Shown: piece by piece, positions 1 to 64,000 of the stretch
How positions within the stretch are numbered: the first letter of the stretch is position 1
Layout: every line of letters starts with the position of its first letter
Assembly (NCBI RefSeq): GCF_963921235.1
Contig: NC_086125.1
Coordinates: 7,936,001 to 8,000,000, forward strand
Direction: 5' to 3'
Source of the DNA: Mobula hypostoma
Taxonomy: Eukaryota
Length of the DNA: 64,000 nt
Translations under genes and position numbers: made by a program
Notes under the pieces: model-generated
Told to the model about the DNA's origin: nothing
Database searches by the model: none
What the model saw: the letters and a program-made list of their open reading frames with translations, nothing else

Positions 1-1700
1 TCAAACTCCTAATGAAGTATAGCCACTGTCTTGCCTTCTTTACAGCTGCATCAATATGTTGGGTCCAGGTTAGATCCTCACAGATATTAACACCCATGAA
101 CTTGAAATTGCTCACTCTCTCCACTTCTGATCCCTCTATGAGGATTGGTTTGTGCTCCTTCGCCTCACCCTTCACAATCAGCTCTCTGGTCTCGGTGATG
201 TTGAGTGAAATGTTGTTGCTAACTGGTATACCTCACTCCTGTACACCCTCATCTCCATCTGAAATTCTGCCAACAATGGTTGTATCATCAGTAAATTTAG
301 AATGCTGTTTGAGCTATGCTAGCCACACTGTCATGGGTGTAGAGAGAGTAGAGCAGTGGGCCAAGAAACATTTTCCTGTGTAAACTGTCAGTGAGGTGGA
401 GATGTCACTTCCAATCAGCACAGATGTGGCCTTTCATAGGAAGTCGAGAATCCAGTTGCACAGGGAGGTACAGAGGCCGAGGTCTTGTAGCTTTTCGATC
501 GGGACTGTAGGAATGATGGTGTTAAATGCTGAGCTACAGTCAATGAACAGCATTCTGACAGTAGTATTTGCATTGTCCAGGACATCCAAGGCTGCCTGGA
601 GAGCCATTCAGATCACATCTGTTGTTGGCCTGTTGTGGCTGTAGGCAAATTGCAGTGGGTCCAGGTTTTTCCTGAGCCAGGTGCTGATTCTAGCCGTGAC
701 CAACCTCTCAAAGTATTTCATAACCATACATGCACATGTGAGCTCTACTGGACAATAGTCATTGAGGCATCTCACACAGCCCTTCTTGGACACTGGTATA
801 ATTGTTGCCCTTTTGCAGCATGTGGGAAATTCTGACCGTAACAATGAAGGATTGAAAATGTCTTTGAGCACTCCTGCCAGTTGTTGGCTCAGGTTTTCAG
901 AGCCTGGCCTGGGACTCCATTGGGCCCTGCTTCCTTGTGAGGGTTCACCCTCTTTAAAGACAGCCTGATGCCAGCCTCTGAGACAGACATCACAGTGGCA
1001 TCGGATGCTGCGGGTTTTCTCATAGCTGTGGTTTTATTTTCATTTTCAAAGCGAGCATAAAAGGTGTTGAGCTCGTCTGGTACTGAAGCATCACAGCCAT
1101 TCATAATGTTGGGTTTTGCTTTGTAGGAAGTAATATCCTGCAGCCCCTGCCAGAGTTGACATGTATCTAATGTCACCTCCAACCTCTCCCGGAATTGTTT
1201 CTTGGCTCTTGAAATAGTTCTTTGTAAGTCATACCTGATTTTCTTGTACAGACCTGAGTCACCAGACTTAAATGCCACTGATGTAGCCCTCAGCAGACTA
1301 CAAATCTCCTGGTTCACCCACAGCTTTTGGTTTGAGAATGTACAGTAAGCTTTCATAGGCACACACTCGTCCACACGGGTTTTAATGAAGTCGGTGACAA
1401 GTGTGGCATACTCATCCAGGCTTGAAGATAACTCCCTGTACACAGTGCAAAGCAGTCCTGTAGGGGCTCCTGTGTCTTCCTGGTCCATACCTTCTTGGTC
1501 CTCATTATTGGTGCTGCAGTCTTTAGTGTCTGCCTATACTCAGGGAGTAGAAGTACAACCAGATGATTAGACTTCCCAAAGTGCAGGTGTGGGACACGAT
1601 TGCACTTAGTGTAATAGTGGTTCAGTGTGTTATTTCCTCTATACTAGTTACTCAGGTGATTCAATCAAGACTATTATTAAATTACCAATGAATTGATTTT
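1..1700 (-). mobile_element. Decayed Rex1/Babar-type LINE (RT region), runs off the window start
   Basis: Broken ORFs 608-871 and 889-1488 carry PTCCKRATIIPVSKK, LNDYCPVELT, MKYFERLV and LDPLQFAY, typical of Rex1/Babar RT; the upper boundary is approximate. Confidence 0.85.
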
Positions 1701-2749
1701 CGATTTAAGTAGGGAGTGCTTAGAGAAAGAGTTGCATTTATGGGTTACAGTGATTAAGGGGCACATTGCACAGAGTCAGAAACAGAATGAGAAGGTCTCA
1801 GGATAGAGAGTACTCTCTGAAGTCAAGGAGAGTCAGAGAATAGACAATATCTAGAGATGGAAGGTAGCTTACAAGGCACCTGAAAACAGGATTAACTACA
1901 TGCAGGGAGAGAGAGGCCAGCAAGTGCATTTAAACACAGAAAGGACAGTATAAATCTGGCATTTCATCCAGTTTTAATGAACTACGTGAATGAGTTCTGA
2001 GCTGTGCTGTTTGAGCCTTACCTCATTTCCCCTGATGTAGAAGTTCCAACCAAACTTAGAAAGAGAATCATTGTGGGAGAAACCACCTACGTACCACTGA
2101 TCACCTTCAGAGAATCTCCAAATTATAGAGCAGAGTTTGCACCAATCCAGACCTCAATCCATCCATGTTCAACAAAAGCCAGACTTGAAGGATTCAGAAT
2201 GCAAGTTGAAGGAAGTTGTGGAGAAGTGGACGGGCACATTTAAGGTTCAATGTACTGTATTACAGAGAGATAATGCAGACGCGCATGGTGAAAGATGGAA
2301 TGAGAGTGGGACTTGCCCATGACATCCAGGGAAAACTGGCATATTAGATTCTGAACTGGCACGTGTGGATGATGAAGTGGTTGGTTTTGTGGTTGGAAGC
2401 TTGTGACCTGTGGTATACCACAGGAATCGCTGCTGGCATTCCTACCTTCTGCTATAAGTATGAACTTGGAGGTGAATGCAGTTGGTTAGTGTGCAGATGA
2501 GACGAATGTTGACTGTTTTGTTGACAGGAGTGTTATTGGCTGCTGGATGATATTGATGAGTTGGTAATGTGGGCAGAGCCATGACTGATGGAATTTAATC
2601 TCAGTTGGCATGAACACAGTGGCCAATGGGAACATCTCTGTGTTGTGTCACTCTGTGACCAACTTACTACTGAACAGGACAAGGGCCATGACTACTTTCA
2701 AGGCAATCCAGGAGTAACAGATTTTAACTGGAGGACGTGACTCAACAAA

Positions 2750-3460
2750 GAACTTAATGTGGCTGAGTTGATGAAGACCAGAGACTGGTGTCTAGAGAGA
2801 TTGATGGGGGTAGTGCAGTGGATGTTGTCTCCATGGATTTTAGTAAGGAATTTGACCAAGTCTCTCATGGGAGGCTAATCCAGGAGATTAAGATGCATGG
2901 GGTCCACAGCAAATTGGCTGTTTGGATTCAGAACTGGCTTTCCCATAGAATTCAGAGGGTAGTGGTTGAAGAGACTTATTTGAACTGGAGGTCTGTGTGT
3001 GGTGGAGTTCCGCAGGGATCTGTGCCCAGTATTACTCTGATTAGGCCACATCTGGAGAATTACCTACCGTTCTGGTTGCCCCACGATATGAAGGATGTTG
3101 AGGCTTTGAAGAGGCTGCAGAAGAGGTTTACCAGGATGCTGCCTGGTTCAGAGGGCATGTGCTATCAAGACAGGCTGGATAAACTTGGGTTGCTTTTACT
3201 GGATTGCCCACGGCTAAGGGGTAGTCTGATAGAGAAGTACAAGAGAGGCAGACATAGGGTGGACAAACAGTATCTGTTTTCCGGGGTTGAAACATCTAGT
3301 GCCAGACGGGTGGCATTGAATGTGAGAGGGGACAGGTTCCAGGTGGATGTGAGGGGTCAGTTTTTACACAGAGTGGTGAATGCCTGGTATGGTGGTAGAT
3401 GCAAATACATTAGAGGTTTTGAAGAGACGTTTGAATAGGCACATGGATGTAAGGAAGATG
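2750..3460 (+). mobile_element. CR1-type LINE 3' fragment
   Basis: ORF 2788-3438 has VDVVSMDFSKEFDQVSHGRL, WIQNWL, GVPQGS, LIRPHLE and LQKRFTRMLPG. Confidence 0.85.
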
Positions 3461-3589
3461 GAGGAGGAATATGGACGTGGTGTAGATCGGAGGAATGGAC
3501 GTTTGGGTGTTTTTGATTTGCTTTTTATGTGGTTCAGGCCAAATGGCCAGTTCCTGTGCTGTTGCTTCTATGTTCTATGAAGCACTGGG

Positions 3590-3965
3590 TGGCTGGTTCT
3601 GGTGCACAGTCTTGAGGGGACCACAATGGCCTAGCGGTTGGCACAACGCTATTACAGATCGGGGCATCAGGAGTTCAGTCCTAACGTCCTCTGTAAGGCG
3701 TCTGTACGTCCTCCCCGTGGAGTGCATGGGTTTTCCCCGGGTGCTCTGGTTTCCTCCCACAGTCCAAACGTGTACTGGTTATGAGGTTAATTGTTCTTTG
3801 TAAACTGTCCCGTGATGAGGCTAGGATTAAATGGGTGGGTTGCTGGTTATGAGGTTAATTGGTCATTGTAAACTGTCCCGTGATGAGGCTAGGATTAAAT
3901 CGGTAGGTTGCTGGTGGTGTGGCTCGAAGGGCCAGATGAGCCTGTTCTGTACTGTATCGTCTGCA
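3590..3965 (+). mobile_element. tRNA-derived V-SINE-like element with an internally duplicated 3' segment
   Basis: Central domain ctccccgtg..gggttttccccgggtgctctggtttcctcccacagtccaaa; the segment gtaaactgtcccgtgatgaggctaggattaaat occurs twice. Confidence 0.7.
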
Positions 3966-4589
3966 GAACCCTGTGGGTGTTGGCCATTGTGCCTGATGTG
4001 TGATCAAGCACACCCGAGTGAGACATGGCTTCAGTTACTTCCAACACCAGCCATGGTGTGAAAAGATTCTTTTTACCAACATTGTTGTTTAATCGTGCTT
4101 CACTGACAAAACACATTTTCTTCAAAATACACATTCATTTCATTAAAATTTACTTATACAAACGTGTTGACTAGAAACACCCTTTTATATCAATATCGAC
4201 AATGTTGCTGAGTGGTAGGAACAGGAACAGCAGTGCTGAAAATATTGTCTGCACAAGACATGGTTTATGGGTGTCTATGTAATGAAACACACAGTAAATA
4301 TCCAGTCACCGGCTGCAACAAAAGCTTAAAGATATGACAGTGAAACACGTACTGATATACCTGTAATGCTGTAACAGAAACTGTTTATAATACAGTATAA
4401 AGTATTTGCAGTTCGATTGAGTCCACAATGTAGTTATGTAAAAACAGTAAGCTCCAGGCAGTGAGCCTGATTATTTCGAAAACAGAACTGGGTGAATCCA
4501 AAACTGAGGCAGAAATGAGATGAATTTAACACGAAAAGTAATTCAGCAAAAGTTAGGAGATACAGGAATAAAATGGACATCTGACAGTT

Positions 4590-5178
4590 AATGTATCACA
4601 CTCGGGTACAGTAATGGTGAGAAAGTGTATGTAATTGTGTAATATGGGTACAGTACAGGTGGGGAATGGTCTGTAATTGTGTAATGCTGGGGTACAGAAA
4701 CAGTGGGGATGGGTCTGTAATTGTTTAATATTGGAGTACAGTACTGGTGAGGACAGCTATGTAATTGTTTAACACTGGGGTACAATACCGGTGGGGCAGG
4801 TCTGTAATTGTGTAACACTGGGGTACAGTAATGATGGGGAAGAGACTGCAATTCTCTAACACTGGGATACAGTACTGTTGGAGAAGGGTCTGTAATTGTG
4901 TGATGCTAGGGTACAGTACTGGTGGGGACAGGTCAGTAATTGTGTAACACTCTGGGGTACAGTAATAGTGGAGAAGGGTATGTAATTTTGTAACACAGGG
5001 GTAAAGTAATAATGGAGAAGGGTCTGTCATTGTGTAACATTGGGGTATAGTATTAGTGCAGACAGGTCTGTAATTGTGTAACACTGGGGTACAGTAATGG
5101 TGGGGACAGGTCTGTAATTGTGTAATACTGGGTACAGTAATGGTGGGGATGTGTTTGTCACTGTATAACACTGGTGTA
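4590..5178. repeat. ~44-bp minisatellite, about 13 diverged copies
   Basis: Unit close to ctgtaattgtgtaacactggggtacagtaatggtggggacaggt. Confidence 0.9.
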
Positions 5179-5332
5179 GAGCATTCCACACTCTGCCAGA
5201 TTCTGCTCTAACTCCACTCATACCAGTGGTTCCCAGCTGGGGGTTCACGGACCCCTCAGTTAATGGTAGGGGTCTATGGCATCAAAAAGTTTGGGAACAC
5301 CTGACTAATAGGTTGCATAGTGGGCTGTATCT

Positions 5333-5527
5333 CACTGAGTCAGTGTACAGGAAGGAGACAGAGAGAGAAATAACTGAATCAGCATACAGGAAGGAGACAG
5401 ATAGACAAATAACTGCATCAGTGTACAGGAAGGAGACAGATAGACAAATAACAGCATCAGTGTACAGGAAGGAGACAGATAGACAAACAACTGAGTCAGT
5501 GTACAGGAAGGAGACAGATAGACAACA
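5333..5527. repeat. 39-bp tandem repeat, 5 copies
   Basis: Unit tcagtgtacaggaaggagacagatagacaaataactgca; explains the repetitive pseudo-ORFs at 5226-5716. Confidence 0.9.
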
Positions 5528-5884
5528 ACCCTTCCCAGTGCAGGCAACACCAAAGAGCTGGTCATTGACTTCAGGAGGTCTGGGTGGGAGTTGGCCGGTG
5601 GAGGGTGGTGGGGTGCACACGCACCTGTCTGCATAACCTGTGGTTGAGACTGTTAAGGACTTGAAGTTCCCAGCAGCGTGGATGAGTCTGTCCTTGCCCA
5701 TCCTCACAGATCCCATGGCCAGGAAATGTCACCAATGCCTCTACTTCCCCAGGAGGCTAAGGAAAGTAGATTTGTCCCTGTTGATGCTGACCGATTTTTA
5801 ATATGGTGCAGCATGGGAAACAGCCTCTCTTGGCTTGGTACGACAACTGCTCTGCCCATGAACACAAGAAACTGCAAAGGGCGT

Positions 5885-6717
5885 TGTCATGTGATTGGCA
5901 ACAATGAATATATTGAGTCAGGATTTATAAACAAACAAACATTTATTAAACCCTGATAAACAATGAAAAAGAAAACGAAAACCCTAACCGGAAGTAAACG
6001 GCAATGCGGCCATTCGGTAAGTCACTACTCAGTACTAGTTCTTAAAGCGATAAATTCAAACACAGTTCTTTGAATGGTAAATTTTAAAGTCCAAGAGATT
6101 TATGCAGTCAATTATGAGAGACTTCCATGAAGTAACGAGTTCCTCGCAGACATGACATCACTGCCACTCCCAGTCGGATCCTGCCTTTTCCACAGGATTC
6201 ATGATGACGGAAATAAAACAGTTTTAAAGGCACTGACCTTTCTCCTTCGTAGAATAAATCTTGCACAGCCTTTCTGCCACTTTTAGCAGAGGCTATCTCA
6301 TGCAGATCACTCTTTCTTGAACGAATTCAATAATGGTCGATCCTTTCCAAACCCGTCAAACGTCTCCTTCAGGGTCCCGTCTTCACTCTCCAATGTTACT
6401 GAAAAGATACTTTAACAAACCGGGCAGTGATTGTCAGACTGCCGGTCCAGACTTCTGTACCTTACATTAGAACATAAAACTCCATTTAAAATCAAAACTG
6501 CGTCATACTGCAAATACACAGCGGAGCGGAGTATCTCCTTGACTTTCTAACTGGAAAACTAACTGCATCACCAGGGGTCTTCCCCTTTTATACCTGTGGT
6601 GAACATGTCATCACGTAACCTCACATCGGCAGGAAAATTACATCAGGTGACCTCCAAAAAAAAATCATTACATCATTCTCACAAGAAAGTCACAAGATCT
6701 CCTAGAGGTATGTAACA
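5885..6717 (-). repeat. Complete 3' LTR (833 bp) of the Gmr1-type element
   Basis: Begins TGTTACA at 6717 directly after the purine tract ttttttttggtgggagg; 6582-6717 matches 9447-9584. Confidence 0.85.
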
Positions 6718-6914
6718 CCTCCCACCAAAAAAAATTGGTCTCTTAAAGAACAAAATTTTAACAATTGACAATTTACAAAAAAAATACAAAGGTATAAAAT
6801 TTACAATGTACACAATATACACAGTATTATCTTTCAGCATTTTACAAACTAATATACAGTAGGAGTCTTACAAATGTTAAAATACCACTCCATAAAAAAA
6901 ATTACATTGTACAT

Positions 6915-8200
6915 TTAACATCTAGATAGACAATCAGCAATTACATTATCTTTACCTTTAATATGAGTGGTCAAAATATTGTACTCCCGTAACATTAAAC
7001 TCCAATTTAGTAATCTTCTATTTTTGTTTTTCATCTTACTCAAAAGCACTAACGGATTATGATTGGTATAAACTGTGAGTGGTTTATGAGTAGTACTGAC
7101 ATACACTTTAAAATGTTGTAAAGCCAAAACAAGAGATAATAATTCCTTTTCTATTGTTGAATAATTTCTTTGATGGACATGAAATTTCTTAGAAAAATAA
7201 GCTACCGGACGATCAACTTCATCACCCTCATCTCTTTGAAGTAACACTGCTTCTGCAGCTTCATCACTAGCATCTACAGCTAATGAAAATGGTTTTTCAA
7301 AGTCAGGAGATTTGAGCACAGGTTGAAAACATACAATAGTTTTGAATTTATCAAAGGCCTCTTGATAAAGCTCTGTCCAAACAAATTTTTCATTTTTCTT
7401 CAAGAGGTTAGTTAATAGAAGAGCAATGTTCGCAAAATCCTTACAAAATTTTCTGTAATATCCTATCATACCCAAGAATCTTCTGAGAGTTTTTCTACCA
7501 GTTGGACTGGGTACTTCTAAAATTGCCTGAACTTTCGCCTGAACAGGTGCTAATTTTCCCTGACCCACAACATAATCAAGGTAGGTCACTGTGGCATGAC
7601 CAAATTCACTTTTAGCTAAGTTAATAGTTAAGTTAGCTTTTGAAAGTCTTTCAAATAGTTTCTCCACCACCGCAGTACTATGTGTTTTCCATGTATTATT
7701 TCCCGTAACTAAATAATCAATATAGGCATCTGTATCTTTTATCCCATGAATCACCTTATTAATCATCCTCTGGAAAGTACCTGGTGCATTCTTCATCCCA
7801 AATGGAAGAACATTATATTCATATAACCCAGATGGAGTTACAAATGCAGAAACCTCCCTACCTCTATCCATCAATGGAACACACCAAAAACCTTTTAACA
7901 AATCAATCTTTGTAAGGAACTTGGCTTGTCCAACCTTATCCACACAATCATCTACCCTAGGGACTGGTTATGCATCAGTCTTTGTCACAGCATTCACCTT
8001 CCTGTAATCTGTACAAAACCTAATACTATTGTCTGGCTTAGGCACCATAACACATAGTGAACTCCCATTCGAATTTGAAGGTCCAGTAATATTATTCTCT
8101 AACATATACTTAATTTCTTGTTCAGCAAGTTCACATTTTCCCTATTCATTCTATATGGATGTTGTTTTATAGGCTTTGAATCTCCCACATCTACATGATG
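6915..8200 (-). pseudogene. Gypsy RT + RNase H (disrupted)
   Basis: PIKQHPYRMN, KIDLLKGFW, PFGMKNAPGTFQR, AYIDYLV (degenerate YxDD), VDASD, YSTIEKELL, YTNHNPL. Confidence 0.92.
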
Positions 8201-8456
8201 TGTAGCTATGGTGGTTCTTCTAGGAACATCTTGAAATAAATCCCTGTATTTAAAAATTAATTGTTTCATCTGCTCTCTCTGCTCTGGCTGGCAATGAGCT
8301 AATTTTTCATCAATATTTTCCAGAACTTCTGAGTTTGGTAATCCAGCTGAAATAACGTTGGGTTTAAAATGAATTTCAGATGAATCATCCATTAAGTTTT
8401 CAGTGGGATCAAATTCATTATTATTGACCACAACAGTCATAGTAGCATTTTGTTTC

Positions 8457-9440
8457 TCATAATACAGTTTTATCATATTTATATGACACAGCTGTGTTGG
8501 TTTTCTTCAATCTGGAGTTTTTAATCACGTAATCTACATCATTTACTTGGGATTTAATCTCATAAGGACCATGAAATTTAGCTTGTAATGGGTTTGTTTG
8601 CACTAGGAAAAGAACCAACACTTTATCTCCAGGTTTAAATGACCTCATCCTAGCTTCCTTATCATACCAAGTCTTCATCTTTTCTTGAATTGATTTTAAA
8701 TTTTCTTTGGCCAACCTACAAACTTTATGTAATCTTTCTTTAAATTTTAAAACATAATCCAGCAAATTAGTGTGTACCTCTTTATTAATCCACTGTTCCT
8801 TCAACAAGGCCAAAGGTCCTCGAACTCTGTGCCCAAACACAAGTTAAAAAGGACTAAAACCTAATGATTCCTGCACTGCCTCTCGTACTGCAAAAAGTAA
8901 TAAATGTACGCCTTCATCCCAATCCTTTTCATTTTCCACACAATATGTCCTCATCATATTTTTAAGGGTAGAATTTAATCTCTCCAAGGCTCCTTGTGAT
9001 TCTGGATGATATGCAGATGAGGCAATCTGTTTTGCTCCCAGTTTATAAACTATCTGCTGAAACAATCCAGACATAAAATTACTACCTTGATCCGATTGTA
9101 TTTCCTTAGGCAACCCAAAATAAGTGAAGAATTTTATAAGAACCTTTTTCACAGTTTTGGCTGTTATATTCCTAAGAGGTACTGCCTCTGGAAACCTAGA
9201 CTCTGTGCACATAATAGTTAATAAATATTGATGTCTAATTTTAGCTTTTGGCAAAGGACCTACACAGTCTACAATGATTTTTGAGAATGGCTCACCAAAT
9301 GCTGGAACTGGTTGCAGTGGGGCCACTGGAGTAACCTGATTAGGTTTACCCACAAGTTGACATGTATGACACGTTCTACAAAATGTCGCTACATCTTTTC
9401 TTAAACTAGGCCAGTAAAAATGTTCAGAAACCTTGTTCAT
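8457..9440 (-). pseudogene. Gypsy integrase (HHCC remnant, catalytic core, GPY/F module)
   Basis: FYWPSLRKDV..CRTCHTCQ, DCVGPLP, SDQGSNF, HPESQGALER, FKPGDKVLV..FHGPYEI. Confidence 0.92.
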
Positions 9441-9446
9441 AGTTTT

Positions 9447-9584
9447 CTTCCCTTTTTATACCCATGGTGAACATGTCATCACATGACCTCACATCGGCAG
9501 GAAATTACCTCAGGTGATCTCCAAAAAAAACCCATTACATCATTCTCACAAGAAAGTCACAAGATCTCCTTGAGGGACGTAACA
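9447..9584 (-). repeat. Truncated 5' LTR (first ~138 bp)
   Basis: Near-identical to 6582-6717; fused directly to the integrase coding sequence. Confidence 0.85.
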
Positions 9585-11230
9585 GTGTGGACACAGCCCA
9601 GCACATCATGGAAACCAGCCTCCCTTTCAGAGACTCTGTCTACACGTCTCACTGCCTGAGTACAGCAACTTGCATCGTCAAAGACCCCTCCCACCCCGGA
9701 CATTCTCTCTTCACCCCTCTCCGTATGGGCAGGAGATACAAGAGTCTGAAAGCACATAGCACAGGCTCAGGGACTGCTTCTACCCTGCTGTTTCAGTACA
9801 ATAGACTCTTGACCTCACAACCTGTCTCGTTATGCTCTTGTACCTTATTTTCTGCCTGCACTACACCCTCTGTCACTGTTACACCTAACTCTGCGTTCTG
9901 ATATTGTTTTTCCTCGTACTGCCTCAGTGCATTGTGTGATGAATTGATCTGTATGTACAGTAACCAAGACAAGCTTTTCACTGTATCTCTGTACATACGA
10001 CGATAATGCACTCATTCCAATTCCAGTTCCAGAGCACAAGCTCCTCTGGCAGTAACCACAATTTCAATGGACTCTCAGAACTATTCTGGCTGCAAGATTA
10101 TTGGAATTACTCTCCCTCCCAGATCCGACCTTGTTCTAAATGCAGAGCATGAATGGTAGTCAAGTGTTTAACAAAGCTAGACAAATATATGCCAATATTT
10201 ATGCATATTTGACACCATATCTCTACTTTGAACTTTAATTTTATATTAGTTTTTACTATTGTTGTTTTTGTTGCAGGTCACACCAACACACAGAAAATTC
10301 CTAATTGTATATGGCAAATAAAATTGATTCTCTCTTTATTAAGATATTTCTTTAAAATGAATATTGCTTTGTCCTTGGCTTTTCACACCTGCCTATCACC
10401 TCCCCCTGGTGCTCCTCCTCTCTCCCTTTCTCCTCTGGTCAACGAACCTGTCCTATCGGATTCCTCCTTCTCCAGCCCTATACCATTCCCACCCACCTGG
10501 CTTCACCTCTCATCTTCTAAATATTTTCCTTCCCCTCACCCTATGTTTAATTCTGCTCCTCCCAGAACCAGACACCGATCGACACCAGGGGATGATTAAA
10601 AAGCAAGAGAGAGACACCTTGTGGTCTGGGAAGGGAACTGCAGAGTTTAACACTGAAGGCAGCTGCAGGCACAGCTCCCCCTAGTGCAGGGATGAATCAG
10701 CAATGGGCAGTCAGAAAGTCCTCGGGGAGTTGTGTAACTGGAGGAGATTACAGGGATAGAAAGCAATCCAATATCGACTATTTAAACCAGAGGATGAGAA
10801 TGTTGCGAAAGGTGTTGCCTCACATTTTATCCACTTGTAACATAATATAAAGACAATATTTGTGTCATTTAAGCAAATAGTTACCACAGAAGTAGATGAT
10901 TGCAACACGTGAACAAGTCTGTGATCCAACGGTAATTTCCATGAGTGGGACGGAAGGTTGTCAGGCTCAGATGGCCTTACTGCTAAAATAGCCTTGATGC
11001 CCATGTTCAGGGGGTGACTCCGTGTTCGTAGAAATCCAAATCAACTTTTGAATGAATTGATTTAAAACAGCCCGGAAATCAACACTCTTGGGAATGTCCC
11101 TGCATTTAGCACAGTATATGTTGCCGGTAGACTGTAGTATTAGAATCAGTAGTCTCCCTCAGTAACAATATTCATTAAATTATTGTTTTATCTGTGCAGA
11201 ATTGATCGGTGTAACATCATGTATATTAGT

Positions 11231-11466
11231 TTATGAGTGGTTATTGTTTAGAACTCCGTCTGAATTCACTTCTGTTAAAGGAAAAGATTCCTGATCAATC
11301 CCAGAAGGGGTTTCCTGATTGTTATGGGGTGCTGCATTCTGGACCACATAATGCCCTGTTTTCTGAGCTCTGTTTCTTAGGATGCAGACGATGACCAGCA
11401 CGACTAACAGTATTAGGATGAGTACCAAGATTACCAGCACCACCTTCCAAACATTATCTGGGGAAC
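11231..11466 (-). CDS. Exon 11: transmembrane helix, cytoplasmic tail and stop
   Basis: ttttgtgcag|GT TCC CCA; VVLVILVLILILLVVLVIVCIL then RNRAQKTGHYVVQNA (basic stop-transfer plus a VCAM-like KxGxY..A motif); TAA at 11233-11231. Confidence 0.92.
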
Positions 11467-14400
11467 CTGCACAAAAGCCATTACACAATCATTAACCATC
11501 TCAGGCAAATACATCAATTGTCAAACCACTAATCCTTCTGAGAATCCCGGAATCTTGCAGATTGCATGTACCTTACTGTTTACTCTCCCATGCTTTCTCA
11601 GATTTTCTAAAAAACACATACTACACATGAAACATTTTGACATGGTACTTCACAACCAATGAAAATCATTTCTGAGGAGTAATGACTGTGAAGGCCAAAT
11701 TTCACCCAGCAAGACCAGAAACAAACATGTGGCAACGCCATAATCTGCTTTAATAATGCTGATTGAGGGGCAAGTAGTGACCAGGATTCCATTGGAAACC
11801 ATCTGCTGTTCTTTGCGTTTGTCATTTTGTTTTAGCTACGAGCCTGAGAAAGCAGGCTGTTTAATCCCTCAGCTGGAAGGCAGCACCTCGGAGAGTGCTC
11901 CCTCAGGTTGGAAGCCCGTGATGAGCTGTGTGCCCAGGGTTCAGAGCTAGGCCCATTGCTGTTTGGTCAAGAACATACAGGGACATGTTTAGGAAGTTTG
12001 CAGATGACAAGAAGAATAGGTGGCATTATGGACAGTGAAGATGGTTATTGGGAATTACAGGGAAATCTTGATCAGCTACGTAAGTAGACAGAGGAATAGC
12101 AAATGGAGTTTAATTCAGATACGGAGGCAGGGTAACATTGTGGTTAGCACAGCGCTTTACAGGACCAGCAACCCAGGTTCAGTTCCTGCCGCTGTCTGTA
12201 AGGAGTTTGCATGATCCCACTGTGACCGTGTGTGTTTCCTCTGAGTTCCTCCCACAGTCCAAAGACGTACCAGCTGGTAGGTTAACTGGTCATTGTAAAT
12301 TGTCCTGTGATTAGGCTAGGGTTCAATCAGGGGTTGCTAGGCACCGCGGCTCAAAAGGCCGGAAAGGGCTGCTTCGTGCTGGAACTCAATCAATCAATAA
12401 GTGTGAGGTGTTGCATTTTGGAAAGTGAAGTTAGTGTAGGACTTTTCACAGTGAACGGCAGAGCCTTGCAGTGTGTTGTGGAACAGAGAGATCGAGGGAT
12501 CTCAGTTCCTTAAAGTGGTGTCACAGGCAGACAGTATGGTGACAAAGGCTTTTGGCACACTGACCTTCATCAGTCAGAGTATCGAGGGTGGCGGGTGTAC
12601 AGGATGTCAGTGGGGCCACATTTGGAATAGTTTTCCGTTCTGCTTGTCCTTCCATAGGAAAGATGTTGTCACCTTCACCCACATCTCCTGCATTTCCCGA
12701 ACATCTCCATCATCTCACCACCTTAACAGTGATCAGATCCGCTTGTCCTTACCCACAACGCCATGAGCCTCTGCATCCAACACATCATTCCCCTCAACAT
12801 CCGCCATCTCCAAAACGACCCTACTGCTAAACATATCGTTACCTCCTCACTCTCTCTGCAGAGATCAATCCCTCAGTGATTCCCTTCTCCATTTGTCCCT
12901 CCCCACTAAACTTTCTCCTGGCACATATCCCTGCAAGTGGCCAAAGTGCTACACCTGCCCATTCACATCCCCGCTCACCTCCATTCAGGGCCACAAACAG
13001 TCCTTCCAGGTGAGGCAACACGTCCCCTGTGAATCTGCTGGGTTGTCTATTCTGTCCGGGGCTCCCAATGTGACCTCTCCCACACTGATGAGATCCATCG
13101 TTCATTGGGGGACAGCTTTGTCGAGCACCTCCGCTCCATCTGTCAAGACCTTTTAATTCTGATTCCCATTCCCATTCATGTCCATCCATGGTCTCCATTG
13201 TTCCAAGATGAGGCCGCCCTCAGAGTGAAGGAGCATCACCTGGGTAGCCATTCCTCCTGGGTAGCCTCCAACCTGATGGCATGAATCTCGATTTCTCCTT
13301 CCGGTTCAAAAACATTCACTCCCACTTTCCTCTTTTGCTATTCCCTCCTGAGAGCCATTACCTCTTCTCACTTGCCTATCAGCTCCCCCTGGGTCTCCTC
13401 CTCGTTCCCTTTCTCCTGTGGTCCACCGTCTTCTATCGGATTCCTTCTTCCCCAGTCCTTCATCTTTCCCATCCACTTAGAATCACCTTTCACCATCTCT
13501 ATTATCCCTCCCCTCCACCCACCTTTTTAGTCTGGTTTCTTCCCCTTCCTTTTCAGGCCTGAAGAAGGGTGTCAGCCCGAAACGTAGACTGGTATGAACA
13601 GTGAAGAGGCCATTTACAAAGCAACACTGTTTGAGGCACAGATCTCAAAGCAAAACACTGCAGATGCTGAAAATCTGAAATAAATACACTAGAATGGGAA
13701 TACTTAGAAGTAAACAGGGTTAACCTTCCAGACCTTTCATTTGATCCAACTTGAAGCTCTGTTTCTCTGTTCCAAGATGCTGTTGGACCTGCTGAGTATC
13801 CCAACATTTTCTGTCTTCATTACTCTTAAAGGTAGTTTGCCCATTTCAACACACACAAAATGCAGGAGGAACTCAGCAGGCCAGGCAGAATCTGTGGAAG
13901 AGAGTAAACAGTCGATGTTTTGGACCGAGACCCTTCAATAGGACTCACGAAGGGACCTGATGAAGAGTCTCAGCCTGAAACATCGACTGTGTACTCTGTT
14001 CCACAGATGCTGCCTGGCCTGCTGAGTTCCTCCAGCACTTTGTGTTGTTGCTTTGGGTTTCCAGCATCTACAGACTTTCTCACGTTTGCCCATTTGCTCC
14101 TTTGCTGTTGGTGTGCAGAGGAATAGGGGAAAATAATGAATAACAGGATGTCAATCTCAGGAATCAGACAGAAGCTCAGTTTAACACCCCATCTGACAGC
14201 TGGTATGTCTGAGACTGCTTTCTCAGTACTGCTCAGGACACTAGCCTGGTTTTAATGCCCAAGATACTCAAGAGAGATTGAACCGCCAATCTCCCGACTC
14301 GAGGCAGGAGTACCATCCGACAAGTCACACGCAGTCTGATGTAGAGAGAGATTGTACACCTTTGTTTATCCTGGGCATGTCATAACTCTCAGCATTTACT

Positions 14401-17400
14401 GGTGATCACTCAGGGATGATATCTTGGCTCTGAAAGGGTTATTTATTTTCTCATCAATGCACTGTGACAAAGGTAACTTACTGACCTTCCAGCTTGATTT
14501 CCACTTGCTTCTCATCTGTTCCAAGTTTATTCCTGGCTCTACACTTGTAAATTCCTTGATGTTCTGATGTTGCCTGGGGAATGTGGAGAACCCCAGGAAG
14601 GTCGGTTTCCCCTGCGACTCCCTGACCGGGTCTTTCCCACGTCAGTGTTACCTGGGGGTTTCCACTGGAGTCACAGGTGATTGTAACTTCATCATCTACT
14701 CTGATGAAGACTGAAAACCCGGACACGGTTTTGTTATTTACTGATATAGTTGTGTTTTGTGGTTTATCTGGAAAAGAGTGAAAAGAGTGAAATTAACCAG
14801 CCCCTCCCATAGGACATAGAACAGTACAGCACGGGGTGGGCCCTTTGTCCCATGATGTTGTACCGACCTTTATAAACCTATTCCATCGACAACCCAACCC
14901 CTCCCTCCTGCACAGCCCATCGTCCTCCATTCTTCTTTCATTCACGTGCCTATCTAAGTCTCTTAAATGTCCCTTATATATCCGTCTCAACACCCACCCC
15001 TGACAGTGCAGTCCAGACACTTCCTACTGACTATGTAAAAACTTGCCTCTGACTCCGTGGCTCATCATAAAAGGATGTCCTCTGCTATAGTCATTACCCC
15101 CGGGGAATTACGTGCTGGCTGTCCACTCTTCCTACGTCTCTTACAATCTTACACAATCATCCTCCTTGGCTCCAAAGAGCTCACTCAACCTTTCCACAGA
15201 AGACATGCTCTCTAATCCAGGCAGCGTCCTGGTAAATCTCCCCTGCACCATTTCTAAAGCTTCTTCATTTTTCCTATAATGAGGTGACTGGACTTCACTA
15301 CACTGTGACTCCAAAAGGCTGGAAAATCGAATTTGACTGTGTGCTGAGCTCACTTCAGAGCAGCTGTGGTCAAAGTCCCGAGAGCCTTCAATCCAGAGTT
15401 CACTCTCAGTAAACAAACCATCTCGCTCTGCAATGAGCCCAGAACTCTCGTTGTCGTCAGGCTGAGAAACAACAGATTCTTTCGAGCCGCATGAGCTCCT
15501 TTTAACCAGAAGCATTTTAAGAGAGCCTTGTGCAGGGAGCAGTCCCACTGTCTGCTTCTCTGGTAGGGGGTGGGGGTGTGATTCACCACCAGGCCACAGT
15601 TTTCTCCAGGAAACACCAACCCTCATTCATGCCACAAGGTGAAGTATCTCAGCACTAACTCACTGTGTCCACTGTGGCTCATGGGAGCACCACCAGTCTT
15701 GTTTCAAACCGTTCTGGATTGAAGTTGTACGCCAGAGACTGGAGCACAATATCGAGGCCGGAGTGGTGGTGAACCTGTGGCATGTGTGCCCAGGATGGCA
15801 CAGGAAGAAACTTTGTTGGCATGCAGCAATGCCCCTCGATTCTTCTGATTTTTTCATTTATTTCAATGTCTCTGTTATACTTTTATTAATAGTAACTTAA
15901 TGAATGCACAAATTGTTACTTATGTGTAAATAACAATTACACATTGTAATAGAGTCAGAGAAAAGTACAGCACAGGAATAGGCCCTTCGGCCCATCTAGT
16001 CCATGCCAAAACTTTGTAAACGGCCTTCTCCCATCGACCTGCACCAGGACCATAGCCCTCCATATCCCTACCATCCATGAACTGATCCAAACTTTGCATA
16101 AACATTGAAGTCAAGCTTGTAAACATCACTTGTGCTGGCAGCTTGATCCACACCATCACGTCCCTCTAAGTGAAGAAAGTTCCCCTCATGTTTGCATTAA
16201 ACCTCACCTTTTACGCTAACCCCATGACCTCTGGTTGTAATCACTCCAACTTCAGTGGAAAAAGCCTGCTTGCATTTACCCTATCGACCCTTCATAACTT
16301 TGGATTCCTCCATACAATCTCTTCTCAACCTTCTATCTACAGAGTAATAAAGTCCCAGTCATAAATAAAGGTATTGACTCTAGAAAATAGGACTCATCCT
16401 TTTTCTTTCGTAGAGTTCATAACTATTTTAACTGATTTAGTAATCAATGATATCTATTAACCCCATCATGTCACTGCACTGAAAACACTTTAAGCCATTT
16501 TTGATAATGCTGTTCACATTGTAAATCCATGATTGTATTTAAATATTTATGCATGTTTTATTCCACATTCATGCTTTAAACTTTATCTTTGATATTATTC
16601 TCTTGTAGTGTTGAATGCTGTTGTACTTTGTCACAGTCACTCACTCACCAACACACCAGAGCAAATTCCTAATCCATATTGTGTATATGGTGAATGAAAT
16701 TGATCCCTGATAATCTCGGCACAAAATTACCATGGCACCCAACAGACATTTTTCAGAAGATCATCACCAGTTTAGACAGACGACCCCAAAAGGGTTTGTC
16801 ACCCCTCATTTCGGCTGACTTTACAGTGATGTTCTCAGGAGGTCCCACATTGACACAGTGCCGTCCTTTAACTCAGATATTAAGCTGAAGTTTCATTTTG
16901 TAGAGTTGCCATTCTGAAGAGGAACAGAATTCACCCTTGTGCCCTGGGCATATTTTGCTTCTGTTTTTGATCTGACTGTGTAATGATATTGTACAGACAG
17001 GGAATAAAGCAACTTATTCTGATCTCATGTCTTATGGTCTTATGGTCTATTCCACAAAGAAACCTCCTATACTTACACAAAATCTCTGCACGATGAGAGG
17101 AGTTGGTGGAACCAATATCATTGCGGACTCTGCACATGTACTGACCACTGTCTCCCAGTTGGACTGAGTGGATGTGCAGTGTCTCACCACTACTGATCGT
17201 TTTTCCATCTTTGATCCAGCGCACCTCCGGAACTGGGTTGGCATCTGCGCGACAGGTTAAAATCTGGGATTTCCCTTCAATCCAGTCCTGCTTTCCAGAG
17301 ATCTGTGCTTTCCTTGGAGAATCTGTAAAGTTGGTTAGAAATAGAAATTAAAAGCTGAAAGTTAAGAGCACAGAATCATTTCTTGGTGATTTTTGGTGCT

Positions 17401-20400
17401 GACCAAGTTCCACTTCTCAGAGTAGAGAGACTTTTACTTTAATAGCCTGTGCTACCACCAAGCACAGCAAGTCAAACACACTCGGTGGCCACTTTATTAG
17501 GTATACCTGAAGACCCCAGTTTGGTCTTCTGCTGCTGTAGCCCATCCTCTTCACAGTTCAACATGTTGTGCATTCAGAGATGCTCTTCTGCACACCACTG
17601 TTGTAACACCTGGTTATTTGAGTTCCTGTCACTTTCCTGTCAGCTTGAACCAGTCTGGCACTCTCCTCTGACCTCTCCTGTTAACAAGGTGATTTTGACC
17701 ACTGAAGCACCGCCTACTGGATAGTTTTTGTTTTTTGCACCAATCTCTGCAACTCCTTGTGCATGAAAATCTCTGGAGGTTGGCAGCTTGAGATACTCAA
17801 ACCACCCTGTCTGGCACCAACAATCATTCCATAGTCAATGTCACTTACATGCTAATGTTTGATCTAAATGTGACTAAACCTTTCCTATCCATGGACCTGC
17901 CCAAGTGCCTTTCAGACCATTTTGAGAGGACTCAAATATCAAAGCAAAGAGGTAATGTTAAGGCTTTATGAAGCACTGGTGAGGCCTCACGGAGTATTAT
18001 GAGCAGTTTTAGGCCCCTTATCTGAGAAAGGATGTACTGAAACTGGAGAAGGTACAAAGGAGGTTCACGAAAATGATTCCTGCGTTGAAAGGCTTGTCAG
18101 ATGAGGAGCTTTTGATGGGTCTGAACTCACTGGAATTCAATAAGATGAGGGGAATCTCATTGAAACCCATCGTATGTTGAACGGTCTCGATAGAGTGGAT
18201 TTGGAGAGGAGAGTGGCAGAGTCCAGGGCCAGAGGACACGGCCACAGAATAGAGGGGTGTCCTTTTCGAATGGGGATAAGGAAGAACTTCTTCAGCCAGA
18301 GAGAGGTGAATCTGTTGAATTTGTTGCCACAGACAGTTGTGGAGGCCAAGTCACTGGGTATATTTAAGGCGAAGGTTGATAGATTCTTGATTAGTTGCGG
18401 CGTGAAGGGATAAGGGGAGAAGGCAGGAGATTGAGGCTGAGAGGCAAAATGGATCAGCCATGATGAAATGACGGAGCAGACACAATGGGCCAAATGGCCT
18501 AATTCTGCTCCTATATCTTATGGTTTTTTAATTGTTATCAACATAGTTACTGAGGCTCTGTGATTTATCGACTCTTTTCCGTTTTATGTCTTTCATAATC
18601 TGTGTTTTTGCACGATCTTTCTTTATGCCGTATAAGTGATTTAATTTTGATGTTTGATCATCTTGTTGCCACTGTGCAACTTAAATTTGGCCCGATTTGT
18701 AAGTTTTTCATTGCGAGGGGGGTTGATGTTCTGGCAGTTCAGTGATTTGTTTTTCTGCATGGGGGAGGGAGGATTTGATGCTTGTTGCCGTTGCCATTGA
18801 AATTTGGGGAGATTTGTAAGTTCTGTTCTGTGGCATGAACGGCTTCCATATTTTACTTTGTTTCCTGCCTATCTGGAGAATACGAATCTCAGAGTCATGC
18901 TGCGTACATACTGTGATAATAAATGAACTTTTGAAACTTTTTCATCTGGTAGCTCATTCCATGTAACCTCTTGATGAAAATGTTGCTCCTTGGGTTCCTG
19001 TTGCTTCTCCCCCCTCTCAGCTTAAACCAATGCCTGCAATGGGATAAGCATCACAATCAATACCAGTACAGTATAACAGTTATCCCTAATGGAATTACTT
19101 TGTCATCTACTGAATAATTTGCTGAACTCTGTCAGGGGTTAACAACAGTAAGCTTCATGCCTGTAGTTGGCAGTGGTTCACATTTAGAACAGTGAAAGAT
19201 GTGCATTACAGCTTTAATGCCTGCTGAGCATTGGGAACTTCGTGCTTTTGAGGAGAGCTGAGGAAGTCTGCAGTTCATAGTGATCCCACAAGGTGGCAGT
19301 GCATCATGCATTTTGATATTGAGCTTCGCCTCTTTTAAACCTCCCTACACTGAGCCCATTTATTCCCTGAGATCCTCAAAGGAGAGAAAATGAGCATTGT
19401 TACTTCAATATTGGTAGAAATTGTATAATTCCAATACTCCCACCTTGGATATAGCAACAGAAAGGAAAGGTGAAAAGTTACAGACCAGATTTAATATCAC
19501 CGGTACAGCTCAGTGACGATTTGTTAACCGTAACGGCAGCAGAACAATGAAGCAGATTACCAATAATTATAAAGAAACAAAGCTGATTTACACCAACTAT
19601 ATATATTTATTTATATGTCTACTAAATAGTTAAATTAAAATAAGTAGTATCGAACAAAAAGTAGTGAGGTAGTGTTCATGGGCTCAATGTCATTTAGAAA
19701 TCAGATACCACCTTCTAGAAGTTTTGGGCAGGTATCAGAACCCATCCTGGACTTGGTTCAGGATCTCTTATTCCCTCGAACCTCTCCCCACTCCATGTTC
19801 TCTGGAACATCCAGCATTAGCCAAGCTGAGGTCCCGAGAAGTGCCTGACGAAGAGTTGATCTGAAATGTTAACTTGGACCGACTTGTGTGTTGCTAACGT
19901 TTTGTGTGTTTTGTTTCTGAAGCGTCCCAGTGCACCCGCACCTCTTCATTTGCTCCTTGAAAAGTCCTGTTGAACTGAGTCACAGGGACATAATGGACAG
20001 CCTCTGACTGTATTATCTGGAGTGTATGAGACTGAGAGCTGTTCTTATAAAGGTGTATAAAATCACAACCATTATCTCATGTTCTGGTTATTTATTGCTA
20101 TTTATTTCAATTTGTATTTGCACAGTTCATTGACGTCTGATTGATCCTGTTATGGTTACTATTCTGTGGATTTGCTGAGGATGCCCAGAGGCAAATGATC
20201 TCAGGGTTCTATGTGGTGACATGTATGAACTCTGATAGTAAATTTACTTTGAACTTTCAACACGAGGGCACATGTCCGAGATGAGTGGGAACATGAGACG
20301 AGTTTCTCTAGTTTGTGACAAGTTACAAAACCAGTTGTCACAGAATAGGGGAACTTCGGGTTCAGAAGGGAACGTACAAAGGACAGAGTTATGTTGACCT

Positions 20401-23400
20401 TTGTTATCAGGCTGGCCAGGTGACAGGAAACCTCGAGACGAAATGTTTCAGTGAGTTACAGTATCGCAACGTGGAAAGTTGACCAGGTACGCTCCATCCA
20501 CAAAGAGCAGAACAAAGCCAACACAATCATTTGGTGTTTGCTCCCTGACGTGGGAATACTGTATATTCCAGTTGTTCACCGGTTACTGAGTTACCAAAAG
20601 CTTTGCACAATTACCTTCACCAGACCGACGCCATTAGTTCACGAGAGAAACTTAGCAGCGCCATAAGGGAAATCAGAAACAGGTAACAGATGTTGGCCAT
20701 GTCAGTGTTGCCTGATTCCAAAGAAACGAATCGGCAAAACAAAAAATACAAGATTTTGATTGGGAAGGGTGAGGGGGGAGGGGGGTAGGTCAGGAAATGG
20801 AGTCGTTGGAGGTGGGGGTCACAGAGGGGTCGCAGGAGGTTGGGGGCAAAGAGCGGTCACGGGAGGGTCGGTCAGACAGGGGTCATGGGAAGGGGGTCAG
20901 AGAAGGCACGGGGAGTCAAAGAGGGGGCACTGAATGAACTCAGGCCTCACGCCGCGGGGTCACTTGCTTTTCCGCCGCTGGGGGTGAGGTGTCTGAGCCG
21001 TCATGAGCAGCACAGCGCTGTTGTGGTTGACTGAAGATTCCATTTGAACTGAGGGGTCTGGACTATATGCATATACATTTGTCTGCTTGTGTCTTTATTT
21101 TTTTTTGATATATTCCTCTATTTGTGAGGACTGGACCTCTACGCCACATATCGCCGTGCGGCCGTTGGGCATCAGGGCCAGTCGAAAGATGATCACAGTG
21201 ACTGGGGGTCTGGACTATACATGTGCATAATCTGTGTCGTTGCAATTTACTGATGTTCTGTATGGGTTTGTTGATCTGTACATGTAGGAACTGGGCATCA
21301 AACAGCGGTGATTCCGGGTGGGGGGGGGAGTGTGGGAGGCAAACCTGGACTCTTTCATTCGGTGAATGTGTTCTTGCGTGTGACTGCCGGTAATGTGTTT
21401 TAGCACCTTGGCCCCATTAGTAACGCTCTCTCGTTTGGCTGTACTCATCTGTGGTTGAATGACAATTAAACTTGAACTCAATTGAAGATGATTTGACTTG
21501 GTTCGGGTTTAGACAGAGCAAATAGTGATCAGGTGACCCTGTCAGTGGATAGTTGGAAGTCCCTCAAGTCAGAGTCCCAGGCAACCGTGGGGAGTTGAGC
21601 AGAACTCGTTCATGTGGAGTGTGTTTGTGAGGTGGAACTCTCTTCCTGAAGGCTGAGGGAGCAGAATCAATCAGGCTGAAGGATTGGCTCGAGGGAAAGT
21701 AGGTTGGAAGGCTAATGGGGGCTAAATGGATTAATTTGAAAAGAGCAGGGAGGGTCTTGATGGGCTGAATGGCCTCTGTTGTAATGATTCTAGGATATAA
21801 TTTTTATTTTATTTAGAGATATATTACGGTTACAAGCCATTCGGCATCTACAAGCCTGCACCACCCAATTACTCACATGTGACTACATATCTATGTCTAT
21901 GAAGGTGACTCTTTGGCAGCCGCTGCCTGTTCAATACTTGTTCCACTACACTCGCCAGGGTGGTTCCATTCATTGTATGAGCCCCACCCTCAAATGGATC
22001 GGGATTGAACACCATTGTCCAGCCCTCGGCCCACTCTCTTAGATAACCAGGATGACCCTGTAAGTTACTGATAACTCTTTACTGCCTACAATATCACTGG
22101 TACCATCTGCAAACTCACGCCTTCTCACACAAATATAAGTAATGAACAACAAAGATGCCATTGGCAGTCTCTGCGGGATACCATTAACCACAGGCCTTCA
22201 GCGAAGAAACAGGTTTCCACCATTTCCCTCTGCTTCCGACTGGCAAACCATTTGTGAATCCAGTTAACCATCTCTGCCCTGTCCCTCCTGACCACCATCC
22301 TCATGGTCTCCTCTTTGGAAAAACTCTAACCAATTTTTCAGTCAGGGTTTGCCACATACAGAGCCATGCTGATTCTCCCAAATCATAACTTGTCCATCCA
22401 AACCCCAGATTCCTATCCCGACACTGATGTCGGATGTGTTCCCTTATTATTTGTCATATTAACCCAGATTGGATGAATTGCTTTAATATTTCCTTCTAAT
22501 TAACCCTCAGCTAATTTAACATGGGACATGATGGTTAGCACAACACTTTACAGTACAGGCCAACGGGGTTTAATTCCTGCAACTGCCTGTAAGGATTCTG
22601 TACATTCTCCCTGTCACCGTGTGGGTCCCCTCCGGGTGCCCTGGTTTCCTCCCACAGTCCAAAGACATATCGGTTGGGAGGTTAATTGTTCATTATAAAG
22701 TGTCCCATGATCATGCTAGGGTTAAATCAGGGTATTACTGGGCAGTGAGGCTTAAAGGGCCAGAATGGCCTATTCTGTGCTGTATCTCAATAAATAAAAA
22801 TAAATATAACACAGTACAAAATAAAAATAAGATAACTCAGTACAGCCCTTCAGTCCATCTTGTGCACACTGACCATGATACCATTCTAACTGCCTGCACA
22901 TGGCCTGTGTCCCTCTATTCCCTGCCAGTCTAAATATTATTAAAAGTTAAATCATACCTGCTTCTGCGAGCACGTTCCAGGAAGCTACCACTCTCTATGC
23001 AACAAAAAATGACCTTGCACATCTTAAAGTCTTCACTCTGTCATTCACCCTTTCTCCCATCCCGCAAACGGTCAGGTCCGCATTGGGACCTTGCTGTGTG
23101 TGGACTGAGAATACTGCTCACCATTGTACAACAGGACACTAATGTACAATGGCCCCATGTGTCTCCACAGTACTGATGCATCAAAATAGGAGAAATGATT
23201 GATCCAGTTAAACACTCTCAAAGCAACACACACACAATGCTGGAGGGACTCAGCAGGTCAGGCAGCATCTATGGAAATGACATTTCAGGCCGAGACCCTT
23301 CTTCAGCACTGGAAAGGAAGGGGGAAGACTGCAGGACACTCCCGTAGTTTGAAGAGTTCTGTATGGAGTGGGAGGAGAGCTGGTTGTTCGTTCATCTGCA

Positions 23401-26400
23401 TTTGAAATAAAGAACTCAACAGCCTTTAGTGTTGATAATCAGATCACTTACACTGGACATCGAGAGTGGCTGACTGTCGTTTAACAATGGTGTTGGAGTG
23501 ATGGTGAAGTGTCAGCTCGGCCTCACAGGTGAACTGCTGTCCATTCAACTCTGCTCGTGGATTCACAGTGTGGTAGATAGTCAGCCCAGTACTGGCTGAC
23601 CTGTTCACTAATATCTCACTTCCCTCCTTCAGTCTGAGTTGAAGTTCCCCTGAGACGTTAAACACACTGCAGGTAATATTCACTGGAATTCCCTCAGTGG
23701 TGATCGGGATTTGGATTTCAGGGTTGGAGAAAACTGTAACAACAGAAAACATTGTCAGAAACTTTCTCAAAGTGAGTTCTGCAGCCCTTCTGTACCACTA
23801 GACTGAGGTAGCAAATGGAACTCTTTTGAAGTCTGTCTGTGGTACAGCACCCACCTCCCTCGCTGTGTGTCTAGTGGCTAAAGAAGGTGCTGCAGGAATT
23901 ATCAAAATCCCCCCCCCCCCCGCCACAGTTCCCAGCATCATTCACTGCTGACCCAATCTCATCAAAGCAAACGACACATTGGTTCAGTGCATCCGACAGA
24001 GTGGAACTTTGCAGCACACACACACACATATACACACACGTAAACACACACATATACACACGCATAAACACACACATAAACACGCATAAACACACATGTA
24101 GTCCCCCTGGCCAGCCTCAGGGTCACTCAGCTCACTGTCATCTAGGGAAACAGTCCTCGGCCCCGCCAAACTGGGTAATCAGTTTGTGTGGATGCTGTGT
24201 GATGTACCACACCCCACCCAAATTACAAACAATACACCAGGTACGATTAAATGATTTACAGTTTATAGATGTTACTGGAAATATATAATTAATAGAGAAT
24301 AAAATATAAAAGGAAAGTAAAAGGTACCACACTTCTCGAAGTTCAATCACTACGTGCACAAGCAGTTGGAGCTCAGGACCCTCCTTCTTCACCCAGCGTC
24401 TCCCCTCGGACCTCCTCGACCTGCTGCCTGGGACCAACAACGGTGGTCGACCAGATGCTCCACACGACTCCGTCTCCGTCTCCTCTCCTCGCCGAACACT
24501 CTGGACCTCGGACTCCTGCTCGGGGTCGGACCCCGTTAGCGGACTTACAGCACCCAGTCCATCCTCTGTCTCTCTCTCTCTCTCTTCTGCCTTCTCCCCA
24601 AAAACCCGCACAACACACTAACTTACAGACACACAGAAAGCATAACATCCATCCCAATTGGTTTGTTCACCTTCCCATCAGTAACATAATCCAAATAAAC
24701 TGCTAGCGGGAGGACTTTCTCAGCAGTTAACATAACAAAGAAGCCATTTGAAGTAGACTACGCAGTAACATAAAAGAAACCCCTTACACACTCATATACA
24801 CACATGTAAACACACACACATACACACATGTAAACACGCACATATACACACAGATTTATTTACAATGTCTTTGAGTCTGAACAATCCTGGAAAATTGTCA
24901 TTCACCACCACAACAGGGTTGACTTGGCCAGTAACCAGCCTTCAAATGTTTCTCAGACATTTCAGATGGCACTTTGCCTTCAAAGCAATGGTAAATAATC
25001 CACAGAATTAATTCCTTGGGTATGAAGTACTTCGGTGTATTGTGAGGGTGGAATATATTTTACTGACAATATGTATATGTTGTGACATTTGTGGATTTAT
25101 AGCAGTAGTACAGTGCAATACATAAATTAAACGATAAATTGCAATTAGATACACACACAATACCTAATTGTGACTTATAGATTATTTTATCTATTGCACT
25201 GTACTGCTGCCACAAATCAACAAAATTCACAACACATATCAATAATAATAAACCTGATTCTGATTTAACTTTGCTGCAAACTTCTGTCTCCTTTCTATCT
25301 AATGATACGTTTGCTGGCAGCCTTTGATCCCACATTCAGTTTCTATCTCTGACAAATTCAATTGCCGGTCGCTGCTTCTGCAACACGATCTTATCCTGGT
25401 ACACAGATTTCCGAATGGATGTGCACTACCTCAGTATTTGATTTTTGCTCTCTTTTTGCAATACTATATAGATATGTACATCTTACTGTAATTTATAATT
25501 TGTTCTTGTTATTCTGCTTAATATTGTACTGCTGCTGCAAAACAATAAATTTCATGACATGTGCCAATGGTGTTGAACCAGATTCTGATTAATGTCTAGG
25601 CTCAGTCTCATGCTCCATTGAACCTGCTCCATTGATAATCCCATGGCTAAATAACTACAACTGATTCAAAGGTTCATTTTATTGTCAAAGTTTGTATTCA
25701 GAATACAGCTCTGATATTTGTCTTCCCCAGATAGCCATGAATTTCAGAAAAACTGTGGGAGTTGAAAGAAAAGACATTGACCACCTCCAACTGACCTACC
25801 CACTCCCTGCATGAAAAAGGAAAAGAAACAAATCTGGGCAAACACCCCACCCCTCCCTTTTACAAAATAAACTAACAGATCGCCCACATAGAAAACAGCA
25901 GCTGAAACTTCAAACCCCAAACCTCCCAACCCCTGCCGCACACAAAAGCTATCAGATCGCCAACATGGAAAACGGCAGCTAGAACAAATCCCAAACTCCC
26001 AATGCCCTCCCTCATGAAGATAAACAGGAATAATAACATCAACCCCCCCCCCCCCGGCCAGCTCCCTCCCCTAAAGCCTATATTCCTTTTTCCCCAGAAT
26101 TCTATTGATTTTTGTTTGAAATACCGGTTGACTGCAAATCTGCTCCATGTTGCTGCCTGTTGACTGTCTAGGAGCAGGAAGGAAACTCTAAAACATTACT
26201 GTCTAGTCAAAGTGCTCAATTATCCAGCATACTTACCATACACGTCAATGGTAATGCTATCATTCTTTGATGAAACTGATGGATAGTCCTGAAAATCTGC
26301 CACGCAGTTGAGTTCAGTCAGACCGGTCTCTCGTGGTGTCCATGTAGCTGTTGTCTGGACTGTGGTGGGATTTGATCTACTGGCAACTGAATTCCATTCC

Positions 26401-29400
26401 TCACCATCCTGAAACCACCTTAATCTCACCTTCTCAGCAGGGTAGATGTTTGAGACCTCACATGACAATGTGGTCTCCTGATTTACTTCTACAGGGTCTC
26501 TGTTGAGGATCCTTGGAGGCTCTGGAAAAGCTACAATACACACAAGAAATTCACTGCATATTGGTTTGCCTTGGCCTGTTTCAGATACTGATGGAATGAT
26601 GCAAAACTGACCAAATCCTATAAGCCTCTATACACAACCAGGAGTTCATCAAACCCACGTCGGTATCAGCAGGTTCCATACTTTGCTCTTCCTCTGACTC
26701 ATATCCCTGCAGGACTCACGAAGGGATCTGATTAAGGGTGGCGCAAAACATCGACTGTTTGCTCTTTTCCACAGATTCTGCCTGGCCTGCTGAGTTCCTC
26801 CAGCACTTTGTTAGTGTTGCTTTGGATTTCTAGCATCTACAGAATTTCCTGTGTTTTCCCATTTGCTGCTTTGCTATTAGTGTGCAGAGGAATAGGGGAA
26901 AATAATGTATTACAGGACGTCAATCGAAGGAACCAGACAGAAGCTGAGTTTAAGACCCCATATGACAGCTGGTATGTCTGAGACTGCTTTCTCGGTGCTG
27001 CACGAGACACTAGCCTGGTCTTAATGCCCAAGGGGACTCTCTTGGCGGTGCTAGATGGAGTAGGTCATTTTTGGCTGGGCTCTGGACATTTTCAATTTTT
27101 CTATCACCCTTCTATTATATATATTAAAGTGTCTTTAATACCTTTATATGTTTGAATTTTGAACTTTAATCGATGGAAATGTCTAGACTAAGGAAGGCAT
27201 TAGCCGAAGGCAAAGAAACTGAGAATGGAAACAGGATGAGGAAGGTACCTTCGAACAACCTAAACAGCCTCAACTTACTTTGCAAGCTATCTTTAACCTA
27301 TTGGATGAAAAACTCAACAAGAGATTCGTTACACTGGAAGTAATGTTGAAGGAGAATCACAGTAAATCGATAGCACTTGGAAAAGAGAGAGAGGAACAGC
27401 AACGGCAAATTTCAGAGCTTACTGAAGCAGGCAAACAGAGGAATTCCAGAATGAACTCTTTGGAAAAGTAATTAAATTTGCCTACTCATACATTGGAGCA
27501 GTACAAAGCCAAGATTATTGAATTGGAGAGACATAGTCGCAGACAGAATTCACAAATAATAGGATTCAGTGAAGACGTTGAGAGCAGGGACCACATTAAA
27601 TTTTTTTTCTCAATTTTAAATGAAAGTCTTTGGCTCAGAAGTCTTCTCTTCTCCTCTGGTACTCGATCGCGCATCCATCGTTAAAAACAAAACCCTCGAA
27701 AGAGTTACATCCGCATCTTGTAATTCTCCAGTTTCACTATGTGGGTATTAAGGAGCACTTAATTCGAATTGCTTGTCAGAAGGGAATTATTGTTCATCAA
27801 AATCTTAAGTTTCATTTGGTTGAAGATTATTGCCCTGAGGTATTCCAAGAAAGATTGTGTTTTAAATTGGTGATGTCGGATTTATATCAAAGGAATTTTC
27901 GACCGGCGTTGTTATACCCCGCCCGCTTAAGAGTTGTTTTACCCGATAACTCGTTTAAGTGGTTTAAAACCGTAGACAATGCACAACAATTTCTCGAAGA
28001 ACATTCCTTGAGCTGGATATTTAACTAATTTACTGTTCTTTTGAGTTTGTATACACCTGGTTTATTAGTTAATAACCAGCATATAGATTCGGACATTTTA
28101 CATTCGTAGAGCTTTGGCCTTGGGCTGAGTCTTCTGATACTTTGTTTTCACTTATCTCTGCTCTATGTTAATATCCCTTTTCACTTCCTTGATTATTTTA
28201 TTTTTCTTTTATTTTTAAACGTCCATTTTAGAAAATTATTACGACTTTGACTTGGTGATCATTTGATTTTTCTAGAAATATTATTAAGATTGTACTCTGT
28301 TTTATTTCTGAAGACCAGGTTTTTTAAAATGGTCTGTAAAGGGTTGTTCTTTTTTCATCTAACTGTGCTTGGCATTCCATTTGCAATGTTTAGACTATGG
28401 GTGGTTTTTATTTTATTTTTTATAATTGGAGATTTGCCATCAAGAGAGATGGGGATTGGTTGTTCTTAGTTAGTTTCCTGGCTGCCTATTAGCCAGGTTT
28501 TGGGGCTTTGTGGGAGGGGCAGGGGGTTATTTTTACTTTAGTTTTTTTCATTTGGGCTGACTTGCAACTACAAAAATGTCTGTATTGTCGTAACTTCCGG
28601 TTCCTCTTTAAACTTTTGTTCCTCTTCCTGATTCGTGAGTTTCCTGTGCAATTTGTTTAATCCTTTACTTACCATGTGGTTTATTTAAGGAAAATGGATA
28701 ATATTATTAACTTTGTTTCATGGGACACGAATTGTTTGAAACATCCAATTAAATGGAAGAAGATTTTTTAAATTTTTCAGAGATTGAATGCTCAGATTAT
28801 TTTTGCTCAGGAGACTCATGTGAGGAAGGAGGATAATCAACGTTTTTTTAGGTTTTGGAAAGAATAACAGTTTCATTCAAACTCATCGACCAAAGAGAAG
28901 GTGTTTCCATTTTTATAGATTCTTCGATCTCATTTGTTCATTATGGTGTAATCTCAGACCCATATGGTAGATTTCTATTAATTACTGGTTTACTTCATAA
29001 CCAAAAAGTAGTTTTGGTTAATGTTTATGTACCAAATATTGATTATCCTGAATTCTTTAAACATTTATTTGTACCTCTTCCTAATTTAAATGAATATATG
29101 TTAATGGGTGGTGATTTTAATTGTTCTTTGAATCTTATGATGGATAGATCTGCGCCCAATCAGGCACTTTCAAACAAATCTGCTATTTTTATTAATTCCT
29201 TTTTAGCTCACTCAGGAACTTTAGACGTTTGGAGGTTTTTATATCCTAATGATAAAGAGTTCTCTTTCTTTTCTCATGTATATCATAATTACTCTAGAAT
29301 CGATTACTTTTTTATTGATTCTCGATTAGTTTCATTTGTCACTACCTGTGAGTATTACACAGTCACCATTTCCGATCATGCGCCTTTGAAACTATCAATT

Positions 29401-32400
29401 AAATTTAGGGATGCAGTTTTTAGTACTAGACAATGGTGGTTCAACTCTATTTTGCTTCAAGATTTAAATTTTGATAATTTTATTAAAGAACAGTTTGCAG
29501 TTTTCTTTTCATCTAACTCAACGGAAGAAATTTCCAGTGGGATATTATGGGATACCTTTAAAGTATATATTCGCGGACAAATAATTTCATACTCTGCTGG
29601 AATGAAAAAACGTATTAATAGTGAAATATATACATTGGCTGATAAGATTACAGAAATTGATAAAAAAAAATTCCATTGCTCCTAATTTGGAGCTTTATAA
29701 AGAGAGAGTTGAACTTCAGATGCAACATAGTTTGTTATTAACAGCCCCGATTGAAAATCAGTTATTTAAAACTAAGAGTCAATTTTACATACATGGTGAT
29801 AAAACAGGTAAATTACTGGCTAATCAATTGAAAGCTGCTTTGGCGAAACTTCAGATTAATAAAGTTCGTAGACGGGATGGTAATTTGATGGTTGACCATG
29901 ATGAAATTAATAAATCTTTTCAAGAATCTTATACCAATTTATATCAATCAGAATTTCCTGATGATCCTACCATAATGCATGATTTTTTAAGGATACTAAA
30001 CATTCCAAAATTACCAGCTGATGAACGTTTAACATTAGATGCACCCATTACTGAAGAGGAAATAAGGAAAGCAATTTTTTCGATGAATTCTGGTAAAGCA
30101 CCTGGCCCGGATGGGTATACAGTTGAATTTTATAAATCTTTTTCAGATGTACTTTCTCCCTGGTTATGTAAAATTTTTAAAGCTGCTTTATCTGTAGGTA
30201 AATTACCACAATCCTTTTATGAAGCATCTATCTCATTAATTCCAAAAAAAGATAAAGATCCCACTGACTGTGCATCATATGGACCTATATCTTTGTTGAC
30301 TGTGGATTCTAAAATCTTTTCCAAAATATTAGCAATACTACCACAAATTGTCTCTGAAGATCAGACAGGATTTATTAAAAACCGTTACTCACATTTTAAT
30401 GTTAGGAGGCTAATGAACATTGTATACATTACTTCAGTTAAAACTCCAGAATGTGCTATTTCGCTTGACTCTGAGAAGACAGTTGACAGACTTGAATTGG
30501 AATATTTATTTGATATACTTCAGGAATTTAAATTCAACTCAAAATTTATATCCTGGATTCAACTGATATATCGTACACCTCTGGCTGCTGTATTTACCAA
30601 TAATCAGAGATCCCCGTTCTTCAGGCATTTTCGAGGTACTAGACAGGGCTGTCCTTTAAGCTTTTTACTTTTTCATATTGCCCTGGAGCCCTTGGCAATT
30701 GCTATTTGTCATTCACCTAATATATTTGGTATTATTCATGGGAATGGGACACATAAAGCATCACTATATGCAGATGATCTGTTACTATATATCTCTAACC
30801 CAGAGAAATCCATCCCTGCAGTAATCACACTATTTGCTCAGTTTAGTAGATTTTTCTGGTTATAAATTGAATCTTAAAAAGAGTGATGACTCCTCATTTA
30901 AATTTGAACAGACTTGGAGATCTTTTATTCAATATTTTCATTTAATGTAATATATACCCTTCTTGTTTTTTTCACTGTTTTTAATGGAGGTCGGGATTGA
31001 GGACGTGATTTTAAGTTTAACTCTGTTTGGTTTCAAGTTAGCCCATTGCTTTGCGTTGCTTTTAGTTAGTTGCACGGTGGGTTTTTTTTGGGGGGGGGTT
31101 TTCTTTTTCTCTATTGATATATATATAAAATTAGTATACTATTATGTTACCTCGGTATGTTATGTTTAAATTACATTGTTTGTAGTATTTTTTTTGTATT
31201 AATATCTTCTGTAATTTTATTATATTCTAACAATGTATTAGTGTCTATTTGGCTTACCTTTTTGTATACTTATTTAATAAAAAGATTTAAAAAAGAGTGT
31301 GCTTTTCCCATTAAGTATGAAAGTTCCAATTTATAGACAATCACCATTTAGATTAGTTACTGATTATTTTACTTACTTGGGCATTAAAATTACTAAGAAG
31401 CACAATTTTTTACCCTTAATTGATCATGTTAAACAACTGTTCACTAAATGGTCCCCTTTGTCCTTATCTTTGATTGGTCAAATTAATATTATTAAGATGA
31501 TTATTTTACCTAAATTTTTGTATCTACTTCAGGCGGCATCAATTTTTATCCCTAAATCTTTTTTTGATATTATCGATTCTAAAATTTCTTCATATATACG
31601 GCAGAATAGAAATCCCAGGTTAAGTAAGAAATATTTACAGAAATCAAAAAAAGAAGGCGGTTTGGCTTTGCCGAATCTTAGATTTTACTACTGGGCAATC
31701 AACATTCGATATTTAACGTCTTGGACACAAGAATTGGATGAAACTCAACGTCCACGATGGATGAACCTTGAGAAGGAGTCTGTACAGTGTCTTTCACTGG
31801 CTTCTATTCTAGGAGCTGTGCTTCCCTTTGCACTTACTAAATTGAATAAACAAATGATAAATCCAATAATTAAACATACAATACGAATATGGTTTAAATT
31901 TCGTAAATTCTTTGGATTGAACAAATTTATCCTGTCAAGTTCTATTATATATAACTTTTTCTTTCAACCATCTAAAATTGATCAAGCTTTTCTTCTATCG
32001 AAAACAAAGGGAATAACATGTTTTTGTGATTTATTCATGGATGATTGTCTTGTGTCTTTTGAACAGTCGTCTAATAAATATAATTTGCCTAGATCACATT
32101 TTTTCAGATATTTACAGATTAGAAACTTTTTGAACACTACTTCATCTACCGTTCCGATATCACATCAAATTGAAATTACAGAAAAAAAATTTAGGTTAAA
32201 CCCCTATCAGAAGAGTTTAATAGCAATTATTTATGATCTGATTATGAAAATACGTCTAGGTAAATCTGATTAAATTAAGTATGAGTGGGAAAGAGAACTT
32301 CAAATATCTTTCCCTACAGAGAAATGGGAAAAAAATTCTTCAGTTAGTCAATACTTCCTCAATGTGTGCCAGACATGCCTTGATACAATTTAAGGTATTT

Positions 32401-35400
32401 CACAGGGCTCATATGTCCAAGGATAAGCTAGCTTGTTTTTATTGCCATATAAATCTTGTTTGTGATAGATGTAATTCTGAGGTAGCTTCCTTGACATATA
32501 TGTTCTGGTCTTGTTCTCTTCCAGAAAAATATTGGAAAGATATTTTTGATATTATTTCAGTAGTTCTGCGTATTGACTTACAACCTCATCCTATTACTGC
32601 AATTTTTGGACTACCAGTGATAGACTCTAGTCATTTATACTTGTCAGCTTGTCGTCTAATTGCATTTGTTACATTAATAGCCAGAAGATCCATTATATTT
32701 AAATAGAAAGATTCTAATCCCCCCACTACATTTCAATGGTTTTACCAAACGATAGCATGCCTAAACTTGGAAAAAATTAGGAGTGGTACTATGGATCCTT
32801 TGGTTAAATTTGAAGAAACTTAGAGGCCATTTATTCAATATTTTCACATGATGTAAGTTGACCCTTTCTGGATCCTTTGCAGTAAGATTTTTGTTCATGA
32901 ATAGAGGAGTGGAGTTAACGACAAATAATAATTTTAGCTGATGTGGTATGACAGCCCCTGCTTTGTTTGTTTTTTTTTTAGTTTAGTTTTTTTTTCAGTT
33001 TAGGGGGCTTTCTTTTTCTTTAATTATAAAATATCTTTTTCATGGTCAGATACTATGAGATTGGGAGGTTAAACTATATTTGTTACTTGGAATCTGTGCT
33101 TGTACATGCTAATTGTTACTATTGTAATCCCAATCTCTATATATCATTACTATTCCTGTTATGTTTAATTTTGAAACTTAATAAAAAGATTGAAAAAGAA
33201 AGGATTTAAAGCCCAAGATACAAGAGAGGGATTGAACCTCCAATCTCCCAACTCGAGGCAGGAGCACCATCCGACGAGCAACACACCGTCTGGTGTGGAG
33301 AGAGATTGTACACCTTTGCTTATCCTGGGCACGTCATAACTCTCAGCATTTACTCGTGATCACACAGGGATGATATCTCTGCTCTGAAAGGGTTAATTAT
33401 TTATTTTCTCACCATGCACTGCGACCAAGGTAACTTACTGACCTTCCACCTTGATTTCCACTTGCTTCTCATCTGTTCCAAGTTTGTTCCTGGCTCTACA
33501 CTTGTAAATTCCTTGATGTTCTGATGTTGCCTGGGGAATGTGGAGAACCCCAGGAAGGTCGGTTTCCCCTGCGACTCCCTGACCGGGTCTTTCCCACGTC
33601 AGTGTTACCTGGGGGTTTCCACTGGAGTCACAGGTGATTGTAACTTCATCATCTACTCTGATGAAGACTGAAAACCCGGACACGGTTTTGTTATTTACTG
33701 ATATAGTTGTGTTTTGTGGTTTATCTGGAAAAGAGTGAAAAGAGTGAAATTAACCAGCCCCTCCCATAGGACATAGAACAGTACAGCACAGGGTGGGCCC
33801 TTTGTCCCATGATGTTGTACCAACCTTTATAAACCTATTCCATCGACAACCCAACCCCTCCCTCCTGCACAGCCCATCGTCCTCCATTCTTCTTTTATTC
33901 ACGTGCCTATCTAAGTCTCTTAAATGTCCCTTATATATCCGTCTCAACACCCACCCCTGACAGTGCAGTCCAGACACTTCCTACTGACTATGTAAAAACT
34001 TGCCTCTGACTCCGTGGCTCATCATAAAAGGATGTCCTCTGCTATAGTCATTACCCCCGGGGAATTACGTGCTGGCTGTCCACTCTTCCTACGTCTCTTA
34101 CAATCTTACACAATCATCCTCCTTGGCTCCAAAGAGCTCACTCAACCTTTCCACAGAAGACATGCTCTCTAATCCAGTTAGCGTCCTGGTAAATCTCCCC
34201 TGCACCATTTCTAAAGCTTCTTCATTTTTCCTATAATGAGGTGACTGGACATCACTACACTGTGACTCCAAAAGGCTGGAAAATCGAATTTGACTGTGTG
34301 CTGAGCTCACTTGTGCCTGGCAGCTCATTCCACACTGTCACAACTCCTCTGAGTGAAGAATGTTCCCCTCATGTTGACCTTAAACTTCTCAGCTTTCACC
34401 CCTACCTCATGACTTCTGGTTGTGACCCACCCAACCTCAATGGAAAAAGCCTGCTTACATTTACTCTAACAATACCCCTCATAATTTTGTATACCTCTAT
34501 ACAATTCTTCTCAATCGTCTACATTTAAGGAATAAACTCCTAGTAATAAATAAAGGTATTTATTACAGCATTTTTCCTTCCTGGAGTCTATAACTATTTT
34601 ACCTGATTTAGTAATCAATGATATCTATTAACCCCATCACGTTACTGCACTGAAAACACTTTAAACCATTTTTGATAATGTTGTTCACATTGTAAATCCA
34701 TGCGTGTATTTCAATATTTATGTAAGTTTTATTCCACATTCATGCTTTAAAATTTATTTTTATATAATTCTCTGTAAGTGTTGAATGTTGTGTATTTTGT
34801 CACAGTCACACACTCACCAACACACCAGAGCAAATCCCTAATCCATATTGTGTATATGGTGAATGAAATTGATCCCTGATAATCTCAGTGCAAAACTATG
34901 ATGGCACCCAACAGATATTTTTCAGAAGATTATCACCAATTTAGACACGCGACCCCCAAAGGGATTTGGCACCCCTCACTTAGGCTGACTTTACTGTGGT
35001 GTTCTGAGGAGGTCCCACATTGGCACTGTCACATTGGGGTGCTGGGAACGGACCCAAATGCAAGACACAGACTCTGAAGTACACGGAACAGGACTGGACT
35101 GGAGTAGGGACGTGACAGGATACAGGCAAGGAGCAGGGACAAGAACGCAGACTTGGGCTAGGGAAAGCGGGACCAGGACTAGGAACCATGGACTAGGTGA
35201 CAAGGCTTGGACTGCGAGCCTGAGACTGGACAAGGACCCAGAACCTAGGTCTTGCCTCGGGCTCGGACCCCAGAACCGGGCAAGGACATGACATAGGTGC
35301 TCCCGATGTGGCCTTTTATATATTGGCGAGACCCGACGCAGACTGGGAGACCGCTTTGCCGAACACCTACGCTCTGTCCGCCAGAGAAAGCAGGCCACAC

Positions 35401-38400
35401 ATTTTAGTTCCACATCCCATTCCCATTCTGACATGTCTATCCACGGCCTCCTCTACTGTAAAGATGAAGCCACACTCAGGTTGGAGGAACAACACCTTAT
35501 ATTCCGTCTGGGTAGCCTCCAACCAGATGGCATGAACATCGACTTCTCTAACTTCCTCTAATGCCCCAACCCCCCCGCCATACCCCATCTGTTACTTATT
35601 TTTATACACACATTCTTTCTCTCACTCTCCTTTTTCTCCCTCTGTCCCTCTGAATATACCTCTTGCCCATCCTCTGGGTCACCCCCCCCCTTGTCTTTCT
35701 TCCCGGACCTCCTGTCCCATGATCCTCTCGTATCCCCTTTTGCCTATCACCTGTCTAGCTCTCGGCTCTATCCCTCCCCCTCCTGTCTTCTCCTATCATT
35801 TTGGATCTCCCCCTCCCCCTCCCACTTTCAAATCTCTTACTCACTCTTCCTTCAGTTAGTCCTGACGAAGGGTCTCGGCCTGAAATGTCGACTGCACCTC
35901 TTCCTGGAGAAGCTGCCTGGCCTGCTGCGTTCACCAGCAACTTTTATGTGTGTGTTGAATGATGAAAGGCCTCGATAGAGTGGATTTGGGGAGGAAAGTG
36001 GCAGAGTTTAGGGCTAGAATGGAGAGATGAGGAAGTGAGGGGGGTTGGGAGTTGATGTTCTCACAAATCACAGATTTGTTTTACCACCTGGGATTGGCGT
36101 GGGGAGGTTTAAATGCTCGTTACCGTTGCCATTTAAACTGGGGTGATTTGTCAGCTTTCTGTGTTGGGGGCGTGGTTTGAAGAGCTTCCATATTTTTCAT
36201 TGTTTCCTGGCTATCTGGAGAAGACGAATCTCAGAGTTATATACTTCATAATAAATGAACCTTTGCATCTTGATTTGCATTGAATCGAATTAACTTTATT
36301 CCTTACATCCTTCATATATATGAGGAGTAACAATCTTTATGTTATGTCTCTGTCTGAACGTGCAATGTGCAGTTTATAGTAATTTATAATAAATAGTGTG
36401 TACAACAGGATAGTCAATATAAGATAGAAATACAGTTGTGTCAGCATAAGTTAAGCAGTCTGATGGCCTGGTGGAAGAAGCTGTGTTAGGGTGATGACGT
36501 CTCTGTAGGCTGCCTCATTATCATTATTTGAGATTAAGCCAAGCAGTGTAGTGTCATCAGAAAATTTAATTAGCAGTTTGGAGCTGTGGGTGGTGACACA
36601 GTCATGGGTATACAGAGAGTAAAGGAGAGTAAAAATCTTTTTCGTCTGGTAGCTCATTCCATTTAGCCTCTAGATGAAAAGGTGCCTCTCAGGTTCCTGT
36701 TGCATCTTCCCCCTCTCAGCTTAAACCAATGCCTGGGAGAAGCATCACAATCGATACCAGTACAGTCTAACAGTGGCTGTGTTATCCCTAATATTGTCAT
36801 CTACTGAGTCATTTGCTAAGGGTTAACAGCAGTAAGCTTCATGCCTGTAGTTGGCACTGATTCACATTTAGAACAGAGAAAGATGTGCATTACAGCTTTA
36901 ATGCCTGCTGAGCATTGGTAACATCCTGCTTTTGAGGAGAGCTGAGGAAGTCTGCAGTTCATAGTGATCCCACAAGGTGGCAGTGCATCATGCATTTTGA
37001 TATTGAGCTTTGCCTCTTTTAAACCTCCCTACACTGAGCCCATTCATTCACTGAGATCCTCAAAGGAGAGAAAATGAGCATTGTTACTTCAATATTGGTG
37101 GAAATTGTATAATTCCAATACTCCCACCTTGGAAATAGCAACAGAAAGGAAAGGTGACAAGTTACAGATCAGAATCAGAATCAGATTTAATATCACAGGT
37201 ATAGCTCAAAAACGATTTGTTAACTTTACGGAAGCAGAACAACGAAACAGATTACCAATAAATATATAGAAGGAAAGCTGAATTACACCAAATATATATA
37301 TATGTCTATTAAATAGTTAAATTAAAGTTAGTAGTGCAGAATAAAAAGTAGTGAAAGTGTTCAGGTTCAATGTCATTTAGAAATCAGGTACCACCTTCTA
37401 GAAGTTTTGGGTAGATAGCAGAACCCATCTTGGACTGGATTCAGGATCTCTTATTTCCCCAAACCTCTCCCTACTCCATGCTCTCTGGAACACCCGGCAT
37501 TAGCCAACCTGAGGTCCCCAAAAGTGCCTGACGAAGAGTCAAAAGCCTGAGTAAAACTCAACAGCCTTTAGTGTTGATAACAAGATCACTTACACTGGAC
37601 ATCGAGAGTGGCTGACTGTCGTTTAACAATGGTGTTGGAGCGATGGTGAAGTGTCAGCTCGGCCTCACAGGTGAACTGCTGTCCATTCAGCTCTGCTCGT
37701 GGATTCACAGTGTGGTAGATAGTCAGCCCAGTACTGGCTGACCTGCTCACTGATATCTCACTTCCCTTCTTCAGTCTGAGTTGAAGTTCCCCTGAGATGT
37801 TAAACACACTGCAGGTAATATTCACTGGAATTCCCTCAGTGGTGATCGGGATTTGGATTTCAGGGTTGGAGAAAACTGTAACAACAGAGAACATTGTCAG
37901 AAACTTTCTCTGAGTGAGTTCTGCAGCCCTTCTGTACCACTAGACTGAGGTAGTCAACCTTAAGCACAAATGATTTACTAGCATGCATTATTCATTAATT
38001 TGAGGAAAAGCATAACAAGATGTATTTAAATGCGTAATTCCCATGTTTCAAGTTTTTATGGCATTTATCTGTCCCACCGTCTGCTCATTAATACGCGATC
38101 TTACCCACAGAGGCAAAAACCCCTGACCCCTGCACTAGACTGAGGTAGCAAATGGAACTCTTTTGAAGTCTGTCTGTGGTACAGCACCCACCTCCCTCAC
38201 TGTGTGTCTAGTGGCTAAAGAAGGTGCTGCAGGAATTATCAAAATCCCCCCCCCCCCCGCCACAGTTCCCAGCATCATTCACTGCTGACCCAATCTCATC
38301 AAAGCAAACGACACATTGGTTCAGTGCATCCGACAGAGTGGAACTTTGCAGCACACACACACACATATACACACACGTAAACACACACATATACACACAG

Positions 38401-41400
38401 ATTTATTTACAACATCTTTGAGTCTGAGCAATCCTGGTAAACGTATCATTCACCATCACAACAGGGTTGACTTAGCTAGTAACCAGCCAGTGGTTTCTCA
38501 GTCATTTCAGATGGCACTTTGCCTTCGAAGCAATGGTAAATAATCCACAGAATTAATTTCTTGGGTATGAAACACACACAGACACAGACACACACACACA
38601 CACACAATATCTAATTGCAACTTATAGATTATTTTATGTATTGCGCTGTACTGCTGCCACAAATCAACAAAATTCACAGCGCATATCAGTAATGATAAAC
38701 TGATTCTGATTTAACTTTGCTGCAAACTTCTGTCTCCTTTCTATCTAATGATACGTTTGCTGGCAGCCTTAGATTCCACATTCAGTTTCTATCTCTGACA
38801 AATTCAATTGCCGGTCGCTGCTTCTGCAACACAATCTTATCCTGGTACACAGATTTCCGAATGGATGTACACTACCTCAGTATTTGATTTTTTGCTCTCT
38901 TTTTGCAATACCATGCAGATATATATATCTTATTGTAATTTATAATTTGTTCTCGTTCTTCTACATGACACTGTACCGCTGCTGCAAAACAATACATTTC
39001 ATGACATGTGCCAATGGTGTTGAACCAGATTCTGATTAATGTCCAGGCTTAGTCTCATGCTCCATGGAACCTGCTCCATTGATAAACCCATGGCTAAATA
39101 ACTACATCTGATTCAAAGATTCAAAGGTTCATTTTATTGTCAATGTTTGTATGCAGAATACATCTCTCACATTCGTCTTCTCCAGATAGCCATGACATTC
39201 AGAAAAACTGTGGGAGTTGTTGAAAGAAAGGATGTTGACCACCTCCCATCCACCCCTCCCCACATGAAAAGGAAATCTGCTCCGTGTTGCTGCCAGTAGA
39301 CTGTTTAGGAGCAGGTGGGAAACTCTGAAAGATTACTGTCTAGTCAAAGTGCTCAATTATCCAGCATGCTTACCGTACACATTAATGGCAATGCTATCAT
39401 TCTTTGATGAAACTGATGGATAGTCCTCAAAATCTGCCATGCATTTCAGTTCAGTCACACCGGTCTCTCGTGGTGTCCATGTAGCTGTTGCCTGGAGTGT
39501 GGTGGGATTTGATCTACTGGCAACTGAATTCCATTCCTCACCATCCTGAAACCACCTTAATCTCACCTTCTCAGCAGGGTAGATGTTTGAGACCTCACAC
39601 GTCAATGTGGTCTCCTGATTTACTTCTACAGAGTCTCTGTTGAGGATCCTTGGAGGCTCTGGAAAAGCTGCAATACACACAAGAAATTCACTGCACATTG
39701 GTTTGCCTTGGCCTGTTTCAGATACGGATGGAATGATGCAAAACTGACCAAACCCCTATAAGCCTCTGTACACAACCAGGAGTTCATCAAACCCACGTCG
39801 GTATCAGCAGGTTGCATACTATGCTCTTCCTCTGACTCTTCCTGCTCTTCAGGCATCCCAAAAATCTAACTCTTTGCTCCTCCCGTGGGCAGTGATACAG
39901 GAGTAAACTCTCACTGACTTATCAAGAGTGTGGTCTCAGTGAGCAGCTAGTTTGGGGTGGCACGGTAGTGTAGTGGTTAGCACAACGCTTTACAGTGCAG
40001 GTGATCCATGTTCAATTCCCGATGCTGCCTGTAAGGAGTTTGTACATTTTCCTGTGACCGTGTGGATTTCCTCCGACAGTCCAAAGACGTACTGGTTGGT
40101 GGGTGAACTGGTCATTGTAAAATATAGTGTGATTAGGCTCGGGTTAAAATGGTGGATTGGTGGGCAGCGTGACTCGAAGGGCTGGGAGGGCATATTCTGC
40201 ATTGCAGTCTTTCAATCTATTTTGTTCTGCCCGTACTGGCCCAAGAGAAGGGCTGATCCCTAAAGAATGGTCATAAAGAAAACTTTAGGCACATTTGCCT
40301 TCATAAATCCAAGTACTGAGTACAGGAGATGGAACATTATGTTGAAGTTTTATTAGGCATTGGTGAAGCCTAATTTGGAGTACTTTATACTTTATACTTT
40401 ATTGTCACCAAACAATTGATACTAGAATGTACAATCATCACAGCGATATTTGATTCTGCACTTCCCGCTCCCTGGATTACAAAGATTAAATATTTAAAAT
40501 ATTTAAAATAGTAAAAATTAGTAAATATTAAACATTTAAATTATAAATCATAAATAGAAAATAGGAAAATGGAAAGTAAGGTAGTGCAAAAAATCCGAGA
40601 GGCAGGTATTGTGTGTAGTTCTGGTCACCTACCTATTGGAAAGATGTAAATGAGGTTGAAAAAGTACAGATAAAATTTACAAGGATTTTGCAAACAACAG
40701 GAATTCTGCAGATGCTGGAAATTCAAGCAACACACACAAAAGTTGCTGGTGAACACAGCAGGCCAGGCAGGACCTGACGAAGGGTCTTGGCCTGAAACGT
40801 CGGCTGCACCTCTTCCTAGAGATGCTGCCTGGCCTGCTGCGTTCACCAGCAACTTTTTATGTGTGTTACAAGGATTTTGCCCTGGATTGCAGGACCTGAG
40901 TTATGTGGGAAGATTGAATAGGTTAGGACTTTATTCCTTGGAAAGCCGTAGACTAAGAGGAGATTTCATAGAGTTACACAAAATTATGAGGGGCAAGCTT
41001 TTCCCACAGAGGTTGGGTGGGACTGCAACTGGAGGTCATGGGTTAAGGGTGAAAGGTGAAAAGTTCATTGGGAAAACGAGAGGAAACTTCTTCGTTCAAA
41101 TGGCTGTGAGAATGTGGAATGAGCTGCCAGTGCAAGTGGTGCATGTGAGCTCGATTTGAACATTTAAGAGAAGTTAGGATAGGTACATGGATGGTAGGAG
41201 TATGGAGGGCTGTGGTGCTGATGCAGATTGATGGGAGCAGGTAGATTAAATGGTTCAGCACAAACTAGGTGGGCTGTACTTTTCTATGACTCTGTCTATT
41301 ACCACCACCTGCACTGACCACCAAGAGGGACATGGGAGTATCAGGTAAGTGTGCAGAATTTGCAGGAGTTTGGAATTGTTTCAGTGACCTTCAGCCAAAT

Positions 41401-44400
41401 AATCTCTTCTACTTCCATGATTCTCTGAAGTTGTAAACTTTCAGTCTTGGTTGAAGATAAACAAGTTTTGCTGAACGGATAAAACAAGAACTAAATGTGA
41501 AAACTTTCAAAACAGGACCGCTCATTGCTTATTCTTGCCAATCTTTAACCAATGTGGGGAGAGGTTAAGGGGCAGTTCGATTTCAAAATGGAACTCACAG
41601 TAAGTTTGCAGAGTCACAGATGCATTTGCGATTTGTTTGGTCCTGTTCGGGTCCAAGTTCAACTCTGCCAAGCAGGTGTACACCAGTCCATCGTCTGAAA
41701 TACTTGGAGTGAAATGAAGGACGTTCTTCAGTGGACCATCATCTGGGTAACCTGGTTTCTCTGTGGAAATATTTGCTACAGTCTCACTCCCTCTGAGCCA
41801 GGTGAGTACGAGTTTGTTCCTTGGATAGACCTTCAGGCCAGTACACTCCAGCTGATATGGTTTGTTAACTTCCAGCACGTCAGGAGGTGTAACAATGCTT
41901 AAGTTTCGATCTGTCAAAGGAGAATCATGATTGACAATGGAGATTGGAAAATTCCAAATCAAAAATTACCCTGACCAATGTGCTTGTGGATCATCCCAGC
42001 CTGTGACATTCCCAGATTCTGTGTAACACTTTCAAGTTATACTTAATTTTATATTGCTGCCTTTCATCCTGTTATACTCTGCTATTGGATGTATTTAGAA
42101 CAAAAGTTTTCACTTACTGTATATGGGGACCACCCGTTTGTCCTCCTTCACTGAATTTTGACATTTTACAGTACAGGGCACTGTGAAATCCCATTTCTGG
42201 ACACTCGGAAATCGGTCTGTAATCCATTTATCACCCTTAGTTCTGTTGGGATTTATCCCTGGTTTATATTCCAGAGTTATCGATGGATTGTTACACGTTG
42301 TACTGCAGTTCACCTCCAGGGAGTGTCCAAATTCCGCCACTAGGGAGTTTGTTTTGACCGAAACCTCAAATCCATTCAGTTTATCTGCCAGAGACACACA
42401 GGGAAATGGAATCTGTTCAGTGAAGTGTTGTGTGCAGTTCAATGGATAGACTTACCATTCAGACAGTAAGGGGACGGTTCACCAGACTGATTCCCGGGAT
42501 GGCAGGACTGGCACATGAAGAGAGATTGAGTCAACTATGCCCATGTACATTGAGGTTTGGAAAATTAGAGAAAATTGAATCAAACTTATGACGTTTTGAC
42601 AGATCTCAAGAGGTTGGATGCAGGATATACGTTTTCCCCAGCTGATGAGTGTAAACAAGGGATTGCAGTCTCAGGATGGAGAGATCGAGCTCTGGAGAAA
42701 AATCTTCACACACATGTAGTGAAGACCAAATCACTAAATGTATTTAAATAGGAAGACAGACTTTGAGGCACCAGTGGCATTTATATAGAGAACGCGGGCA
42801 TCTCTTGTGTGCAACAGTTTGAATGAACTTCATTGCAGTCTGTTCCACACAAAATAAATGTTTGGTTCAATGGTTCCATTTAAAATCAGACAATGTATAT
42901 AGTATACAACCTGAAATTCTTGCTCTTCGCAGACGTCCACGAAACAGAAGGGAAAAAAACTCAAAGAATGAATGACAGAAAATGTTTTAACCCTAAAGCG
43001 CCCCCTCCTCCCATGAACAAGCAGCAAAAACTTCAGTCTCTCCATCCCTCTGACCCCACTTGATGCAGCAAACATCAACCACGCCCCTCCTCCTACCACC
43101 CCGCCCCCCCCCATGCAAGCAAAAGTAAAGCCCCCAGAGCCCAAGATCTAGAGTTCATCAGGCAGGATAATTTCATCAGCATAATTTTAGCCCTTGCAAT
43201 TCAATCTGATGGAATATTTTCAGTCAAAGACCTTAAAGACTACTAAAAAGGGTGGATCTGATGTCAAACAGTATTACTGACCCCTGAATTCTGCAAAAGT
43301 TTTGCCTGGAGATAATTAAGCTCCATCTTTCCAAGCATTATTCAGTAGAAATTACCCGATTCAGATTTAATATCAACATCATATGTTGTGAGATTTGTTA
43401 ACTTTGCGGCAGCAGCACAATGAAATACATGATAAATATAGAAAACAACTATATTACAGTAAAGATATGTGGATATTAAATAGTTAAATTAAAATAAGTG
43501 CTAAATCAGAGATACTGAGGTAGTGTTCATGGGTCAATGTCCATTTAGGAATTGGATGGCGGAGAGGAAGAAGCTATTCCTGAATCGCTGAGTGTGTGCC
43601 TTCAGGCTCCTGTACTTCCTTTCTGATGGTAACAATGAGAAGAGGGCATGTCCTGGGTGATTTGTCGGCTTAATGCTGGACGCTGCCTTTCTGAAGCACC
43701 AGTCCTTGAAGATGTCTTGGATACTACGGAGCCTACTACCCCCGATGGAGCTGACTAACTTTACAATATAAAGTAATGATAAATTTCTGTCAGTTTTTAT
43801 AAAGTGAAGCCAAAAACTGAGATAGGAAGCCACATCTTATAGAACACACTCGTGCTGGAAAGTTTGTGAACCCTGTAGAATTTTCTGTATTTCTGCATGA
43901 ATATGACCTAAAATATGATCAGATCTTCATGCAAATCATAAAACTAGATAATTAGAACCCAATTAAATAAGTAACATCAAAAATATTATACTTATTGGGA
44001 AAAATGACCCAATATTACATGTATTTGCTGGGAAAAGTATGTGAATCTCTGGAGTAATGCCTTCTACAAAAGTTATTTAGAGTCAGGTGCTGCAATCAAT
44101 GAGATGAGATCGGAGGTGTGGGTTGTAGAGGTGTGCTGCCCTATAAAACAGACACACAAAGTCAGGTTACTGACAGAGCCTGCTCTTCTCATGAAAGATC
44201 TGTTATGTGCACCATGCCTCAGTCGAAACAACTTTCAGAGGACCTCAAAAGAAGAATTGTAGAGATGCATGAAGCTCGAAAAGGCTGCAAAAGCATTTCT
44301 AAAGACCTACGTGTTCATCAGTCGACAGTAAGAGAAATCGTCTACAAATGCAGGAAACTGTTGCTACTGTCCCTGGGAATGGGCGTCCTGCAAAGATCAC

Positions 44401-45280
44401 ACCAAGAGCTTGAAGTGCAGGGCTGAAGGAGATGAAAAAGAACCCGAGAGTAACAGCAAAAGATCTGCAGAAATCTCTAGAACTCACTAAAGTCTCTGTA
44501 CATGTGTCCACTATAAGAAAAACAAGAATGGTGTTCCTAGAAAAACACCACGGAGGAAATTACTGTTCTCCAAAGAAAAAAAGTCATTGCTGCATGTCTG
44601 AAGTTTGCAAAAGACCACCTGCATGTTTTACAGCACTTCTGGGGCAATGTTCTGTGGACAGATGAGACAAAAGTTGAGCTTTTTGGCAGAAACTGTTCGG
44701 AGGAGAAATGGCACGGCACACCAACACCAAACTCTGATCCGAAATGTGAAACATGGTGAAAGGATCGTCATGGTTTGGGGCTGCTTTGCTGCATCAGTGC
44801 CTGGACAGTTTGCAATCGTTGAGGGAACGATGAATTCAAAATTGTGCCAGGACATTTTACAGGAGAATGTCAGGGTAGCAGTCCGTCACCTGAAGCTTAA
44901 TAGAAGTTGGATAACACAGAGAACAGGAAGGAGCCCAACGAAGCGTGGCGTCTGCGACCTGCTAAGCTTTCGCCCAGCGTAAAACAGAGAACGTGAAAAA
45001 AGGAACGAGTAACCGTGAAACGGTCTGAAACGCTCCCGGCAAGTTATGCAGAATAAAGGGACACTTTCATCAAATGTGGCCGGTTGAAGATCCGTTCACG
45101 AGACGCACTCTAACCGCCTCGCAGAAACATACAGTTGTAAACATTCAGCTTCTCATTCTGCGAGCTCAAACAGATGAATGAACAGTTATTACGTTTAAAG
45201 GTATTTGACCTACCTGTTATGAGGGAAAGTGCTGTGAGAAATAAAACATAACCGCCCGCGGAAATCGGCGTGTAATCCAT
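11231..45280 (-). CDS. ICAM/VCAM-family cell adhesion protein, 9 Ig domains, 947 aa (11-exon model built by hand)
   Basis: Exons 45214-45280, 42118-42384, 41599-41910, 39374-39667, 37594-37875, 33443-33724, 26237-26530, 23452-23733, 17077-17322, 14486-14767, 11231-11466; all GT-AG and phase 1; total 2844 nt in one open frame. Confidence 0.88.
12128..12400 (+). mobile_element. V-SINE-like SINE
   Basis: tRNA-like head (gtggttagcacagcgctttacagg..ggttcagttcc) followed by the cccacagtccaaagac domain. Confidence 0.75.
12830..13600 (+). mobile_element. Penelope-like element 3' fragment (GIY-YIG remnant plus pLTR)
   Basis: PGTYPCK..KCYTCPFTS..QSFQVRQH..CES followed by ggggacagctttgtcgagcacctccgctcc (LGDRFxEHLRS-like); ends in the pLTR motif. 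Confidence 0.82.
13554..13591 (+). ncRNA. Minimal type I hammerhead ribozyme motif (Penelope pLTR)
   Basis: CAGGC CTGAAGA A GGG-TGTCAG-CCC GAAACGTA GACTG: core, stem II, ACGU mini stem III, GUA site, stem I 4/5 paired. Confidence 0.65.
13850..14045. repeat. Penelope pLTR inverted repeat containing two opposed degenerate hammerhead motifs
   Basis: Arm gaggaactcagcaggccaggcagaatctgtggaa..cagtcgatgttt is the reverse complement of aaacatcgactg..ttccacagatgctgcctggcctgctgagttcctc. Confidence 0.85.
14486..14767 (-). CDS. Exon 10: Ig domain 9
   Basis: cttttccag|ATAAACC; YKPQNTTISV..ITCDSSGNPQVTLTW..GIYKCRARNKLG; donor AAG|GTCAGT. Confidence 0.92.
17077..17322 (-). CDS. Exon 9: Ig domain 8
   Basis: aactttacag|ATTCTCC; YSPRKAQISG..LTCRADANPVPEVRWIKDG..DSGQYMCRVRNDIG; donor TTGT|GTAAGT; 246 nt. 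Confidence 0.92.
17930..18525 (+). mobile_element. CR1-type LINE 3' end
   Basis: LVRPH.EY, EKVQRRFTKMIP, NFFSQREVNLLNLLP, LGIFKAKVDRFL; typical 3' UTR. Confidence 0.85.
22520..22810 (+). mobile_element. V-SINE-like SINE
   Basis: tRNA-like head, V-domain (gggtgccctggtttcctcccacagtccaaagac) and aataaataaa tail. Confidence 0.75.
23452..23733 (-). CDS. Exon 8: Ig domain 7 (paralogue of domain 4)
   Basis: gttacag|TTTTCTCC; VNITCSVFN..QQFTCEAEL; donor CAGT|GTAAGT. Confidence 0.92.
24097..24788. mobile_element. Solo LTR inserted in a CA-rich microsatellite
   Basis: TGTAGT..CTTACA termini; absent at the paralogous site ~38350-38400. Confidence 0.8.
26237..26530 (-). CDS. Exon 7: Ig domain 6 (paralogue of domain 3)
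   Basis: gtattgtag|CTTTTCC; LSCEVSNIYPAEKVRLRWFQDG..ELNCVADF; donor TATG|GTAAGT. Confidence 0.92.
27033..33202 (+). mobile_element. Full-length but decayed L1-clade LINE (ORF1 ~27170-28028, ORF2 ~28695-32856)
   Basis: ORF1 ERHSRRQN..LLYPARLR; endonuclease GGDFN, SRIDYF, SDHAPL; RT GKAPGPDG, QTGFIKNR, GTRQGCPLS, LYADD; C-terminal CDRC..H.FWSC; A-rich tail; 12-bp TSD. Confidence 0.95.
30886..31289 (+). mobile_element. 5'-truncated L1 3' end nested in ORF2 of the host L1
   Basis: Encodes DDSSFKFEQTWRSFIQYFHLM*, resembling the host ORF2 end; aataaaaagatttaa tail; TSD aaaaagagtg. Confidence 0.85.
33443..33724 (-). CDS. Exon 6: Ig domain 5 (paralogue of domain 9)
   Basis: Same splice sites as 14486-14767; only 2 nt differences seen. 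Confidence 0.9.
35027..35293 (-). mobile_element. Short LTR related to the 49.5-52.3 kb LTR family
   Basis: tgtcacattggggtgctgggaacggacccaaatgcaagacacagac is the reverse complement of the LTR 3' end at ~52270-52328; ends CATGACA. Confidence 0.75.
35296..35958 (+). mobile_element. Penelope-like element 3' fragment with GIY-YIG C-terminus and pLTR
   Basis: CSRCGLLYIGETRRRLGDRFAEHLRSV..LRLEEQHLIFRLGSLQPDGMNIDFSNF. Confidence 0.92.
35857..35894 (+). ncRNA. Minimal type I hammerhead ribozyme motif (best stem I)
   Basis: TAGTC CTGACGA A GGG-TCTCGG-CCT GAAATGTC GACTG; stem I AGTC/GACT; GUC cleavage triplet. Confidence 0.7.
37594..37875 (-). CDS. Exon 5: Ig domain 4
   Basis: gttacag|TTTTCTCC; VFSNPEIQIP..CSVFNISG..FTCEAEL; donor CAGT|GTAAGT. 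Confidence 0.92.
39374..39667 (-). CDS. Exon 4: Ig domain 3
   Basis: gtattgcag|CTTTTCC giving YSFPEPP; LTCEVSNIYP..LKCMADF; donor TACG|GTAAGC. Confidence 0.92.
39954..40215 (+). mobile_element. V-SINE-like SINE with pol III A and B boxes
   Basis: ggggtggcacggtagtgtagtggttagc (A box), gttcaattcc (B box, 40010), cagtccaaagacgtac. Confidence 0.8.
40700..40870. repeat. Penelope pLTR inverted repeat enclosing a hammerhead core (40770-40806)
   Basis: Arms aagttgctggtgaacacagcaggccaggcag / ctgcctggcctgctgcgttcaccagcaactt; loop holds CTGACGAAGGGTCTTGGCCTGAAACGTC. Confidence 0.85.
41599..41910 (-). CDS. Exon 3: Ig domain 2 (ICAM/VCAM D2 type)
   Basis: cctttgacag|ATCG; YQLECTGLKVYPRNKLVLTWLRG..DDGLVYTCLAELNL; donor TACT|GTGAGT. 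Confidence 0.93.
42118..42384 (-). CDS. Exon 2: Ig domain 1 (ICAM/VCAM D1 type, 4 Cys)
   Basis: gtctctggcag|ATAAAC; FEVSV..EVNCSTTCNNP..LEYK..PCTVKC; donor TACA|GTAAGT. Confidence 0.93.
43847..44919 (+). mobile_element. Tc1/mariner transposon, left TIR plus truncated transposase (intron 1)
   Basis: cactcgtgctggaaagtttgtgaacc; ATG 44214 MPQSKQLSEDLKRRIV..; WTDETKVE; VKHG..MVWGCF; truncated before the DND motif. Confidence 0.9.
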
Positions 45281-45480
45281 ACTGAGTGCATGTAAAGGAG
45301 GGCGTGATCCGGAGCTGGCGAGGTTCGGGCTCTTGTACTGGTGATCCGCGGCTGTCGATGTCGGTGGATGGGACCAAACATATCCGTCCGGCCATCAATC
45401 AGCGTCCGTGATGGTGGAACAGAGTTAGTTACTCATGGTCACGAGGTATCCCGGGAGCTCAGTGCGACTTCACTTTGTGG
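44930..45480 (-). promoter_or_regulatory. CpG-rich first-exon / promoter region of the ICAM-like gene
   Basis: Visibly CpG-dense unique sequence around exon 1, against CpG-poor surroundings; GGGCGTG box near 45300; LINE debris starts at ~45485. Confidence 0.6.
45214..45280 (-). CDS. Exon 1: signal peptide (absent from the ORF track)
   Basis: Strong Kozak cagtATGG; MDYTPISAGGYVLFLTALSLIT; donor ACAG|GTAGGT in phase 1; joins to give ..LITDKLNG/FEVSV. Confidence 0.82.
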
Positions 45481-47098
45481 GTGGATTCAGAGATTCGAAG
45501 TACATTTATTATCGAAGTACTTATGCAGTGTACAACTCTTGAGATTCATCGTCCGCGCAGACAGCCACGAAATAAAGAAAACCGTGGAACCCGTTCAGAG
45601 AAAAATATCAACCGCCCCACGAGCAGAATAAAAAAAAACAAATTGCGCAAATGTAACAAATAAAAGAGCGAAAAATACAGAAATTGAAACGCACAATTAA
45701 GAGTCCAGGCATATTCAGGTCAGCTGTGTTGGCTATCTGCAAGCTGCCCCAATTCAAAAACGCCCAAAGTAGCAAGAAAAAAAAAGCGGTGACCAGAAAC
45801 CACAACGTCAAGATGATGAAAGTCATTATAAGGCGATGAGAGGCATTGATCGTGTGGATAGTCAGAGGCTTTTTCCCAGGGCTGAAATGGTTGCCACAAG
45901 AGGACACAGGTTTATGGCGCTGGGGAGTGGGTACAGAGGAAATGTCAGGGGTAAGTTTTTTTTACTCAAAGAGTGGTGAGCGCGTGGAATGGGCTACCGG
46001 CACCGGTGATGGAGGCAGATACGATAAGGTCTTTTAAGAGACTTTTGTTTAGCTTAGATAACTAGAGGGCTATGGGTAAGCCTAGTAATTTCTATGGTAG
46101 GGACATGTTCGGCACAACTTTGTGGGCCGAACGGCCTGTATTGTGCTGTAGGTTTTCTATGTTTCTATGTTTCAACTACAGAGTCCAGTCCATAAACCGG
46201 AACTCCGGCACCATTCTCCGACTGGATCGAGGGTGAAAGAGAGAGACGGTCACACGCAAACAATTTCCTCGGGCGGCAAAGAGCAAGAGGCCGGTAGACT
46301 GGGCTGAACATCTGCAAGATTTGACAAACTTCAGTAGATGTGTAATGGAGAGTGGTGACTGGCTGCATCAATGCCTTTGAACGAGAACATCAATGCCCTT
46401 GGACGAGAATCCTCCAGAAAGTAGTCGCTACTTCCCAGTACATCACAGGTAAAGCCGTCCCCACCACTGAGCACATCTACATGAAATGTTGTCAGAGGAA
46501 AGCAGCATCCATCATCCTGGACCTCTAGTAACCAGGACATGCTCTCTTCTCACTGTTGTCATCAGGAAAAAAAGGTACAGGAGCCTCAGGACTCACACCA
46601 CCATGTTCAGGAACTGTTATTACCCCTCAACCATCAGGCTTTTGAACCAGAGGGAATAACTTCACTTGCCCCATCATTGTAATGTAAACACAACCAATGG
46701 ACTCACTTTCCAGGACTCTTCATCTCATGTTCTCGATATTTATTGCTTATTTATTTATTACTATTATTACTTCTTTTCTTCTTCTTTTTGTATTTGCACA
46801 ATTTGCTGTCTTTTGGTCATCATTTGAACTCCCAAGCTGGTGTAGTCTTCACTGATTCTGTTTTGGTTATTATTCTAACGATGTATTGAGTATGCCCACA
46901 AAGAAATGAATCTCTGGGTTGTACATGTTGTCATATATGTACTTTGACAATAAATTTTACTTTGAACTTTGCTCAACTTTTCCATCTTGGCTGGCCCAGT
47001 TAATCGCTCCCGTACTAGTCTTGTTTTTCCAGGCGCTTTGGTTTCCTTCCACAGTCCAAACAAATACCGATGGTAGAGTCATTCTAAATTGTTCAAAC

Positions 47099-47960
47099 TG
47101 TTACGTACCCCGTAACTGGGTTGCCAAACCAGCAGAAATGGATCACTCAGTTGGAGTCTGGATTACTAGAACTAAGAAAGTTTTATTAAAGAAACAAGCA
47201 ACACAGTAATCGAAAGGATAATAAATGCAACAGTTCAGCAATGATAACCACACATGTGCACAGAATTAAGATAACAGCATCAATCAAGCTCTATCGTTGT
47301 CTAGGGGTAAATGACCAAATTTCAAAGTGACTCAAAGTTCAGTCGAGTTTAGTAGTTCAGTTCGCAGTAATCGTTGCCATGGCAATGGACAACATGGGGG
47401 AAGAGAGAGAGGGAACAGGAACAACTGATCATTCAGACATGGCTTCACTCACAGACCGGCGAGATGGCTCACAAGCAACTTTTGGGCGGGTCCTTGGTGA
47501 TGTCACCTGAGGTCACCGACTGTGACCCCCTCCTCCAGATGTGGTCGATCCTCTGCAGCGAACCCGGCACCCAGGCAAGGGCGGACACACACCAGGTTCC
47601 CGCTGATCGTACCTTTCCACCCTGGCCGTTGTCTGGTACTTCCCACCGACTCGTGAGAAGCGTACCGCTTCCAGGGTCTCGCTACCTCGGGTGGCGTGTG
47701 TCCTGCCTTAGCGAACCTGTCCCTTTTTATCCCCCTGCTGGGGTATCGCCTGTCCATCACTTCAAACAGTTCAAGGTTCAAAGGGGGGAGCCGCTCCAGA
47801 CAGCTCTCTCTCCCCCGTCCCTTCATTACACATCTCCAGACGTTGCTCCATTGTTCCTTATCTCTCCTTCCCCTGAGGGCAGGTGGCAGACCACTTGCTG
47901 ATGTCACTGATGCTAGCCCAGGCCAGCAAACATCTTAATTTTATGTGTATTCTCGTCACA
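47099..47960 (-). mobile_element. Solo LTR (862 bp) inserted into a SINE-derived tandem array
   Basis: TGTTAC..GTCACA termini; TSD aaac/gaac; AATAAA on the minus strand near 47185. Confidence 0.82.
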
Positions 47961-48540
47961 GAACACACACCGGTGGTAGGGTCATCGTAAATTGTCCAAA
48001 CACACACCGGTGGTAGGGTCATTGTAAATTGTCCAAACACACACCGGTGGTAGAGTCAAGTCATCGTAAATTGTCCAAACACACACCGGTGGTAGGGTCA
48101 TTGTAAATTGTCCAAACACACACCGGTGGTAGAGTCAAGTCATCGTAAATTGTCCAAACACACACCGGTGGTAGGGTCATTGTAAATTGTCCAAACACAC
48201 ACCGGTGGTAGAGTCATTGTAAATTGTCCAAACACACACCGGTGGTAGAGTCATTGTAAATTGTCCAAACACACACCGGTGGTAGAGTCATTGTAAATTG
48301 TCCAAACACACACCGGTGGTAGAGTCATTGTAAATTGTCCAAACACATACTAGTGGTAGAGTCATTGTAAATTGTCCAAACACACACCGGTGGTAGGGTC
48401 ATTGTAAATTGTCCAAACACACACCGGTGGTACAGTCATTGTAAATTGTCCAAACACACACCGGTGGTAGAGTCAAGTCATCGTAAATTGTCCAAACACA
48501 CACCAGTGGTAGGGTAATTGGTCATTGTAAATTGTCCCAT
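47961..48540. repeat. 37/42-bp minisatellite, ~15 copies, derived from a V-SINE internal segment
   Basis: Unit cacacaccggtggtagggtcattgtaaattgtccaaa; the array resolves into an ordinary SINE 3' end at 48520-48630. Confidence 0.92.
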
Positions 48541-49471
48541 GATTAGTCTGGAGTTAAATTGGGGGTTGCTGTATGGTGTGACTCGAAGGCCTTAAAGGAC
48601 TACTCCACACTGTATCTCAATCAATAAATATATATACATATTAAACATTTAGATGATAATGTGGTAAAGTAGATCAGCAAATTTGTGGTTGACACCAAGA
48701 TACTGGACATCAAAGTATGCAGTGTGATCTGGACCAGTTGGAAAAATGGACTGAGAAGTGGGAGATGGAATTTAATGCAGACAAGTGTGAGGTGTTGCAC
48801 GTTGGGAGGACAAACCAGAATAGGACTTACACAGTGAGGAGTGTACAAGAAACGGATCAGCAAATTATCGGATTGATAATTCCTAGAAAGTGGCATCACA
48901 AGTACATGGGGTCGTAAAGTGATCTCTTGGCTCAATGGCCTTCGTAAATCAGAGCACTGAGTATAGTAGTTTGGATGTTATATTAAAATTGTAGAAGAAC
49001 ATAGAACATAGACATAGACATCTACAGCATGTTACAGGCCATTCGGTCCACAATGTTATGCCAACCATTTAACCTAGTCTAGAAACTGCCTAGAATTTCC
49101 TACCACATAACCCTCTACTTTTCTAAGCTCCGTGTACATATCTAAGAGGCTCTTAAAAGACCCTGTTGTATCAGCTTCCACCACTGCCGCTGGCAGTGCA
49201 TTCCACACACCCATCACTCTGTGTGGAAAAACTTACCCCTGACAACCCCCCTGTAGCTACTCCCAAGCACCTTAAAACTACGTCCTGTTGTGTTAGCCAT
49301 TTCAGCCCTGGAGAAAGCCTCTGGATGTCCACATGATCAATGCCTCTCACCAACTTATTCACCTCTATCAAGTCACCTCTCATCCTCCGTCACTCCAAGG
49401 AGAAAAGGCAAGTTCACTCAATCTATTCTCATATGGCATGCTCTCCAAATCCAGGCAACATCCTTGTGAAT

Positions 49472-52328
49472 TGTCATGATCCAGTCCATAAAGCCCACAT
49501 TCTGGTTCACAGTCCGGTCCGTCGTTACCTTATTTCGGGGTTTTCCTATTTTCCCTTGTTCCATTGGGTGCCTTAATTGAGGCACCTGATTCTCATCATG
49601 GGCTGGCACATAAATACCTCTCAAACCAAGGATTCTCTGCTGGACTGTTCCCTTCCCCATCCCCAACAGTTACCTCACCTGCCACTTTGTCAGAATCCTT
49701 GTCAAGTATCCTCGGCAGTCATCCCAGCCCTGCGTCCTAAAAAGGGTCCTGGCCCTGCATCCTGGAAAGTATCCCAGCCCTGCATCCTAGAAGAGTCCTG
49801 GTGTCTCTGAGCCCAAGTAGGAGTTCCGGGCTCTGTACCCTAGAGCCTAGCTCAGCCAAGTCCAAGGGCCGAGCCAAATCTAGTTCAAGAAACACGTCCT
49901 GTGCTGGAGTCTCCTCGTCCTGTGGTGGAGTTCCCTGGCCCAGCCCAAGAGTTCCCTTGCCCAGCCTTGTGCTGGAGATCCCTCGTCCAGTCCAGGAGTC
50001 TCTCGTCTAATCCAAGCCACGTCCAAGTACCACGTCAGGTCCCAGTCCAGGCTTTGTATTCCCAGTACTATCTAGTGTCTATGTCATGGTCCAGTCCATG
50101 AAATCCGTATTCCGGTTCAAGGTCCGGTCCATCGACTCTTCCTCTAGGTTTTCCTATCTACCCTGTTTCTGTCCTTGTTGAGCTAATTGAGGCAGCTGAT
50201 GCTATTTGGGGCTGGCTGCATAAATACCTTCAGAGACCAGGGCGTGGCTGCTAGATTGTTCTTGTTTTTACTCCTTGGATCGCGCTCGTAACCCAGATCC
50301 AGGCGAGGACTTGGGACTAGGAACAGACTAGACTGTCATAAGGGCGGTGGCTGGGAACGGACCCAAGTTCAAGACACTTGCTGTCTGGTCCTGGAGCCAC
50401 CCTATACCTAGCTCCCTTCCTGTCCCTTGCCTCCGCCCAGGTAAGCCAGGCCGTCTTGCCATTACCTGGGGTTGGTTCTGTCCCTTCCTGTCTCTTTCCT
50501 CTGTCGGGTGGTGAACCGCGCCCTGGCCAGGAGTACTGCGCCCTGCCCAGGAGAACCGCACCCTGCCCAGGAGGAGCCAAGCCTCGCCTCAAGTCTCAAG
50601 TCTCCAGCCTCCTGCCAAGCCTCACCTCGCCTCGTCTCCTGCCTCCAGCCTCCAGCCTCGCCTCACCTCAAGTCTCCTGCCTCCAGCCTCTAGCCTCGCC
50701 TCGCCTCAAGTCTCCTGCCTCCAGCCTCTTGCTAAGCTAAGCCAAGTCTCTAGCCTCTAGCCTCAAGCTTCAAGCCTGTAGATTTCTGCCTCATCCTGCC
50801 TGCCTGCCAAGCCTCATCCTTGCCTAGTTCTGGGGTCCGAGCTAGAGGCAAGACCCAGGAACTGGGTCTTTGACCAGTCTCTGGCTAGGAGTCCAAGCCC
50901 GGACTCCGAGCTCTTTTGTCTTGAACTTGGGTCCGTTCCCAGCCACCGCCCTTATGACAGTCTAGTCTGTTCCTAGTCCCAAGTCCTCGCCTGGATCTGG
51001 GTTACGAGCGCGATTCAAGACCCATGTTCCGGGTCCCTGTCCAGTCTCTGGCTCAGAGTCCTAGTCCAAGCTCCTAGTTCCAAGTTCCTTGTCCAGGTCC
51101 CACTTTCCTAGTCTTAGTCCTAGCCCAGGCCCTGTGTCTTTATCTCGTCCAGGGCCAGTGGCCATGGCAGGCATCATTTCTTCCCGACTTCCCTTGCATT
51201 CTTGATAATCTTAAGTCCCGTTCCTAGTACTTCAGTGTCTGTGTCTTGCATCTGGGTCCACTCCCATCGCCACCCCTTGTAAAAGAACAGTCCAGTCATA
51301 CATGGACCCAGCAACGCAGACAATGTCATTTAATTCTCACCATCCTGGGTTCCCTCCTGTTGAATCCCACCCCCCCCCCCCACATACACATACACCTAGG
51401 TCGTCCATAGTCTGGGAAAGCCTGTTAGGTCGCCAGGAGGATCCCATAGTGGGGGGTGGAGTACTGTCATGGTCTGGTCCCTGAGGTCTGCATTCCAGTT
51501 CACGGTCCGGTCCGTCGATTCCTTATTCCGGGTTTTCCTGTTTCCTGTTCCATTGGGTGCCTTAATTGAGGCACCTGATTCTCGTTTTGGGCTGGCACAT
51601 AAATGCCTCTCAAACCAAGGATCCCGTCCTGGACTGTTCCCTTCCCCTCCCTTCCAAATCCCCGATGGTTACCTTGCCTGCTACCTTTGTCAAGTATCCT
51701 TGGCAGTGACCTCGTTAAATATCCTCAGCAGTTACTTTGGCAAATATCCTGGGCAGTCATCCCGGCCCTGCGTCCTGGAAAGCATCCTGGCCCTGCATCC
51801 TAGAAGGGTCCCAGTGGCTCCGAGCCCAAGTAGGAGTCCCAGCTCAGTACCCTAGAGCCTAACCCAGCCAAGTCCAAGAGCCGAGCCAAATCTAGTTCAA
51901 GAGCCATGTCCTGTGCTGGAGTTCTCTCGCCCAGCCCAGGAGTCTCTCGTCTAGTCCAAGCCACGGCCTAGTACCTTGTCCAGTCCCAGTCCAGTACTAT
52001 CTAGTGTCTAGTCTGTTCCTAGTCCCGAGTCCTCACCTGGATCTGGGTTCCGAGCCTGATTCAAGAGCCATGTTCCGGGTCCCTGTCCAGTCTCTGGCTC
52101 AGAATCCTAGTCCAGGCTCCTAGTTCCAAGTTCGTCGTCCAGATCCCACTTTCCTAGTCTTAGTCCTAGCCCAGGCCCTGTGTCCTTGTCTCATCCAGGG
52201 CCTGTGTCCATGGCAGGCGTCGTTTCTTCCCGACTTCCCTTGCATTCTTGGTAATCTTAGTCCAGCTCCTAGTCCTTCAGTGTCTGTGTCTTGCATTTGG
52301 GTCCACTCCCATCATCCCCCTTGTAACA
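49472..52328 (+). mobile_element. Non-autonomous LTR retrotransposon (LTRs 49472-51284 and 51465-52328, 180-bp interior) inserted in a CR1 fragment
   Basis: Two homologous LTRs; TSD tgaat/taaat; PBS-position GAACAGTCCAG; gag-like MDPA start; PPT tggggggtggagtac. Confidence 0.88.
50082..50959 (+). mobile_element. Related solo LTR nested in the 5' LTR
   Basis: TGTCATGG..TATGACA with a perfect 5-bp TSD gtcta (50077-50081 and 50960-50964). Confidence 0.88.
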
Positions 52329-53640
52329 TAAATCTCCTCTGCACTCTGTCCATAGCATCCACATCCTTCCTGCAGTGAGGTGACCAGTACTCCAAGTGGG
52401 GTCTAATTAAGGTTTTAGATAAATGCAACATTACCTCACAGCTTTTGAATTCAATCTCATGGTTGATGAAGGTCAACACACCATACGACTTCTTAACAAC
52501 ACAGTCAACCAGCACAGTTTTGAGCGTCCTATGGACACGATCCCAAGATTTCTCTGATCCTCCACATTGCCAAGAGTCTTACCATTAATATACTATATTC
52601 TGTCTTCAAAGTTGACCTACCAAAATGAACCACCTCACACTTATCTGTCTTGAACTCCACCTGCCACTTCTCAGCCCAGTTCTGCATCCTATTGGTGTCC
52701 CACTGTAACCTCTGACAATCCTTCAGACTATCCACAACACCCCCAGCTTTCGTGGCATCAGCAAACTTACTAACACACCCTTCTACTTCCTCATCCAGGC
52801 CATTTATAGAAATCACAAAGAGGAGGGGCCCCAGAACAGATCCCTGCAAAACTCCTCTGATCATCGACCTTCATGCAGAATACGAACCATCTACAACCAC
52901 TCTGCCTTCTGTGGGCATGCCAATTCTCAATCCACAAAGCAAGGTCTCCTTGGATCCCATGCCTGCTTACTTTCTGAATTAACCTCACATGGGGAAGTTT
53001 ATCAAATGCCTTACTGAAATCCATATATATGATATCCACTGCTCTACCTTCATCAGGATTTTGGTGAGACCAAATTTGGAGCATTATATGGGGTTCTGGT
53101 CACCAGCTATGGAAAGATAGCACTAAGCTTGATAGAGTTCAGAGAAAATTTTCAAGGATATTGCCAGGACTTGAGGACCTGATTTATAGGGAGAGTTGAA
53201 TAGGTTCAGACTTTATTTTTTGGAATGAGGGAGAAAGAGGGGAGATCTTATAGAAGTAAATAAAATAATAGGAGATACAGATAGGGTGAATGCATACAGA
53301 CTTTTTTCTAAGACTGGAGGTCATACATCAGGGGTTCGCAACCTGGGGTCTACAGACTCCTTGCCTAATGGTATTGGTCTGTGGCACGAAAACAGTTGGG
53401 AACTCATGTCACCGAGTGAAAGATCCACCTGAGGGAGAACTTCTTCACTCAGAGGGTGTTGGGAATGTGCAACAAGCTGCCAGTGGAAATAGTAGATGCA
53501 GGTTCAATTGTAATATTTAGGAGAAGTTTAGATAGGTATTGGAGGGGTATAGAGGGGTATATGGCTGGGGGTAGATGGGATGAGGCCAACATGGACTAGA
53601 AGGGCCAAAGGGCCTGTTTCTGTGCTGTAGTGCTCAACGG
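52329..53640. mobile_element. CR1 LINE fragments in both orientations
   Basis: GVLQGSVLGPLLF, SKFADATK, MDFSKAFDKLPH, LIRPHLEY on minus; a CR1 3' end on plus. Confidence 0.75.
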
Positions 53641-54074
53641 CTATTTGTCATCAACTATTTCCTCCTTTTTCTTTTCAGCAGGAACAAATCACGTGATCGG
53701 AGGCTTCACCTCTATTGATTCACTGGGTATTTTGCTTCTAATTCTTGGGAAGTTCTCGTTCACCTCTTTTCTCACAACTCCAGTGCATGTCAGGTCTCTC
53801 CTTCCTCTTGACATTTCCAAGGTTACTTGGTGTTTGCAGCAGTTTCTGTTTTTGTTTTGGACTGAACTTGCCCTGGACTGGAAGGCCAGTTGTGTGATAC
53901 AGATGAGTGAACTGCCCACAGTCTGGCAGCGTGTGCATTCATGGAGTCCACTCTCCTCTTCCAGAATTATTGCCCCAACAGCCTGGGAAAACAGAGTGGC
54001 AGTGAGCAGCTTCTTCAGCAGATGAGAAATGACCGGATGGGAAGCTGCTTGAGCTCTGATATGAATAGCCTGGA

Positions 54075-54965
54075 GAGTGGTTACAGAGCTCCATAATCAA
54101 GTTCGCAGACGACGCCACGGTCGTTGGCCTGATCACAAGGGATGACGAGACGGCCTACAGGTCCGGCACCTAGCCGAGTGGTGTACCGACAACAATCTGG
54201 CCCAAAGAGATCATTGTGAACTTCAGGCATGCTAGGAGCCACACTCATGACCCCCATCTACATCAACTGAACTGTAGTGGAGCACGTATCAAGCTTCAAA
54301 TTCCTTGGTGTCCACATTTCCGAGGATCTCACCTTGTCCCTGAACTCCTCCATCCTGATCAAAAAGGCACAACAGCGCCTTTATTTCCTGCAGAGCATGA
54401 AGAAAGCTCACCTCTGTCCCAGGATACTGACGGACTTTTACCGCTGTACCATTGAGAGCATACTCACCAACTGCATCTCAGTGTGGTATGGCAATTATAC
54501 TGTATCGGATGCAAAGCACTCCTGCGAGTGGTGAAAACTGCCCAGTGGATTATCCGCACCCAATTGCCCACCATTGAGAATATCTACCATAAACGCTGTC
54601 TGGGCAGGGCAATAAGCATTATCAAGGATGCATCTCACCCTAACCATGGACTCTTTACTCTCCTTCCATCAGGTAGGTGCTATAGGAGCCTCCGCTCCAG
54701 CACCAGAAGACACAGGAAGAGCTTCTTCCTTGAGGCTGTGACACTGCTCAATCTCACATCACAGCGCTAAGCAGTATTGCATCCATATTGTACTGTCTCA
54801 GTACTTTTATATTTGTGTGCTGTAGCACTTACTTTTTATTCACAGTTATTTTGTAAATAACACTATTCTTTGCATTTCTGGTCAGATGCTAACTGCATTT
54901 CATTGGCTTTGTATCTGTACTCGACACAATAACAAAAAAGTTGAATCCAATCTAATCTAATCTAT
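54075..54965 (+). mobile_element. Rex1/Babar-like LINE 3' fragment
   Basis: [37 protein letters not shown]; aatctaatct tail. Confidence 0.85.
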
Positions 54966-56229
54966 TTAATGCAGGCCCTTTGGACCACAATGTTTTAACC
55001 TACTTCCCAATCAATCTAACCCTTCCCTCCTACACAGAACATAACCCTCCATTTTTGCTTTCATCCAAGTATTTAGCGAAGAGATATGGGGAGAATTCCC
55101 GAAGGATGAATGTCTTGATTGAGATCATCTTACTCTAATGCACAAAGTGTTTTTTTATTGACTTCCTGGAAAGTCAGATCCAGTTTCTGTATTTACCACA
55201 TAGTTATGTTTTGTGGCGTATCTGGAAAAGGATGAGATTAAACAGCCTCTCCCATGATAGAAGCCCAAACTCAATCACAGACTGAATTCAGATCTTCCTC
55301 TTTAGAATCAGAATCTGAATTCAATATCACTGCCATATAGTGCATCATGAAGTTTGGTGTTTTGTAGCAATAAATAAAAAACTATAAATTACAATAAGTA
55401 GTCGTATACGTAAAAAGATGAATTTAATGCAAAAAGAGAGCAAAAAAAAAGTGAGATATTGTTCATGGGTTCATTCATTGTCCAGTTGTTCATATATGCA
55501 GTTCAGATCAGAGGCGATCCCTACAATCACAATAAAGTCCAAAATATATTACCGCTTGGAGTTTACTATCAGCCGCAGTGCAAAAGTGTCGTGTATAAAA
55601 ACAAACTGAGCATCACACTCCTTGTCAGGAATAGCATATCAGTCCCAGTGCTCATCGGAATAAAGCACAGTCTCACCGTTAGTTATTGGTTAAAAATGCC
55701 AGTCCTCACAACCAGCAAACAGAAACTGAAAGACCACAAGATGCACCCTCCCATTTCTGAACATCTTGCACAATTTACACAGTAGTCCTTGTACACAATT
55801 TACACACAGTACTTCCACAGTTTCAACAATGCTCTTCCCCACCAACAGTGAGTTTCTCCTCTTCTCCAGTCTGCAGGTTCCAGATTGCAGCCAAGTTTGA
55901 GACTTCGGTGCTTCTTCACCCCTCTGCTGTGCTCCTATCAACAAAGTTTTCAACTTACTTCTGTGTGTATGTGATATTTTAATAATATTTGAGTAAATAT
56001 GTATACTTGTTGTTTAATTAGGGATTCATCTTCATTTAAATAATTAATTACAAGTTATGAGTATAAATACATTAATTACACATGTCATTATACTACCACG
56101 TGATACGTGAGTCCCTTGCTTAAAGTAAATGAGAAGTTACGCACGCATTCTTGGACACCTGCGTCTTTTTTGAATTAGTTTAATATTTTGAAGCTACAAA
56201 ACTTAACGATAGTGACGGGGATGGGATCA

Positions 56230-56780
56230 TAGTGTGTAATTACAGCATCTGATGTCACCATTTCCTTTACCTTTTTGAAAGCCACCTCACACTGCTTTGT
56301 CCACTGCCATTTCTACTCGATCTATAGTAATGAGTTCAAGAGGTGGAGCAGGTTTGGCAGGAACCTATTATAGTCGCTTACAAATCCTAAAAAGGACTGC
56401 AGCTGTGACACGTCTTTTGGCCTTGGGCCATCCATCACTGCTTAAATTTTCTCAGTGCACTTGTGTAATCCTTGTGCATCAGTTGTGTGGCCACAGTAAG
56501 TGATGCTTGGTTTAAAGAACTCACACTCGTCGCGACATGCTCTGAGCTTTTAACACTGTTTTGAGGCTTTGGAGATGTTCCTTGTCATCCTTGCCTGTAA
56601 CAATGATGTCATCCAGGTAACACTGAGCGCCTGGGCAGCCTTGCAGAACCTGGTCCATAGCTTTCTGCCAGTTTACAGGTGCAGATGTCACTCTGTTATA
56701 GCAATAAAGCCCTTTGTCAGTGGTTATGCTGAGAAACACTCTGGACTTTCTCCATCTGGGAGCCAAAGACATTGATAAAA
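56230..56780 (-). pseudogene. Gypsy RT/RNase H remnant
   Basis: TTDKGLYCYNR..SAPVNWQKAMDQVLQG..QCYLDDIIVTG. Confidence 0.8.
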
Positions 56781-57589
56781 ACAAAGATGAAAATTCTGCT
56801 AAGAAACATGAACAGCTAAGGAGGAATTGGAAAAGCAGAACTTGACTACAAGGAGAATGATTTTGGAGGAGAGAATGCATGGTGCAAAAAATGCTGTGGG
56901 AGAAATATCTTCCAGTTCATGGGACACCAATACTAGGAAAGAGGGAAGTGTCACATTGGTGCTTTCACTTGAAATGGGCCAGGGCCAGAGACTAAGTAAA
57001 TTAAATATCTGTGGCTTAAAACTAATTATCAGGGATTAGGATTGGAGGCATGGACAGGGGAGGAGTGGGGTGAGGGGAAACTTTAAAAGTTAAAGGACCA
57101 AGCAATAGTGTAGGTGAGCCAAATGGGTAAAGACCAGCTGAATGCATCAGGAAGGGACAGAGAGGTGTAACTCCAGTGAGAATTCGTGAAGCAAAGATAA
57201 AATTTAAGGTTCTTTATGTGGAGAAATAGCAGAATAACCAAAAGCAAAAGGGCACAATCAAATAACCATTTCATAGTTGGGTTGTAACATGGCCAAGGAT
57301 GGGAATGAAGTATTTGTGTTTACTTTTAGAAGTGACAGACAAATGGAAAAGGAATTGGGCAGCAATGGTTTCAAAGGATGGGACAAAGACAGTAAAGGGA
57401 AAAAATGTCACTCAGAAAATCAAATAGTATATTGGCCTTTAAATAGTTCTCATCATGTGCGTGGGGTATAAAATTCATGAGATTAGAAGTGTGTGTAACT
57501 AGAAAAACACATTAACTATACGAGACAAGAAGCTGCATACAGGCTGGGCAAACCAATCAGCAACAATAGTGTGCAGGACAAATTTAGAT

Positions 57590-58860
57590 TAGATTAGATT
57601 AGGTTCAACTTTATTGTCATTGTGCCGAGTACAGATACAAAGCCAATGAAATGCGCTTAGCATTTGACCAGAAATGCAAAGAATAGTGTTATTTACAAAA
57701 TAACTGCAAATAAAAAAGTGCTACAGCACACAAATATAAAAGTACTGAGACAGTACAATATGGATGCTATACTGCTTAGTGCTGTGATGAGAGGTTCAGC
57801 AGGGTCACAGCCTCAGGGAAGAAGCTCTTCTTGTGCCTGCTGGTGCGGGAGCAGAGGCTCCTGTAGCGCCTACCTGATGGGAGGAGAGTAAAAAGTCCAT
57901 GGTTAGGGTGAGATGCATCCTTGATAATGCTTATCGCCCTGCCCAGGTAGCGTTTATGGTAGATGTTCTCAATGGTGGGCAATTAGGTGCCGATAACCTG
58001 CTGGGCAGTTTTCACCAAATGCAGGGTGCTTTGCGGTCCGATACGGGACAATTGCCGTACCACACCGAGATGCAGTTGGTGAGTATGCTCTCAATGGTAC
58101 AGCGGTAAAAGTCTGTCAGTATCCTGGGACAGAGGTGAGTTTTCCTGATGCTCCGCAGGAAATAAAGGCGCTGTTGCGCCTTTTTGATCAGGATGGAGGA
58201 GTTCAGGGACCAGGTGAGATCCTCCGAAATGTGGACACCATGGAATTTGAAGCTTGATACACGTTCCACTACAGTTCCGTTCATGTAGATGGGGACGTGA
58301 GTGTGACTCCTGGCATGCCTGAAGTCCACAATCATCTCCTTGGTCTTCTGGGTGTTAAGGGCCAGGTTGTTGTTGATCAGGTGCTGGACCTCATCCCTGT
58401 AGGCCGTCTCATCATCCCCTCTGATCAGACCAACCACTGTGGTGTCGTCTGCAAACTTGATTATGGAGTTAGAACCATGTACAGGAACGCAGTCATAGGT
58501 GAAAAGGGAGTACAGAGGAGGGCTCAGCACACAGCGTTGAGCCACGCCGGTGTTCAGGGTGAGAGTGGAGGAGGAGAGGTTGTCTAACTTCAATGATTGA
58601 GGTCTGTTAGTCAGAAAGTCCAAGGTCCAATTGCAGAGGGATACGCTGATACCAAGCTGGCGAAGTTTGGTGATCAGCTTGGAGGGGATCACAATATTGA
58701 ATGCCGAACTAAAGTCAATAAACTGTATTCTGACGTAAGAGTTGGGGCTGTCCAGATGGGTCAGGGCAGAGTGAAGTGCTGTGGAGATGGCATCCTCTGT
58801 TGACCTGCTGGTGCGATAGGCAAATTAATGGGGGCCCAGGGTAGAGGGCAGACAGGATTT
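57590..58860 (-). mobile_element. Rex1/Babar-like LINE 3' part, same family as 54075-54965
   Basis: [41 protein letters not shown]; (attag)n tail. Confidence 0.88.
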
Positions 58861-58929
58861 CAGACATGATAGAACCAGTTTACAGAGTGTATAAGATTTC
58901 TAAACCTGTTTTTTTTGATGAGATACAGT

Positions 58930-59195
58930 GCAGACAAGGGCCATCAGTCTCTTTGAGCCACACCGCCCAACAATCCCCTGATTTAATCCCAGCCTAATCA
59001 CGGGACAATTTACAAGAACTAATAAGTTGATGAACCAATGCATCTTTGGACTTTGGGAGGAAACCAGAGCACCCAGAAGAAACCCATGTGGTCACGGGGA
59101 AAATACAAACTCCTTACAGGCAGGGGCAGGAATTGAACCTGGGACGCCTGTACTGTAAAGCATTGTGCTAACCACTATGCTACCGTGCCACCCCA
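58930..59195 (-). mobile_element. V-SINE-like SINE
   Basis: Reverse complement of ggggtggcacggtagcatagtggttagc..ggttcaattcc..cctcccaaagtccaaaga. Confidence 0.78.
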
Positions 59196-60944
59196 TGTTT
59201 CTAGATCATTGGGATCTCTTCCATGATGAGAAACCAATGAAAAAATGGATTATTTTTAAACAGTTTTTCGTTTAATGAGAAATAGTTAATTTGAAGATCT
59301 CACAAGGTCCTTCAGAATTTCACATCAAGGCCACAGTTTAGGAATTAGGGGTAGGCCATTTAGAACGGAGTTGAGGAAAAACTTTTTCACCCAGAGAGTG
59401 GTGGATATATGGAATGCTCTGCCCCAGAAGGCTGTGGAGGCCAAGTCTCTGGATGCTTTCAAGAAAGAGATGGATAGAGTTCTTAAAGATAGTGGAATCA
59501 AAGGTTATGGGGATAAGGCAGGAACTGGATACTGATAGTGGATGATCAGCCATGATCACAGTGAATGGCGATGCTGGCTCGAAGGGCCGAATGGCCTACT
59601 CCCGCACCTATGGTCTATTAAAGGTCATTTAGCTCAAATTGAAACCAGGATCTTAAATCTAAAGGAAGCAAATTGGAGAAGTCATGAGCTGTGAGATGAC
59701 TAAAGTAGATTTGGAAACTAACTTAAAATATTTGACAATAAACCAGAAATGAATTTATGTAAAGTTGTAAACACTACATTTATCTCTCATGAAGGCACAA
59801 AAAAGAGAAGAGTTCTGATCGCGGCTGGCGAGAGAAGTCAAGGGTTGTATTAGATCACAGGAGAAGGCTGATTACAATGCCAGAGCCAGTTTGGGAAATC
59901 AGCAAAGGAGGACGGAGGCTTTACAGTGAAAAGTGGGGCAGAATACAGGAGCAAACTGACACAGAATATGAAAGCAGGCAGTGCTTTCAGTGAGAAAGCT
60001 CAAACCTCAAGGCCTGTGGTGGTTCAAGGAGGCAGCTCATCGTCACCATCTCAGGGCAGCGAGGGATGGGCAATCAAGTGCTGGTTCAGCCACAAAACCC
60101 ACTTCCCTTGAATGAATATATAAAGAAAATTGATGTCGGTCTTTTGCAGGCTGAAGCGGGTGGGGGGAAATCCTGTGAGAGAAGGAATTGACAGAGGTGT
60201 CAGTGAAAAACACTGAGAGGGAGGGACTGAGCTAACTAAAAGGCTGCAGGTCCCCAAGTCCTGATGAACTGCATCTGACGGCTTTGAAGAGGTGACCAAG
60301 TGTGGATATGCTGGCTGACACCTGATCTGAAAGCGTTTCCTACAGGCTGGAAGATAGCAAACAGACCCCCAATATTTTAACAAGTATGAGCTAATGGCCT
60401 TTATCCTCAGCACCACTTTCCTGCACTAATCTCTACTGCTGTCTGGGTGAAGATTTCTTTTTGTTTCTGTCCTGAAAGGCTTAAAGCCTTATTTTGAGGA
60501 TGTCACCCTAACAAGGTGGCAGGGGGGGGCAGCCAATAAACTTCAAATACACTAATAAGGGTCAAGCAAGGTCTCAGGAAATTCAGCACGCTCTCTGATA
60601 ACTGCAGGAGGCCTGCCCACAACTGCTTGGCCTAAAGGAAGTTGGCCAAGCCCAGGGCTGTCAGAGAGCCCAGGCTGAGTCTCAGGAAACAGAGTCTGCT
60701 CCACCTTACGCACCTCTCCCTTTGTTGTTTGTCTGAAGTTGTCGTTGGTACAGTGTCCTTATGCATCAGCACCCTGGACTGTGAAATGGCAGCACCCCAT
60801 CCCTGACCTGAGTTTGAGTTTTCCTTCACTTTGTTTCTGGAGAGTTGCCTCTGTTCAACGTCATTCCCCTGAACTCGTCTCAGACTGTGAACTCACTGTC
60901 TGGGTGTGAAGTGAAAATCCATTTCCTAGCATGCAATCACCATT

Positions 60945-61695
60945 AGACGATAAGACCATAACACAAAGGAGCAGAAGTCAGCCATTCGGCCCATCGAGTC
61001 TGCTCCGCCATTTTATCATAAGCTGATCCATTCTCCCATTTAGTCCCACTGCCCTGCCTTCTCACCATAACCTTTGATGCCCTGGCTACTCAGATACCTA
61101 TCAATCTCTGCCTTAAATACACCTAAAGACTTGGCCTCCACTGCCGCCCGTGGCAACAAATTCCATAGATTCACCACCCTCTGACTAAAATTAAAAAAAT
61201 TTCTTTGCATTTCTGTTCTGAATGGGTGCGTTTCAATCCTTAAGTCATGCCCTCTCGTACTAGACTCCCCCATCATGGGAAACAACTTTGCCACATCCAC
61301 TCTGTCCATGCCTTTCAACATTCGAAATGTTTCTATGAGGTCTCCCCTCACTCTTCTAAACTCCAAGTAATACAGTCCAAGAGCAGACAAACATTCCTCA
61401 TATGTTAACCCTCTCATTCCCTGAATCATTCGAGTGAATTTTCTCTGTACTCTCTCCAACGTCAGCACATCCTTTCTTAAATAAGGAGACCAAAACTGCC
61501 CACAGTACTCCAAGTGAGGTCTCACCAGCCCCTTATAGAGCCTCAACATCACATCCCTGCTCCTATACTGTATTCCTCTAGAAATGAATGCCAACATTGC
61601 ATTTGCCTTCTTTACCACTGACTCAATCTGGAGGTTAACCTCAAGGGTATCCTGTACGAGGACTCCCAAGTCCCGTTGCTTCTCAGAACTTTGAA
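60945..61695 (-). mobile_element. Well-preserved CR1 LINE 3' end
   Basis: QRDLGVLV, VKKANAMLAFI, LVRPHLEYC, RGDLIETF, FFSQRVVNLWN; 3' UTR ending in (tcttatg)-like tail. Confidence 0.9.
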
Positions 61696-62309
61696 TTGCC
61701 ACCTCATACATGGCAATATCTTTCTATTCAGGTTACTTTTTATTTCTCCTTTAAATGTTCTGTTATCAGGTGTGTTTGGAACAAAAGATGGCATGATCAC
61801 TTGTTCTGTCCTCTTTTTTCTGAATACACAGCAAGACAATGTGAAGCCCCACTGCTGGACATTCAGGATCTGATCTGTGATCCTGTCAGTAAGTGCAGTC
61901 CTGTTGGTCTGTACACTTGGTTAAAATCTACATCATGCCACCATTGTACAAGTCATAACTTGCAGATGCTTGCATAACTCATAGTGAAACAAAATTAGAT
62001 GAAAATTTGACTGAAATTCTTATTCCTTAGGTGCTGTGGTTTCTTAGTGTCAGAGCTGAACGTTTCAAACCGACAACAGGCTGGAAAGGAAGCCTTGAGG
62101 AGTTAGTTTACTTGACAAAGAGACTTCTGGTCTGTATTAGTGCTATGTGTTACACCTGTTACCACGTCAGCACATTAACAGCAAGACGACTCTAGTGCAG
62201 CTCAAATGGTGTGAAGATTAGTGGAAAACTAGATAACAGGTTTTAACATGCTGAAAAACTCAATACAAAACTTGTTCTGCTAAGGGTTAGTTCAGAATAA
62301 GAATCAGGT

Positions 62310-64000
62310 TTAATATTGCTGGCATATGTCGTGAAATGTGTTAAATTTACAGCAGCAGTACAATGAAATACATGACAAATAAACAGAGAGAATTAAACTG
62401 AGTTACAGTAAGTTTATATATGTCTATTAAATAGTTACGTTAAAACAAGTAGTGCAAAAAACAAGTAAAAAAGTACTGAGGCAGTGTTCATGAACTCAAT
62501 GTCCATTTAGGAATCAGATGGCAGAGGGGAAGAAGCTGTTCCTGAATCACTGAGTGTGTGCCTTCAGGCTCCTGTACCTCCTACCTGATGGTAGCAATGA
62601 GAAGAGGGCATGCCCTGGGTGGTAAGGACTCTCAGTGATGGACTCCGCCTTCCGAAGGCACCACTCTTTGAAGATGTCTTGGATACCACGATGGTTGATG
62701 CCCAGGATGGAATTGACTAATTTTACAAGTTCCTGCAACTTATTTCAATCCTGTGCTGTAGCCACCCCACCCCCCACCATCCCAGATGGTGGGAAGCCAG
62801 TTAGAATGCTCTCCGTGGTACATTTGTAGAAATTTATTTGACAAACCAAATCTCCTCAAACTCCTAATGAAGTATAGCCACTGTCTTGCCTTCTTTACAG
62901 CTGCATCAATATGTTGGGTCCAGGTTAGATCCTCACAGATATTAACACCCATGAACTTGAAATTGCTCACTCTCTCCACTTCTGATCCCTCTATGAGGAT
63001 TGGTTTGTGCTCCTTCGCCTCACCCTTCACAATCAGCTCTCTGGTATCGGTGATGTTGAGTGCAATGTTGTTGCAAACTGGTATACCTCACTCCTGTACA
63101 CCCTCATCTCCATCTGAAATTCTGCCAACAATGGTTGTATCATCAGTAAATTTAGAATGCTGTTTGAGCTATGCTAGCCACACTGTCATGGGTGTAGAGA
63201 GAGTAGAGCAGTGGGCCAAGAAACATATTCCTGTGTAAACTGTCAGTGAGGTGGAGATGTCACTTCCAATCAGCACAGATGTGGCCTTTCATAGGAAGTC
63301 GAGAATCCAGTTGCACAGGGAGGTACAGAGTCCGAGGTCTTGTAGCTTTTCGATCAGGACTGTAGGAATGATGGTGTTAAATGCTGAGCTACAGTCAATG
63401 AACAGCATTCTGACATTAGTATTTGCGTTGTCCAGGACATCCAAGGCTGCCTGGAGAGCCATTCAGATCACATCTGTTGTCGACCTGTTGTGGCTGTAGG
63501 CAAATTGCAGTGGGTCCAGGTTTTTCCTGAGCCAGGTGCTGATTCTAGCCGTGACCAACCTCTCAAAGTATTTCATCACCGTACATGCACATGTGAGCTC
63601 TACTGGACGATAGTCATTGAGGCATCTCACACAGCCCTTCTTGGACACTGGTATAATTGTTGCCCTTTTGCAGCATGTGGGAAATTCTGACCGTAACAAT
63701 GAAGGATTGAAAATGTCTTTGAGCACTCCTGCCAGTTGTTGGCTCAGGTTTTCAGAGCCTGGCCTGGGACTCCATTGGGCCCTGCTTCCTTGTGAGGGTT
63801 CACCCTCTTTAAAGACAGCCTGATGCCAGCCTCTGAGACAGACATCACAGTGGCATCGGATGCTACGGGTTTTCTCATAGCTGTGGTTTTATTTTCATTT
63901 TCAAAGCGAGCATAAAAGGTGTTGACTCGTCTGGTACTGAAGCATCACTGCCATTCATAATGTTGGGTTTTGCTTTGTAGGAAATAATATCCTGCAGCCC
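62310..64000 (-). mobile_element. Rex1/Babar-type LINE; 62856-64000 is a near-identical copy of 1-1145
   Basis: Identical ORF breakpoints at a constant offset of 62,855 bp. Confidence 0.9.

Follow-up and report, generated by a model that had tools for sequence, protein, structure and literature searches.

A putative nine-domain ICAM-family receptor gene of Mobula hypostoma, extended by tandem duplication of an exon block

In ICAM-1, -2, -3 and -5, the first immunoglobulin (Ig) domain, D1, carries a glutamate where strand C ends, and this residue binds the I-domain metal of a leukocyte integrin of the LFA-1 type. VCAM-1 has two integrin-binding domains of the D1 type, D1 and D4, and its acidic residue is an aspartate in a C-D loop of the IDSP type. 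VCAM-1, an integrin ligand of the Ig superfamily (IgSF), was enlarged by an exon-block duplication within the gene and carries alternatively spliced Ig exons (PMC2119261). Integrins of the alphaL type first appear in cartilaginous fish (PMC8359198), and the origin of ICAM1 has been placed only in bony fish (PMC7916592). Our literature search found no dedicated paper on a variably built ICAM-type family of cartilaginous fish.

The window analysed here, a 64,000-nt stretch of Mobula hypostoma DNA with no N in it, contains eleven exons on its minus strand from position 45280 down to 11231, each with an AG acceptor and a GT donor as applicable (Table 1). Every junction between them is in phase 1, and together they make up 2844 nt that encode 947 amino acids with no internal stop. 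This product is 100% identical to RefSeq XP_062891894.1 (P0047, 'vascular cell adhesion protein 1-like', Mobula hypostoma), whose gene has the same eleven exons and a recorded span of 34,050 bp, exactly 45280-11231. An earlier note, made from the letters of the sequence, had proposed eleven GT-AG exons in one 947-residue frame, including a 67-nt signal exon, and nine Ig domains; the exon structure is confirmed by the RefSeq identity and the domain count by a cysteine pair in each of the nine Ig exons. The same note called the gene hidden, which is wrong because the identical 947-residue model is already public. That an exon-by-exon reading of raw sequence arrived at the exact RefSeq model speaks for the method.

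Several details of the model were refined or checked by comparison with relatives. A version with shorter acceptors for exons 6 and 10 (33667 and 14710), giving 909 residues, was ruled out by comparison with the Pristis homologue P0046, which places the start of both exons 57 nt further upstream, at the boundary TTTTCCAG/ATAAACC. The signal peptide of exon 1 has the same sequence in paralogue P0058, and exon 11 is homologous to the transmembrane segment and tail of P0046. The predicted protein has a single hydrophobic span and 18 N-glycosylation sequons. The locus is a real, intact gene of the ICAM family. Our preferred explanation, whose probability we put at roughly 0.6, takes its product to be a type I membrane glycoprotein in which nine Ig domains follow the signal peptide and precede a single transmembrane helix and a 47-residue tail, the extra domains having come from the tandem duplication described below.

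Table 1. Exons of the M. hypostoma gene and features of the duplicated region (positions within the window)
Feature	Position	Strand	Description
Exon 1	45214-45280	-	67 nt; ATG and signal peptide (MDYTPISAGGYVLFLTALSLIT); GT donor
Exon 2	42118-42384	-	Ig D1, ICAM_N type; Cys49/53/93/97; Glu61 within LEYKPG
Exon 3	41599-41910	-	Ig D2; PDB matches VCAM-1 D2 (6e-4) and ICAM-2 D2 (0.07)
Exon 4	39374-39667	-	Ig D3, upstream duplicate; Pfam ICAM1_3_5_D2
Exon 5	37594-37875	-	Ig D4, upstream duplicate; D3D4 structure model
Exon 6	33443-33724	-	I-set Ig Dy, upstream duplicate; donor at 33443, with a G 7 nt before it that distinguishes exon 6
Exon 7	26237-26530	-	Ig D3', downstream duplicate; 89.7% amino acid identity with exon 4
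Exon 8	23452-23733	-	Ig D4', downstream duplicate; 94.6% amino acid identity with exon 5
Exon 9	17077-17322	-	I-set Ig Dx', downstream duplicate only; Pfam I-set 2.4e-14
Exon 10	14486-14767	-	I-set Ig Dy', downstream duplicate; 2 nt different from exon 6
Exon 11	11231-11466	-	Stalk, transmembrane helix (about residues 876-900), 47-residue tail, TAA stop
Upstream duplication unit (D3-D4-Dy)	26711-39838	-	Self-BLAST blocks; without Dx, with 6.2-kb insertion
Downstream duplication unit (D3'-D4'-Dx'-Dy' and part of intron 10)	13940-26700	-	Self-BLAST blocks
Duplication junction	26700-26719	-	Intron-10-like sequence (matches 13940-14263) meets intron-3-like sequence (matches 39700-39838); four-way alignment
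Insertion of about 6.2 kb, intron 6	27033-33201	+	Missing from downstream unit; long + strand ORFs 28855-32706

The proposal that the two N-terminal domains are of the ICAM/VCAM type agrees with the Pfam, profile and fold searches. D1, which contains CSTTC...CTVKC, matches Pfam ICAM_N (PF03921) with 31.4 bits (cut-off 21; E 1.5e-7) over profile positions 4-86 of 91, and it matches ICAM-2 in the PDB at 3.5e-5. Its cysteines C49, C53, C93 and C97 reproduce the two-disulfide Cx3C...Cx3C pattern of the ICAMs and are invariant across 41 family members, at least 90% of which also keep Glu61. In alignment, this glutamate corresponds to the integrin-binding Glu of ICAM-5, in the motif GLETS, and it sits directly after strand 37-40 of the D1D2 model. 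We predict that D1, the membrane-distal domain, would offer Glu61, positioned where strand C ends, to the metal of an LFA-1-type I-domain leukocyte integrin, as in ICAM-1, -2, -3 and -5.

A search with a D1D2 family profile ranked ICAM-2 highest (8.8e-22), followed by ICAM-5 (3.7e-13), VCAM-1 (1.4e-9) and ICAM-1 (1e-7), and matched no MAdCAM-1 chain at E values up to 1. The AF2 model of D1D2 (pLDDT 90.8) gave a similar picture: the best 15 PDB and best 26 Swiss-Prot fold matches are ICAM1-5 or VCAM1 throughout, with ICAM-5 at 8e-15, ICAM-2 at a TM-score of 0.67, ICAM-1 at about 1e-11 and VCAM-1 interleaved. In the Swiss-Prot fold search MAdCAM-1 falls below every ICAM and VCAM1 match listed, and no mucin-like region was seen in the 947-residue sequence, so the combination of D1D2 similarity and mucin-like domain that marks MAdCAM-1 is absent. 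The next two domains point the same way. D3 (exon 4) matches Pfam ICAM1_3_5_D2 (PF21146) with 41.1 bits (cut-off 27.5; 2.4e-10), a D3D4 profile is collinear with residues 190-306 of ICAM-1 (6e-8) and residues 197-314 of ICAM-5, and the closest structure to the D3D4 model (pLDDT 88) is an ICAM-1 D3-D5 fragment (TM-score 0.71). Judged by sequence and predicted fold, the gene belongs to the ICAM branch among the IgSF integrin ligands. It shares with mammalian ICAM-2, -1 and -5 the ICAM_N-type D1, the Cx3C...Cx3C cysteines, the aligned glutamate, the D1D2 and D3D4 folds and their colinearity; its product, like theirs, is a short-tailed type I membrane protein, and like ICAM-5 it has nine Ig domains. 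However, the protein is only 20-27% identical to mammalian ICAM-2, -1 and -5, and its membrane-proximal domains, Dx and Dy, are of the generic I-set type according to Pfam.

The nine domains are not nine distinct inherited domains, as would be expected of an ICAM-5 orthologue: domains 6, 7 and 9 repeat domains 3, 4 and 5 with 90-99% identity. Collinear self-BLAST blocks and a clean intron-10/intron-3 junction bear out the idea of a local tandem duplication as their origin. The two units are 84-90% identical in their introns and 94.5-99.6% identical around their exons; we read this much greater likeness of the exon surroundings as gene conversion. A tblastn search of 33725-37593 found no counterpart of Dx in the upstream unit, and the ORFs at 28855-32706 in the insertion resemble a LINE reverse transcriptase when judged by eye. 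None of the seven duplicated exons has a stop, a frameshift or a lost splice site. The dN/dS ratio between duplicates is about 0.8 (dS 0.031, dN 0.025), a value drawn from only 22 differences that does not demonstrate constraint on both copies.

These observations are consistent with the following course of events. The ancestral form, widespread in cartilaginous fish, would have had six Ig domains in the order D1-D2-D3-D4-Dx-Dy. A stretch of about 13 kb bounded by introns 3 and 10, containing D3-D4-Dx-Dy, was then duplicated in tandem, with the reading frame kept because every Ig exon is symmetric and in phase 1. The upstream copy afterwards lost Dx and gained the 6.2-kb insertion with its LINE-like ORFs, leaving the order D1-D2-D3-D4-Dy-D3'-D4'-Dx'-Dy'. 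The three extra domains would merely lengthen the stalk. This history makes the gene a clean, datable example of an IgSF adhesion receptor growing by tandem duplication of symmetric exons, where the breakpoint can be seen together with the subsequent loss of an exon, the insertion of a retrotransposon and tracts that resemble the outcome of gene conversion. With the gene already in RefSeq, it is an ordinary but neat exon-block duplication and opens no new kind of system.

Because the nine-domain count was made by a lineage-specific tandem duplication, it is convergent with ICAM5. The earlier suggestion of convergence in place of orthology thus fares well: homologues in cartilaginous fish have six Ig domains, and the counterpart in Mobula birostris has eight in a different order. 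Inspection of the window found only transposon-like ORFs in the flanks and no recognisable neighbouring host gene. On the timing of the duplication, trees of single domains hint weakly at a pairing of the upstream unit's D3 and D4 with the first unit of M. birostris P0049. Concatenating D3 and D4 yields a polytomy, and a tree holding both units of the M. hypostoma gene together is not rejected (p-AU 0.14).

Two alternatives bear on whether the duplicated exons are real and how they are used. The duplication could be an assembly artefact caused by a haplotype that was collapsed or duplicated; alternatively, one copy could be a decaying block of pseudo-exons. The 2-nt difference between exons 6 and 10 and tracts that are 97-99.6% identical would fit such an error, but the introns of the units are only 84-90% identical, the 6.2-kb insertion and exon 9 each occur in one unit only, and intron 10 is fused cleanly to intron 3 at the junction, none of which would be expected of a haplotype copy. 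All seven duplicated exons are also intact, and we reject this explanation as very improbable. A more serious contender, though still an unlikely one, is that the cassettes are used alternatively or skipped in vivo, so that the main products have five Ig domains (exons 1-6 and 11) or six (exons 1-3 and 7-11) and the 947-residue form is merely possible. Because all Ig exons are in phase 1, these shorter forms, like any other combination, stay in frame; relatives have isoforms with and without Dx and five-Ig forms, D1-D2-D3-D4-Dy-TM; and a transcript that ran on past the exon 6 donor would reach a stop two codons later (EGQ*) and might add a soluble, secreted five-Ig form. The exon 6-exon 7 join found no RNA match in the searches made: the sequencing runs listed for the D2 exon, and for the last exon plus UTR, were small ones from related organisms, none recorded as RNA and none from M. 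hypostoma. Aligned to 8900-14899, two of them (X7 and X10) nevertheless proved to contain spliced RNA. The contig, from another, related species, is about 95% identical and thus from an orthologue or a paralogue; it aligns on 14484-14767 and covers only the Dy-to-TM junction, which lies at the predicted exon borders. A set of 5.8 billion proteins held no candidate spanning the Dy-D3' junction (P0047:447-556), a blank that is uninformative. On the other side, RefSeq has one nine-Ig model and no isoforms, the exon 7 acceptor (TTGTAG) and exon 6 donor match the corresponding sites of their duplicates in quality, and neither copy has lost an open frame or a splice site despite 10-16% intron divergence. 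We infer that all nine Ig exons are joined in one mRNA, including the exon 6-exon 7 join (33443 to 26530); the basis for this consists of sequence logic and the automatic RefSeq model.

The other question is which integrin ligand the gene represents. Its RefSeq name suggests a ray VCAM-1, which would bind an alpha4 integrin in place of the beta2 partner of an ICAM-type ligand. The best single-sequence PDB match of D2 is indeed VCAM-1 D2 (6e-4), VCAM-1 is among the top fold matches, the membrane-proximal domains are I-set, VCAM-1 too was enlarged by internal duplication, and the tail has a K-G-S-Y motif which we take to be similar to one in VCAM-1. However, RefSeq names carry little weight because the same pipeline calls paralogues of the cluster ICAM1-, ICAM2-, ICAM4-, ICAM5-like or hemicentin-like. 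D1 passes ICAM_N, the family profile favours ICAM-2 over VCAM-1 by twelve orders of magnitude, and where VCAM-1 has two D1-type domains and an aspartate in the IDSP loop, the M. hypostoma protein has one D1-type domain with a glutamate right after strand C in LEYKPG. The D1 domains of the two proteins belong to different Pfam families and have different acidic motifs; their D2 domains are similar. They also differ in how they grew, as VCAM-1 duplicates its integrin-binding D1 and the M. hypostoma gene duplicates stalk domains only. A VCAM-1 identity is accordingly quite improbable, and we favour the ICAM-type assignment.

The six-Ig form is common to homologues in Pristis, Hemitrygon, Narcine, M. 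birostris and several sharks. Among these, the genes of Pristis pectinata (XP_051897856.1, P0046), M. birostris (P0052, P0056) and Hemitrygon (P0053) have the order D1-D2-D3-D4-Dx-Dy-TM, with the same set of modules and a homologous transmembrane segment and tail; the M. hypostoma gene differs from them by the extra D3-D4-Dy block after D2. Other models depart further from this plan. The M. birostris counterpart reads D1-D2-D3-D4-D2-D3-D4-Dy, which points either to unstable modelling or to a locus that is still changing. Models from Scyliorhinus repeat D1-D2 three or four times, and D3-D4 is repeated three times in Hemitrygon. Cartilaginous fish thus appear to carry a sizeable, variably built ICAM-type family. 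We tentatively propose, as a possibility well short of being established, that the ICAM-like genes of sharks and rays form a fast-evolving tandem cluster in which whole blocks of symmetric phase-1 Ig exons undergo duplication, loss and exchange, producing ligands of varied length and module order in close species. If this were true, the six-Ig form would be a candidate ancestral ICAM, and the family would be as old as the alphaL-type integrins. If the models are transcribed as predicted, the ectodomain of an integrin ligand would vary rapidly in length, and pathogens or leukocyte traffic might supply the selective pressure. The M. hypostoma tail is 17 residues shorter than in the six-Ig genes, with a TAA stop where P0052, P0053 and P0057 have a Gln codon.

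The gene occupies the minus strand, where a script located the borders of eleven open exons running from 45280 to 11231. An AG acceptor and a GT donor flank all internal exons, every junction is in phase 1, and the spliced sequence of 2844 nt encodes 947 residues with no internal stop; the window contains no N bases. A 909-residue model, in which E6 and E10 used a closer acceptor, was overturned by comparison with the six-Ig Pristis homologue (P0046), which places the start of Dy 19 residues earlier (YKPQNTTISVNNKTVSGFSVF...). Because the acceptor supported by Pristis, TTTTCCAG immediately before ATAAACC, is found in both the E6 and E10 copies, the 947-residue, eleven-exon frame proposed in the earlier note is correct.

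Exons of the nine-Ig gene and the parts they encode (primes, downstream duplicate)
Exon	Encodes	Position	Strand	Remark
E1	signal peptide	45280-45214	-	67 nt
E2	D1	42384-42118	-	script-derived borders
E3	D2	41910-41599	-	script-derived borders
E4	D3	39667-39374	-	script-derived borders
E5	D4	37875-37594	-	script-derived borders
E6	Dy	33724-33443	-	script-derived borders
E7	D3'	26530-26237	-	script-derived borders
E8	D4'	23733-23452	-	script-derived borders
E9	Dx'	17322-17077	-	script-derived borders
E10	Dy'	14767-14486	-	script-derived borders
E11	stalk, TM, tail	11466-11231	-	script-derived borders

The spliced product matches P0047 with 100% identity; P0047 is RefSeq XP_062891894.1, a Mobula hypostoma protein named "vascular cell adhesion protein 1-like". 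In assembly GCA_963921235.1 its gene lies on a record of 31.44 Mb and spans 34,050 bp, exactly 45280-11231. The gene is not hidden, as had been thought, since it already has an automatic annotation; it adds to a known family a new member marked by a neat internal duplication. Its VCAM1-like label comes from automatic naming and is an artefact; M. hypostoma paralogues carry the labels ICAM1-, 2-, 4- or 5-like, VCAM1-like or hemicentin-like.

Examined exon by exon with Pfam, D1 passes as ICAM_N (31.4 bits, cut-off 21), D3 and D3' pass as ICAM1_3_5_D2 (41.1 and 37.7 bits, cut-off 27.5), and Dx' and both Dy copies pass as I-set; D2, D4 and D4' give Ig matches below threshold only. Each of the nine Ig exons carries a cysteine pair, which bears out the predicted nine domains, and D1 has four cysteines (C49, C53, C93 and C97). 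The product contains 18 N-glycosylation sequons and only one hydrophobic span, near residues 876-900, after which comes RNR. The TAA stop in 11183-11233 (minus strand) aligns with a Gln codon in the paralogues P0052, P0053 and P0057, and the 16 codons past it still encode TNIHDVTPINSAQIKQ*, colinear with the tails of the same three proteins; the tail has therefore been shortened by one nonsense change.

As single sequences against the PDB, D1 matches ICAM-2 (3.5e-5, 31 aligned residues around EVNCSTTCN) and D2 matches VCAM-1 D2. Built from 41 family D1D2 segments, profile A1 finds ICAM-2 (E = 8.8e-22), ICAM-5 (3.7e-13), VCAM-1 (1.4e-9), ICAM-1 (1e-7) and ICAM-3 D1 (4e-6); MAdCAM-1 gave no match in this search. 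All four D1 cysteines are invariant in the profile, and Glu61, in the motif LEYKPG, is kept in at least 90% of its members and aligns with the Glu of ICAM-5 GLETS. In the AlphaFold model of D1D2 (pLDDT 90.8), strand 37-40 is followed directly by Glu61; the integrin-binding Glu of the ICAMs is located at this same strand-end position. Foldseek with this model returns ICAM-5, VCAM-1, ICAM-1 and ICAM-2 D1D2 in the first 15 places in the PDB, and only ICAM1-5 or VCAM1 in the first 26 places in Swiss-Prot, with CADM4 and MAdCAM-1 ranking lower. The ICAM/VCAM character first seen in D1 and D2 is thus upheld by ICAM_N, the profile and the structural ranking. The D3D4 profile (A3) is colinear with ICAM-1 residues 190-306 and ICAM-5 residues 197-314, and the D3D4 model (pLDDT 88) best matches an ICAM-1 D3-D5 fragment (TM 0.71). 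The combined sequence and structure evidence for D1D2 and D3D4 leads us to place the gene, within the ICAM/VCAM group, on the ICAM branch. If D1 works as it does in ICAM-1, -2, -3 and -5, Glu61 would be offered to the metal site of a leukocyte integrin with an I domain, and the sole effect of the duplicated stalk domains would be to place D1 further from the membrane. According to PMC8359198, cartilaginous fish are the first group to have integrins of the alphaL type.

Self-BLAST divides the gene into two collinear units, 39838-33202 and 26700-14248, and also matches 13940-14263 to 26711-27032. In a four-way alignment, the sequence upstream of exon 7 first resembles intron 10, as found downstream of exon 10, and from about 26700 resembles intron 3, as found upstream of exon 4; judged from the alignment, this switch is a classic tandem-duplication junction. 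Together with the collinear units, it substantiates the local duplication that had been proposed. No Dx exon was found in the upstream unit, which holds an extra ~6.2 kb (27033-33201) with long plus-strand ORFs that by eye look like LINE reverse transcriptase. Identity between the units is 84-90% in intron blocks and 94.5-99.6% in blocks around exons. The duplicated exons differ far less than the introns (dS 0.031, dN 0.025, from only 22 differences, which says little about selection), and we read this disparity as gene conversion around the exons. Single-domain trees hint that the duplication may predate the divergence from M. birostris. The tree of D3+D4 forms a polytomy, and a constraint uniting both units of the M. 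hypostoma gene is not rejected (p-AU 0.14). In any case, the nine-domain count is a product of this lineage that ICAM-5 does not share, so that its convergence with ICAM5 stands.

One mRNA with all nine Ig exons is predicted, and we give it a probability of roughly 60%. Since each Ig exon is in phase 1, five-Ig (E1-6 + E11) and six-Ig (E1-3 + E7-11) products would also be in frame. The exon 6-exon 7 junction peptide found no match in the protein database. When exon 6 is read past its donor, the frame runs ...VEGQ and meets a stop after two codons (33435-33445, minus strand), and a transcript retaining intron 6, or polyadenylated within it, could encode a soluble five-Ig protein. Searches of sequencing runs turned up small runs from related organisms only. 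Spliced RNA is present in two of these runs (X7 and X10), compared over 8900-14899. One 1992-nt contig, ~95% identical, covers 10559-11431 and then 14484-14767. The 21 letters that bridge these two blocks translate to DVWKMVL, which is also found in M. birostris P0049 and P0056, and the unique part of intron 10 has a read depth of zero. A homologue in a related species is therefore expressed, with the Dy-TM junction at the predicted borders. This contig is from another gene than that of M. hypostoma and has no bearing on the joining of exon 6 to exon 7. Contigs from these runs reach 9595-11431, so the homologue has a long 3' UTR. Three intron-10 patches (12100-12499, 12900-13299 and 13700-14099) have depths in the thousands and are highly expressed repeats.

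An exhaustive HMMER search with D1 gave 35 representatives, the nearest all from sharks and rays (Mobula, Hemitrygon, Pristis, Narcine, Scyliorhinus, Heptranchias and others), with weaker matches in turtles, lizards, coelacanth and some teleosts. A literature search turned up no publication about ICAM-type genes in cartilaginous fish. When 92 family proteins are divided into the six module types of the M. hypostoma gene, D1-D2-D3-D4-Dx-Dy-TM is widespread and variants without Dx occur. D1-D2 is present three or four times in Scyliorhinus (P0001, P0037), D3-D4 three times in Hemitrygon (P0038, P0051) and D1-D4 twice in M. birostris P0050. M. birostris P0049 (874 aa, locus 35,164 bp), whose signal peptide and D1 are nearly the same as those of the M. 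hypostoma gene, is modelled with D2-D3-D4 twice, as D1-D2-D3-D4-D2-D3-D4-Dy-TM. Either exon-block duplication is rampant in the family, or the annotation pipeline has fused tandem genes. The paralogue P0058 has a signal peptide identical to that of the M. hypostoma gene.

Positions 1-1146 of the window recur at 62856-64000 with 98.5% identity, 62,855 bp apart, and the match is truncated at either end of the window; the repeat suggests that a large segment containing the whole gene was recently duplicated in tandem. The only other family exon within 45.3-64 kb is a D1-type relic at 61825-61929 (minus strand; PSVQTNRTALTDRITDQILNVQQWGFTLSCCVF), ~40% identical to the second half of D1 and with stop codons just upstream; this relic is probably a dead piece of a different gene of the family. 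Minus-strand ORFs at 6915-9440, ~1.8 kb downstream of the stop codon of the M. hypostoma gene, resemble by eye those of an LTR retrotransposon (reverse transcriptase/RNase H and integrase). Self-BLAST also marks two tandem-repeat arrays, at 4592-5181 and 47962-48537, with offset steps of ~87 bp and ~75 bp.

What the first reader, a model, noticed from the sequence alone, without database searches (positions are those of the whole stretch)
13940..39838. Ectodomain extended by a ~13 kb intragenic tandem duplication
The cassette D3-D4-Dx-D5 is present twice with colinear introns. By hand count D3/D6 differ at ~10 of 98 aa and D4/D7 at ~5 of 94 aa. The implied history is a 6-Ig ancestor, then 10 Ig, then 9 Ig after one exon loss. 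Because every exon is phase 1, the duplication was in frame at birth, and exon skipping could tune receptor length.
Basis: partly seen in the sequence, partly recalled or inferred. Interest (0 to 1): 0.78.

Follow-up and report, generated by a model that had tools for sequence, protein, structure and literature searches.

The report
Ray adhesion gene with doubled Ig-exon cassette
A devil-ray cell-adhesion gene of the ICAM/VCAM family really does carry a tandem, in-frame repeat of a block of antibody-like exons that lengthens its outer part from six to nine domains, but this is an ordinary way for such genes to grow and the gene is already modelled in RefSeq.

Summary
Window 13940-26700 and 26711-39838 are two adjacent, colinear, same-strand copies of a ~13 kb unit. 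They lie inside one minus-strand gene of 11 coding exons (45280-11231).

My spliced model is identical to RefSeq XP_062891894.1, "vascular cell adhesion protein 1-like" of Mobula hypostoma (947 aa, nine Ig domains). All Ig exons are phase 1-1 with AG/GT sites. D3/D6 differ at 10 of 97 residues, D4/D7 at 5 of 93 and D5/D9 at 1 of 93.

The I-set exon Dx (17322-17077) has no copy or relic in the 5' unit.

An assembly artefact is very unlikely:
- background intron divergence between the units is 12-14%;
- each unit carries its own insertions with target-site duplications, including a 6.2 kb L1-type LINE;
- the window has no N.

The six-Ig layout D1-D2-D3-D4-Dx-D5 is the common one in sharks and rays, so a six-Ig ancestor is well supported.

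The exact route is not settled. The two cassettes are not clearly each other's closest relatives (AU p = 0.09). The nearest M. birostris protein also has a different repeat layout. A fusion of neighbouring paralogues remains possible.

This is a new member of a known kind, of modest interest. Other first-reader notes already cover parts of this window.

The parts
45214..45280 (-). Exon 1 (coding part): start codon, signal peptide, phase-1 donor
   Evidence: tblastn of the N-terminus of P0041; the sequence was read directly, with ATG at 45280 and GT at 45213-45212
42118..42384 (-). D1 exon, ICAM_N-type N-terminal Ig domain (single copy, not part of the repeat)
   Evidence: Pfam PF03921 at 31.4 bits, above the cut-off of 21; splice sites; a Glu in the motif L/V-E-Y-K-P-G is conserved across the family
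41599..41910 (-). D2 exon (single copy)
   Evidence: Splice sites; D1-D2 together align to ICAM-2, ICAM-5 and VCAM-1 D1D2 structures
26711..39838 (-). Repeat unit 2 (5' copy in the gene): exons D3 39667-39374, D4 37875-37594 and D5 33724-33443; the Dx exon is absent
13940..26700 (-). Repeat unit 1 (3' copy in the gene): exons D6 26530-26237, D7 23733-23452, Dx 17322-17077 and D9 14767-14486
   Evidence: The AlphaFold model of D6-D9 has mean pLDDT 86.7 and four all-beta domains. The best rigid-body matches are ICAM-1 D3-D5, with target-normalised TM 0.63-0.65
26701..26710 (.). Junction between the units: about 10 nt matching neither edge, with no shared homology
   Evidence: Three-way comparison of the junction with both outer edges
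13853..14045 (.). Inverted repeat (90-nt arms, 87% complementary, 13-nt spacer). Its centre is the outer edge of unit 1; only the right arm was copied to the junction
27033..33201 (+). L1-type LINE inserted only in unit 2, in the D5-D6 intron 320 bp from the junction. It has an A-rich 3' end and a target-site duplication of about 13 bp
   Evidence: Empty site in unit 1 at 14248-14263; ORFs with Exo_endo_phos, RVT_1 (7.7e-23) and zf-RVT
37954..38132 (.). A 179-bp insertion only in unit 2, flanked by a perfect 16-bp direct repeat
35029..35959 (.). Segment of unit 2 that stands where the Dx exon should be. It is not homologous to unit 1 16859-18174 and is made of sequence repeated elsewhere in the window
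   Evidence: Self-BLAST links it to 13058-13297, 13956-14050 and 52029-52328
14486..15355 (.). Low-divergence tract (about 1%) around D9/D5; the matching tract in unit 2 is 33443-34312. This is probable gene conversion
   Evidence: Divergence profile: exon 0.7%, 14768-15355 1.0%, against 10-14% on both sides
23413..24061 (.). Low-divergence tract (1-2%) around D7/D4; probable gene conversion
11231..11466 (-). Last coding exon: transmembrane segment, 48-residue cytoplasmic tail, stop codon
   Evidence: identical to the C-terminus of P0041

Best explanation
The feature is a real, fixed, in-frame tandem repeat of an Ig-exon cassette inside one type I membrane gene of the ICAM/VCAM integrin-ligand family. 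The gene is Mobula hypostoma XP_062891894.1.

Most likely history (inferred):
- The ancestor was a six-Ig gene, D1-D2-D3-D4-Dx-D5-TM.
- One non-homologous exchange joined a point 546 bp downstream of the last Ig exon, at the centre of a 90-nt-arm palindrome, to a point 171 bp upstream of D3 in intron 2.
- This duplicated D3-D4-Dx-D5. Because all Ig exons are phase 1-1, the ten-Ig product was in frame at once.
- Afterwards the 5' copy lost about 1 kb holding Dx.
- Each copy collected its own retroelement insertions.
- Short gene-conversion tracts centred on the exons kept D4/D7 and D5/D9 nearly identical, while the intron background drifted to 12-14% divergence.

Likely function (inferred): the single D1-D2 head, with its family-wide conserved Glu, is the ligand-binding end. 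The repeat adds three domains to an ICAM-1 D3-D5-like stalk, so the head stands further from the membrane.

What is shown: the repeat, the exon structure, the identity with the RefSeq model, the divergence profile, the insertions and the family architectures.

What is inferred: the order of events, the mechanism of the break, and the function.
For: Repeat and junction. Palindrome at the outer edge. Exons, phases and splice sites. Spliced model identical to P0041 = XP_062891894.1, with a gene span of 34,050 bp in both. Domain families: ICAM_N on D1, ICAM1_3_5_D2 on D3 and D6, I-set on Dx, D5 and D9. Six-Ig A-B-C-E-X-F architecture in Pristis, Narcine, Hemitrygon, Hypanus, both Mobula species, Heptranchias, Heterodontus, Chiloscyllium and Hemiscyllium. 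Intron divergence of 12-14% with tracts of 1-5% around the exons, and exonic pS of only 0.03. Unit-specific LINE and 179-bp insertions with target-site duplications. Dx absent from unit 2. D1D2 matches ICAM-2 (9e-11), ICAM-5 and VCAM-1 structures. Conserved Glu motif. Cassette model at pLDDT 86.7, closest in shape to ICAM-1 D3-D5.
Against: The two cassettes are not recovered as sisters. D6D7 is closest to a paralogue of the same genome and D3D4 to a M. birostris protein (AU p = 0.088 against their union). The M. birostris protein that shares this gene's D1 deletion has a different internal repeat. If the 12-14% intron divergence dates the duplication, the event should predate the split of the two Mobula species and be shared by them. 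No read or transcript evidence could be obtained, and no DNA of other Mobula loci. The integrin-binding motif is only partly conserved (Glu yes, the rest no).
Confidence: 0.55

Rival explanations
1. Fusion of two paralogues, or a larger older repeat trimmed later. The two cassettes would come from two neighbouring six-Ig paralogues, or from a bigger D2-to-D5 duplication. A deletion then removed the intervening TM, leader and D1-D2 exons (or the D2' exon). The present 26700/26711 junction would be a deletion scar, and the 12-14% divergence would date the paralogues rather than the joining.
For: D6D7, Dx and D9 are 95-97% identical to the six-Ig paralogue XP_062891799.1 of the same genome, closer than D6 is to D3. 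D1-D3 are closest to M. birostris XP_072104449.1, which carries the same 4-residue D1 deletion but reads A-B-C-E-B'-C'-E'-F, with B' only 77% identical to its own B. Other family members look like end-to-end joins of whole units, for example A-B-F-A-B-C-E-X-F in Carcharodon and A-B-C-E-A-B-C-E in M. birostris. The gene sits in a cluster of ICAM-like genes; this comes from scan notes and is unchecked.
Against: It needs more steps than one duplication. No relic of TM, leader, D1 or D2 exons lies between D5 and D6; apart from the LINE, that intron is only about 730 bp. The protein tree is a near-polytomy and the AU test does not reject sisterhood at 0.05. Gene conversion between paralogues could equally produce the observed similarities. 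Gnomon models of tandem paralogues can be read-through chimeras.
Confidence: 0.3
2. Assembly artefact: two haplotypes or a collapsed/expanded repeat were stitched in tandem, so the animal has only one cassette.
For: The junction lies next to repeated sequence.
Against: The units differ by 12-14% in intron background, by a 6.2 kb LINE, by a 3.5 kb insert, by several smaller insertions with target-site duplications, and by a whole exon. That is far beyond allelic difference. The window has no N or gap. The junction joins two different introns precisely and keeps the frame.
Confidence: 0.03
3. Two transcription units: the 5' part (leader to D5) would be a secreted five-Ig product and the 3' part a separate gene, so the nine-Ig protein would exist only as a prediction.
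For: XP_062891894.1 is a computed model. No transcript fragment containing the D5-D6 join was found among 5.8 billion proteins.
Against: There is no leader exon, D1 or D2 in front of D6 and no TM or stop-containing exon after D5. The D5 donor is identical to the D9 donor, and the D6 acceptor has a good polypyrimidine tract and AG. Both copies keep open frames, cysteines and splice sites despite 12-14% neutral divergence.
Confidence: 0.04

Closest known systems
Mammalian VCAM-1 (seven-Ig form, with six-Ig splice form)
   Same: It is an IgSF integrin ligand with one Ig domain per phase-1 exon. Its ectodomain contains an internal repeat (domains 1-3 resemble 4-6; from my own knowledge of the gene). 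Skipping of one Ig exon gives VCAM-6D versus VCAM-7D (PMC2119261, abstract). RefSeq names the ray gene 'VCAM-1-like'. VCAM-1 D1D2 structures match the ray D1D2 at E 1.7e-7.
   Different: In VCAM-1 the repeat includes the ligand-binding D1-type domain, giving two VLA-4 sites in D1 and D4 (PMC2120002, abstract). In the ray gene only stalk domains are repeated and there is a single ICAM_N domain. The best solved match is ICAM-2, not VCAM-1. Orthology was not tested.
ICAM-5 (telencephalin) and ICAM-1
   Same: The D1 is of ICAM_N type. D3/D6 match the ICAM1_3_5_D2 family. ICAM-5 D1D2 matches at 5.7e-8. ICAM-5 also has nine Ig domains (own knowledge). The modelled D6-D9 cassette superposes best on ICAM-1 D3-D5 (target-normalised TM 0.63-0.65).
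   Different: Sequence identity is low (about 20-27%). The nine domains of the ray protein arise from a recognisable recent cassette repeat, not from nine old, distinct domains.
Other elasmobranch ICAM/VCAM-like genes with repeated cassettes (RefSeq models)
   Same: They use the same domain alphabet (A=D1, B=D2, C=D3, E=D4, X=Dx, F=D5) and the same habit of repeating blocks. Examples are A-B-C-E-C-E (M. hypostoma, Hypanus), A-B-C-E-C-E-C-E (Hemitrygon), (A-B)x3-F (Scyliorhinus) and A-B-F-A-B-F-F-F-F-F-F (Cetorhinus).
   Different: Only this gene has D5 followed by a D3-type domain (an F-to-C join) among the 87 relatives retrieved. The repeated block here is C-E-(X)-F.

Membership tests
ICAM/VCAM/MAdCAM integrin-ligand IgSF family | N-terminal ICAM_N-type Ig domain with four cysteines (C-x3-C ... 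C-x3-C) | tested here: met
   PF03921 at 31.4 bits, above the gathering cut-off of 21. The cysteine pattern is conserved in all 23 aligned D1 domains.
ICAM/VCAM/MAdCAM integrin-ligand IgSF family | D1-D2 module similar to solved ICAM or VCAM D1D2 structures | tested here: met
   phmmer against PDB: ICAM-2 9.2e-11, ICAM-5 5.7e-8, VCAM-1 1.7e-7. The alignments span both domains.
ICAM/VCAM/MAdCAM integrin-ligand IgSF family | Acidic integrin-binding residue in the conserved motif of D1 (I/L-D/E-S/T-P/S-L; PMC2120002 abstract and own knowledge) | tested here: inconclusive
   A Glu is invariant 8 residues after the second Cys, in L/V/M-E-Y-K-P-G, across sharks and rays. The rest of the motif differs, and HMMER places the Glu one to two positions off the ICAM-2 Glu.
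ICAM/VCAM/MAdCAM integrin-ligand IgSF family | Type I membrane protein with one Ig domain per phase-1 exon and a short cytoplasmic tail | tested here: met
   Leader exon, nine phase 1-1 Ig exons and one TM-plus-tail exon of 77 codons.
ICAM/VCAM/MAdCAM integrin-ligand IgSF family | Binds a leukocyte integrin | not testable with these tools
   This needs a binding or adhesion assay.
VCAM-1 orthologue (the name given by RefSeq) | Internal repeat that includes a second D1-type, integrin-binding domain (D4) | tested here: not met
   Only one ICAM_N domain is present. tblastn with D1 finds no second copy inside the gene.
VCAM-1 orthologue (the name given by RefSeq) | VCAM-1 is the closest characterised relative | tested here: not met
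   ICAM-2 and ICAM-5 score better than VCAM-1. Relatives in other species are named ICAM-1-like, ICAM-5-like or VCAM-1-like without pattern.
VCAM-1 orthologue (the name given by RefSeq) | Conserved synteny with the tetrapod VCAM1 locus | not tested
   Flanking genes lie outside the window and no DNA of the record was served.
Intragenic tandem exon-cassette duplication | Two adjacent colinear copies, same orientation, abutting within introns of one gene | tested here: met
Intragenic tandem exon-cassette duplication | Both copies are spliced into one mRNA | tested here: inconclusive
   Splice sites and frame are intact and RefSeq models one 947-aa product.
Intragenic tandem exon-cassette duplication | The two copies are each other's closest relatives | tested here: inconclusive
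   The protein tree of D3D4-type pairs is a polytomy. Constraining the two copies together costs 10.3 lnL (AU p = 0.088). Intron DNA of the paralogues was not available.

The most novel reading that the evidence does not exclude
The ray and shark ICAM/VCAM-like cluster may be a fast 'accordion' of interchangeable Ig-exon cassettes. Repeated illegitimate joins between introns of the same or neighbouring genes, followed by exon-centred gene conversion, would make receptor length and domain order differ even between congeneric species. Here, M. hypostoma has A-B-C-E-F-C-E-X-F while M. birostris has A-B-C-E-B-C-E-F, in genes that share a D1 deletion. This gene would be one snapshot of that process. 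Regulated skipping of the phase-1 exons could add further length variants.
Probability: 0.25. Interest if true: 0.5.

Novelty: new member of a known kind. Interest (0 to 1): 0.3.

Why it matters
The locus is a clean, datable example of how IgSF adhesion receptors grow by in-frame repeats of phase-1 exon cassettes. It preserves a junction, a palindrome at one breakpoint, post-duplication retroelement insertions, loss of one exon, and gene-conversion tracts that keep exons alike while introns drift. It also shows that the elasmobranch ICAM/VCAM-like family varies strongly in domain number and order, which matters for anyone using RefSeq names ('VCAM-1-like') to infer leukocyte-adhesion biology in cartilaginous fish. 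It does not reveal a new kind of mechanism.

Tried and rejected
No DNA reads across 26700 and no RNA reads could be examined, and read laying was not used.
- Transcript fragments: a search with D5+D6 (P0041:409-600) for short proteins carrying the D5-D6 join found only single-domain matches in sharks.
- DNA of related loci: the look-up of encoding contigs for the M. birostris relative, for the gene itself and for the paralogue XP_062891799.1 returned gene spans but no DNA. Intron-level orthology and the presence of the junction in M. birostris could not be tested.
- Alternative splicing in relatives: shark 'isoform X1/X2' pairs that differ by exactly the 82-residue Dx block are only 86-89% identical elsewhere. 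They are different genes, not splice forms, so they give no support for exon skipping.
- Selection: pN/pS between the copies is about 0.8, but it rests on 22 differences, which is too few to argue selection.
- Literature: three full-text searches found nothing on ICAM/VCAM genes of cartilaginous fish.
- Scan notes: a look-up by the sequence of the paralogue found nothing.
- Rejected reading: I do not read the match of 1-1146 to 62856-64000 as evidence for a 62.9 kb tandem unit. The matching stretch consists of LINE-type ORFs and is cut by both window ends.


Full report
**Observation.** A self-comparison of the window shows ten colinear, same-strand blocks linking 13940-26700 to 26711-39838. 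Identities run from 74% to 99.6%. The two units abut. Homology to the outer right edge (39838) stops at 26700, and homology to the outer left edge (13940) starts at 26711. About 10 nt in between match neither edge.

**Gene anatomy.** The gene is on the minus strand.
- Exon 1 runs from the ATG at 45280 to 45214 and encodes the leader.
- Nine Ig exons follow: D1 42384-42118, D2 41910-41599, D3 39667-39374, D4 37875-37594, D5 33724-33443, D6 26530-26237, D7 23733-23452, Dx 17322-17077 and D9 14767-14486.
- A last exon, 11466-11231, carries the membrane span, a 48-residue tail and the stop codon.
- Every Ig exon has a length divisible by three, is phase 1-1, and has a polypyrimidine tract with AG and a GT donor.
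- Pfam places D1 in ICAM_N, D3 and D6 in ICAM1_3_5_D2, and Dx, D5 and D9 in I-set/Ig_2/Ig_3. D2, D4 and D7 give only weak Ig hits.
- Dx has no second copy and no relic at tblastn E<=10.

**Identity.** A search of 1.8 billion representatives with D1, followed by a word-indexed search, led to P0041. Its residues 24-947 are identical to my spliced model. It is XP_062891894.1, "vascular cell adhesion protein 1-like", from Mobula hypostoma assembly GCA_963921235.1. Its gene span of 34,050 bp equals 45280-11231. The nine-Ig gene is therefore already modelled. RefSeq lists one product and no isoforms.

**What happened after the repeat arose.**
- Aligned block by block, the intron background differs by 12-14% (13940-14485, 16126-16859, 18718-19898) and by 8% in 24810-25823.
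- Three tracts that each contain an exon pair are much closer: 14486-15355 at about 1%, 23413-24061 at 1-2% and 26237-26700 at 4-5%.
- Synonymous difference in the exons is only 0.03. The likeness of the exons is therefore due to gene conversion rather than to protein-level constraint alone.
- Unit 2 carries a 6.2 kb element (27033-33201) with endonuclease, RVT_1 and zf-RVT ORFs and an A-rich 3' end. It is flanked by a duplication of about 13 bp of a site that is empty in unit 1.
- A 179-bp insertion at 37954-38132 has a perfect 16-bp duplication.
- Unit 1 has its own inserts at 15355-16126, 19898-23413 and 24061-24810.
- Where unit 1 has Dx (16859-18174), unit 2 has 930 bp of unrelated, repeated sequence (35029-35959). 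The introns on both sides remain homologous.
- The outer edge of unit 1 lies at the centre of an inverted repeat with 90-nt arms, and only its right arm is present at the junction. This is a plausible fragile site.
- Together these features exclude a haplotype-merging artefact for practical purposes.

**Family context.** I labelled domains by their best match to the window's exons: A=D1, B=D2, C=D3/D6, E=D4/D7, X=Dx, F=D5/D9.
- The layout A-B-C-E-X-F occurs in Pristis, Narcine, Hemitrygon, Hypanus, both Mobula species, Heptranchias, Heterodontus, Chiloscyllium and Hemiscyllium. A six-Ig ancestor is therefore well founded.
- The family also holds many other block repeats: A-B-C-E-C-E, A-B-C-E-C-E-C-E, A-B-C-E-A-B-C-E, (A-B)x3-F and A-B-F-A-B-F-F-F-F-F-F.
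- Only this gene shows F followed by C.
- Forms lacking exactly the 82-residue X block exist, but they are separate genes, not splice forms.

**Is it one intragenic duplication?** For this genome alone, one exchange between intron 2 and the last Ig-TM intron, followed by loss of Dx, is the shortest story. Three results argue for caution.
- D3D4 is nearest to M. birostris XP_072104449.1 (94%), and D6D7 is nearest to the six-Ig paralogue XP_062891799.1 of the same genome (95%). The window's Dx and D9 are 96% and 95% identical to that paralogue.
- Holding the two cassettes together costs 10.3 log-likelihood units (AU p = 0.088). This is not a rejection, but it is no support either.
- The M. birostris protein shares a 4-residue deletion in D1 with this gene and has a similar gene span of 35.2 kb. 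Yet it reads A-B-C-E-B'-C'-E'-F.

If the 12-14% intron divergence dates the event, it should predate the split of the two Mobula species. The different layouts would then need later rearrangement. Alternatively, the cassettes came from already diverged neighbouring paralogues that were fused by deletion. Without DNA of those loci I cannot decide. I put about 0.55 on the intragenic duplication and 0.3 on the fusion or larger-repeat route.

**How it probably works.**
- D1-D2 align over both domains to ICAM-2 (9e-11), ICAM-5 and VCAM-1.
- A Glu eight residues after the second D1 cysteine is invariant in all 23 elasmobranch D1 domains aligned. It lies near the position of the integrin-binding Glu/Asp of ICAMs and VCAM-1 (PMC2120002 abstract; own knowledge). 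The rest of the motif differs, so integrin binding is an inference.
- The model of D6-D7-Dx-D9 is confident (pLDDT 86.7, four beta-sandwich domains). It superposes best on the ICAM-1 D3-D5 stalk (target-normalised TM 0.63-0.65).
- Since the repeat excludes D1-D2, its likely effect is a longer stalk carrying one binding head. This is unlike mammalian VCAM-1, where the repeat adds a second binding domain (PMC2120002) and where skipping one Ig exon gives six- and seven-domain forms (PMC2119261).
- Exon skipping in the ray gene is possible in any combination because of the uniform phase, but nothing here shows it.

**Limits.** The literature searches found no description of these genes in cartilaginous fish.

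**Verdict.** Its evolutionary reading is plausible but not unique. The phenomenon is of a well-known kind in an already annotated gene. Other first-reader notes on this window cover the gene, the junction, the conversion tract and the Dx loss, and my tests agree with them.

Noticed in passing
window 1-1146 and 62856-64000: The two window ends are 98.5% identical over 1146 bp on the same strand, and the match is cut by both ends. The stretch carries LINE-type ORFs on the minus strand (one has a weak hit to PF09004, ALKBH8_N). I read it as two young LINE copies, but a larger 62.9 kb repeat cannot be excluded from this window alone.
   Followed up: partly
window 61825-61920 (-): A 32-residue stretch is 44% identical to the second half of D1 (pairwise E 4e-07). 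It lies 16.5 kb upstream of exon 1, next to LINE sequence, and has no Pfam hit. It may be a relic of a D1 exon of a lost or neighbouring family member.
   Followed up: partly
window 13853-14045: A near-perfect palindrome (90-nt arms, 87% complementary, 13-nt spacer) sits exactly at the outer edge of the repeat unit. A similar sequence recurs at 35861-35957.
   Followed up: partly
window 27033-33201 (+): This L1-type LINE still has long ORFs (276, 414, 324 and 141 aa) for endonuclease, reverse transcriptase and zf-RVT. It is AT-rich (about 31% GC) compared with its surroundings.
   Followed up: partly
window 3629-3846, 12123-12397, 22526-22806, 39953-40216, 48490-48636, 58909-59195: Six copies, in both orientations and 70-78% alike, of a repeat of about 250 bp. 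It is probably a SINE-like element. One copy lies in the unit 1-specific insert.
   Followed up: no
window 47906-48537 and 4592-5181: Two minisatellites, with period 37 (about 15 copies, up to 98% alike) and period about 44 (about 13 copies).
   Followed up: no
window 6918-9455 (-): Long ORFs whose translations read, by eye, like reverse transcriptase and integrase of an LTR retroelement. They lie downstream of the gene. This was not checked against Pfam.
   Followed up: no
P0038 (M. birostris XP_072104449.1) against P0041: The closest protein from the congeneric species shares a 4-residue deletion in D1 with this gene but has a different internal repeat (D2'-D3'-D4' instead of D5-D6-D7-Dx). 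Likewise, P0040 (M. hypostoma, A-B-C-E-C-E) and P0037 (M. birostris, A-B-C-E-A-B-C-E) are 88-99% identical domain by domain but differ in layout.
   Followed up: partly

What the first reader, a model, noticed from the sequence alone, without database searches (positions are those of the whole stretch)
49472..52328. Non-autonomous LTR element keeping Tf1/sushi-type self-priming complementarity
The 11 nt right after the 5' LTR (GAACAGTCCAG, 51285-51295) are the exact reverse complement of CTGGACTGTTC inside both LTRs (49640-49650, 51629-51639). That site lies ~30 nt downstream of a TATA-like ataaat(a), the expected transcript 5' end. An 11-nt 5'-end/PBS duplex is how Tf1 primes reverse transcription without tRNA. 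The interior is only 180 bp (PBS, MDPA gag stub, PPT), so this looks like a parasite of a self-priming Gypsy. The nested LTR has CTAGATTGTTC at the same position (50251-50261), predicting a covarying PBS GAACAATCTAG.
Basis: partly seen in the sequence, partly recalled or inferred. Interest (0 to 1): 0.76.

Follow-up and report, generated by a model that had tools for sequence, protein, structure and literature searches.

The report
Gene-less self-priming LTR retroelement relic
This is an old, dead, protein-less jumping-gene copy in a cartilaginous-fish-like genome whose RNA looks built to start its own reverse copying by pairing with itself, as yeast Tf1 and fish sushi elements do; it is a tidy example of a known mechanism, not a new one.

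Summary
GAACAGTCCAG (51285-51295) abuts the 5' LTR and is the perfect reverse complement of CTGGACTGTTC in both LTRs (49640, 51629). Each site lies 30 nt after an ATAAAT box. Chance expectation is about 6e-4 for that position.

The element is a real insertion:
- LTRs of 864-930 bp with TG..CA ends, 85.6% identical.
- A 5-bp target duplication (TGAAT/TAAAT), confirmed through the reading frame of the LINE it split.
- A G-rich polypurine tract and a 180-bp interior with no recognisable coding.
- A related solo LTR (50082-50959, duplication GTCTA) nested in the 5' LTR.

New here: a 20-bp U5-leader stem (51236-51260 with 51303-51322, z = -2.9) holds the primer site in a loop. Its U5 arm is the best-conserved block among four related LTRs. 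Together with the 11-bp helix this resembles the Tf1 "pretzel".

Not shown:
- The transcription start.
- That no host tRNA matches the site.
- A parent Gypsy element.
- That the short interior is a family trait. No other copy could be fetched, so covariation is untested.

The "gag stub" is unsupported, and no poly(A) signal lies downstream of the site.

This scan has already noted at least 14 similar self-priming LTR elements elsewhere in this genome. Verdict: a new member of a known kind, of modest interest.

The parts
49467..49471 (+). Left target-site duplication, TGAAT
   Evidence: It matches 52329-52333 at 4 of 5 positions. The split LINE reading frame (RVQRRF|TRMLPG) requires ATTCA on the minus strand.
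49472..50081 (+). 5' LTR, first part (U3 and start of R-U5), up to the nested insertion
   Evidence: Aligns to 51465-52005 of the 3' LTR.
49610..49616 (+). TATA-like ATAAATA in the 5' LTR. It is also the only poly(A)-signal-like hexamer (CATAAA) in the LTR.
49640..49650 (+). Putative self-primer CTGGACTGTTC in the 5' LTR (predicted first 11 nt of the RNA)
   Evidence: Exact reverse complement of 51285-51295. It is the only intermolecular helix in the cofold of the two natural fragments.
50082..50959 (+). Nested solo LTR of a related subfamily (TGTCATGG...CTTATGACA), flanked by the 5-bp duplication GTCTA (50077-50081 and 50960-50964). It carries ATAAATA at 50220 and the variant site CTAGATTGTTC at 50251-50261.
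   Evidence: The empty site is seen in the 3' LTR at 51995-52020. Its start and end align to the host LTR.
50274..50376 (-). Inverted 103-bp copy, inside the nested LTR, of the nested LTR's own 3' end plus 60 nt of flanking host LTR (50917-51019), 99% complementary
   Evidence: (inverted repeat I1).
50960..51284 (+). 5' LTR, second part (U5 end). It ends TGTAAAA where the 3' LTR has TGTAACA.
   Evidence: 91.6% identical to 52006-52326.
51236..51260 (+). U5 arm of the U5-leader stem
   Evidence: Pairs with 51303-51322 in the minimum-free-energy and centroid folds (z = -2.86). It is the most conserved block in four related LTRs: 16 of 25 columns invariant against 44 of 160 elsewhere, p = 5e-4.
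51285..51295 (+). Primer-binding site GAACAGTCCAG, directly after the 5' LTR
51285..51464 (+). Whole interior, 180 bp: primer site, leader arm, a 60-aa ORF with no known domain, a C12/(ACAT)n low-complexity run, and the polypurine tract
   Evidence: There is no other copy in the window.
51303..51322 (+). Leader arm of the U5-leader stem. It overlaps the ATG at 51302.
51448..51461 (+). Polypurine-tract-like run AGTGGGGGGTGGAG, 3 nt before the 3' LTR
51465..52328 (+). 3' LTR, 864 bp (TGTCATGG...CTTGTAACA). It carries ATAAATG at 51599 and CTGGACTGTTC at 51629-51639.
52329..52333 (+). Right target-site duplication, TAAAT (one G-to-A change)

Best explanation
This is a decayed copy of a gene-less LTR retroelement: LTR, 180 bp, LTR. 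It inserted into a LINE with a 5-bp target duplication and was later hit in its 5' LTR by a solo LTR of a sister subfamily.

Its cis signals are those of Tf1/sushi-type self-priming rather than tRNA priming. Transcription would start about 30 nt after the ATAAAT box. The first 11 nt of the RNA (CUGGACUGUUC) would fold back over roughly 650-700 nt of R-U5 and pair with the 11 nt directly after the LTR. A U5-leader stem would hold that site in a loop. The RNase H of a helper element's reverse transcriptase would cut after nt 11, and the 11-mer would prime minus-strand synthesis. The G-rich tract before the 3' LTR would prime the plus strand. Proteins must come in trans from an autonomous self-priming Gypsy element.

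Shown: the anatomy, the exact complementarity and its position, and the second helix with its conservation. Inferred: the start site, the cleavage, the helper, and that the mini format is what transposed.
For: - Exact 11-nt complement at the canonical primer-site position and at TATA+30 in both LTRs. The empirical chance rate is 6e-4 per position.
- It is 11 nt long, the same as in Tf1, where the first 11 bases pair with the primer site and RNase H cuts between bases 11 and 12 (PMC7175516).
- It is the only intermolecular helix when the natural R-start and U5-end/leader fragments are cofolded.
- A 20-bp U5-leader stem brackets the primer site (z = -2.86, 1 of 200 shuffles fold as well). Its U5 arm is the best-conserved LTR block (p = 5e-4). 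This fits the three-duplex 'pretzel' required for Tf1 self-priming (PMC10085805).
- The primer site does not start with TGG. The nearest TGG is 18 nt from the LTR.
- The 5-bp target duplication is confirmed by the split LINE reading frame, and a polypurine tract sits next to the 3' LTR.
- Self-priming is documented for the Tf1/sushi group from yeast to vertebrates (PMC6317226, PMC4600332).
- Leads only, not checked: at least 14 earlier notes of self-priming LTR elements in this genome, mostly miniature ones of about 2.1-2.5 kb.
Against: - No transcription-start data.
- The primer and its site are about 650-700 nt apart (1.6 kb in this copy because of the nested LTR), far more than I recall for Tf1.
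- No AATAAA-like hexamer lies between the site and the LTR end, so R and the poly(A) site are undefined. The ATAAAT box could itself be the poly(A) signal.
- Only one of the two flanking pretzel duplexes is clear. The U5-end duplex is marginal (p = 0.02-0.04, at non-equivalent positions).
- There is only one copy with a primer site in the window, so there is no covariation.
- No autonomous partner and no family copies were retrievable.
- The host tRNA set was not available.
Confidence: 0.72

Rival explanations
1. It uses the same self-priming signals, but this is a one-off. A full-length self-priming Gypsy element inserted here and later lost its whole coding region through an internal deletion, so there is no amplifying non-autonomous family.
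For: - The target duplication is equally compatible with a deletion after insertion.
- No second copy with this 180-bp interior is in the window, and none was found in any collection I could search.
- The middle of the interior is a low-complexity C12/(ACAT)n run that could mark a repair junction.
Against: - Earlier, unchecked notes of this scan list several two-LTR elements of about 2.1-2.5 kb with self-priming signatures in the same genome. One has a 172-bp interior and lies 180 kb away.
- The deletion would have had to spare exactly the primer site, the leader stem arm and the polypurine tract.
Confidence: 0.18
2. The ATAAAT box is the poly(A) signal rather than, or as well as, the TATA box. 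CTGGACTGTTC then marks the R/U5 border, not the RNA 5' end. Any priming would use an internal segment of the leader, or the helix would serve another role such as genome folding, dimerisation or packaging.
For: - CATAAA at 49609 and 51598 is the only poly(A)-signal-like hexamer in either LTR, and none lies downstream of the site.
- A poly(A) cleavage site 10-30 nt after the hexamer would fall on the site.
- First readers noted other Gypsy elements in this genome whose leader pairs with the LTR poly(A) signal (unchecked).
Against: - Only about 138 nt of LTR lie upstream of the box to hold a promoter and R.
- U5 would then be about 700 nt, which is unusually long.
- The 11-nt length and the exact abutment to the LTR are the Tf1 pattern.
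- The three LTRs keep the 30-31-nt spacing typical of TATA-to-start distance.
Confidence: 0.12
3. The complementarity is fortuitous, or a by-product of local inverted duplication. The real primer is a host tRNA or tRNA fragment.
For: - This locus does show template-switch-like inverted duplication: 50274-50376 against 50917-51019 at 99%.
- The host tRNA repertoire could not be examined, and there is no tRNA in the window.
Against: - The chance rate is 6e-4, or about 1e-5 with the TATA spacing.
- The site is present in both LTRs, so it predates insertion.
- No TGG follows the LTR directly.
- If the TGG at 51303 were read as a tRNA 3'-end complement, it would imply U at the nearly invariant C61 position. 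This rests on my own knowledge of tRNA structure.
Confidence: 0.04

Closest known systems
Tf1/Tf2 of Schizosaccharomyces pombe (also Tj1 and Tosmo elements)
   Same: - An 11-nt self-primer pairs with a primer site just after the 5' LTR.
- An extra helix lies between a sequence next to the primer site and U5, giving a crossing 'pretzel' topology.
- TG..CA LTR ends.
- A 5-bp target duplication. That Tf1 makes 5-bp duplications is my own knowledge.
   Different: - No gag or pol at all.
- LTRs of about 0.9 kb, with the primer and its site about 650-700 nt apart.
- Only one flanking duplex is clear.
- The host is a vertebrate.
- No experimental evidence.
sushi-ichi and other vertebrate Tf1/sushi chromoviruses (Butler et al. 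2001, as cited in PMC10085805 and PMC6317226)
   Same: It is a vertebrate LTR element predicted to self-prime through complementarity between the RNA 5' end and the primer site.
   Different: Those are autonomous chromoviruses classified by their RT and integrase. This element has no coding sequence, so clade membership cannot be tested.
TRIM, SMART and LARD non-autonomous LTR retrotransposons
   Same: Two LTRs flank a short non-coding interior that keeps only a primer site and a polypurine tract, and the element depends on a helper.
   Different: - TRIMs are under 1 kb, with 100-250-bp repeats and a tRNA-complementary primer site (PMC6934838).
- This element is about 2 kb, has 0.9-kb LTRs and a self-complementary primer site.
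- LARDs have long interiors.

Membership tests
LTR retrotransposon (structural definition) | Two direct LTRs with TG...CA termini | tested here: met
   TGTCATG...TGTAACA in the 3' LTR. The 5' LTR ends TGTAAAA, a one-base change. The pair is 85.6% identical.
LTR retrotransposon (structural definition) | Target-site duplication of 4-6 bp | tested here: met
   TGAAT/TAAAT match at 4 of 5 positions. The original ATTCA is implied by the split LINE codons RRF|TRM and by intact copies of that motif at 3118, 18055 and 61447.
LTR retrotransposon (structural definition) | Polypurine tract next to the 3' LTR | tested here: met
   AGTGGGGGGTGGAG at 51448-51461, 3 nt before the LTR.
Tf1/sushi-type self-priming elements | The sequence directly after the 5' LTR complements about 11 nt inside the LTR, downstream of the promoter | tested here: met
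   Exact over 11 of 11 nt, abutting the LTR, with the site 30 nt after ATAAAT in both LTRs.
Tf1/sushi-type self-priming elements | The complementary LTR segment is the very 5' end of the transcript | not testable with these tools
   Only the TATA-like spacing supports it. There are no RNA data, and no poly(A) signal lies downstream.
Tf1/sushi-type self-priming elements | Three-duplex 'pretzel': two more helices between sequences next to the primer site and LTR sequence (PMC10085805) | tested here: inconclusive
   The helix on the downstream side is found: 51303-51322 with 51236-51260, z = -2.86, and conserved. The helix on the upstream side is only marginal (p = 0.02-0.04).
Tf1/sushi-type self-priming elements | No primer site complementary to a tRNA 3' end | tested here: inconclusive
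   No TGG at the LTR border and no tRNA gene in the window. The host tRNA set was not available.
Tf1/sushi clade of chromoviruses (Ty3/Gypsy) | RT, RNase H and integrase group within the clade, and the integrase carries a chromodomain | not testable with these tools
   The element has no coding sequence. The interior ORF has no Pfam match and no relatives.
TRIM | Total length under 1 kb, terminal repeats of 100-250 bp, tRNA-type primer site (PMC6934838) | tested here: not met
   The LTRs are 864 and about 930 bp, the element is about 2 kb without the nested LTR, and the primer site is self-complementary.
Non-autonomous (amplifying) family | Several copies share the short interior and have different target duplications | not tested
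   The window has no second copy. External searches were empty. Only unchecked earlier notes point that way.

The most novel reading that the evidence does not exclude
Rays carry an amplified family of gene-less, roughly 2-kb 'all-LTR' elements that transpose by Tf1-type self-priming across an unusually long R-U5 (about 0.7 kb). Sister subfamilies would have co-varying self-primer and primer-site pairs: CTGGACTGTTC with GAACAGTCCAG, against CTAGATTGTTC with GAACAATCTAG. That would be the first natural covariation evidence for self-priming in vertebrates, and the first described non-autonomous parasites of self-priming Gypsy elements.
Probability: 0.35. Interest if true: 0.45.

Novelty: new member of a known kind. 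Interest (0 to 1): 0.27.

Why it matters
Self-priming of reverse transcription is established for Tf1 and predicted for sushi-type elements. I found no description of a gene-less derivative that keeps only these cis signals; the animal TRIM paper I read (PMC6934838) defines TRIMs by a tRNA-type primer site and could propose no priming mechanism for its own elements. Such derivatives would mark out the minimal cis requirements: the 11-nt primer, the primer site, the U5-leader stem and the polypurine tract. If the family has many copies in subfamilies, it would give a natural covariation test of the mechanism in a vertebrate. As a single decayed copy it adds little beyond annotation. The same class has already been noted many times in this genome by this scan.

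Tried and rejected
- **Protein word search with the ORF across the LTR-end/primer-site/interior junction (51228-51410).** No candidate.
- **The same search with the 128-aa ORF over the LTR start and R site (51469-51855).** 19 candidates, none significant. Family copies therefore could not be fetched through called ORFs.
- **Exact-pattern scans of public contigs.** The U3 box plus TATA was scanned against metagenome and viral contigs, and the conserved U5 block against metagenome contigs. All gave zero hits. These collections probably hold no ray DNA, so the blanks say nothing about copy number.
- **The 2309-2324(-) match to the LTR start.** Rejected as a chance match.
- **The related LTR at 35027-35293(-).** It lacks U3 and the R site and has no interior, so it is no use for covariation.
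- **Rfam scan of 47-55 kb.** Nothing meaningful.
- **Minus-strand orientation of the element.** Rejected: there is no purine tract or primer-like sequence at the corresponding borders (read directly).
- **The big HMMER representative search.** Not used. A stub of 30 aa or less could not reach significance, and the operators flagged the cost.
- **Original Tf1 papers (PMC1369541, PMC109269, PMC230564).** Not held.
- **A note on method.** To measure LTR-LTR distance, one search left the nested LTR out of the 5' LTR string inside a script. The temporary file was deleted. RNA folds used natural contiguous fragments only.

Full report
**Observation**

GAACAGTCCAG occupies 51285-51295. Its reverse complement CTGGACTGTTC occurs only at 49640-49650 and 51629-51639 in the whole window.

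The complementarity is exactly 11 nt and cannot be extended on either side. ATAAAT boxes start at 49610 and 51599, 30 nt before the two sites. The nested LTR has ATAAAT at 50220 and the variant CTAGATTGTTC at 50251, 31 nt later.

Outside the element, 37 of 61,093 positions (6e-4) start an 11-mer whose reverse complement lies in the 3' LTR. A match at the one position that abuts the LTR is therefore unlikely by chance. Requiring it also to fall at TATA+30 brings the figure to roughly 1e-5.

**Anatomy**

- **3' LTR.** 51465-52328, 864 bp, TGTCATGG...CTTGTAACA.
- **5' LTR.** 49472-51284, ending CTTGTAAAA. It is interrupted by an 878-bp insert at 50082-50959.
- **Nested insert.** It begins TGTCATGG and ends CTTATGACA. 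It aligns at both ends to the host LTR. It is flanked by GTCTA on both sides, whereas the 3' LTR has a single GTCTA at the empty site (51995-52020). It is a solo LTR of a sister subfamily.
- **LTR divergence.** With the insert set aside, the two host LTRs are 85.6% identical (K2P 0.16). They also differ in the copy number of internal 21-26-nt repeats. This is an old copy.
- **Target duplication.** The element sits in a minus-strand LINE, within the conserved reverse-transcriptase C-terminal motif RVQRRF|TRMLPG. Three other LINE copies in the window show the uninterrupted motif and its DNA. The original target must therefore have read ATTCA on the minus strand. That gives a 5-bp duplication TGAAT (49467-49471) / TAAAT (52329-52333) with one later G-to-A change.
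- **Polypurine tract.** A G-rich purine run AGTGGGGGGTGGAG (51448-51461) lies 3 nt before the 3' LTR.
- **Orientation.** The opposite orientation gives neither a purine tract nor a primer-like border, so the plus strand is the sense strand.
- **Interior.** It is 180 bp. Its 60-aa ORF (starting MDPA) has no Pfam match. A word search with the overlapping junction ORF (a different reading frame) found nothing. Calling it a gag stub is unsupported.

**Structure around the primer site**

I cofolded the natural R-start fragment (from either LTR) with the natural U5-end/leader fragment. The 11-bp helix was the only intermolecular pairing.

The contiguous stretch 51228-51330 folds into a 20-bp interrupted stem (8+3+9 bp) between U5 (51236-51260) and the leader (51303-51322). 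This leaves the U5 end and the primer site in a 42-nt loop. The fold has z = -2.86, and only 1 of 200 dinucleotide shuffles folds as well.

The U5 arm is the best-conserved block among the four related LTR ends in the window: host 5', host 3', nested, and the truncated LTR at 35027-35293. It has 16 of 25 invariant columns against 44 of 160 elsewhere (p = 5e-4).

A helix between a sequence downstream of the primer site and U5, together with the primer/primer-site helix, is a crossing topology. The literature describes this for Tf1 as a three-duplex "pretzel", in which the two outer duplexes join sequences next to the primer site to LTR sequences downstream of the self-primer (PMC10085805). The third duplex, which involves the last 20 nt of U5, is only marginal here (p = 0.02-0.04, at non-equivalent positions).

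**Mechanism proposed**

Transcription would start about 30 nt after the ATAAAT box. Nucleotides 1-11 would pair with the primer site. A helper element's RNase H would cut after nt 11, as shown for Tf1 (PMC7175516), and the 11-mer would prime minus-strand DNA. The purine tract would prime the plus strand. All proteins would be supplied in trans.

Only the anatomy and the pairings are shown here. The start site, the cleavage and the helper are inferred.

**What argues against it, or remains open**

- There are no RNA data.
- The primer and its site are about 650-700 nt apart (from the 3' LTR geometry), much farther than I recall for Tf1.
- There is no AATAAA-like hexamer anywhere between the site and the LTR end in either LTR. 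The only candidate is the CATAAA within the presumed TATA box. An alternative is therefore that the site marks the R/U5 border rather than the RNA 5' end.
- The primer site does not begin with TGG and the window has no tRNA gene. I could not examine the host tRNA set.
- The three 11-mers staying intact at this divergence is not remarkable. My own estimate, taking about 8% change per copy, is roughly a 6% chance. No selection after insertion is implied.

**Family context**

- **No second copy here.** No second copy of the interior or of a primer site exists in the window.
- **Other related LTRs.** The nested LTR is solo. The related LTR at 35027-35293(-) lacks U3/R and sits at a breakpoint of the segmental duplication.
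- **Outside copies.** All attempts to fetch copies from outside the window failed.
- **What stays untested.** The covariation test and the choice between family trait and one-off deletion could not be run.
- **Earlier notes of this scan (unchecked leads).**
  - At least 14 findings of self-priming LTR elements, most of them miniature, lie elsewhere in this genome.
  - One is an "LTR-172 bp-LTR" element 180 kb upstream of this window.
  - One claims compensatory changes.
  - One reports giant LTRs with the two sites 1.2-1.7 kb apart.
  - Follow-up agents judged the ones they examined to be known Tf1/sushi-type priming.
  - The notes also call the genome a ray; I did not verify the species.

**Comparison with what is known**

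Self-priming is documented experimentally for Tf1. It is predicted for the Tf1/sushi group in fungi, vertebrates and non-seed plants (PMC6317226, PMC4600332, PMC10085805).

This element works like that group, but it cannot be filed in the clade because it has no RT or integrase. It is not a TRIM in the strict sense: its LTRs are about 0.9 kb, it is about 2 kb in total, and it has no tRNA-type primer site (PMC6934838). I found no paper that describes a non-autonomous derivative of a self-priming element. That absence, in a library that holds only part of the literature, is weak evidence of novelty.

**Verdict**

This is a new member of a known kind, already seen repeatedly by this scan in the same genome. 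Interest is modest (0.27).

Noticed in passing
window 50274-50376 and 50917-51019: Inside the nested solo LTR lies a 103-bp inverted copy, 99% complementary, of that LTR's own 3' end (43 nt) plus the adjoining 60 nt of host LTR. It is a local fold-back or template-switch duplication made after the nested insertion, or possibly an assembly artefact.
   Followed up: partly
window 6400-9584, minus strand: A truncated Gypsy element with integrase (9440-8457) upstream of RT-RNase H (about 8100-6915). The ORF ends right after the RNase H motif and is followed by a purine tract and an LTR starting TGTTACA at 6717. A 140-bp U3 fragment of the same LTR at 9584-9446 abuts the integrase directly. Having integrase before RT is the Gmr1-type domain order (PMC8220671).
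   Followed up: partly
window 35027-35293, minus strand: A roughly 267-bp internally deleted relative of the same LTR family (TGTCATG joined to the last 260 bp, ending TGTGACA). It sits exactly where the two copies of the 14-27 kb / 33-40 kb segmental duplication stop matching. No clear target duplication is visible.
   Followed up: partly
window 47906-48534: A 37/42-bp tandem satellite of about 16 units (GTCCAAACACACACCGGTGGTAGAGTCATTGTAAATT...), 1 kb upstream of the element, with a lone diverged unit at 47054.
   Followed up: no
window 49699-49999 and 51687-51943: The two LTRs differ in the copy number of internal short tandem repeats. The 25-nt unit TTGTCAAGTATCCTYGGCAGT is present once in one LTR and three times in the other, and a 21-26-nt unit four times against once. 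This accounts for most of the gaps between the LTRs.
   Followed up: partly
window 49100-49471 and 52329-52700, minus strand: The host of the insertion is a decayed LINE reverse-transcriptase C-terminal region (…RPHLEYWSPHCRKDVDAMDRVQRRF | TRMLPG…LESMPYENRLSEL) with frameshifts. Similar motifs occur at 3118(+), 18055(+) and 61447(-).
   Followed up: partly
window 51640-52328 and 49651-51284: No AATAAA-like poly(A) hexamer occurs in the 650-700 nt of LTR downstream of the putative start site in either LTR. Where transcripts of this family end is unexplained.
   Followed up: partly
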